From a virus, in the IMG/VR virus record IMGVR_UViG_3300035670_000087: DNA of 24,541 nucleotides, one strand, 5' to 3'. The notes under the pieces are model-generated. The model did no database searches. It worked only from the letters and a program-made list of their open reading frames with translations, and was not told where the DNA came from. Of the stretch, positions 1-24,541 are shown one piece after another. How positions within the stretch are numbered: position 1 is the first letter of the stretch; each line of letters opens with the position of its first letter. The position numbers were made by a program, and so were the translations under genes.

Positions 1-391
1 AACTACCGGCAGTGCCTGATGTACCACTAGATCCATTAGCTCCTGAAGTTCCTGATGTTCCAGAAGTACCAGCAGGAGTTAAAGCCCAAGATGCTGTGGT
101 TGCAAAAGAAGCAGATGTAGCAAATGAGGCGGTACCAAATAATGATCCTGTTAAGAAAACAAAACTACCAGATACGACAACAGGTTCTCTGTTAAAAGTT
201 CCTAATCGTACTATGTTGTTAGAAAAAGCTTCTACTATTGGAATTCCGGAGATATCTTTTACAGCAAATAAAGATCCAGATAGATTATCTGTAATAGAAA
301 AAAGTTGTCCTTGCGAACCTTGTACATCTAAAAGTGTAGATCCAGACCCATTAATTATTAGGCCTTTACGGACTTTGAATTCATTTGCCAT
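1..391 (-). CDS. 5' part of a third Gly-Ser/Thr (Gly-X-Y) repeat fibre protein; runs off the left edge and is absent from the ORF track
   Basis: Manual translation from ATG at 391: MANEFKVRKGLIINGSGSTLLDVQGSQGQLFSITDNLSGSLFAVKDISGIPIVEAFS...GSLFGTASFATSASFATTASWALTPAGTSGTSGTSGANGSSGTSGTAG. The frame is open to the window edge, the N-terminus resembles the 614-aa fibre (FVARNGL), and an AAGGAG lies upstream. Confidence 0.9.
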   Translation of the reverse strand, partial: MANEFKVRKGLIINGSGSTLLDVQGSQGQLFSITDNLSGSLFAVKDISGIPIVEAFSNNIVRLGTFNREPVVVSGSFVFLTGSLFGTASFATSASFATTASWALTPAGTSGTSGTSGANGSSGTSGTAGS

Positions 392-398
392 ATATATC

Positions 399-422
399 TC
401 CTTCTTTCATTATCCAAAAGGA
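399..422 (-). promoter_or_regulatory. 5'-leader hairpin, 7-bp stem (UCCUUUU/AGAAGGA) with GGAUAAUGAA loop, covering an SD-like AAGGAG
   Basis: Minus strand reads tcctttt-ggataatgaa-agaagga-gatatat-ATG. The loop matches the hairpin at 4656-4679. Confidence 0.7.
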
Positions 423-428
423 TCAGTA

Positions 429-439
429 ATAAATATTAA
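429..439 (-). promoter_or_regulatory. Putative phage (late) promoter motif TTAATATTTAT
   Basis: 10/11 match to TTGATATTTAT, which lies upstream of the other two fibre genes. Overlaps the stop codon of the 85-aa gene. Confidence 0.55.
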
Positions 440-693
440 GGAATTGGATTTGGATCAGTCCATTCGGCAGTTGAAAGTATACTTAATATTTCAGTGTAGG
501 TATAAGGACCTTGTTTAGTAGTTAGTGCGTCTACTGACGGTGGTACAGTTGTACCATCCCATTTTACAAATGTCTTTGTTTGATCTACTGACTTTCTTAC
601 TGTGTCAGCTGATGTTTCTAATACTTCGTTAAAATTAATTGTGTCTAATTCAGACACATCGAAGATCATAAATTCTCTGTTTTCGTATGCCAT
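436..693 (-). CDS. Small acidic hypothetical protein (85 aa), possible fibre/lectin-head accessory or chaperone
   Basis: Clean ORF 3 nt downstream of the LamG array. Function is inferred only from position. Confidence 0.8.
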   Translation of the reverse strand: MAYENREFMIFDVSELDTINFNEVLETSADTVRKSVDQTKTFVKWDGTTVPPSVDALTTKQGPYTYTEILSILSTAEWTDPNPIP

Positions 694-696
694 AGT

Positions 697-1416
697 TTAT
701 AAATTAAAGCGTGATTTTTGTGCGTTATAGTTTTGTAGGATTTCTGATGCTGATAGGGCCCTATTATATACTTTATGTAAAAAAATATTTCCATTCCACT
801 GATAATTTCCTCCTGCAAACCTTCCTAGCCAAACTCTTCCAGTATTTGTTGTATTTGAATTAATTGTTATACTCCTTGTAAATACATTAGATCCATTTAT
901 ATAATGCCTTATATTGTTTGTTGATGATGTTTTATCAATAGTTACTTGATAATAAATTAAAGTATTTAAAGAAAAAGTTGTTATTAGAGGCTCTTCATAT
1001 GATGTTCCGGTAGTATTATAAAATAATTTAAACCCAGTTGGAGTATTAGTACTGTCATGAAAACACCCTAATGCCCCACTTACCCCTCCACTATCTCTGT
1101 AATCAAATAAGTATTGTCTACCTATAGTGCCTCCACTATAACTTGCTAAATTAAATACTGTTTCAATCGTAATAGATGTCCAATTTTGCCATTTTACAGC
1201 ATCTAATGAATCCCATCCTACATAATCATTCACACCATCAAATACAATACTACCACCATTAGCACTGTTAAAAGTAGGGCCGTTAGTTAATGTCCCATTA
1301 TTACCATTCCCAGATAAATCAGTCCAAGTAGTACCACTACCAGGGTAAGACTTACTATTAGCGGCATCTAATGCCAGTACTAATCCGTCTGTTGATATGC
1401 TTGGTCCTGTAAACAT
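697..1416 (-). CDS. Concanavalin A-like/LamG-like lectin-domain protein (paralogue 5)
   Basis: GLVLALDAANSKSYPGSGTTWTDLSGNGNNGTLTNGPTF...FDGVNDYV start and YNRALSASEILQNYNAQKSRFNL end. TAATG overlap with the upstream gene. Confidence 0.85.
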   Translation of the reverse strand: MFTGPSISTDGLVLALDAANSKSYPGSGTTWTDLSGNGNNGTLTNGPTFNSANGGSIVFDGVNDYVGWDSLDAVKWQNWTSITIETVFNLASYSGGTIGRQYLFDYRDSGGVSGALGCFHDSTNTPTGFKLFYNTTGTSYEEPLITTFSLNTLIYYQVTIDKTSSTNNIRHYINGSNVFTRSITINSNTTNTGRVWLGRFAGGNYQWNGNIFLHKVYNRALSASEILQNYNAQKSRFNL

Positions 1417-2108
1417 TATAATCCTAATCTTGATTTTTGTGCGTTATAATTTTGTTGGACTTCTGATGCTGTTAAGGATCTATTATAAAATCTGGTTGAA
1501 TATACTTTACAATTTAAATGGTAATCAGTAGATACATCAGCCCTCCTTCCAATTAATCTAGGAGCTAAAGTAGGTGCTACATAAGTTCCTATATTACTTC
1601 CTGCATAACGAGTATTATTTACATATATAGCAGTATTAGATAAAGAGGAACTATCATAAGTAGCGACTAAATTTAAATAGGTACCGCTTGGAATAGTTCC
1701 TGGGGTTGATGAAGTACTGACTACTATAGTATTAGTAACAAACAAGTAAAAATATTGCCCATTATGCCAAAAAAGTTGATACCCTGCATTGGTGCTTATT
1801 GTTGAGAAAAAACCATAAAAAGCAGTAGATAAATTTTCTTCTAAAAGTAGAGTAATATCTATTGTAAAAGCACTGCTATCAAAAGATGCAATATTAGAAA
1901 ATTGAACATAATCATCTGTACTATCAAAATCTATACTACCATTATTAGCACTATCAAAAGTAGGGCCATTAGTTAAAGTACCATTATTACTATTACCACT
2001 TAAATCAAACCAAGTAGTTCCACTACCAGGATAGGATCTACTATTAGCAGCATCTAATGATAGTACTAATCCACTCGTTACTATATTTGATCCTCCTATA
2101 GTTGCCAT
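1416..2108 (-). CDS. ConA/LamG-like lectin-domain protein (paralogue 4)
   Basis: Same conserved termini (LDAANSRSYPGSGTTWFDLSG; YNRSLTASEVQQNYNAQKSRLGL) with a divergent centre. Confidence 0.85.
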   Translation of the reverse strand: MATIGGSNIVTSGLVLSLDAANSRSYPGSGTTWFDLSGNSNNGTLTNGPTFDSANNGSIDFDSTDDYVQFSNIASFDSSAFTIDITLLLEENLSTAFYGFFSTISTNAGYQLFWHNGQYFYLFVTNTIVVSTSSTPGTIPSGTYLNLVATYDSSSLSNTAIYVNNTRYAGSNIGTYVAPTLAPRLIGRRADVSTDYHLNCKVYSTRFYNRSLTASEVQQNYNAQKSRLGL

Positions 2109-2800
2109 TATAAATCGAATCTTGATTTTAGTGCGTTATAGTTTTGTTCTATTTCTGATGCTGAAAGAGCACGGTTGTATATTTTTACGTTCGCTATTCT
2201 CCCATTAAACCATCTGGTTGCGTCCAGCCTACCTACTACAAAAGGATTTATAGTAATATTAGGAGTTGTATTTGTACTTTCCACTGCTCCGGTTCTTTCT
2301 TGAGAATTTACATATAACTTAGTTGTAGATCCTATCAATCCGGGAGTTTTAGTAAAAGTAACATAATACCATGTTTGTACATTTAAAGACGTATTATCTC
2401 TAAATCTATTATTCCAAAAATCTAGAGCTATTCTTCCTTCACGCCACGTAGTACTCAATCCCTGATTTCCTACACCAGTTGAATTATTTCCTACTCCTGA
2501 TGGGTAATTAGTTGAAAAAACTGCTCCATCCCATATAGCAAAATAAGATATAGTAAAAGACGGGTTTCCGGATATAGGAAGGTTTGATGTTCCTATCACA
2601 TAATCATCAATCCCATCAAACACAATACTTCCTTCATTAGCACTATTAAAAGTTGGGCCATTAGTTAAAGTACCATTATACCCATTACCACTTAGATCAC
2701 TCCAAGTAGTTCCACTACCAGGGTACGATTTGGGATTTGCCGCATCTAATGCTAGTACTAATCCATCTGTTACAACATTTGCCCCTCTGTAAAATCCCAT
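2108..2800 (-). CDS. ConA/LamG-like lectin-domain protein (paralogue 3)
   Basis: Same conserved termini, plus LamG-type TWYYVTFT and FNGRIANVKIYNRALS segments. Confidence 0.85.
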   Translation of the reverse strand: MGFYRGANVVTDGLVLALDAANPKSYPGSGTTWSDLSGNGYNGTLTNGPTFNSANEGSIVFDGIDDYVIGTSNLPISGNPSFTISYFAIWDGAVFSTNYPSGVGNNSTGVGNQGLSTTWREGRIALDFWNNRFRDNTSLNVQTWYYVTFTKTPGLIGSTTKLYVNSQERTGAVESTNTTPNITINPFVVGRLDATRWFNGRIANVKIYNRALSASEIEQNYNALKSRFDL

Positions 2801-2801
2801 A

Positions 2802-4646
2802 TTATAACAATCTTACAAGTGATTTAATAGTCCATAATGTATTTGAAGCAGAGGCTTGTAGTTGTACACTAGTAGAAGTTAATGCTGCTTGTAGTATTAT
2901 ACCAGCTGTGCTTCCATTTACATCTGCTGTGTAGTTCTCAAACCATTCTATAGATCCTCCACCCCAAGTAGAATATACTGTACCAGCTCTAGCTATAGAT
3001 CCGCTGTATGCCACATAGTCAAAGAAGGCTGCCCTGTATGAACTTGTTAGTTCAGATGCTATTACTTGATAAGATCCTACAGCTACTGATGTGTTTTGAT
3101 TATAGTCTAATGTAGCAGATATTACAGATAGGCTACCAGTTATAATAACACTTCCTGTGAAGGTGTGAGTATCGGCTATGCTATCTCCGAATATATTGCT
3201 ACCGCTACTATATAGTACTGAAGACGTTACAGTTTGTACTACTAATGTATTGGCTGTGATATTTCCAGTAGAAGATATATTTCCTGCTACAGATAACGTA
3301 GTCCCATCAAATGTTAAGTTAGCTTCGGCATTAGCTGTGTTAGTAGTTCCTAGTGAAGTTAATACCCTGTTATCTACAGCGTTAGTTATAGTGTTAAATC
3401 CTGTACCTGAGGTACCTGATGTACCGCTTGATCCAGTAGATCCCGATGAACCAGATGATCCAGATGACCCTGAGCTACCCGACGTGCCAGAAGTTCCTGA
3501 AGATCCGCTTGTACCTGTAGAGCCAGAACTTCCACTAGTACCAGTTGATCCACTAGATCCTGAAGAACCCCTAGATCCTGAAGAACCACTGCTTCCAGAA
3601 GTTCCACTAGAACCGCTAGTTCCTGTAGAACCTGATGATCCGCTAGTTCCATTAGCTCCGCTTGTTCCTGAAGAACCTGATGTGCCTGTACTACCTGATG
3701 AACCGCTAGTTCCACTAACTCCACTAGATCCTGCTGATCCACTTGTACCGGATGAACCTGAAGAACCTCTAGTTCCTGAGGAACCACTTGAACCTGAAGT
3801 ACCAGAAGTACCGCTACTACCTGATGTACCATTTGCACCACTAGTTCCAGAAGATCCTGAAGTACCAGTAGAGCCTGAGCTACCTGTACTACCTGATGAA
3901 CCGGAAGTACCTGTAGAACCACTACTACCAGAAGTTCCAGAAGAACCTGACGTACCTGTTGTTCCAGATGATCCACTAGTTCCTGTAGAACCGCTACTTC
4001 CTGATGTACCATTTACTCCAGAAGTTCCTGAGGATCCTGCTGTACCACTAGATCCAGCACTACCACTAGTTCCTGTAGAACCGGAAGAACCAGATGTACC
4101 AGTAGAGCCACTAGACCCACTAGTTCCTGTAGAACCGGAAGAACCAGATGTTCCTGTACTACCGCTGCTACCAGATGATCCTCTAGTACCTGATGACCCA
4201 GAGGATCCAGATGTTCCAGTACTACCAGAGGATCCAGATGTCCCACTTGAACCAGAACTTCCACTAGTTCCTGTTGAACCAGAAGATCCACTAGATCCTG
4301 ATGAACCGCTAGTGCCACTAGTTCCAGTGCTACCAGATGATCCACTCGATCCCGAACTTCCTGCTGTTCCAGAGGTGCCAGAAGATCCTGCTGTACCACT
4401 AGATCCAGAAGTACCCGAAGTACCAGATGTATTAGTGGTGGAAGATCTAAAGAAGAACTGTCCACTACCTGTATCTACTACTACGTAGTTATTTAAACTA
4501 TTAGAACTTAAATTAACATTAATAGATCCTGTAATGCTAGTAGTTCCTATTACATATAGGGACCCCGATATACCTGTAGAGCCAGTTATGTATGTATTAT
4601 CTAAGGCAATAAGCCCGTTTCGGGCTACAAAAGGTCCGTTTGGCAT
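2802..4646 (-). CDS. Collagen-like Gly-Ser/Thr repeat fibre protein (614 aa)
   Basis: 113 Gly-X-Y triplets (3408-4424), followed by GTGFNTI..NRVLTS..NAEANLTFDG, a THTFTGS module and a C-terminal domain homologous to that of the 3329-aa protein. Confidence 0.85.
   Translation of the reverse strand: MPNGPFVARNGLIALDNTYITGSTGISGSLYVIGTTSITGSINVNLSSNSLNNYVVVDTGSGQFFFRSSTTNTSGTSGTSGSSGTAGSSGTSGTAGSSGSSGSSGSTGTSGTSGSSGSSGSSGSTGTSGSSGSSGTSGSSGSTGTSGSSGSSGTRGSSGSSGSTGTSGSSGSTGTSGSSGSTGTSGSSGSTGTSGSAGSSGTAGSSGTSGVNGTSGSSGSTGTSGSSGTTGTSGSSGTSGSSGSTGTSGSSGSTGSSGSTGTSGSSGTSGANGTSGSSGTSGTSGSSGSSGTRGSSGSSGTSGSAGSSGVSGTSGSSGSTGTSGSSGTSGANGTSGSSGSTGTSGSSGTSGSSGSSGSRGSSGSSGSTGTSGSSGSTGTSGSSGTSGTSGSSGSSGSSGSSGSTGSSGTSGTSGTGFNTITNAVDNRVLTSLGTTNTANAEANLTFDGTTLSVAGNISSTGNITANTLVVQTVTSSVLYSSGSNIFGDSIADTHTFTGSVIITGSLSVISATLDYNQNTSVAVGSYQVIASELTSSYRAAFFDYVAYSGSIARAGTVYSTWGGGSIEWFENYTADVNGSTAGIILQAALTSTSVQLQASASNTLWTIKSLVRLL
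3408..4424 (-). repeat. Gly-X-Y coding repeat (9-nt period), 113 triplets
   Basis: 1017 nt = 113 x 9. Triplets are GSS/GTS/GST/GTA/GSA with rare GTR, GAN and GVN. Confidence 0.95.
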
Positions 4647-4655
4647 ATAATCTCT

Positions 4656-4679
4656 GTCTCAGTTCCCTATCCCTGAGAC
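4656..4679 (-). promoter_or_regulatory. 5'-leader hairpin, perfect 7-bp stem (GUCUCAG/CUGAGAC) with GGAUAGGGAA loop
   Basis: Minus strand reads gtctcag-ggatagggaa-ctgagac-agagattat-ATG. Confidence 0.75.
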
Positions 4680-4689
4680 GGGGGTTTGA

Positions 4690-4702
4690 ATATAAATATC
4701 AA
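4690..4702 (-). promoter_or_regulatory. Putative phage (late) promoter motif TTGATATTTATAT
   Basis: Identical 13-mer at 16971-16983. Both copies are intergenic and upstream of fibre genes. Confidence 0.65.
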
Positions 4703-5425
4703 TTACAAGCCAAATCTACTTTTTTGTGCGTTGTAGTTTTGTAAAACTTCTTGTGCTGATAAAGTTCTTTTATATATTTGAACTATAGGAATACTTCCTT
4801 TAAATACTAGACCACTCCCAGTTCTCATTCCTATAGTTAAATTATAGGCATTAGTTGGACATGTACCTGAATTATTTTTTGTATATGTGGAACCGAAAAC
4901 ACCATTAAAGTAGGAAGTTTCTATTCTATTATTTAAAGTCCAACCTACGTGATACCAAGTATTAGCTGCCCAATCCCCTCCTGGTTTATAAGAATTCATG
5001 CCTTCATCATAAGATCCGCAACTTAAAGGTCCTGAGGATGTATAAGTGTGTATATACCCTCCGGGATATATACCTAATTCATATTCTGTATAATGTTTAC
5101 CAACTAAACATTGCCTATAAGGAAGCCCGTTTTGGGGTATTTTAAACCATACTAGAATAGTAATATTATAACTCATGTTTAGAGATTGAGATGTAGTTTT
5201 ATATACATAATCGTCAATCCCATCAAATACTATAGTTCCTCCAGCATCATTGCTAAATGTAGGTCCGTTTGTTAATGTTCCGTTATTATTATTGCCACTA
5301 ACATCTTTCCAAATAGTCCCAGAAGTCATTGGATAATAAGAAGTATTAGATCCGGCATCTAAATAAAATACTAGACCTTCTTTAACTATATTTGGGCCTC
5401 TCCATCCTGCATTTATTGTACTCAT
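4703..5425 (-). CDS. ConA/LamG-like lectin-domain protein (paralogue 2)
   Basis: GLVFYLDAG..SY..SGTIWKDVSGNNNNGTLTNGPTF, NTWYHVGWT and LSAQEVLQNYNAQKSRFGL. ATGA overlap with the upstream gene. Confidence 0.85.
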   Translation of the reverse strand: MSTINAGWRGPNIVKEGLVFYLDAGSNTSYYPMTSGTIWKDVSGNNNNGTLTNGPTFSNDAGGTIVFDGIDDYVYKTTSQSLNMSYNITILVWFKIPQNGLPYRQCLVGKHYTEYELGIYPGGYIHTYTSSGPLSCGSYDEGMNSYKPGGDWAANTWYHVGWTLNNRIETSYFNGVFGSTYTKNNSGTCPTNAYNLTIGMRTGSGLVFKGSIPIVQIYKRTLSAQEVLQNYNAQKSRFGL

Positions 5426-6078
5426 AATCCGTATCTTCCTTTTACAGAATTATAGTTTTGTAATACTTCCGAATCAGATAATGCTATATTATATAATTGA
5501 AAATAAGATATTCTACCATTTAGAAATCTTGATCCCCCTATAGTTCCTATATAATAAAGAGTTCCTGATGAGTATGTGTCTGTTCCCATATACTCTCTTT
5601 GTCCATTTACATATATAGAATGTCTAGCTGATCCAGTTGAGTTATCAAGCCTAAAACATACTTGATACCACCTATTGGCGACAAATATTGTAGACCCACT
5701 TCTCCATCCAGTCCCTGTATACCATGAAGCTCTAGAACTGTATATAGCGGGATACCACACTACATTTGAGCCTCCTACTATATTATTTAAAACCCCAAAT
5801 CCTGGATTTAGCATAATCCAACTTACTATAGTAAAATTACTAGCCACATTTAAAACGGGTGTTGAAAAATAATCATTTATCCCATCTAGATACATTGAAG
5901 ACATACTATTATCAAAGGAATAATACGTTCCATTCTGTAATGTACAATTTCTATTAAATCCACTAATATCTCTCCATGTAGTGCCTGATCCTGGATATGA
6001 GTCTCTCTTGGCTGCATCTAAACTTAATACTAGACCATCTTTTATCGTATTACCATAATATGCTATCCTTCCTGCCAT
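5422..6078 (-). CDS. ConA/LamG-like lectin-domain protein (paralogue 1)
   Basis: GLVLSLDAAKRDSYPGSGTTWRDISG, NRWYQV and YNIALSDSEVLQNYNSVKGRYGL. Confidence 0.85.
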   Translation of the reverse strand: MAGRIAYYGNTIKDGLVLSLDAAKRDSYPGSGTTWRDISGFNRNCTLQNGTYYSFDNSMSSMYLDGINDYFSTPVLNVASNFTIVSWIMLNPGFGVLNNIVGGSNVVWYPAIYSSRASWYTGTGWRSGSTIFVANRWYQVCFRLDNSTGSARHSIYVNGQREYMGTDTYSSGTLYYIGTIGGSRFLNGRISYFQLYNIALSDSEVLQNYNSVKGRYGL

Positions 6079-6081
6079 TAA

Positions 6082-6915
6082 TTAAAATAATTTGTAATAC
6101 CCATTCATATGTCTTACTAGTTGCCCTTCATCTGGACTTTTTGGATACACTATACACTCTATCATTCTACATCTACTAGGATAAAAAGTCCCTCCTAATA
6201 AATAAAATTGAGTGGTATTATAACTTCTTGTTGTGTAGTTTGGTATAGTTGATAATGCGTATGATCCATTATTAACCCCTCTACCTACTGTAGCTCCTTG
6301 TGTATAGGCTTTAACTACTCCCCCATTTACTATACTAGGTCCAAAATTACTAGTTAAGGTGTCTGTCGTATTTCCAGCATTGTCTGAAACAGTTATCCAC
6401 AAAGTTCCATTAGTTAAATCTCTTATCCTTAATGCAAATCTAGGATGAGCTGTTGTATGAGTGGTTCCAAATCCCGTAGCCTGTCCGCTAGCATCATCCA
6501 CATTCGATATCATATAGGAGTATAGATTTTCTCCAGTTATAGATCCTACTGGTACCAGCATTGATTGCCCTGTAGTATAGTTTTGTAAACATGGATTGTT
6601 CAATAGTGTTACAATTGATCCGCTATTTACTATTCTAGGTTGGTTAGCAGCTGTTGTTTGTGTGGCATTTCTGCCATTTCCAGACTGATCATACCACGTA
6701 GTTACAAATCCACTTCCACCCCCTACAAAATCCAGTAATGAATTTTGATCTAAAGAATACCTGTAAAATCCTATATTTTTTGTTGCATTATCTGAACTTC
6801 GTCTAACTGTTATAGCGCTTCCTGTATAATAACTATTTACCTTACGTAAAGAATATGCTACATAGGCTCCGGGAAATAAATCTAATGTTGGACCAGGACC
6901 GTATCTAAAAGCCAT
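6082..6915 (-). CDS. ConA-like fold protein of a different subfamily (arabinofuranosidase-B-catalytic-like N-terminus)
   Basis: AYSLRKV...AITVRRSSDN...IGF and GFVTTWYDQSGNGRNATQ motifs, recognised by eye. Confidence 0.65.
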   Translation of the reverse strand: MAFRYGPGPTLDLFPGAYVAYSLRKVNSYYTGSAITVRRSSDNATKNIGFYRYSLDQNSLLDFVGGGSGFVTTWYDQSGNGRNATQTTAANQPRIVNSGSIVTLLNNPCLQNYTTGQSMLVPVGSITGENLYSYMISNVDDASGQATGFGTTHTTAHPRFALRIRDLTNGTLWITVSDNAGNTTDTLTSNFGPSIVNGGVVKAYTQGATVGRGVNNGSYALSTIPNYTTRSYNTTQFYLLGGTFYPSRCRMIECIVYPKSPDEGQLVRHMNGYYKLF

Positions 6916-6924
6916 AGATATTTT

Positions 6925-9900
6925 TTATATTGCTCTAATAATTGTTTTAACTACCCATCCCACACTGTTAACAGATCCTGTAATCACAAAGTCACTACCA
7001 GATATAATACCTCCAAACATAATATCTGTAGTATCTCCAAACCCATTCAAAGAGGTATCTGTTATATCTACCTGAGATCCTGACCACACAGACATTAAGC
7101 TTCCTGCTCTAATATTAGATCCACTCTTTGCTGTATATTCCACAAACATTCCATCATAAGACGCTGTAGCTATTGAGTATACAGTGAAACTTCCTATTGC
7201 AGTAGTAGATATTCTTTTAGAAGTGTTTAATACTGGGGCATTATAATCTCCTATAAGTGTAGTTGAATCGCTAAATACTTCTAATATAGGAAGACCTGAT
7301 ATATCATTTACACTAAATAATGAACCTGATAAACTATCTACTATAGAGAACAGCTCTCCTTGGCTTCCTTGTATGCTAAATATTGGCTGCGCTGATCCTG
7401 ACCCTACTACGGTTAACCTTTGTGTGCCAGATCCAGACACTAATATTGCAGACGCAGTTATTGTTTGTGCTAGAGTATTACCTACAATATTTAAAGATCC
7501 TGTGATATTCATAGATCCTGTAACTCTATGAGCATCACTTACAACATTACCTATAGCTACACCTGTTTGAGACACTCTTAGCTCTACCGCACTGCCTGTT
7601 GATACTATGAGAGATCCTACAATTGTAGTGTCTCCATTTAGTGCAGATGTTCCTATAATAGTATAGCTTCCGCTTACAGTTATACTACCAGTGAACTGAT
7701 GCGTATCTGCTGTGCTGTCTCCAAACTTAGTGCTTCCGCTAGTTACAATTACTGAGGATGTTATGTACTCTACTATTAATGTTTGTGCATTTATAGTATT
7801 AGTTACTACAAGAGATCCAGTTATTGTAGTGCTTCCAGATATTGCTACTGATCCGTTGTTTACTAAAAGTACTGCTGATGCTGTAGCTGCATTTAGACTT
7901 CCGTCAGACACTACTACTCTTCCTTGTGCAGCATTGCTTATAGTATTGAAACCAGTACCAGAAGTACCACTAGATCCTGTTGATCCTGCTGAGCCCGATG
8001 TACCGCTAGATCCTGATGTTCCGCTAGTACCTGTAGAGCCTGAGCTTCCAGAAGTACCACTAGATCCTGTTGATCCACTAGAACCTGAGCTACCAGCAGA
8101 TCCAGATGTTCCTGTAGAACCAGATGAACCAGAAGATCCTCTAGTTCCTGAAGAACCGCTTGTACCTGTACTACCAGATGATCCAGAAGTTCCTGTTGAT
8201 CCAGAACTTCCTGTTGATCCAGAACTTCCAGATGTTCCAGTAGATCCTGATGAACCAGATGTTCCTGAAGTACCAGATGAACCAGAAGTTCCTGTAGAAC
8301 CTGAAGAACCAGATGTACCAGTAGATCCACTACTACCTGATGAACCACTGCTTCCACTAGTTCCACTAGTTCCTGATGTACCAGTAGTTCCTGCTGAACC
8401 AGATGTACCGCTAGTTCCAGAAGAACCAGTAGAGCCTGAGCTTCCAGAGCTACCGGAAGAACCTGATGTACCCGAAGTCCCAGTTGTACCCGATGTTCCC
8501 GAAGATCCTCTAGTTCCAGAGCTACCACTTGTACCGCTTGTACCAGAACTTCCGGTAGAACCACTTGAACCGGATGAGCCAGATGTACCGCTAGTTCCAG
8601 TTGATCCTGAAGATCCAGAGGACCCTGATGAACCGCTAGTTCCTGTAGAACCAGACGATCCGCTTGATCCTGAGGTACCGGATGTACCTGTGGAACCAGA
8701 TGATCCAGAACTTCCACTAGATCCTGATGAACCGGATGTGCCTGTGCTACCACTTGATCCTGATGTTCCGGTAGAACCTGAAGAACCAGATGTTCCAGAA
8801 GAACCAGTTGAGCCTGAGCTACCGCTAGTACCGGTAGATCCTGATGTGCCACTAGTACCACTTGATCCTCTTGTACCTGAAGTACCGGAACTACCTGATG
8901 AGCCAGAAGATCCTGCTGTACCTGAGGTACCACTAGTTGCAGCAGTGTAGGAAGTACCATTTATGAACAATGATCCACTTATTCTAACACTTCCTGTAAA
9001 TTCATGAGTATTATTAACAAGTGTTCCAAAATGGGTAGAACCTGTAACCAGTTCTACACTAGCAGTTATAGTTTGTACTATTAAAGTCTGAGCTGTTAAT
9101 GTTCCTCTTACAGTAAGATTATCTGCTGAAGAGGCTGTCAATGCGTTAGTTGCCCAACTAGAAGTGCCTATTAAGTTACCTACAAAAGATCCGGTGAATG
9201 ATCCTGATATAGAAGGTACTGTCTTTGTGTTTTGCCACTCAGCTCCGTTGTACACTAATAGATCTCCTGTTGCTACATTTGAAATTGCTACATCAGATAA
9301 ATCATTTAATGATACTGCTGCAGCCGCTCCACCACCACCTCCAGTAGTGTTTCTAAACGATCCAGCTTGTATTATTTTTACATCTGTTGTGTTTGATAAA
9401 TCAGTTGTGCCTGATTTTATGACTATATATCCTAAAAATATAGCTTGTGTTGCTGTATTATTATTTTCCTCAAATGTTTCGTAAGGAAGATTGGATAAAG
9501 CTGTTGCTATAGAATTATAAATTTCTCTACCATAGTAAACACCTATTGTGTTAGGTTGATTAGGGAAGTAAAATACTCTTTGTATTGAATATTGTCCACC
9601 AGGAGCAGCAGATAATCCTGTTGATGTTGTTGGAGTATTATAGTTTCCAGGATCTAATACAGTTGTTCCTGTAGTAGTTACAAAAACAGATCCTGATTTA
9701 TAATACCTAAATACGTTTGGTGCATTATACCCTGCATCCGATACTAAAGAAGGTTTATTTGCATCATTAACGTAATTTCTACCTAAAGAGTATGATTTAC
9801 CTTCAGTTCTATTTAGAGAAAGACTGGAACCGCTAGGTTCTATTGTATGTCCAGATATCTTTATTCCACCAAAAGCTCTAATAAATTCATAAGTTTGTTG

Positions 9901-12900
9901 TGCAATTCCATAAGAAGTTACACTAAAGGTCTTAAATAAACTTATTGTTGATAGATTTGGATGTACTACAGAGCCTATTTGTATGTATTGATCATACTCT
10001 AGATCAGTAGGGGCACTAGTCTGTTGTATTAAACTAGCATTAGCATCTATTAATAACCAAGTAGTGTCATAAGTATTTAAGTATGTAGGAGTTACATTTG
10101 TAAATTGTGGCCAACTAATATATTTAATTGTTGGGTAGGGTTCTCTACTTGCAGTTGTTGCATTTAAAGTTACAATTATACCAGAACCAGAAGATACATT
10201 AAATGTAGTTCCTCCTATACTTCCACTAACAACTCCCCCAGTTAGTATACCAGTGTATATATTCCCTTCTAACCAACGAAGTCTTGTTGTATTGTTATAT
10301 CCGTCTCCGTTTTGAGTAAAATATAGGTCTCTTGTTGAGCCGCTTACGTATATATAAGAAGCAGTTACTGACTGATCTATGCTTGTATTTACTGGATTGA
10401 AACGTATATACCCATTGTGTACAGTATCACCGTATATTCTAACTGTAGGTGTTCCAGTCGATAAGGAACCTGATATAATAATACTACCTGATAAGAATGT
10501 ATTTCCTAATAAAGTGTTATTTCCTACCTGAGTAGTAGATCCTGATACTAATAAAGACCCAGTGAGAGTTAAGGAGTTATTAGCTAAGCTATATACTAGA
10601 TTGGTAGATGCTGTAGCTGCATTTAAGCTGCCGTCAGACACTAATACTCTGCCTAACCCTGCATTACTTATTGTGTTAAATCCTGTGCCCGAAGTTCCTG
10701 ACGATCCTGTAGAACCAGAGGAGCCGCTAGAGCCAGATGATCCTGATGTACCAGTACTGCCAGATGAACCAGAAGTACCGCTAGTACCTGTTGACCCAGA
10801 GCTTCCTGATGTTCCGCTTGAACCAGTAGATCCAGAAGACCCACTAGATCCTGATGAACCTGTTGATCCACTAGTTCCACTTGTCCCAGTACTGCCAGAT
10901 GAACCAGAAGTACCGCTAGTACCTGTAGTTCCTGATGTACCAGAAGTTCCTGAAGATCCTCTAGTACCTGATGTACCACTGCTACCGGACGAGCCAGATG
11001 ACCCTGCTGAGCCAGAAGTACCAGAAGATCCGGATGTTCCTGATGAACCTGTTGATCCAGATGAACCAGAAGATCCAGAAGTTCCTGTAGAACCAGAAGA
11101 TCCTGATGAACCAGAAGATCCTGATGAACCTGAGCTTCCAGAAGTGCCACTAGTACCAGTAGAACCGCTAGAACCTGAGCTACCTGATGATCCTGCTGTA
11201 CCTGAGGTACCAGATGAACCAGTAGATCCAGATGAACCTGAAGATCCAGAAGTTCCAGTAGAACCAGATGACCCTGAGGAGCCGCTTGTACCTGATGTAC
11301 CGCTAGTGCCAGTTGAACCAGAAGATCCAGAGGATCCTGAACTACCAGAGGTGCCTGATGTACCTGAAGTAGCTGCTGTATAAGAGGTACCGTTTATAAT
11401 TAAAGATCCAGTTATGCTTACAGACCCTGTAAATTCATGGGTATTTGATGGTATACTACCAAATTTAGTAGATCCTGTAACAAATTCTACCGAAGATGAT
11501 ATAGTTTGTACTACTAAAGTAAGCGCATTAATAGTATTAGTTACAGTTAAAGACCCTGTTATAACAGTACTGCCAGAAACAACTACGTTTCCATTGTTTA
11601 CAGTCAATACTGCGGAGGCTGTTGCTGCATTTGTTGAATTATCAGCAAGCAATACTCTGCCTATAGCAGGGTTATTTATTGTGGTGAACCCTGTACCAGA
11701 TGAACCAGAAGATCCTGCTGATCCAGAGAACCCCGAAGATCCGGATGTACCACTAGTTCCTGTAGAACCGCTAGAACCTGAGGTTCCAGAACTTCCAGAA
11801 GTTCCTGTACTACCAGACGATCCTGAAGTGCCGTTTATTCCTGATGTTCCAGAAGTACCTGTACTACCGCTTGTTCCGGTAGACCCGCTGCTTCCAGAGG
11901 TACCTGATGATCCGGTAGATCCAGAACTACCACTAGATCCAGAAGTTCCGCTTGTACCAGTTGATCCACTACTTCCAGAGGTTCCAGATGTGCCAGAAGT
12001 TCCACTAGTTCCTGTAGAACCAGATGATCCAGAACTGCCACTAGATCCAGAAGTTCCCGAACTACCTGATGTTCCAGATGACCCGCTAGTTCCTGTAGAA
12101 CCAGAACTTCCACTTGTCCCTGAGGTTCCTGAAGAACCCCTAGTTCCTGAACTTCCTGAAGAACCACTAGTTCCTGTTGATCCAGAACTTCCTGATGATC
12201 CGGATGTGCCACTGGTTCCTGCTGAACCTGAAAATCCAGAGGTGCCGCTAGTTCCTGTGGAACCAGATGATCCTGATGTGCCAGAACTACCGCTTATTCC
12301 GCTAGTTCCAGAAGATCCTGATGTTCCGCTTGTACCTGATATACCTGAAGTTCCTGTAGAGCCACTAGACCCTGCTGAACCTGAAGAGCCTGATGTGCCA
12401 CTACTTCCTGTAGAACCAGATGAACCAGCACTACCACTAGAACCAGACGTACCACTAGTGCCTGAAGTACCTGTAGATCCACTAGATCCTGAAGTTCCGG
12501 AAGTTCCTGCTGTACCAGAGGAGCCAGATGTACCATTTACACCGCTAGTTCCAGAAGTACCAGAAGTGGCAGCTGCAAAAGAAGTTCCATTAAGGAATAA
12601 AGATCCTGAGATTGTAACAGATCCTGTAAATTCGTGTGTATTAGATAATAATGTTCCGAAATGAGTTGATCCAGTTACAAATTCTACAGACGATGTTATA
12701 GTTTGTACTATTAAAGTCTGAGCTGTAATAGTATCTGTTACTGTTAAAGATCCAGTTATTGTAGTACTTCCTGATATTGCTAACCCTGATCCGTCATATA
12801 CTATAGCAGATGACGCTGTTGCCGCATTTGTTGAGCCGTCTGCTAATAAAACTCTACCTACAGCAGAGTTGCTTATTGTATTAAATCCTGTTCCTGATGT

Positions 12901-15900
12901 ACCAGCTGTTCCACTAGATCCTGTTGAACCTGAAGATCCTGCAGATCCTGAGGTTCCACTTGTACCTGATATACCAGAGGTTCCTGCTGTGCCGCTAGAC
13001 CCACTAGTGCCAGATGTACCACTTGATCCTCTTGTGCCACTTGTACCAGATGAGCCAGAAGACCCGGAAGTACCTGATGAACCCGCTGATCCTGAAATTC
13101 CTGAAGAGCCTGATGTTCCTGAAGAACCAGATAAACCAGAAGTTCCAGTAGAACCGGATGATCCTGAGGTACCACTAGAGCCACTAGAGCCTGAAGAGCC
13201 ACTACTACCAGAAGTTCCAGTAGAACCGGATGAACCAGAGCTTCCAGTTGAACCAGAAGATCCGGAGGTGCCTGAAGAACCTGCTGTACCTGCTGTACCG
13301 CTTGTACCAGTAGATCCACTAGAACCAGAAGAGCCTGATGAACCTGATAAGCCGGAAGTTCCACTTATACCAGCTGTACCAGAGCTTCCTGTACTACCAC
13401 TAGACCCGGATGACCCGCTTGCTCCAGAAGATCCGGAACTACCAGATGAACCAGAAGTACCAGTAGAACCTGAACTGCCAGAAGTGCCTGATGATCCAGT
13501 AGAACCACTTGACCCACTACTACCTGCTGTACCAGATATTCCTGAAGAGCCGCTAGTTCCTGTTGATCCACTACTGCCTGAGGAGCCACTAGTTCCTGTA
13601 GAACCAGATGAACCACTAGAACCTGAGGTACCAGATGTGCCCGATGTACCAGAAGTTCCGCTAGTTCCTGTAGAACCACTAGAACCTGAAGAACCAGTAG
13701 ATCCGCTACTACCTGATGATCCAGAAGTGCCGCTAGTACCAGTAGAGCCCGAAGAACCAGAACTACCTGCTGTACCAGACGATCCTGTAGAGCCGGAGCT
13801 TCCGCTAGATCCAGATGTACCACTTGTACCGGATGTACCTGTACTACCACTAGATCCAGATGACCCACTAGAACCTGAGGTTCCAGAAGTACCTGATGTA
13901 GCTGCGGTATATGATGTGCCGTTTATTATTAAAGATCCGCTAATGCTAACACTACCAGTAAACTCATGAGTGTTATTTATAGTTGTACCAAAATGAGTAG
14001 AGCCTGTAACAAACTCTACGGAAGAAGTTATAGTTTGTACTATTAAAGTCTGAGCTGTAATAGTATCTGTTACTGTTAAAGATCCAGTTATAAAAGTGCT
14101 TCCGGATATAGCTATTCCTAATCCATTATACACTATAGCAGAAGAGGCAGTAGCTACGTTAGTGCTTCCATCGGATAACAAAACTCTTCCTACAGCAGCA
14201 TTACTTATAGTATTAAATCCTGTTCCTGATGTACCCGATGATCCAGCACTGCCGCTAGATCCACTAGAACCTGATGATCCAGCAGTTCCAGATGTGCCTG
14301 TAGAGCCAGAAGATCCACTGCTGCCAGAAGATCCAGAAGTTCCTGTAGAGCCGGAGCTTCCGCTAGATCCAGATGTACCACTTGTACCGGATGTACCACT
14401 AGATCCTGCAGAACCAGAAGAACCTGATGATCCAGATGTACCAGAAGTACCTGTAGATCCGCTACTTCCAGAGCTTCCAGACGTACCTGTAGACCCGCTA
14501 GAGCCACTAGATCCTGCTGATCCACTTGATCCACTTGTTCCTGCACTGCCTGAAGTACCCGCACTACCTGAAGAGCCACTAGAACCACTTGTTCCGGAGG
14601 TACCTGAAGAGCCTGATGTTCCTGATGAACCGCTACTACCTGCTGTACCAGATGATCCAGAACTACCACTAGATCCGCTTGTACCTGTTGAACCGCTAGA
14701 TCCGCTTGTACCAGAACTTCCAGAAGTGCCAGTAGATCCTGCTGTGCCAGATGTACCTGAAGTTCCAGTTGATCCAGATGAACCAGAAGAGCCTGCGGTA
14801 CCACTACTCCCTGCTGAACCTGAAGTTCCTGAAGAGCCTGAAGAGCCGCTAGTTCCAGAAGATCCTGTTGATCCTGAACTACCAGATGATCCAGAAGTGC
14901 CTGAGGTTCCTGTTGATCCACTTGATCCAGAGGAGCCAGATGAACCAGAAGTGCCACTAGTTCCGGTAGAACCAGAGGAGCCAGAAGTCCCACTAGAACC
15001 AGCAGTTCCAGAAGAACCCGATGATCCTGTAGAACCAGATGAACCAGAACTTCCTGATGTGCCAGATGTTCCGGCTGATCCAGATGTTCCAGAGGTGCCA
15101 GTTGATCCACTGCTACCGCTAGATCCTGAAGAACCAGAACTTCCTGAAGTTCCACTAGAACCCGCTGTGCCTGATGTGCCACTTGTGGCGGCTGTGTAAG
15201 AAGTTCCGTTTATTATTAAAGATCCGGATATATTAACAGATCCTGTAAATTCGTGAGTATTTTCTATAACAGTGCCAAAATGAGTAGAACCAGTAACGAA
15301 TTCTACTGAAGATGTTATAGTTTGTACAACTATAGTTTGAGCCGTGAGAGTTCCCCTTACTAAAAAATCATCTGCGTAAGAAGCAGTAAAAGTATTTAAA
15401 GCCCAACTAGACGTACCATGCAAAGATCCAGTGATACCTTCTGTGACTATTAAAGATCCTGTTAACTCATGTAAGTTGTTATAATTTAAAACTAACTTGG
15501 TATTAGCATAAGAATCAAATCCCCCAACAAAAAAAGTTAAAGGTTGATCTTCTGATGCATTACCTATATGAAAATGGCTAGCAGTAGAGTATAGGTAGGC
15601 ATCGTTAGGACCTCCTATAGAATTAAGAATATTATAATTAGAACTGTTTATTCCTAAGTTTACATAGTTTTTAGTTTCAGTTCCTTCATCATTTGTTGCA
15701 ACTATGTCAGAAGAAGCTGAACTTCCTGTATTTTCGTTTTTTAAATTAAACTGAGAGTAGTTATCTATATTTGCTAACCCAGTTATTAAATTAAAAGTAT
15801 TTGAGTTAGCTTGTCTTATCCTTAAAGCTTCTGGGTGGTTTCCATCTACTTCATCTGTATTAATACCTACGGTACCGTTCTCATTTATCCACACTTTACC

Positions 15901-16914
15901 ATTAGCATATACATCAAAACCTCCATTAAATAAAACCAATTTTTTACCCTCACCAGCATTTCCTAAATATAGGTTTTCAGCTATAGAGTATAAATAAGCA
16001 TCATTAGCAGTTCCTATTACAGTATTCAAACTATAACCACTGCTGTTTATACCCATATTAATATAGAACTCCGATTCGGTTCCATTATCAGCAGTAGCTA
16101 CTATATCAGATGATGCGTTGTTACCAGAATTTACATTCTGTAAATTAAACTGAGAGTAGTTGTCTACATCTCCTCTGGCATACATTATATTGTATGAGCT
16201 AGTGTTAGGTGCATATACTCTAAGAGATTGTGGATTACTTAAATCTAAAGTATCTGTATTGATTCCTATAGTTCCTTGTTCGTGAATGAATATCTTAGAG
16301 TTTACTATAGGATCAAACCCTCCATTAAAAATAATAACTCTTTTATTGGCAACAGCATTACCAATATACAAATCATTAGCAGCAGAGTACATATAAGCAT
16401 CCCCAGCACCTCCAATAAAATCAGGAGAAGCGTAGTTGGAACCATTAACACCGATATCTAAATAACCGTAGTCAGATTCCGCATGGAAGTCTGCAGAAGC
16501 AAAACCGCCACTACTTGTATTATATACAGATATCCTAGCGTAACTGTTTTTGTTAGTAAACGCAGTTATTAGATTTTTTGTGTTTACTCCAGTACCGTCT
16601 ACAAATAAAATTTCTGGATCAGAAGCATTTCTTGGAGTTGTTGCGTTTCTTATTGAAGTAAAAGACCCGCTTTGATATATCGTACTAGATATAAGATTGG
16701 TAGAACCGGAAAATATAGATATGTAATTGTTACTACCTGTAATATTGGTAGCGGTAGCCCCTATTTCTACAACGCTATCTCCAGAACTGGAGGTGGTTCT
16801 CATGAATAACTTACCATCGTAAGTATTCATTGCTATTTCACCGAAATCTAGTTGTGCTGTAGTGGGTTTTGCACCAGGTATAGCACTCCTGCGAAGTTTT
16901 AATTTTTGGGCCAT
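6925..16914 (-). CDS. Giant modular tail-fibre-like protein (3329 aa) with five Gly-Ser/Thr collagen-like blocks
   Basis: N-terminal KLRRS..GAKP...LDFGEIAMNTYDGKLF resembles phage fibre attachment (Mtd-N-like) starts. It has three ~133-aa repeats, five Gly-X-Y blocks separated by a repeated THEFTGS module, an LNDLSDV..GDLLVYNGAEWQN fibre motif, and a C-terminal domain shared with the 614-aa fibre. Confidence 0.9.
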   Translation of the reverse strand: MAQKLKLRRSAIPGAKPTTAQLDFGEIAMNTYDGKLFMRTTSSSGDSVVEIGATATNITGSNNYISIFSGSTNLISSTIYQSGSFTSIRNATTPRNASDPEILFVDGTGVNTKNLITAFTNKNSYARISVYNTSSGGFASADFHAESDYGYLDIGVNGSNYASPDFIGGAGDAYMYSAANDLYIGNAVANKRVIIFNGGFDPIVNSKIFIHEQGTIGINTDTLDLSNPQSLRVYAPNTSSYNIMYARGDVDNYSQFNLQNVNSGNNASSDIVATADNGTESEFYINMGINSSGYSLNTVIGTANDAYLYSIAENLYLGNAGEGKKLVLFNGGFDVYANGKVWINENGTVGINTDEVDGNHPEALRIRQANSNTFNLITGLANIDNYSQFNLKNENTGSSASSDIVATNDEGTETKNYVNLGINSSNYNILNSIGGPNDAYLYSTASHFHIGNASEDQPLTFFVGGFDSYANTKLVLNYNNLHELTGSLIVTEGITGSLHGTSSWALNTFTASYADDFLVRGTLTAQTIVVQTITSSVEFVTGSTHFGTVIENTHEFTGSVNISGSLIINGTSYTAATSGTSGTAGSSGTSGSSGSSGSSGSSGSTGTSGTSGSAGTSGTSGSSGSSGSTGSSGSSGTAGSSGTSGSSGSTGTSGTSGSSGSSGSSGSTGTSGTSGSSGSSGSTGSSGTSGSSGSSGTSGSAGSSGTAGSSGSSGSTGTSGTSGTAGSTGTSGSSGTSGSSGSTGTSGSSGSSGSSGTAGSSGSSGTSGSSGTSGTSGSSGSSGSAGTSGSAGTSGSSGSAGSSGSSGSTGTSGSSGSSGSTGTSGTSGSSGSSGSAGSSGTSGTSGTSGSSGSSGSTGTSGSSGSSGSSGSTGTSGTAGSSGSSGSSGSAGSSGTSGTGFNTISNAAVGRVLLSDGSTNVATASSAIVYNGLGIAISGSTFITGSLTVTDTITAQTLIVQTITSSVEFVTGSTHFGTTINNTHEFTGSVSISGSLIINGTSYTAATSGTSGTSGSSGSSGSSGSTGTSGTSGTSGSSGSSGSTGSSGTAGSSGSSGSTGTSGTSGSSGSSGSTGSSGSSGSTGTSGTSGTSGTSGTSGSSGSSGSTGTSGSSGSSGSTGTSGSSGISGTAGSSGSSGSTGSSGTSGSSGSTGTSGSSGSSGSSGASGSSGSSGSTGSSGTAGISGTSGLSGSSGSSGSSGSTGTSGTAGTAGSSGTSGSSGSTGSSGSSGSTGTSGSSGSSGSSGSSGTSGSSGSTGTSGLSGSSGTSGSSGISGSAGSSGTSGSSGSSGTSGTRGSSGTSGTSGSSGTAGTSGISGTSGTSGSAGSSGSTGSSGTAGTSGTGFNTISNSAVGRVLLADGSTNAATASSAIVYDGSGLAISGSTTITGSLTVTDTITAQTLIVQTITSSVEFVTGSTHFGTLLSNTHEFTGSVTISGSLFLNGTSFAAATSGTSGTSGVNGTSGSSGTAGTSGTSGSSGSTGTSGTSGTSGSSGSAGSSGSTGSSGTSGSSGSAGSSGSTGTSGISGTSGTSGSSGTSGISGSSGTSGSSGSTGTSGTSGFSGSAGTSGTSGSSGSSGSTGTSGSSGSSGTRGSSGTSGTSGSSGSTGTSGSSGTSGSSGTSGSSGSSGSSGSTGTSGTSGTSGTSGSSGSTGTSGTSGSSGSSGSTGSSGTSGSSGSTGTSGSTGTSGTSGINGTSGSSGSTGTSGSSGTSGSSGSTGTSGTSGSSGFSGSAGSSGSSGTGFTTINNPAIGRVLLADNSTNAATASAVLTVNNGNVVVSGSTVITGSLTVTNTINALTLVVQTISSSVEFVTGSTKFGSIPSNTHEFTGSVSITGSLIINGTSYTAATSGTSGTSGSSGSSGSSGSTGTSGTSGTSGSSGSSGSTGTSGSSGSSGSTGSSGTSGTAGSSGSSGSSGSTGTSGTSGSSGSSGSSGSSGSSGSTGTSGSSGSSGSTGSSGTSGSSGTSGSAGSSGSSGSSGTSGTRGSSGTSGTSGTTGTSGTSGSSGSTGTSGTSGSTGSSGSSGSSGSTGSSGTSGSSGSTGTSGTSGSSGSTGTSGSSGSSGSSGSTGSSGTSGTGFNTISNAGLGRVLVSDGSLNAATASTNLVYSLANNSLTLTGSLLVSGSTTQVGNNTLLGNTFLSGSIIISGSLSTGTPTVRIYGDTVHNGYIRFNPVNTSIDQSVTASYIYVSGSTRDLYFTQNGDGYNNTTRLRWLEGNIYTGILTGGVVSGSIGGTTFNVSSGSGIIVTLNATTASREPYPTIKYISWPQFTNVTPTYLNTYDTTWLLIDANASLIQQTSAPTDLEYDQYIQIGSVVHPNLSTISLFKTFSVTSYGIAQQTYEFIRAFGGIKISGHTIEPSGSSLSLNRTEGKSYSLGRNYVNDANKPSLVSDAGYNAPNVFRYYKSGSVFVTTTGTTVLDPGNYNTPTTSTGLSAAPGGQYSIQRVFYFPNQPNTIGVYYGREIYNSIATALSNLPYETFEENNNTATQAIFLGYIVIKSGTTDLSNTTDVKIIQAGSFRNTTGGGGGAAAAVSLNDLSDVAISNVATGDLLVYNGAEWQNTKTVPSISGSFTGSFVGNLIGTSSWATNALTASSADNLTVRGTLTAQTLIVQTITASVELVTGSTHFGTLVNNTHEFTGSVRISGSLFINGTSYTAATSGTSGTAGSSGSSGSSGTSGTRGSSGTSGTSGSTGTSGSSGSTGSSGTSGSSGSTGTSGSSGSTGTSGSSGSSGSSGSSGSTGTSGTSGSSGSSGSTGTSGSSGSSGSSGSTGTSGTSGSSGSSGSTGSSGTSGTSGSSGTRGSSGTSGTTGTSGTSGSSGSSGSSGSTGSSGTSGTSGSAGTTGTSGTSGTSGSSGSSGSSGSTGTSGSSGSTGTSGSSGTSGTSGSSGSTGTSGSSGSTGSSGSTGTSGSSGSTGTSGSSGTRGSSGSSGSTGTSGSAGSSGSSGSTGSSGTSGSSGSTGTSGTSGSSGTSGSAGSTGSSGTSGTGFNTISNAAQGRVVVSDGSLNAATASAVLLVNNGSVAISGSTTITGSLVVTNTINAQTLIVEYITSSVIVTSGSTKFGDSTADTHQFTGSITVSGSYTIIGTSALNGDTTIVGSLIVSTGSAVELRVSQTGVAIGNVVSDAHRVTGSMNITGSLNIVGNTLAQTITASAILVSGSGTQRLTVVGSGSAQPIFSIQGSQGELFSIVDSLSGSLFSVNDISGLPILEVFSDSTTLIGDYNAPVLNTSKRISTTAIGSFTVYSIATASYDGMFVEYTAKSGSNIRAGSLMSVWSGSQVDITDTSLNGFGDTTDIMFGGIISGSDFVITGSVNSVGWVVKTIIRAI
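7960..8931 (-). repeat. Gly-X-Y block 5, 108 triplets
   Basis: 972 nt between ...AATS and GTGFNTI. Confidence 0.95.
10690..11364 (-). repeat. Gly-X-Y block 4, 75 triplets
   Basis: 675 nt between ...AATS and GTGFNTI. Confidence 0.95.
11698..12561 (-). repeat. Gly-X-Y block 3, 96 triplets
   Basis: 864 nt between ...AATS and GTGFTTI. Confidence 0.95.
12895..13893 (-). repeat. Gly-X-Y block 2, 111 triplets
   Basis: 999 nt between ...AATS and GTGFNTI. Confidence 0.95.
14227..15180 (-). repeat. Gly-X-Y block 1, 106 triplets
   Basis: 954 nt between ...AATS and GTGFNTI. Confidence 0.95.
15460..16630 (-). repeat. Three tandem ~133-aa domain repeats in the N-terminal part of the giant fibre
   Basis: Recurrent ASSDIVAT....Y(I/V)N(M/L)GINSS.Y....DAYLYS....IGNA....FNGGFD pattern. 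An identical 21-mer at 15742-15762 and 16141-16161 lies 399 nt apart. Boundaries are approximate. Confidence 0.85.
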
Positions 16915-16930
16915 ATGTATGGAACGGTTC

Positions 16931-16975
16931 TAGTATATACCAAACAGCTTTCGCTGGCCTATATAGGCGTATATA
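16931..16975 (-). promoter_or_regulatory. Structured 5' leader of the giant fibre gene (adjacent mini-hairpins or a three-way junction)
   Basis: Minus strand: tatatac-GCCTatatAGGC-CAGCgaaaGCTG-tttg-gtatata, with a GNRA (GAAA) tetraloop. Confidence 0.55.
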
Positions 16976-16983
16976 AATATCAA
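16971..16983 (-). promoter_or_regulatory. Putative phage (late) promoter motif TTGATATTTATAT
   Basis: Identical to 4690-4702. Confidence 0.65.
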
Positions 16984-16999
16984 CTATTCCTTACATATT

Positions 17000-19078
17000 T
17001 TATAGAAATTGAGATATTCTATCTATGACCTTTGTTGCGCTTATAGTTTTAGTGCATTCAAATTGTCTGTCTGTGTTTTTGTGCCTAGGACACCAATTCC
17101 AATCCCCAGCATCTAGCCTATCTGTGTTAAAACAACTTTGACAAATGTGCTCTTCTGGTGATATTCTTACACAATCTTCAAATTCTGTTTTAGGATCAGT
17201 AAATCCAGAAATTAAACAGGTATTAGTTCCTACAGCCCAAGATAACCAACTTAATCCGCTACTTATTCCTATAAAAAGAACAGACTTCTGTAATGTCTGT
17301 ATTACAGTTTCGATATTATTATTGAAAAGGTACTCTACACCTTTTGGATGTTTATTCCCCATATACCCATCCTCCTCTTTAGAGATCAAGGCAACTCTAT
17401 ATCCTTTAGATTTTATATAATCTACTAGTTCCTGCCATCCTGTTGGGTTGTTCCAATATTTAGTTTGGGCTGTGCCGTGTATAGCAATGCTGACTAAACA
17501 TTCTTTTTCAATATTTTTAGAAAGTTTTATTTTAGGTTTGACTTCTTTAAACTCCAAACCTAATATATCAGAAGCAGTTTTTTGTAAAGATTGGTTTCTA
17601 AAATCAAAAGGATTTTTATTTTCGTCAAATTCTCCATTTTCTTTATAAAACCACCCTATTGTATACATTGAATACAGGTTGTGAACAGTTGTTCCCGGTT
17701 TTACAAATTCTATCTCTGGGTAGTTGTCTTCAAAAAAATGATTCCAAAAAGTAGAACAGATAACTTTACAGTTGTGCTCCTTTCTAAACTCTTCTACATA
17801 AGGAAACCAAGCTAATGTATCCCCCAAAGCTTTAGAATCAAGAGCTATATATACTCTTTTTTGATTTAAATCTAAATAGTAATCATAAGAATTTATGCCA
17901 TCATCTACAAAAATATTCCAATTCTTATAAGATTTAATAGAAGTTTTTACCCAATGGTTTCTTCTTATTGTATCTGTATGCAAGGTTTTATTAGTATCTG
18001 TATCTATAAATTGTATGTTATACTCTCTATCGGGACCTCCTACTATTTCAAAAAACGCCCCTTCTATAAAGTTTATATTAAACTTAGGCGTTTCTGGTTT
18101 AGAAGGTATCCTTAGTATTTTTGTATTATTGTATCCACTTATCAATTGATCTTTTAAACTCATAGTATATTTTTTTAATAACTCTTTAACTCTGTTGTCC
18201 CAAGATAAATCGACTGCTTGTTGTCTTGCTTTTTTTGAATAATACGTATGTACTGTTGGATCTATTAGCTTACCAACAGCAGCAATTCCTTCATCTACAT
18301 TTCTATCTACTATGATCATTCCTGAAAGATCTGATCCTTTTTCATAAGTTCCTACTACTGGAAGTCCAGATGCCATAGCTTCTAACAAAGTTAGATTAGG
18401 ATGGCCAGCTTCTAATTGAGAAAAATGCAGGAATATACTATGCTCTTTGTAGAGATCTCTTAGTTGTTCCTCATCCAAATTATAAAGTATACTTGAATTT
18501 TTGTACTCTAGTGGATATTTTTTAAAGTATGACTGATTATTTAGGGGTCCTGCTATAGTTATAGGCAAGTTATAATGTTTAGCTATTTCTATAGCATATC
18601 CAAAACCTTTCCTGTCCTCTGCTTGATCGTGAATAAATCCGTTATTTGCTACACATAGTAACTTATGTTCTTTGTAATCTGAAGGAGTAAAGTAATCTAC
18701 GTTGACTCCATGAGAAAAATACTCAGGAATTCCTTCAAAATAGTCTACAAGATATTTTGCTGGTACAAATGCTTTTTTTGCATTTTTTATAGCCTGTAAA
18801 TTCTCTTTGTATGCATGAGACTCTTTTCCGTATAAATAAGCATGGTGATCATGCATAGTAAAATAGTACGGAATGCCTCTTTCATATGCGATGTTTGCCA
18901 AATTTGCCACATGTATGTGTACAACATCATAATCTTTTACATCGTCTAAATACTCAATTCTAGAATCATGTCCTAGCTTTAGTAAAGCATTGTGAGTTTC
19001 CCATATTATCTTTTCCACAGCTCCCCAACCATTAGGAGGTATAGGAATTAATCCTGGGGTTACGTTTACTACTTTCAT
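17000..19078 (-). CDS. Fusion: GT4-like (GT-B) glycosyltransferase + TibC/AAH-like (autotransporter O-heptosyltransferase family) protein O-glycosyltransferase
   Basis: N-half has IPPNGWGAVEK, RKGF and EAGHPNLTLLEAMASGLPVV (GT4). C-half has SKALGDTLAWFPYVEEFRKEHNC, FIGISSGLSWLSWAVG, LISGFT and CQSC...DWNWCPRHK...FECTKTI (four Cys, as in the TibC iron finger). Confidence 0.85.
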   Translation of the reverse strand: MKVVNVTPGLIPIPPNGWGAVEKIIWETHNALLKLGHDSRIEYLDDVKDYDVVHIHVANLANIAYERGIPYYFTMHDHHAYLYGKESHAYKENLQAIKNAKKAFVPAKYLVDYFEGIPEYFSHGVNVDYFTPSDYKEHKLLCVANNGFIHDQAEDRKGFGYAIEIAKHYNLPITIAGPLNNQSYFKKYPLEYKNSSILYNLDEEQLRDLYKEHSIFLHFSQLEAGHPNLTLLEAMASGLPVVGTYEKGSDLSGMIIVDRNVDEGIAAVGKLIDPTVHTYYSKKARQQAVDLSWDNRVKELLKKYTMSLKDQLISGYNNTKILRIPSKPETPKFNINFIEGAFFEIVGGPDREYNIQFIDTDTNKTLHTDTIRRNHWVKTSIKSYKNWNIFVDDGINSYDYYLDLNQKRVYIALDSKALGDTLAWFPYVEEFRKEHNCKVICSTFWNHFFEDNYPEIEFVKPGTTVHNLYSMYTIGWFYKENGEFDENKNPFDFRNQSLQKTASDILGLEFKEVKPKIKLSKNIEKECLVSIAIHGTAQTKYWNNPTGWQELVDYIKSKGYRVALISKEEDGYMGNKHPKGVEYLFNNNIETVIQTLQKSVLFIGISSGLSWLSWAVGTNTCLISGFTDPKTEFEDCVRISPEEHICQSCFNTDRLDAGDWNWCPRHKNTDRQFECTKTISATKVIDRISQFL

Positions 19079-20004
19079 TTTCTTTTTCCGTATATAAATC
19101 CAGCAGTACTATTTTCATCAGAGTCTCTATACTCAACTTCATAACCCTCTTTTACAAGTTTTTCGAATATGTATTTAGGATCTCCATGAAATTCTATAAA
19201 AAACTGATCTATTTTTTTATAGTAGTAGCTTGATAAGTTTTTTAAAACTGAATACTCTGCGCCTTCTATATCTAATTTTAAAAGATCTATTTTATCCTCT
19301 ACTTGTAAAATAGAATATATTGTTATTGTTTCTACAGATATAGTATGTTTCTCAAACTGTGTATTGTAGGTGCTTATAGTACTAGCTACTGAACTTCCCA
19401 AACACAAGTCAAAAAGCGCTAATTCTATTTTATCGTGTAGTGCTTTATTAATACAAATAACATTAGGTTGGTTTATAAAATTTTTATATAAACAGTGAAA
19501 AGGCTCAGGATCTGGTTCTATACTATAAATTCTTTTTGCTCCTTTATGACTAGCTAAGAGGGTAAAAAATCCTACATTAGCACCAGCATCTATCACTACT
19601 CCAGAAAAATCAATCCCTTTACATAAATCAGAATAAAAAAAATCTACATAAGAAGGCCCAACCATATCATGATTAGGAGTAATAAATGGGCTTTTTATTA
19701 TTGGTTCGGTATTGTTTAAGTAAAAATTTTCCGATTGTAACAATCTTCTATTTGGACCATATACTTTAAAAGTAAACCCAGGATAAGTGCCACTTTTCAG
19801 CACTACTTTCATTAACTTTTCTGATAGCGGTGCTACCCATCCTTTAAAATCTCTATTAAACTCGACATTTTCCCATGTATAATAAGCACAGTCTAGGTAT
19901 ACATCAGAGACAACAATACTTCCTAAAAATTTAGAATCTGTTATTGATTCAAAAGTAAAAAACCTCAATTTTTTATCAAAATGTATTTTTAAGACGTTAC
20001 TCAC
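19075..20004 (-). CDS. FkbM-family SAM-dependent methyltransferase with an N-terminal accessory domain
   Basis: VIDAGANVGFF, IYSIEPD, IDLLKLDIEGAEY and FIEFH motifs. GTG start overlaps the upstream stop. Confidence 0.85.
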   Translation of the reverse strand: MSNVLKIHFDKKLRFFTFESITDSKFLGSIVVSDVYLDCAYYTWENVEFNRDFKGWVAPLSEKLMKVVLKSGTYPGFTFKVYGPNRRLLQSENFYLNNTEPIIKSPFITPNHDMVGPSYVDFFYSDLCKGIDFSGVVIDAGANVGFFTLLASHKGAKRIYSIEPDPEPFHCLYKNFINQPNVICINKALHDKIELALFDLCLGSSVASTISTYNTQFEKHTISVETITIYSILQVEDKIDLLKLDIEGAEYSVLKNLSSYYYKKIDQFFIEFHGDPKYIFEKLVKEGYEVEYRDSDENSTAGFIYGKRK

Positions 20005-20830
20005 TCTCTTGAATTTTTAGTAAATAATCTACTGCTTGTTCCATATCATTTTTATCTTTAAAGCCATGATAAAGTAACACTTCTTTGGAATCATGAATAT
20101 ACTCCCAATCAGTACCAAAAGCATCATAGCTATTGCCTCCAAATTTATTTTTTGCTTTTGCCTCTTCTACTTCTTTTACTGTTTCTATTCTATGTGTATT
20201 TACAAAAGCAAATCCTAAATTTTTTGTTGCTCCTCTTTTCCAAAGACATATGTTAAAAGGGGTCTCATCTGCATACGGAAAATAATCCCATGCTCTATCC
20301 AACAAATATTTATTTTTACAGAACGATGTGTATTCTTCAAAAAAATCTCTACAATTTTCATTAAAAGAATAAAAACAAGACCACACATATCTCTGGCTTC
20401 TTTCTTTGACATTACAGTATTTCATGAGAAGGGTCTCGTCAAAAATCACTCTTACTCCGTTTCTTTCTTCCCACATAAACGGATAATCAAAAGCTCCATA
20501 ACTAGCTAAAGGATAAGATTCTTTATGTTTTATTTTATTAAAATCAAAATTAGAAGAAAATAACACATCCGTATCAGTAAAAGCGTAGTCCTCTCCTGGA
20601 AATATATCCATAGTAAATAGAGATAGCTCTGCTTTATAATAATGATATGTGGGGTATATAGGATTGTGCTGTATCTTTATGCTCTGTAAATTTTTAAAAA
20701 AAAAATTTGTTTTAAATCCTATGGTATAATAAACTATTTTTACATCAGAAGTTATTTTATTTGATAAAGATCTTATACAAGATATGGCCTGATGTTCACA
20801 ATTTTTGTCACTGTATAATATTAATATCAT
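19997..20830 (-). CDS. Putative GT-A-fold glycosyltransferase
   Basis: YKAEL...FTDTDVLF (DxD motif), ADETPFNICLWK and a C-terminal YHG.K, plus its position in the GT cluster. Confidence 0.65.
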   Translation of the reverse strand: MILILYSDKNCEHQAISCIRSLSNKITSDVKIVYYTIGFKTNFFFKNLQSIKIQHNPIYPTYHYYKAELSLFTMDIFPGEDYAFTDTDVLFSSNFDFNKIKHKESYPLASYGAFDYPFMWEERNGVRVIFDETLLMKYCNVKERSQRYVWSCFYSFNENCRDFFEEYTSFCKNKYLLDRAWDYFPYADETPFNICLWKRGATKNLGFAFVNTHRIETVKEVEEAKAKNKFGGNSYDAFGTDWEYIHDSKEVLLYHGFKDKNDMEQAVDYLLKIQESE

Positions 20831-20831
20831 A

Positions 20832-23390
20832 TCACAAAGGTTTAAAAGTATACCACTGTCTCCAATAAGGCTCTTCAGTAGTTTCGTATAATACTAAATT
20901 TTTATCTTTTACAAACTCATTAACAGCTTTCCTTACTCCAAATTTTCCAGCATAAATAGGATCTCCTTGTCCTGTCAACCAAATATCTCCATCGTCTGGT
21001 ATATAATCGTCCCCACAAAACAACCCTCCTTTTTTGATTTTAGGCCACCAAGCTACTATGTCTTTTGTGACTCCTTCGTAAGAATGATCAGCGTCTATAT
21101 AGATAAAATCAAAATACTCGTCAGGAAACATATCTGCGGATTTTACACTATCCATTCTTATTATATGAGCTCTATTTTCCCAAGGTTTAATATTTTTACA
21201 AGTTTCAATTAGACAATCGTAATGATATTGATCGTCTCTACCGTTCATATCTACATAGTGTCCTATATGTCTCCAGGTATCGATCAAAAATAATTCTCCT
21301 TTATGCCACCTCTCTAATATTATTTTTGAATAATCCCCTCTTAAAACACCTATTTCAACACCTCTACCTTCGGGATATAGTTCATTTACTAAAGAAGCCA
21401 ATTCTCTTTTGTTTACTGCTGATTTATTGTCTAAAGTCTCTTTTAAGTTCTGTATAGGAACTTCTATACATTCTTTACTTGCAAATATAAATCCCCCAGA
21501 AGCGTGCATATCTCTTACTTCAAACTTGTAACCGGCATTTTTTATATTTTCTATTAGTTTTAATACATCTTCATTGTAAGTTCTACCAGCTAATAAATGA
21601 TATTCTACAAGTATATTATCTATTTTTTCAAAATCACTAAAGTCTAGAGAATCAAATAAAGGGTACTCTCCCGTTTCTATATCAACTTTTAAAAGACTTA
21701 TTCTATCTATATTGTACTCAGAAATAAAAGATTTAAAAGATATAGATTTTACCTTATAAGAAGAGTTTAGTTGTCCATAACTAGCTATTGACGATATTGT
21801 AGAGTTTTCCTGATCTACAAAAAAATCAAGGTCTCCATCTTTATCAGACATAGCTTTATCTATTATGATAATTTTAGAATCGTCTACAAAAGTATCTTTT
21901 AAAACCTTCAAAGCTTTTACATTAGGCTCAACTGCGTATAGTTTGGAAAAATTAGAAACGTGTTTAGCATACTCAATCCACAAACCTATGTTAGCTCCCA
22001 CATCAACTATAACATCTAGATTTCTATTTTTTATGTATTTATCATATATTTTATCTATAAAGAACTCAAAATAGTTCATATAGGTTGGCTCTGTGTAGTT
22101 CTTTATTGTTACTTTAGGTTTCGATCTAGAAGGGTGTTTTATTCTTATTTCTTTTGAATATATTAACTCGTTGTTTTGATAAAACTCAACTAATAATCCC
22201 CCAAAATCAGGATCTGTTTCAAAATCTATAAAAGATTTAGGAGTTGGTTGTATCCAATATTCTACATTAGAAAAGTAGTCTTTATATTCTGCAGACCATA
22301 TAACAGACTCAGAATCTATTTCTCTTACAGATACAATTATATTTTTATGAGATCTCTCTGAGCTAAAATATACTGTGTTGTTTGAATTATCGTACCATAC
22401 TTTAAATGTAGGTTTATCATTCATATTTAAGGATTTTATAATCATATTAAAGTTACTCTCTTTATTAGAATTTAAGTAGACTATGTTATCGTATTTATCA
22501 AAATAATTTAAATACACGTCTAAATTATAAATCAAAGAAGGCTTTTTCCAGCTTATTGCCTCTCTAATAACCAATGGCATTGTCTCCTTATCTCCTATAT
22601 TTCCTCTAGAGGTAAATAAAAACAGATCTGCCATTTCATAAAAAGTATCTACATCACTTCTCTCCCCCCACCATTTGCAATTATCAGGAAAATCCTTCAT
22701 TAATGGTTCCCAATAATGTCTAAAATTATCTGCTTGGTTACCAATAAAATGAAACTGTATTGAATAATCTTTTAAAGCTTTTGCATACTCTATAACCTCT
22801 GCTTGATTCTTTCTTGGTGTGAATAGTCCTACAGTTATTACATGTTTTTTATTAGGATCCAACCCTAAATCTAATAGAGCTTGATTTCTAGATTTAGTAG
22901 GTGTTCTATATTCAATAGGATACTCAACTAATTCACAAGGTATGCCAGCTAATTTTTTATACTCCTCTACTTGGTACTGACTTACCATCATAAACTTATC
23001 AGGAAAATGCATTTTATTTTCTACCTGATAGCTAGAATCATGAGATGTTTCTACTATAACGTACTTCCTATCCGAAGAATATAACTTCCTAGCTACTTCA
23101 TAGGACATAAACATTTCAGGAATCTCTTGTAAATGTATTATGTGTGGTCTGTACTCTTCAATTATTTTAAATAAATGATGCTTGTCTTGGTCTAAAGTTA
23201 TTAAGTTTTTACCTAATAAATTAAGAATTTTATTCCTTTGAACTACCAGGTGTCCTCCAGTTACATCATCCCATTCTGCGCAATAAACATCAAAAACATC
23301 TATTAAACATTCTATCTGTTTATACAAATATTGAGGCATTCCCCCTGTTGACAAATGAGGGGCGATGAATAAAATAACTTTTTTATCCAT
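20832..23390 (-). CDS. Triple fusion: GT4-like glycosyltransferase + FkbM methyltransferase + class I (Methyltransf_24-like) methyltransferase
   Basis: GT4 motifs PHLSTGGMPQY, VGLFTPRKNQ and ETMPLVIREA. FkbM motifs VDVGANIG and LLKVDIETGEY. Class I motifs GVEIGV and FDFIYIDADHSYEGV..DI..W.PK.K.GG...GDDY. The ATG at 23390 is preferred over the TTG at 23411 given in the ORF track. Confidence 0.85.
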   Translation of the reverse strand: MDKKVILFIAPHLSTGGMPQYLYKQIECLIDVFDVYCAEWDDVTGGHLVVQRNKILNLLGKNLITLDQDKHHLFKIIEEYRPHIIHLQEIPEMFMSYEVARKLYSSDRKYVIVETSHDSSYQVENKMHFPDKFMMVSQYQVEEYKKLAGIPCELVEYPIEYRTPTKSRNQALLDLGLDPNKKHVITVGLFTPRKNQAEVIEYAKALKDYSIQFHFIGNQADNFRHYWEPLMKDFPDNCKWWGERSDVDTFYEMADLFLFTSRGNIGDKETMPLVIREAISWKKPSLIYNLDVYLNYFDKYDNIVYLNSNKESNFNMIIKSLNMNDKPTFKVWYDNSNNTVYFSSERSHKNIIVSVREIDSESVIWSAEYKDYFSNVEYWIQPTPKSFIDFETDPDFGGLLVEFYQNNELIYSKEIRIKHPSRSKPKVTIKNYTEPTYMNYFEFFIDKIYDKYIKNRNLDVIVDVGANIGLWIEYAKHVSNFSKLYAVEPNVKALKVLKDTFVDDSKIIIIDKAMSDKDGDLDFFVDQENSTISSIASYGQLNSSYKVKSISFKSFISEYNIDRISLLKVDIETGEYPLFDSLDFSDFEKIDNILVEYHLLAGRTYNEDVLKLIENIKNAGYKFEVRDMHASGGFIFASKECIEVPIQNLKETLDNKSAVNKRELASLVNELYPEGRGVEIGVLRGDYSKIILERWHKGELFLIDTWRHIGHYVDMNGRDDQYHYDCLIETCKNIKPWENRAHIIRMDSVKSADMFPDEYFDFIYIDADHSYEGVTKDIVAWWPKIKKGGLFCGDDYIPDDGDIWLTGQGDPIYAGKFGVRKAVNEFVKDKNLVLYETTEEPYWRQWYTFKPL

Positions 23391-23421
23391 TATAACATTA
23401 TTTAATAACAAATATACGGAA

Positions 23422-23604
23422 TTATTCTGTCTCTATCAAAGAAGCTTTATATTTTCTTCCTGTAGGATCTGCAGCTTGTAATTCAGCAGCTTTGTCTACT
23501 GCCTCTTGCTCTGTTGGGTATATATACTCAGGGTCTTCTGGGTTTAATTTTGATACCCAAATTTGATCTACGTTTGGAATAAATTGCATGATTACTTTGT
23601 ACAT
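23422..23604 (-). CDS. Small hypothetical protein (60 aa)
   Basis: ATG-TAA ORF that fills the gap between neighbours on the same strand, with a plausible composition. Confidence 0.7.
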   Translation of the reverse strand: MYKVIMQFIPNVDQIWVSKLNPEDPEYIYPTEQEAVDKAAELQAADPTGRKYKASLIETE

Positions 23605-23615
23605 TTTATTGAATT

Positions 23616-24422
23616 TTAAGTATTATTATAAGGAGACCAGCTATCACAATAGTATAAACTAGTCTTTGCTATACTAGATGCTTTTCCTATATATTCATAC
23701 ACAGTAGTAGTTAGCGCAGTCAATGCTATAGTAACATTTCCGGTAACAACAAAAGAGAAACCACCTCCAGAATCGTATGCAGTTCCACAATATTGCTGGC
23801 TAGTTGTTATACAAGTAGAACTTCCTACATTTGGAACAAAAAATACAGGAGTGTTATAACTCCATGATCTCATTCCTATATTAAATATTGTTCCGCCTGG
23901 TACAGAAGATACGGTTCCTAATAAATTACAAGAGGTACTAGATATATTACCTCCTATTAAAGTCAAGGTTGTCGGAGCTCCTAACCAATAGTACGCCCTA
24001 ACATTAGGTTCTGTACCAGATCCTGGAGGTATTATAGCATTTGGGATTGCTTGTAAAGATGCGTATACTGTTACTGTGTAATTTGGTGGGGGAGTAACTG
24101 TTGGAACATTAGTCACGGTAGGAGTAGGTGTACTTGTAGGTGCAGGGGTTGGTGTATTAGTTGGGGGGGAAGCACAAGATCCTAAATTAGTAATAATTAT
24201 ATTAGTTTGTGGAGTAACACTACATGCACATATTTCTAATAATACTCCGGATCCTACTGGTACAGTCCTACCAATCCCTCTACAATCTACATATGCAACT
24301 GTTAAAGAAACCCCTCCAACGTTTTCTATACTATATGCATCACAGGGACATGGAGTAGGTGCTGGGGTAGGCGTTGGAGTCGGGGTTATTGGACAGTTTA
24401 CAGTAAAAGTAAAAATAGACAT
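23616..24422 (-). CDS. Pro/Thr-linker, Cys-rich putative virion surface protein (268 aa)
   Basis: PITPTPTPTPAPTP and PPTNTPTPAPTSTPTPT linkers flank a Cys-containing module (C..Y....Y.DC.G....ICAC). The C-terminal domain is beta-rich. Confidence 0.75.
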   Translation of the reverse strand: MSIFTFTVNCPITPTPTPTPAPTPCPCDAYSIENVGGVSLTVAYVDCRGIGRTVPVGSGVLLEICACSVTPQTNIIITNLGSCASPPTNTPTPAPTSTPTPTVTNVPTVTPPPNYTVTVYASLQAIPNAIIPPGSGTEPNVRAYYWLGAPTTLTLIGGNISSTSCNLLGTVSSVPGGTIFNIGMRSWSYNTPVFFVPNVGSSTCITTSQQYCGTAYDSGGGFSFVVTGNVTIALTALTTTVYEYIGKASSIAKTSLYYCDSWSPYNNT

Positions 24423-24433
24423 ATTAAAACATT

Positions 24434-24541
24434 TTATAAGTATCCTTCCAATCCACTATACGCAACTATATGCAATATATCTGATGTAGTTGCTAAAGTA
24501 TAGTAATGAGTGTTAGTAGTATTTGAAGTATATCCAGAGAA
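24434..24541 (-). CDS. 3' end of an upstream gene (partial)
   Basis: The longest open minus frame at the edge reads FSGYTSNTTNTHYYTLATTSDILHIVAYSGLEGYL*, with its stop 11 nt before the next ATG. Confidence 0.55.
   Translation of the reverse strand, partial: FSGYTSNTTNTHYYTLATTSDILHIVAYSGLEGYL

Follow-up and report, generated by a model that had tools for sequence, protein, structure and literature searches.

Organisation of the two loci

The window analysed here is the whole 24,541-nt stretch of viral DNA (IMG/VR record IMGVR_UViG_3300035670_000087). All of its genes are encoded on the minus strand, and two hairpins, designated A and B, are read on the same (coding) strand in the leaders of two fibre genes, with the following features:

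429–436, minus strand: ATATTTAT, late-promoter-like motif of hairpin A; overlaps the stop codon of an 85-aa ORF (436–693); 6 nt to the stem base
399–422, minus strand: hairpin A; 7-bp stem (416–422 with 399–405) and 10-nt loop GGAUAAUGAA (406–415)
2–391, minus strand: fibre gene A; ATG at 391–389; product start MANEFKVRKGL; truncated by the window end
4692–4699, minus strand: ATATTTAT, late-promoter-like motif of hairpin B; 12 nt to the stem base
4656–4679, minus strand: hairpin B; perfect 7-bp stem (4673–4679 with 4656–4662) and 10-nt loop GGAUAGGGAA (4663–4672)
2802–4646, minus strand: fibre gene B, 614 aa; ATG at 4646–4644; product start MPNGPFVARNGL; collagen-like Gly-X-Y core

The arms of hairpin A, 5' UCCUUUU (422–416) and 3' AGAAGGA (405–399), include one G.U pair, and a 7-nt spacer (392–398) leads to the ATG of fibre gene A; the arms of hairpin B are 5' GUCUCAG (4679–4673) and 3' CUGAGAC (4662–4656), and the spacer to fibre gene B is 9 nt long (4647–4655). 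The first-pass annotation had listed these stems, loops, upstream motifs and spacers together with related N-termini of the two products, and all of these items are present. Both product starts fit M-[AP]-N-x-F...[KR]-[KN]-G, that of fibre gene B having one residue more than MANEFVARNG or the MPNEFVARNG of the complete relative genome G002. The N-terminal domain of fibre gene A has about 80 matching IMG/VR loci, and fibre gene B matches PHROG tail-fibre families and Pfam Collagen. The window also contains a 10-kb giant fibre gene, the leader of which is different.

By itself, the window sequence carries no significant signal. When folded in isolation, hairpin A reaches −5.1 kcal/mol and hairpin B −9.3 kcal/mol (z = −3.4 for hairpin B); the 66-nt leaders, however, fold no better than shuffled sequences (z = −0.68 and −0.23), and the minimum-energy fold of the 66-nt leader does not contain hairpin A. 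The sequence GGATANNGAA is found twice in the window, where about one copy would be expected; this count is equalled or exceeded in 28 of 100 shuffles. That the hairpins exceed chance follows from the comparison with other phages, i.e. from homologous leaders, covariation and a covariance model from which the window hairpins were left out.

A hairpin family in homologous leaders

Leaders were collected from IMG/VR by the coding start only, irrespective of the presence of a hairpin, so that the counts in these leaders are the unbiased evidence for the family. Among the distinct leaders of MANEFK-type genes, 61 of 63 contain a stem, a GGA-N-A-D-K-GAA loop and the complementary stem 0–11 nt before the ATG; among those of MANEF[VI]ARNG-type genes, 51 of 60 carry the hairpin and two more a GAU variant (about 53 of 60). 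The distance from the 3' end of the hairpin to the ATG is 0–11 nt (mode 7–8), and every copy is oriented like its gene. An exact copy of hairpin A is found in relatives of 90–92% identity. Stems nearly identical to that of hairpin B, carrying the loop GGACAGUGAA, precede MANEF[VI]ARNG genes, and the loop of hairpin B itself is also found on many other stems ahead of such genes. In G002, the homologue of fibre gene B (MPNEFVARNG...) is preceded by a hairpin with an 11-nt loop.

A covariance model (R3) built without the window hairpins recovers both of them, hairpin B with 31.3 bits (E = 1.8 × 10−6) and hairpin A with 27.0 bits (E = 3.3 × 10−5), whereas the next best match in the window scores 12.4 bits (E = 0.71); the two hairpins are thus related to each other, as had been proposed. 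Association with the gene class is similarly tight: all 47 IMG/VR matches to a 20-nt core (19 specified bases) have M[ANT]N.FK downstream, compared to none of the 42 matches in 596 Gb of cellular genomes. Whole genomes of relatives contain one or two copies of the hairpin each. No significant model match was obtained in the phage genome G003, and Flavobacterium phage immuto, which has no MANEF-type fibre start, shows only a weak match inside a gene.

Together with the first codons, the hairpin forms a block of conserved nucleotide sequence, and the fibre bodies that follow this block differ greatly. Twice, independently, an ORF for a homing endonuclease lies directly behind the hairpin, with 7 nt and 1 nt from hairpin to ORF ATG; these endonucleases are GIY-YIG-like, and in two lineages their genes were inserted precisely into the interval that separates hairpin and fibre ATG. 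Because both spacings fall within the 0–11 nt range of the family, the hairpin with its spacer acts as a portable initiation region.

The whole window has no match in Rfam 15 at gathering thresholds, and at E values up to 10 (region 300–5000) no match overlaps either hairpin. No isolate carrying the hairpin was identified in the 'phages' collection (50,697 records), and the literature search found no paper quoting the loop sequences. As far as tested in these three sources, the element is undescribed, which bears out the earlier assessment. We consider it nearly certain that a single family of small RNA hairpins, located in the 5' leaders of one class of tail-fibre genes (M-[AP]-N-E-F starts), includes both hairpin A and hairpin B. 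This family is new and widespread, being found in well over a hundred contigs of uncultured aquatic T4-like phages related to immuto.

Stem covariation and loop conservation

Covariation was analysed in 70 distinct hairpins with 10-nt loops, picked by the GGA-N4-GAA pattern and a minimum of 3 flanking pairs, a choice that introduces a bias at the inner pairs; in this set, 91.2% of the stem positions are paired, compared to 53.8% for shuffled sequences. Covariation extends across all 7 pairs, with a score of 0.962 vs. 0.241 for shuffles (reached by 0 of 500) and 0.06–0.38 for slid registers, and the same helix was predicted independently by RNAalifold. The closing pair is U-A in 47 hairpins, G-C in 17, U-G in 3, A-U in 2 and C-G in 1; over the 7 helix pairs, there are 29 G.U or U.G cells on the sense strand. 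The first-pass annotation had suggested, from the two window copies, that the stem changes without loss of structure or loop, and had set further instances and covariation beforehand as the test of its proposal; both were clearly found.

The stems comprise 3–9 bp, are weak and mostly A-U, and drift in sequence while pairing is kept; a common variant has 3 bp only and a C.A mismatch. The folding term of the alignment is −3.2 kcal/mol, and individual hairpins range from −2.6 to −5 kcal/mol. Such weak stems argue for stabilisation through loop structure or a bound factor. The loop is 10 nt long (rarely 11), with the consensus G-G-A-N-A-D-K-G-A-A. In the 70 hairpins, G1, G2, A3, G8, A9 and A10 are invariant, whereas flanks and stems vary; rare variants are found outside this pattern-picked set. 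Loop positions 5–7 are also restricted, and the GGA is followed by A, C or U, with G in only 1 of the 70.

Promoter-like motif, leader length and Shine-Dalgarno

In G002, there are 42 copies of ATATTTAT, 32 of which are located at most 60 nt upstream of an ORF on the same strand, and the motif is also found after terminators beside the capsid gene. ATATTTAT is the late-promoter-like motif of the clade. The ATATTTAT leaders of G002 are 4–26 nt long, save exactly two (36 and 44 nt), and these two are the hairpin leaders. Where the motif is present, it lies 5–22 nt (mode 7) from the stem base, never closer than 5 nt and in most leaders at 5–10 nt. In 30 of 90 leaders, no promoter motif is found within 40 nt, so that a 5'-terminal position of the hairpin is not universal.

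The other late leaders of the clade are short, unstructured and devoid of Shine-Dalgarno sequences; none was found in the other genes of the window, nor in the capsid-region genes of relatives that were checked. It had been proposed that the stem of hairpin A sequesters a Shine-Dalgarno-like AAGGAG. This sequence is indeed present in hairpin A, but it is confined to that hairpin and its close relatives, and many stems have 3' arms without GGA (e.g. AAAAAG, AACUAA and CUGAGAC); thus, sequestration does not hold as a general property of the family.

Comparison with known RNA elements

Hairpins serve as translational operators in several phages, including the coat-protein operator at the replicase start of MS2, Qbeta and PP7 and the gene 43 operator of T4 and RB69. 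Like these, the family element is a small, weak hairpin with a sequence-specific loop, located at or just before the start codon of one gene and specific to that gene, and its stem may have any sequence that pairs. Unlike these, it leaves the start codon outside the hairpin, and Shine-Dalgarno sequences seem not to be used in the host clade. Neither its sequence nor its loop resembles those of the known operators, the family loop being a 10-nt GGA...GAA with invariant ends and theirs measuring 4–8 nt. CsrA/RsmE sites combine a GGA in a hairpin loop with another one that coincides with the Shine-Dalgarno sequence. The invariant loop GGA, the short hairpin near the start codon and the second GGA in the 3' arm of many members are reminiscent of such sites; in the family, however, the GGA occupies the 5' edge of the loop, and the GAA on the 3' side does not vary either. 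A CsrA/RsmA target was rejected because many members lack the second GGA, as seen in the three arms given above, and because no CsrA was detected in the phage genomes G001–G003, with positive controls.

The boxB hairpin of lambda and P22 has a GNRA-like pentaloop sitting directly on a 5-bp stem and acts on transcription together with N and boxA. The family shares with it a short hairpin near the transcript start and a purine-rich loop, and GAAAA or GACAA is embedded in many family loops; a lambda-type boxB was nevertheless rejected, given the loop of 10 (rarely 11) nt and the constant spacing to the ATG. Late leaders of T4 reportedly include split ribosome-binding sites in genes 25 and 38, where a hairpin is said to lie between Shine-Dalgarno and AUG, and hairpins sequestering the ribosome-binding sites of e, soc and I-TevI, with the late promoter reportedly inside the hairpin in e and soc. 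The family resembles these in that hairpins in T4-type late or structural leaders would tune initiation and in that the relation to the late promoter matters, whereas its hairpin lies wholly downstream of the motif, without Shine-Dalgarno, and has a conserved loop sequence. A split site of the gene 25/38 kind was rejected because the sequence 5' of the stem consists of the promoter motif and 5–22 variable nt and contains no Shine-Dalgarno.

Stabiliser stem-loops at mRNA 5' ends, such as the E. coli ompA 5' UTR hairpin, need no particular loop. The family hairpin is likewise predicted to lie a few nt from the mRNA 5' end, but it keeps 6–7 of 10 loop positions and also occurs without an upstream promoter. 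In FourU-type RNA thermometers, the AGGA of the Shine-Dalgarno sequence is held in a helix with a run of U until rising temperature melts the helix and releases it. Many family stems are weak, with U runs paired to A runs, in a clade without Shine-Dalgarno use, and a thermometer would leave the invariant loop unexplained. An intrinsic (Rho-independent) terminator was rejected, the stems being mostly A-U and followed by an A-rich spacer and the ATG, with no U run.

Sheared G.A platforms are typical protein-binding sites, and K-turns and K-loops, composed of a stem, a 3-nt bulge and a G.A + A.G tandem, are bound by proteins of the L7Ae family. An NMR study of a 5'GGA/3'AAG internal loop (Chen et al. 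2005, Biochemistry 44:2845) is said to have revealed consecutive sheared G.A pairs. From their sequence, the GGA and GAA of the family could likewise pair as G.A, G.A and A.G atop the helix; these positions are invariant, so that no covariation signal is possible, and the proposed pairing leans on that study. The non-canonical stem of the K-turn is a motif built on consecutive sheared G.A pairs (PMC2952850). A K-turn or K-loop was rejected because the candidate GGA bulge is followed by N-A rather than G-A and because the L7Ae family (PF01248) is absent from the phage genomes searched, with positive controls.

Possible functions of the hairpin

We tentatively favour, at somewhat less than even confidence, a gene-specific translational operator in which a putative factor would recognise the invariant GGA/GAA loop. 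The main alternative, which we judge unlikely, is a self-contained structural element, i.e. a hairpin at the 5' end or close to it, stiffened by loop G.A pairs, that protects the fibre mRNA from 5'-end-dependent decay without a trans-acting factor; it may also reduce initiation simply by lying where ribosomes land, keeping the fibre translation rate below that of capsid proteins. This is consistent with the 5–10 nt between motif and stem base in most leaders, with the short, unstructured remaining late leaders, and with the searches of carrier genomes, which yielded no RNA-binding protein candidate (the RegA/RegB controls being silent); structure alone could account for the invariant GGA/GAA. 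However, G-C pairs or a standard stable tetraloop would suffice for such a role, which leaves unexplained why one 10-nt loop is kept on about 60 different stems and why positions 5–7 are restricted, and the hairpin is limited to one gene class rather than late genes generally, with one third of the leaders devoid of a promoter motif within 40 nt upstream. A DNA-level element that serves fibre-module exchange, be it a target of recombination or homing or a palindrome bound by protein, with an incidental RNA fold, appears very improbable. The conserved block before divergent fibre bodies and the precisely placed GIY-YIG-like endonuclease genes fit this idea, but DNA-binding palindromes keep their arms and vary the spacer, which is the opposite of the family pattern; the sense-strand G.U pairs and the fixed position relative to the ATG also speak against it, and homing explains the targeting of a conserved sequence, not its conservation.

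The remaining alternatives assign the hairpin to RNA processing, transcription or an upstream ORF. Cleavage by an endoribonuclease in the purine loop, comparable to that by T4 RegB at GGAG, could separate the fibre cistron from upstream message, or take off the 5' arm and thereby expose the initiation region. The exposed loop GGA, and retention of the hairpin in front of genes that lack a nearby promoter motif and are transcribed by read-through from upstream, are compatible with such a site; given that RegB needs GGAG in its target, which the family loop almost never offers, and that no RegB homologue was matched in carrier genomes (where the control for the search was silent too), we regard it as improbable. 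A nascent-RNA element of the nut/boxB or put type, loading a factor onto RNA polymerase or pausing it such that long fibre operons are read through, would explain the position immediately downstream of the promoter-like motif, the GAAAA and GACAA within many loops, which are identical to the lambda and P22 boxB pentaloops, and the length of the downstream genes. It is quite improbable in view of the 10-nt loop in place of a stem-closed pentaloop, the tight 0–11 nt ATG spacing, which points to translation, the different leader of the 10-kb giant fibre gene and the fact that no boxA-like partner was noticed. Finally, loop positions 6–8 read AUG, GUG or UUG in most members, suggestive of a mini upstream ORF whose translation would open the 3' arm and couple ribosomes to the fibre ATG. 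In the 65 leaders with a loop other than GGAUAGGGAA, C is never found at position 6, which is always A, G or U, and the ORF is always short: it ends no earlier than 7 nt ahead of the ATG and no later than 65 nt inside the gene (nearly all at most 17 nt from the ATG). Yet the abundant loops GGAUAGGGAA, GGAAAGGGAA, GGAAAGCGAA and GGAUAGAGAA have no start codon, neither length, frame nor peptide is conserved, and AT-rich sequence yields short ORFs by chance, so that this reading is highly doubtful.

With regard to the putative factor of the translational operator, which the first-pass annotation had envisaged as a protein that would set fibre stoichiometry or timing, RRM and cold-shock-domain families were undetected in the carrier genomes G001 and G002. 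The RegA operator is AU-rich, linear and located over the start; RegB and RegA (PF10715, PF01818) gave no match in G001–G003, the control genomes being likewise silent.

In the operator model, transcription would start a few nt past ATATTTAT, so that the late fibre mRNA would carry the hairpin at its 5' end or close to it, within the ribosome footprint. The invariant 5'-GGA/3'-AAG would lengthen the stem by consecutive sheared G.A pairs beneath a 4-nt apical loop, and the resulting purine platform would be bound by a trans-acting factor, conceivably a phage protein, a host protein or the ribosome itself. By clamping an otherwise marginal hairpin, this factor would set the frequency of fibre translation relative to the other late genes.

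Hairpins in the leaders of two fibre genes

All long genes of the window are encoded on the minus strand, so the hairpins are to be read there; on that strand, every element named in the first-pass annotation (both hairpins, their loops, the shared upstream motif, the spacing to ATG and the related protein starts) is present. The features are as follows.

Hairpins, fibre genes and promoter-like motif in the window
422-416, minus strand: hairpin A, 5' arm, UCCUUUU
415-406, minus strand: hairpin A, loop, GGAUAAUGAA
405-399, minus strand: hairpin A, 3' arm, AGAAGGA, with one G.U pair
2-391, minus strand: fibre gene A, ATG at 391-389, 7 nt 3' of hairpin A; starts MANEFKVRKGL and runs off the window
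4679-4673, minus strand: hairpin B, 5' arm, GUCUCAG
4672-4663, minus strand: hairpin B, loop, GGAUAGGGAA
4662-4656, minus strand: hairpin B, 3' arm, CUGAGAC
4646-4644, minus strand: ATG of fibre gene B, 9 nt 3' of hairpin B; 614 aa, collagen-like, starts MPNGPFVARNGL
429-436, 4692-4699 and 16973-16980: motif ATATTTAT(A/T)

The product of gene B matches PHROG tail-fibre families and Pfam Collagen. The distance from ATATTTAT to the hairpin is 6 nt for A and 12 nt for B. A third fibre gene, of 3329 aa, is also preceded by ATATTTAT, and its leader lacks a GGA..GAA hairpin; that leader (16915-16975, minus strand) carries a GCCUAUAUAGGC palindrome and a CAGC-GAAA-GCUG hairpin instead. The N-terminal module of gene A (..VQGSQGQLFSITDNLSGSLFAVKDISGIPIVEAFSNN..; 2-391, minus strand) recurs near the C-terminus of this giant fibre (..IQGSQGELFSIVDSLSGSLFSVNDISGLPILEVFSD..; about 7000-7400, minus strand) and also occurs within many further phage fibre proteins. 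Immediately 5' of hairpin A lies an 85-aa ORF (436-693, minus strand) for which neither Pfam nor PHROG gave a match. Two relatives of 90-92% identity (L001 and L002) likewise encode its C-terminal end 5' of the hairpin, and in more distant relatives a LamG-like gene, not this ORF, ends upstream of the hairpin. Long plus-strand ORFs (3-518, 3178-4488, 7712-8950 and similar), rich in Pro, Glu, Val, Asp and Leu, were rejected as genes, being antisense artefacts of minus-strand Gly-Ser/Thr triplet repeats.

Taken alone, the window does not rule out chance. The loop pattern is present twice where about one copy would be expected, a count also reached in 28 of 100 shuffles. Folding of the 66-nt leaders is no better than that of shuffled sequence, and the minimum-energy fold leaves out hairpin A (folded in isolation, A and B reach -5.1 and -9.3 kcal/mol, respectively). 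It is the comparison with other phages that settles whether the hairpins are real.

Presence in homologous leaders

IMG/VR loci were initially fetched with the N-terminal protein sequence of gene A and their leaders aligned at the ATG; nearly all showed a stem, a GGA..GAA loop and a closing stem, with the stems differing between loci. A second IMG/VR scan used the coding start alone, so that leaders were not selected on the hairpin. Among the 63 distinct leaders of MANEFK[VI][KR]KG starts (the class of gene A), 50 contain the exact loop pattern, 10 have the variant ACC-C/GGAAAAUGAA/A-GGU, with a C.A mismatch adjoining the loop, and one carries GGAAUAUGAA; the hairpin is absent from only two. 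Among the 60 distinct leaders of MANEF[VI]ARNG starts, 51 contain the hairpin, on 32 different stems, two more carry a loop ending in GAU, and in about seven the hairpin is degenerate or absent. Thus, further instances upstream of ATGs, which the first-pass annotation had proposed as a check, were found in 61 of 63 and about 53 of 60 homologous leaders. The spacer between hairpin and ATG ranges across the family from 0 to 11 nt, with a mode of 7-8 nt.

The MANEF[VI]ARNG set includes stems near-identical to that of B (e.g. GUCUCAG/CUGAGGC with the loop GGACAGUGAA) as well as many unrelated stems bearing the loop of B. A scan for B-like G+C-rich stems (TCAGGGA...GGGAACTG) returned unrelated G+C-rich phages among the matches listed. 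A strict division into two loop types according to the N-terminal peptide was discarded, as GGACAGUGAA and GGAAAGUGAA occur in both gene groups.

Covariation and loop consensus

For the analysis of covariation we aligned 70 distinct hairpins, leaving out the window and its 90% relative. The seven helix positions are paired in 91.2% of cases, compared to 53.8% in shuffles, and double changes occur at all seven; the covariation score is 0.962 vs. 0.241 for shuffles (0 of 500 shuffles reach 0.962) and 0.06-0.38 for slid registers. Smaller hairpin sets had earlier given the same outcome, and RNAalifold on its own yields the same helix. In the loop, G1, G2, A3, G8, A9 and A10 are invariant and A5 nearly so. 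The hairpin sets were gathered by loop pattern plus at least three flanking pairs, which biases the inner pairs; the unbiased evidence is the presence counts in leaders picked by coding start. The proposal that structure and loop are conserved while the stem sequence changes is thus borne out, and what the comparison shows is a gene-specific hairpin on the sense strand, just upstream of the start codon, whose loop is fixed while its stem is free to vary in sequence.

A covariance model (R3) built from the 70 sequences and run on the window found B (31.3 bits, E = 1.8 × 10−6) and A (27.0 bits, E = 3.3 × 10−5), the next match scoring 12.4 bits. The first leave-out model (R2), which had no G-C-closed stems, gave B only 15 bits (E = 0.29) and was replaced by R3. 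Since both hairpins are found by a leave-out model, A and B are independent members of one family.

Distribution of the hairpin

The 20-nt core of the commonest hairpin form occurs in 48 IMG/VR loci, and in 47 of 47 readable cases it is followed by M[ANT]N.FK[VI][KR][KN]GL. In 596 Gb of bacterial and archaeal genomes, the core gave 42 matches, none in a fibre-start context, and the combined pattern of hairpin plus start gave none in cellular genomes; with cellular matches absent or out of context, there is no clue to the host. Among relative phage genomes, G001 has one strong copy and the complete genome G002 has two, the same number as the window, one preceding MANEFKVRKGL and the other, an 11-nt loop (GGAAAUGGGAA) on CCUCAG/CUGGGG, preceding MPNEFVARNG. 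A third relative, G003 (311 kb), has no significant match to the hairpin model; it encodes a homologue of ribosomal protein bS21 (L382, G003:C1:280791-280940; PF01165, 36 bits) that G001 and G002 lack. Weaker model matches in these three genomes and the window fall within coding regions and were set aside. A match in Flavobacterium phage immuto (22.5 bits) is weak, lies inside a gene overlap and was judged to be chance; the tail-fibre gene of this phage has a different start, not MANEF, and no hairpin.

The annotation's description of the element as new also held: Rfam yielded nothing at gathering thresholds or at E up to 10, matches to hairpin plus gene start in the 'phages' collection (INPHARED; 50,697 records) were no more than chance, with no carrier among them, and the loop sequences matched only primers in the literature. 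We consider a real, previously undescribed cis-acting RNA element to be established. The hairpins make up a new family, which we tentatively place among the leader hairpin operators already known from phage genes. The capsid protein encoded by the relatives is of the T4 gp23 type; among isolates, its closest counterparts come from Flavobacterium phage immuto (54% identity), Microcystis phage Mel-JY01 (52%) and Rhodothermus phage RM378 (35%). Judging from these sequences, the carriers are a distant T4-like clade of uncultured aquatic phages.

A probable late promoter motif and Shine-Dalgarno sequences

G002 contains 42 copies of ATATTTAT, of which 32 have an ORF on the same strand starting within 60 nt downstream (at 4-44 nt), and the motif is also found 3' of terminators beside the capsid gene. 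We infer that ATATTTAT(A/T) is probably the late promoter of the clade; it is the reverse complement of ATAAATAT, close to, but not identical with, TATAAATA of T4. The leaders that follow it in G002 are A-rich, 4-26 nt long and devoid of a Shine-Dalgarno sequence; just two are longer (36 and 44 nt), and these are the hairpin leaders. For several copies the distance to the ATG is no more than 4-6 nt, so that late mRNAs with little or no leader seem likely in G002. Across 90 distinct hairpin leaders, motif and stem are at least 5 nt apart, most often 7 nt; in 30 of the 90, ATATTTAT is missing within 40 nt.

The first-pass annotation had also suggested that the stem of hairpin A sequesters a Shine-Dalgarno-like AAGGAG. 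This idea does not hold for the family at large: AAGGAG is confined to hairpin A and its close relatives, many 3' arms contain no GGA, and no use of Shine-Dalgarno sequences is seen in the genes of the clade, the other genes of the window included.

Endonuclease-like insertions and a possible second leader motif

In two lineages (unrelated IMG/VR contigs, L038:2268-3011 and L215:5031-5771), an ORF of about 240 aa with a GIY-YIG-like N-terminus (MEKGIIYKITSPS... and MERIGYIYKITSPS..., respectively) is inserted precisely between hairpin and fibre gene. The inserted ORFs take over the spacer and ATG of the hairpin, with spacers of 7 nt and 1 nt, inside the 0-11 nt of the family; the stop codon of the inserted ORF overlaps the fibre start, which has become MNEF with the loss of the Ala codon. 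From this in-range spacing, hairpin plus spacer seemingly serves as an initiation region that is portable, and the junction of hairpin and ATG, itself conserved, looks like a homing site.

Fibre genes starting with MPNWKK have a different, larger conserved leader 3' of ATATTTAT (L044:2372-2454, L048:2294-2376, L058:299-381, L042:2792-2874, L039:1064-1146 and L046:512-594), in which a GGCCC-GUAA-GGG hairpin is followed by an invariant GGGAAGU[GA]G, then by a variable hairpin and lastly by AACCAACC. From only 6 sequences, RNAalifold predicts 11 pairs, 3 with double changes, and this leader may be a second RNA motif. GGGAA is common to it and to the GGAUAGGGAA loop.

Possible function of the hairpin

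In the late transcript, the hairpin would occupy the 5' end or a position close to it, within the ribosome footprint. The stems are weak (the folding term of the alignment is -3.2 kcal/mol, typical members reach -2.6 to -5 kcal/mol, and a common variant has only 3 bp and a mismatch), so that the hairpin would have to be held by something else. In the loop, the invariant 5'-GGA and GAA-3' could form three consecutive purine-purine pairs (G.A, G.A, A.G) with a 4-nt apical loop; 5'GGA/3'AAG has reportedly been solved as a motif of three sheared G.A pairs, and sheared-purine platforms are typical binding surfaces. A self-contained hairpin acting as stabiliser or attenuator would dispense with a binding partner, but stability alone could be had more cheaply from G-C pairs; that a particular loop has nevertheless been kept over about 60 different stems argues for specific recognition and leaves such a hairpin unlikely. 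Our tentative preference is for a translational operator, in which a putative factor bound to the loop would clamp the hairpin by the ATG and set fibre output relative to other late output.

A nuclease site is improbable, and a nut/put-like element acting on transcription quite improbable. A mini-ORF borne by the loop would account for the AUG, GUG or UUG at loop positions 6-8 of many members, but it is not conserved and the abundant GGAUAGGGAA loop has no start codon, which makes this reading very improbable. The same low probability attaches to a recombination or homing site recognised at the DNA level, given that the arms vary while the centre is conserved and that the sense strand contains G.U pairs.

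As to what might bind such an operator, no member of the CsrA, L7Ae, RRM or cold-shock-domain families was detected in G001 and G002, which carry the hairpin; RegA and RegB had no match there either, and the control genomes for these two were equally silent. RRM proteins were detected in the Bacteroides and Synechococcus control genomes, and a host factor is therefore possible. The coding strand of the window contains no sequence complementary to either loop and thus gives no sign of a local antisense or kissing partner. A more specific and rather doubtful version is that the hairpin is the operator of a putative new RNA-binding regulator (a phage protein outside all known families, an RRM-type protein of the host or, autogenously, the fibre's own conserved N-terminal module) that would read the GGA/GAA sheared-purine platform and meter translation of baseplate-attached fibres where hosts initiate without Shine-Dalgarno pairing. 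If true, RNA and protein would form a new recognition pair, and the hairpin would be a portable module of translational control that homing endonucleases exploit as well.

To our knowledge, post-transcriptional control of tail-fibre genes is almost undescribed beyond T4 and its close relatives, and we know of no account of it in the uncultured aquatic T4-like clade around Flavobacterium phage immuto and Microcystis phage Mel-JY01. The motif is compact (about 24 nt), abundant, strongly covarying, strictly tied to one gene class and directly testable; it could be entered in catalogues of RNA families, and its small size would allow its structure and binding to be studied directly. It offers a testable entry to the balance of fibre and capsid synthesis in these phages and bears on the control of initiation in hosts that do not rely on Shine-Dalgarno pairing.

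Follow-up and report, generated by a model that had tools for sequence, protein, structure and literature searches.

The giant fibre encoded in a 24,541-nucleotide stretch of viral DNA (IMGVR_UViG_3300035670_000087, hereafter the window) is very probably sugar-coated, since a subfamily of TibC/AAH-type (BAHT) glycosyltransferases and proteins with Gly-Ser/Thr repeats go together both in phages and in bacterial chromosomes. The phage is large, T4-like and uncultured; the window covers its fibre module, in which four enzyme genes lie 5' of the giant fibre gene. Judging from the sequence comparisons below, we consider it rather likely that these enzymes constitute a cytoplasmic protein O-glycosylation line for this fibre and for a second, shorter one, with the BAHT domain initiating on the repeat serines and the other domains extending and methylating the glycan.

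The Collagen-Like Fibres

The reading frame of the giant fibre is open throughout, and its product contains exactly 496 Gly-X-Y triplets (regular-expression search, runs of at least five triplets) in five blocks of 75–111 triplets. The X position is taken by Ser in 296 triplets, by Thr in 187 and by other residues in 13; the Y position holds 381 Ser, 74 Thr, 33 Ala and 8 others. With Ser and Thr at ~95% of the X and Y positions of the blocks, the earlier estimate of about 496 triplets, nearly all Ser/Thr at X and Y, was accurate. Pro is found at none of the 992 X and Y positions, so the imino acid (Pro/Hyp) signature of collagen is missing from the repeats. The other signature, the long unbroken Gly-X-Y periodicity of the collagen repeat family (PF01391), is present, and the Pfam Collagen profile matches the fibre with E = 1e-193. 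Given such strict periodicity, and matches to PHROG tail-fibre families, the rods would be trimeric triple helices. The first four are separated by beta-rich modules that are full of T-G-S and S-G-S turns (Table 1).

The second fibre, which the earlier note does not list, is of the same kind. The two fibre genes are followed by five paralogous lectin-fold genes and one for a virion-structural-like protein (together 697–6915, minus strand); their products are probably fibre accessories. Between the end of the last enzyme gene (17000) and the start of the giant fibre gene (16914) lies the gap of 85 nt that had been described before. It contains a promoter-like word, TATTTATA (16972–16979), that also precedes the second fibre gene (4691–4698). 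In a motif search of the window the word was not enriched across the window as a whole. The search gave no promoter-like word for the enzyme operon, while the fibre has its own, a point that tells against the proposed glycosylation line.

Table 1. Features of the window; the repeat blocks of the giant fibre are also given by residue number.
Feature	Position	Strand	Size	Basis or detail
Five paralogous ConA-like lectin-fold (Laminin_G_3) proteins	697-1416, 1416-2108, 2108-2800, 4703-5425, 5422-6078	-		
Second fibre	2802-4646	-	614 aa	113 Gly-Ser/Thr triplets; Pfam Collagen E = 3.5e-50; PHROG tail-fibre families
Virion-structural-like protein	6082-6915	-	277 aa	
Giant fibre	6925-16914	-	3,329 aa	Open reading frame; repeat count; Pfam Collagen
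Fibre N-terminal domain			583 aa	Three internal repeats
Fibre repeat block 1	14212-15165	-		Residues 584-901; regex count
Fibre repeat block 2	12880-13878	-		Residues 1013-1345; regex count
Fibre repeat block 3	11683-12546	-		Residues 1457-1744; regex count
Fibre repeat block 4	10675-11349	-		Residues 1856-2080; regex count
Fibre repeat block 5	7945-8916	-		Residues 2667-2990; regex count
Fibre beta-rich spacer modules			111 aa	Between blocks 1-4
Fibre middle domain			586 aa	Between blocks 4 and 5
Fibre C-terminal domain			339 aa	After block 5
Intergenic stretch before the giant fibre gene	16915-16999	-	85 nt	Sequence read
GT4-BAHT fusion	17000-19078	-	692 aa	GT4 residues 1-315; BAHT residues 336-690 (DNA 17003-18073)
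FkbM-family methyltransferase	19075-20004	-	309 aa	PF05050, 67 bits; TIGR01444, 96 bits
GT-A-fold glycosyltransferase	19997-20830	-	277 aa	AlphaFold2 and Foldseek
Three-domain enzyme (operon gene 1)	20832-23411	-	859 aa	GT4 residues ~23-330; FkbM methyltransferase 470-630; Methyltransf_24 685-803; Pfam and NCBIfam matches, all over cut-off

The Enzyme Operon and Its BAHT Domain

The operon (17000–23411) encodes, in order, a GT4-FkbM-methyltransferase protein, a GT-A-fold protein, an FkbM protein and a fusion of GT4 with a TibC/AAH-type domain. The inventory drawn up earlier, of a pair of GT4 domains, three methyltransferase domains, a GT-A protein and a TibC/AAH-like domain, was recovered in full; of the methyltransferase domains, two are FkbM and one is Methyltransf_24, and the TibC/AAH-like domain is C-terminal. 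The GT4/methyltransferase, GT-A and FkbM genes accompany the BAHT enzyme in related loci, and homologues of the 859-aa enzyme (cluster 17) are placed alike in the cassettes of 10 related viral loci. The GT-A protein has no match in Pfam, PHROG or NCBIfam that would place it in a sequence family. Its AlphaFold2 model (mean pLDDT 92.5) is closest in Foldseek to GT6 alpha-1,3-Gal/GalNAc transferases (E ~1e-8, TM ~0.5, probability 1.0), and a DxD motif, D86-x-D88, is invariant in its family (26 homologues). On the evidence of the modelled fold it is a GT-A glycosyltransferase, as its earlier label had it, with a GT6-like fold; at least 176 homologues occur in metagenomes, all unnamed.

The HMM searches proposed in the earlier note gave GT4 and FkbM matches and, for the last enzyme, a match to TIGR04414, the autotransporter O-heptosyltransferase family, of 295.1 bits against a curated cut-off of 200, with residues 348–690 covering profile positions 24–373 of 374. 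The C-terminal domain also matches the TibC structure 4rap (E = 8e-58) and is ~36% identical to the TibC/AAH family over 350 residues, which bears out the TibC/AAH-like assignment. In TibC, Asp-110 is the catalytic base, Thr-226 and Lys-230 are ligands of the beta-phosphate and Trp-305 binds heptose O4 (PMC4358343). All four have equivalents in the 692-aa protein (Asp-110 is D420), and they are conserved in 81 of 81 phage homologues bar one Thr-to-Ser change. The four cysteines of the 1Fe-0S iron finger (Cys-339, 342, 358 and 370) are likewise invariant in the window protein and all 81 homologues.

The domain differs from TibC at a few positions. Arg-286 of TibC, which contacts adenine N1 and whose R286A mutant is inactive (PMC4358343), is replaced by Val; the position is V, I or T in 79 of the 81 phage homologues and V or I in all bacterial homologues adjoining a repeat gene, while all autotransporter-type homologues have Arg. 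At the tip of the beta-hairpin thumb, Phe-265 and Val-266 give way to Tyr and Met in the phage clade, and these too are hydrophobic. Pro-300 is Ser, as at the corresponding position of the AAH examined in PMC4358343 (Ser-294).

Co-occurrence of the Enzyme and the Repeats

Relatives of the BAHT domain were found on 309 viral contigs. Starting from the enzyme, a whole-record search found Gly-Ser/Thr repeats in all five records from the window's own group, of which G002 is a complete genome, and in 15 of 34 further records, where the negatives are mostly small fragments and all three records of at least 90% completeness are positive. The four near-complete enzyme-bearing genomes all carry such repeats, usually within 0.2–20 kb of the enzyme, a typical spacing in genomes of up to 300 kb. 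The reverse comparison used 49 viral records picked solely for Gly-Ser/Thr blocks, with TIGR04414 over its cut-off counted as a match. The enzyme was found in 26 of them, including 10 of 13 at completeness of 60% or more and five of five at 90% or more; it is missing from three fairly complete repeat-bearing records. As a yardstick, only four of 50,697 deposited phage records matched in a search with the enzyme domain (LR756501/LR756503, LR756504 and Mel-JY01). In the last of these, the cultured Microcystis phage Mel-JY01, a Gly-Ser/Thr collagen-like ORF lies 1.7 kb upstream of a GT4...BAHT fusion. There are looser arrangements too: no repeats lie within 15 kb of a homologue in one megaphage, and in several relatives the cassette is 10–40 kb away from the fibres. 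Much of the phage co-occurrence could also reflect shared ancestry in one aquatic T4-like radiation.

A similar association is seen in the independent setting of bacteria. Among homologues that lack Arg-286 (Methylococcales, Polaromonas/Burkholderiales and Binatia), 17 of 20 loci have, at a distance of ~1 kb or less, a small ORF with Gly-Thr-Ser repeats that encodes a lipoprotein or carries a signal peptide, against none of 12 for homologues that have it (TibC, AAH, Selenomonadaceae and Acidisphaera; Fisher p = 2e-6). These are clean two-gene pairs without other glycan genes nearby, and that of Methylobacter luteus is surrounded by housekeeping genes, not by a prophage. What the partner proteins have in common is the Gly-Thr-Ser tract, not a beta-helix. 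A lack of genomic co-occurrence had been named in advance as a finding that would speak against the idea; the opposite is seen, and the inference that the phage decorates its own fibres is supported by comparative genomics, through the two-way viral association and the bacterial pairs.

Acceptor and Donor

It is worth asking whether the fibre might be glycosylated elsewhere, on serines of its beta-structured parts (the 111-aa modules and the terminal domains), with the rods left bare. The x-T-G-S-x and x-S-G-S-x turns there resemble the classical BAHT strand-loop-strand motif after which TIGR04414 is named, classical BAHTs recognise a folded beta-helix, and TibC modifies only Ser, at sites in short beta-helix loops (PMC4358343). 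Moreover, in phages with a stand-alone enzyme the adjacent giant fibre (2,300–2,477 aa, with an S74 chaperone) has many such turns and no Gly-X-Y run. Yet genomes of this group have Gly-Ser/Thr repeat genes elsewhere, TibC also acts on free peptides (PMC4358343), the enzyme turns up in records picked on the repeat tract alone, and the tract is all that the bacterial partners share, which makes the beta-structured acceptor unlikely. We would give still less weight to the idea that the cassette consists of auxiliary genes with which the infecting phage alters glycans or glycolipids of the host surface (LPS, capsule or S-layer glycan), for example to block superinfection, and that its place near the fibre is only a matter of genome architecture. 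O-antigen and polysaccharide clusters typically contain GT4, GT2, FkbM and CmcI-type domains, PHROGs file cyanophage GT4 homologues as auxiliary metabolic genes, and in several relatives the cassette's neighbours are genes for the tail sheath and tube, not for fibres. However, the BAHT family is known solely as protein serine glycosyltransferases (PMC4358343), and a glycolipid target would explain neither the two-way association with the repeats nor the bacterial pairs.

The donor sugar is most likely an NDP-heptose. In 65 viral loci the stand-alone enzyme is usually followed by genes resembling heptose-7-phosphate kinase and heptose-1-phosphate adenylyltransferase, the two halves of HldE, as best family matches that score below the curated cut-offs. 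No rfaE-type gene was found in the records of the window's closest relatives, one a complete genome, and no gmhA in the phage genomes checked, complete ones included. Given the change of Arg-286 to Val here, and to V, I or T in nearly the whole subfamily, ADP-heptose as donor is not assured. The same change, with the inactivity of the TibC mutant and the lack of heptose-activation genes in the window's group, would suit a domain that is no longer a heptosyltransferase and either uses a UDP- or GDP-donor to transfer a different sugar (a hexose) or acts chiefly as a dodecameric ring that chaperones the repeats or scaffolds their assembly. This seems improbable: the invariant catalytic Asp, beta-phosphate ligands and heptose-O4 Trp favour an active transferase whose sugar sits in a similar pose, and the HldE-like genes directly adjoin the enzyme in many phages.

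Relation to Known Systems

Sugars on collagen-like repeats have precedents. BclA of Bacillus anthracis carries O-linked rhamnose-anthrose on Gly-Pro-Thr repeats, and in the Gly-X-Thr(Gal) repeats of Riftia cuticle collagen the sugar takes the helix-stabilising place of hydroxyproline. Both resemble the proposal made here in having Gly-X-Y repeats with a sugar on a Y-position hydroxy amino acid. In both, however, that residue is Thr, whereas Y is mostly Ser in the window and BAHTs are Ser-only; the enzyme families are unrelated, and the BclA repeats contain Pro whereas those of the fibre have none. Among phage proteins, the side-tail-fibre proteins EPclA and EPclB of E. coli O157:H7 prophages have collagen-like triple-helix segments of a conventional and shorter kind, and we know of no glycosylation genes linked to them.

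The closest enzymatic parallel is TibC/AAH itself (TIGR04414; 4RAP; PMC4358343), which shares with the window enzyme the N-terminal barrel and GT-B core, the key catalytic and ligand residues and the four-Cys iron finger. In tibC-tibA and aah-aidA, too, the enzyme gene adjoins that of a long, serine-rich, repetitive surface protein. That neighbour is a beta-helical autotransporter, whereas here it is a collagen-like Gly-Ser/Thr fibre and, in the bacterial pairs, a small secreted Gly-Thr-Ser protein; no autotransporter occurs in the window or the related loci. Unlike TibC and AAH, the window domain is fused behind a GT4 domain, inside a viral glycosyltransferase/methyltransferase operon. Mycobacteriophages, as far as they are described in PMC12619734 (citing Freeman et al. 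2023, Cell Host Microbe), use their own glycosyltransferases, encoded near structural genes, to put O-linked glycans on virion proteins. Their enzymes are of other families and modify the C-terminal tails of actinophage capsid and tail-tube subunits, whereas the system described here is BAHT-type, with a collagen-like fibre as putative target, and is known from its genes.

A Possible Glyco-Collagen

In the O-glycosylation line that we favour, glycosylation would begin at repeat serines, with the first sugar attached by the BAHT domain of the 692-aa protein. The likeliest acceptor is the Y-position Ser followed by Gly, since every partner protein conserves it. Extension of the glycan would next fall to the two GT4 domains, fused and second, and to the GT-A-fold enzyme, and the three methyltransferase domains may cap it by O-methylation. 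The benefit might be a triple helix stabilised in place of hydroxyproline, or a hydrated coat with a protective or adhesive role.

We read the association as adding a new class of substrate to a known enzyme family, through serine O-glycosylation of collagen-like repeats. More tentatively, and as a possibility that we would not yet lean on, the fibres may represent a “glyco-collagen”, previously unrecognised, in which a dedicated BAHT subfamily puts Ser-O-linked glycans, heptose-based and in part methylated, in the place of hydroxyproline. Gly-Ser/Thr chains without proline could then assemble into stable triple-helical rods with lengths of hundreds of nanometres. Such a material would be widespread in the fibres of aquatic T4-like phages, and would also occur in small secreted or lipid-anchored proteins of methanotrophs and Burkholderiales.

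The heptosyltransferase-like domain and the fibers

The C-terminal domain of the 692-aa enzyme scores 295 bits with TIGR04414 (autotransporter strand-loop-strand O-heptosyltransferase, or BAHT), whose curated cut-off is 200, and the sequence of the TibC crystal structure matches it with E=8e-58. In an alignment with TibC and AAH from plasmid records, and with residue roles taken from PMC4358343, the domain keeps Asp-110, the catalytic base (TibC numbering; D420 in the 692-aa enzyme), Thr-226 and Lys-230, which bind the beta-phosphate, Trp-305, which binds heptose O4, and the four cysteines of the iron finger. Val replaces Arg-286, the residue which in TibC hydrogen-bonds adenine N1 and whose Ala mutant is inactive (PMC4358343). 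The stereoselectivity position, Pro-300 in TibC, is Ser in the 692-aa enzyme, and the AAH of PMC4358343 has Ser-294 at the matching position.

All genes of interest in the window lie on the minus strand, and the enzyme shares its operon with three others. The earlier note had counted two GT4 domains, one GT-A protein, three methyltransferase domains and one TibC-like domain here; this inventory is correct, because the profile matches give the domains and the 277-aa protein has a predicted GT-A fold (pLDDT 92.5, nearest to the GT6 alpha-1,3-Gal/GalNAc transferases) and a DxD motif that is invariant among 26 homologs.

Features of the window and their positions
Feature	Position	Strand	Length	Remark
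Ser/Thr-rich protein, function unassigned	23616-24422	-	268 aa	
GT4 + FkbM + Methyltransf_24 fusion	20832-23411	-	859 aa	
Protein without family match	19997-20830	-	277 aa	
FkbM methyltransferase	19075-20004	-	309 aa	
N-terminal GT4 + C-terminal heptosyltransferase-like domain	17000-19078	-	692 aa	
TATTTATA	16972-16979	-		58 nt upstream of large fiber gene
Large fiber	6925-16914	-	3,329 aa	85-nt gap after the 692-aa enzyme gene
Laminin_G_3 genes	697-2800 and 4703-6078	-	each ~230 aa	five paralogs
TATTTATA	4691-4698	-		45 nt upstream of second fiber gene
Second fiber	2802-4646	-	614 aa	

The collagen-like reading of the large fiber holds to the triplet: the count is 496 Gly-X-Y triplets exactly, distributed over five blocks of 75-111, and Pfam Collagen matches with E=1e-193. 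Ser or Thr fills the X position in 483 of the 496, the Y position holds 381 Ser, 74 Thr and 33 Ala, and none of these triplets contains proline. Blocks 1-4 are spaced by three near-identical beta-rich modules of 111 aa, blocks 4 and 5 by a 586-aa middle domain, and N- and C-terminal domains flank the whole. The second fiber has 113 triplets of the same composition. Within residues 1-583 of the large fiber there are also three internal repeats of ~110 aa with the motif NYSQFNLxNxNxG...SSDIVAT..GTE, and the N-terminus, MAQKLKLRRS...GEIA, resembles one that we take to be common to many phage fiber proteins.

The large fiber is followed by a virion-structural-like protein and two lectin-fold (Laminin_G_3) proteins, the second fiber by three more; these five may be receptor binders at the fiber tip or on side branches. 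The short sequence TATTTATA precedes both fiber genes; it is absent from the 23412-23615 gap upstream of the enzyme operon and is not enriched over the window as a whole. T4-type genes for portal, terminase, sheath and tube are present in relatives of the phage, which is therefore taken to be a large T4-like phage.

Co-occurrence of enzyme and repeat in phages

The earlier note had proposed to test across phage genomes whether such enzymes accompany Gly-Ser/Thr repeats, and this co-occurrence was found among IMG/VR records in both search directions. Relatives of the enzyme domain are present in 309 IMG/VR contigs. When the genes of 80 loci were clustered, two architectures emerged. Fifteen loci have a GT4-BAHT fusion like that of the window, and there the GT4/methyltransferase fusion, the GT-A protein and FkbM make up a conserved cassette with it. 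The other 65 have a stand-alone BAHT of about 384 aa, most of them in one conserved gene row: giant S74-chaperone fiber, GT4/methyltransferase, BAHT, HldE-like adenylyltransferase, HldE-like kinase, terminase and portal.

A Gly-Ser/Thr fiber lies within 10 kb of the enzyme in only 6/80 loci, all closest relatives. This weak local signal is, however, an effect of flank size, and searches of whole records reverse the picture. In the group of the window's phage the repeats are present in 5/5 records, and in its complete genome of 182,846 bp the fibers and the cassette are about 40 kb apart. Further enzyme-bearing records have repeats in 15 of 34 cases, including 3/3 at ≥90% completeness; those without are mostly fragments less than 40% complete. 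The reverse test used loci chosen solely by their likeness to a Gly-Ser/Thr block; matches covered at least 599 stretches, from which 78 loci were kept, and 49 of their records were searched for TIGR04414. The profile scored above its cut-off in 26/49, in 5/5 at ≥90% completeness and in 10/13 at ≥60%, in ORFs of 361 to 1,455 aa. The distance between enzyme and repeat gene is usually 0.2-20 kb, and the genomes are as large as 300 kb. Phylogenetic non-independence inside the phage sample is a real caveat on all of these counts.

Other genes recur beside these enzymes. The protein at L075:12672-15434 (L-numbers are our handles for loci fetched from the searches) and its homologs in clusters 11, 26 and 41 are 921-1,490 aa long, begin with ~160 residues resembling NMN-adenylyltransferase-like nucleotidyltransferases, and are conserved just downstream of the BAHT and HldE-like genes in the stand-alone-enzyme group. 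Upstream of the cassette, at L010:3-1326, are two tandem paralogous genes, the first of which matches a 2OG-Fe(II) oxygenase (PF13759). Six relatives of the window's phage have tandem paralogs of this type beside the cassette, and these genes may encode hydroxylases for the substrates of the cassette.

Among deposited phage records, one search matched the enzyme domain in only 4 of 50,697 (LR756501/LR756503, LR756504 and Mel-JY01). Mel-JY01 (PP395634.1) is a cultured Microcystis phage. An ORF for a Gly-Ser/Thr collagen-like fiber of at least 1,016 aa (L001:2-3049, plus strand) runs off the start of its record and ends 1.7 kb upstream of a 1,226-aa GT4...TibC (BAHT) fusion. The deposited CDS at 739-2298 on the minus strand, rich in Pro, Val and Glu, was rejected as an antisense artefact; the real gene appears to be the plus-strand fiber. 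The 1,226-aa gene was deposited as 'methyltransferase FkbM'; Pfam gives GT4, TibC_1st and GT9 only, with no FkbM match.

Enzyme and repeat pairs in bacteria

Scanning the alignment of phage enzymes against one genome per prokaryotic species gave 42 loci, whose homologs fall into two clades in the alignment and a quick tree. The clade that keeps Arg-286 comprises TibC, AAH, Selenomonadaceae and Acidisphaera, and its members lie beside large autotransporter-like proteins. Val, Ile, Thr or Leu takes the place of Arg-286 in Methylococcales, Polaromonas and other Burkholderiales, one Binatia MAG and a few phage-like contigs. A Gly-Thr-Ser/Ala repeat ORF lies within about 1 kb of 17/20 homologs lacking Arg-286, whereas a Gly-X-Y ORF is near none of the 12 that bear it (Fisher p = 2e-6).

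The repeat ORFs of the Methylococcales, Burkholderiales and Binatia loci are small, about 100-330 aa; a Sec or lipoprotein signal peptide opens them and a small globular domain closes most. The possibility that the minus-strand Gly-X-Y ORFs are antisense artefacts was rejected on the strength of these good starts and globular ends. An enzyme gene adjoining its substrate gene is the classic BAHT layout. The isolate Methylobacter luteus has this layout with a putative substrate of a new kind (L165:6920-9122); the pair is flanked by housekeeping genes of the mfd/queA and miaB/phoH types, and no further glycan genes were seen around it. Comparable pairs, in which an Arg-286-less BAHT stands next to a small Gly-Thr-Ser/Ala repeat protein that is secreted or a lipoprotein, occur in L163-L175 and L180-L182. 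The pairs look like an undescribed protein-glycosylation system of methanotrophs and Burkholderiales. In three gamma- and betaproteobacterial MAGs (L187, L200, L202) the BAHT homologs have in-frame stops and have lost the iron-finger cysteines while still adjoining Gly-Thr-Ser repeat ORFs; in these genomes the pair seems to be in decay.

Proposed mechanism and alternatives

We propose that the BAHT domain would glycosylate serines of the repeat in the cytoplasm, before or during fiber assembly, that the fused GT4, the second GT4 and the GT-A enzyme would extend the glycan, and that the FkbM and Methyltransf_24 domains would methylate it. Judging by the bacterial pairs, the BAHT alone would be the core of the system; the other enzymes are probably phage additions, whose order of action we infer. 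In TibA, TibC modifies Asn-Ser*-Gly-Gly; it accepts free peptides as well and leaves Thr unmodified (PMC4358343). The Y-position Ser of the fiber, followed by Gly, resembles this site.

It is worth pointing out that the acceptors may instead be Ser residues outside the rods, in the beta-rich T-G-S/S-G-S turns of the non-collagen modules, or that the target of the cassette may be a host glycan. Both alternatives are disfavored by the bacterial pairs and by the phage sample chosen by repeat. The feature that every partner shares, in phages as in bacteria, is the repeat, with Ser at 65-75% of Y positions and Thr or Ser at X. DNA glycosylation was set aside: no cassette member resembles DNA-base glycosyltransferases, and we know of no nucleic-acid activity in the BAHT family.

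The BAHT-like domain may also have changed its donor, or work mainly as a scaffold, although the invariant catalytic set speaks against a dead enzyme. The donor is most likely an NDP-heptose, because the heptose- and phosphate-binding residues are kept and genes for an HldE-like kinase and nucleotidyltransferase flank the enzyme in many phages (and are present in 4/5 complete genomes checked). The nucleotide, and even the sugar, could differ, since Arg-286 is lost, the HldE-like matches score below the curated cut-offs, gmhA was not found in the complete phage genomes checked, and records of the window's own group have no HldE-like genes.

Significance

To our knowledge, the only described role of BAHT enzymes is a virulence-linked one, the modification of autotransporter adhesins in a few Proteobacteria, and the open-access literature searched held no description of a phage BAHT or of a glycosylated collagen-like phage fiber. 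The nearest precedent for phage self-glycosylation is the mycobacteriophage system for capsid and tail tube (cited in PMC12619734). New here are the association statistics, the Arg-286 signature and the bacterial pairs. On sequence grounds there is a large sister subfamily of BAHTs, diagnosable by loss of the adenine-reading Arg, which goes together with collagen-like Gly-Ser/Thr repeats in hundreds of uncultured phages, one cultured cyanophage and free-living bacteria. An established enzyme family would thereby gain a substrate class and a biological setting that are new to it, and the BAHTs would extend further in substrate range and in biological reach. Mel-JY01 and Methylobacter luteus are available organisms in which the glycosylation idea is directly testable, as it is by co-expression in E. 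coli. The system is a candidate answer to how proline-free collagen-like phage fibers are stabilized, and would be a second route of virion glycosylation, unrelated to the mycobacteriophage one. If true, glycan-coated fibers would bear on phage adsorption, persistence in water and recognition by grazers or host defenses.
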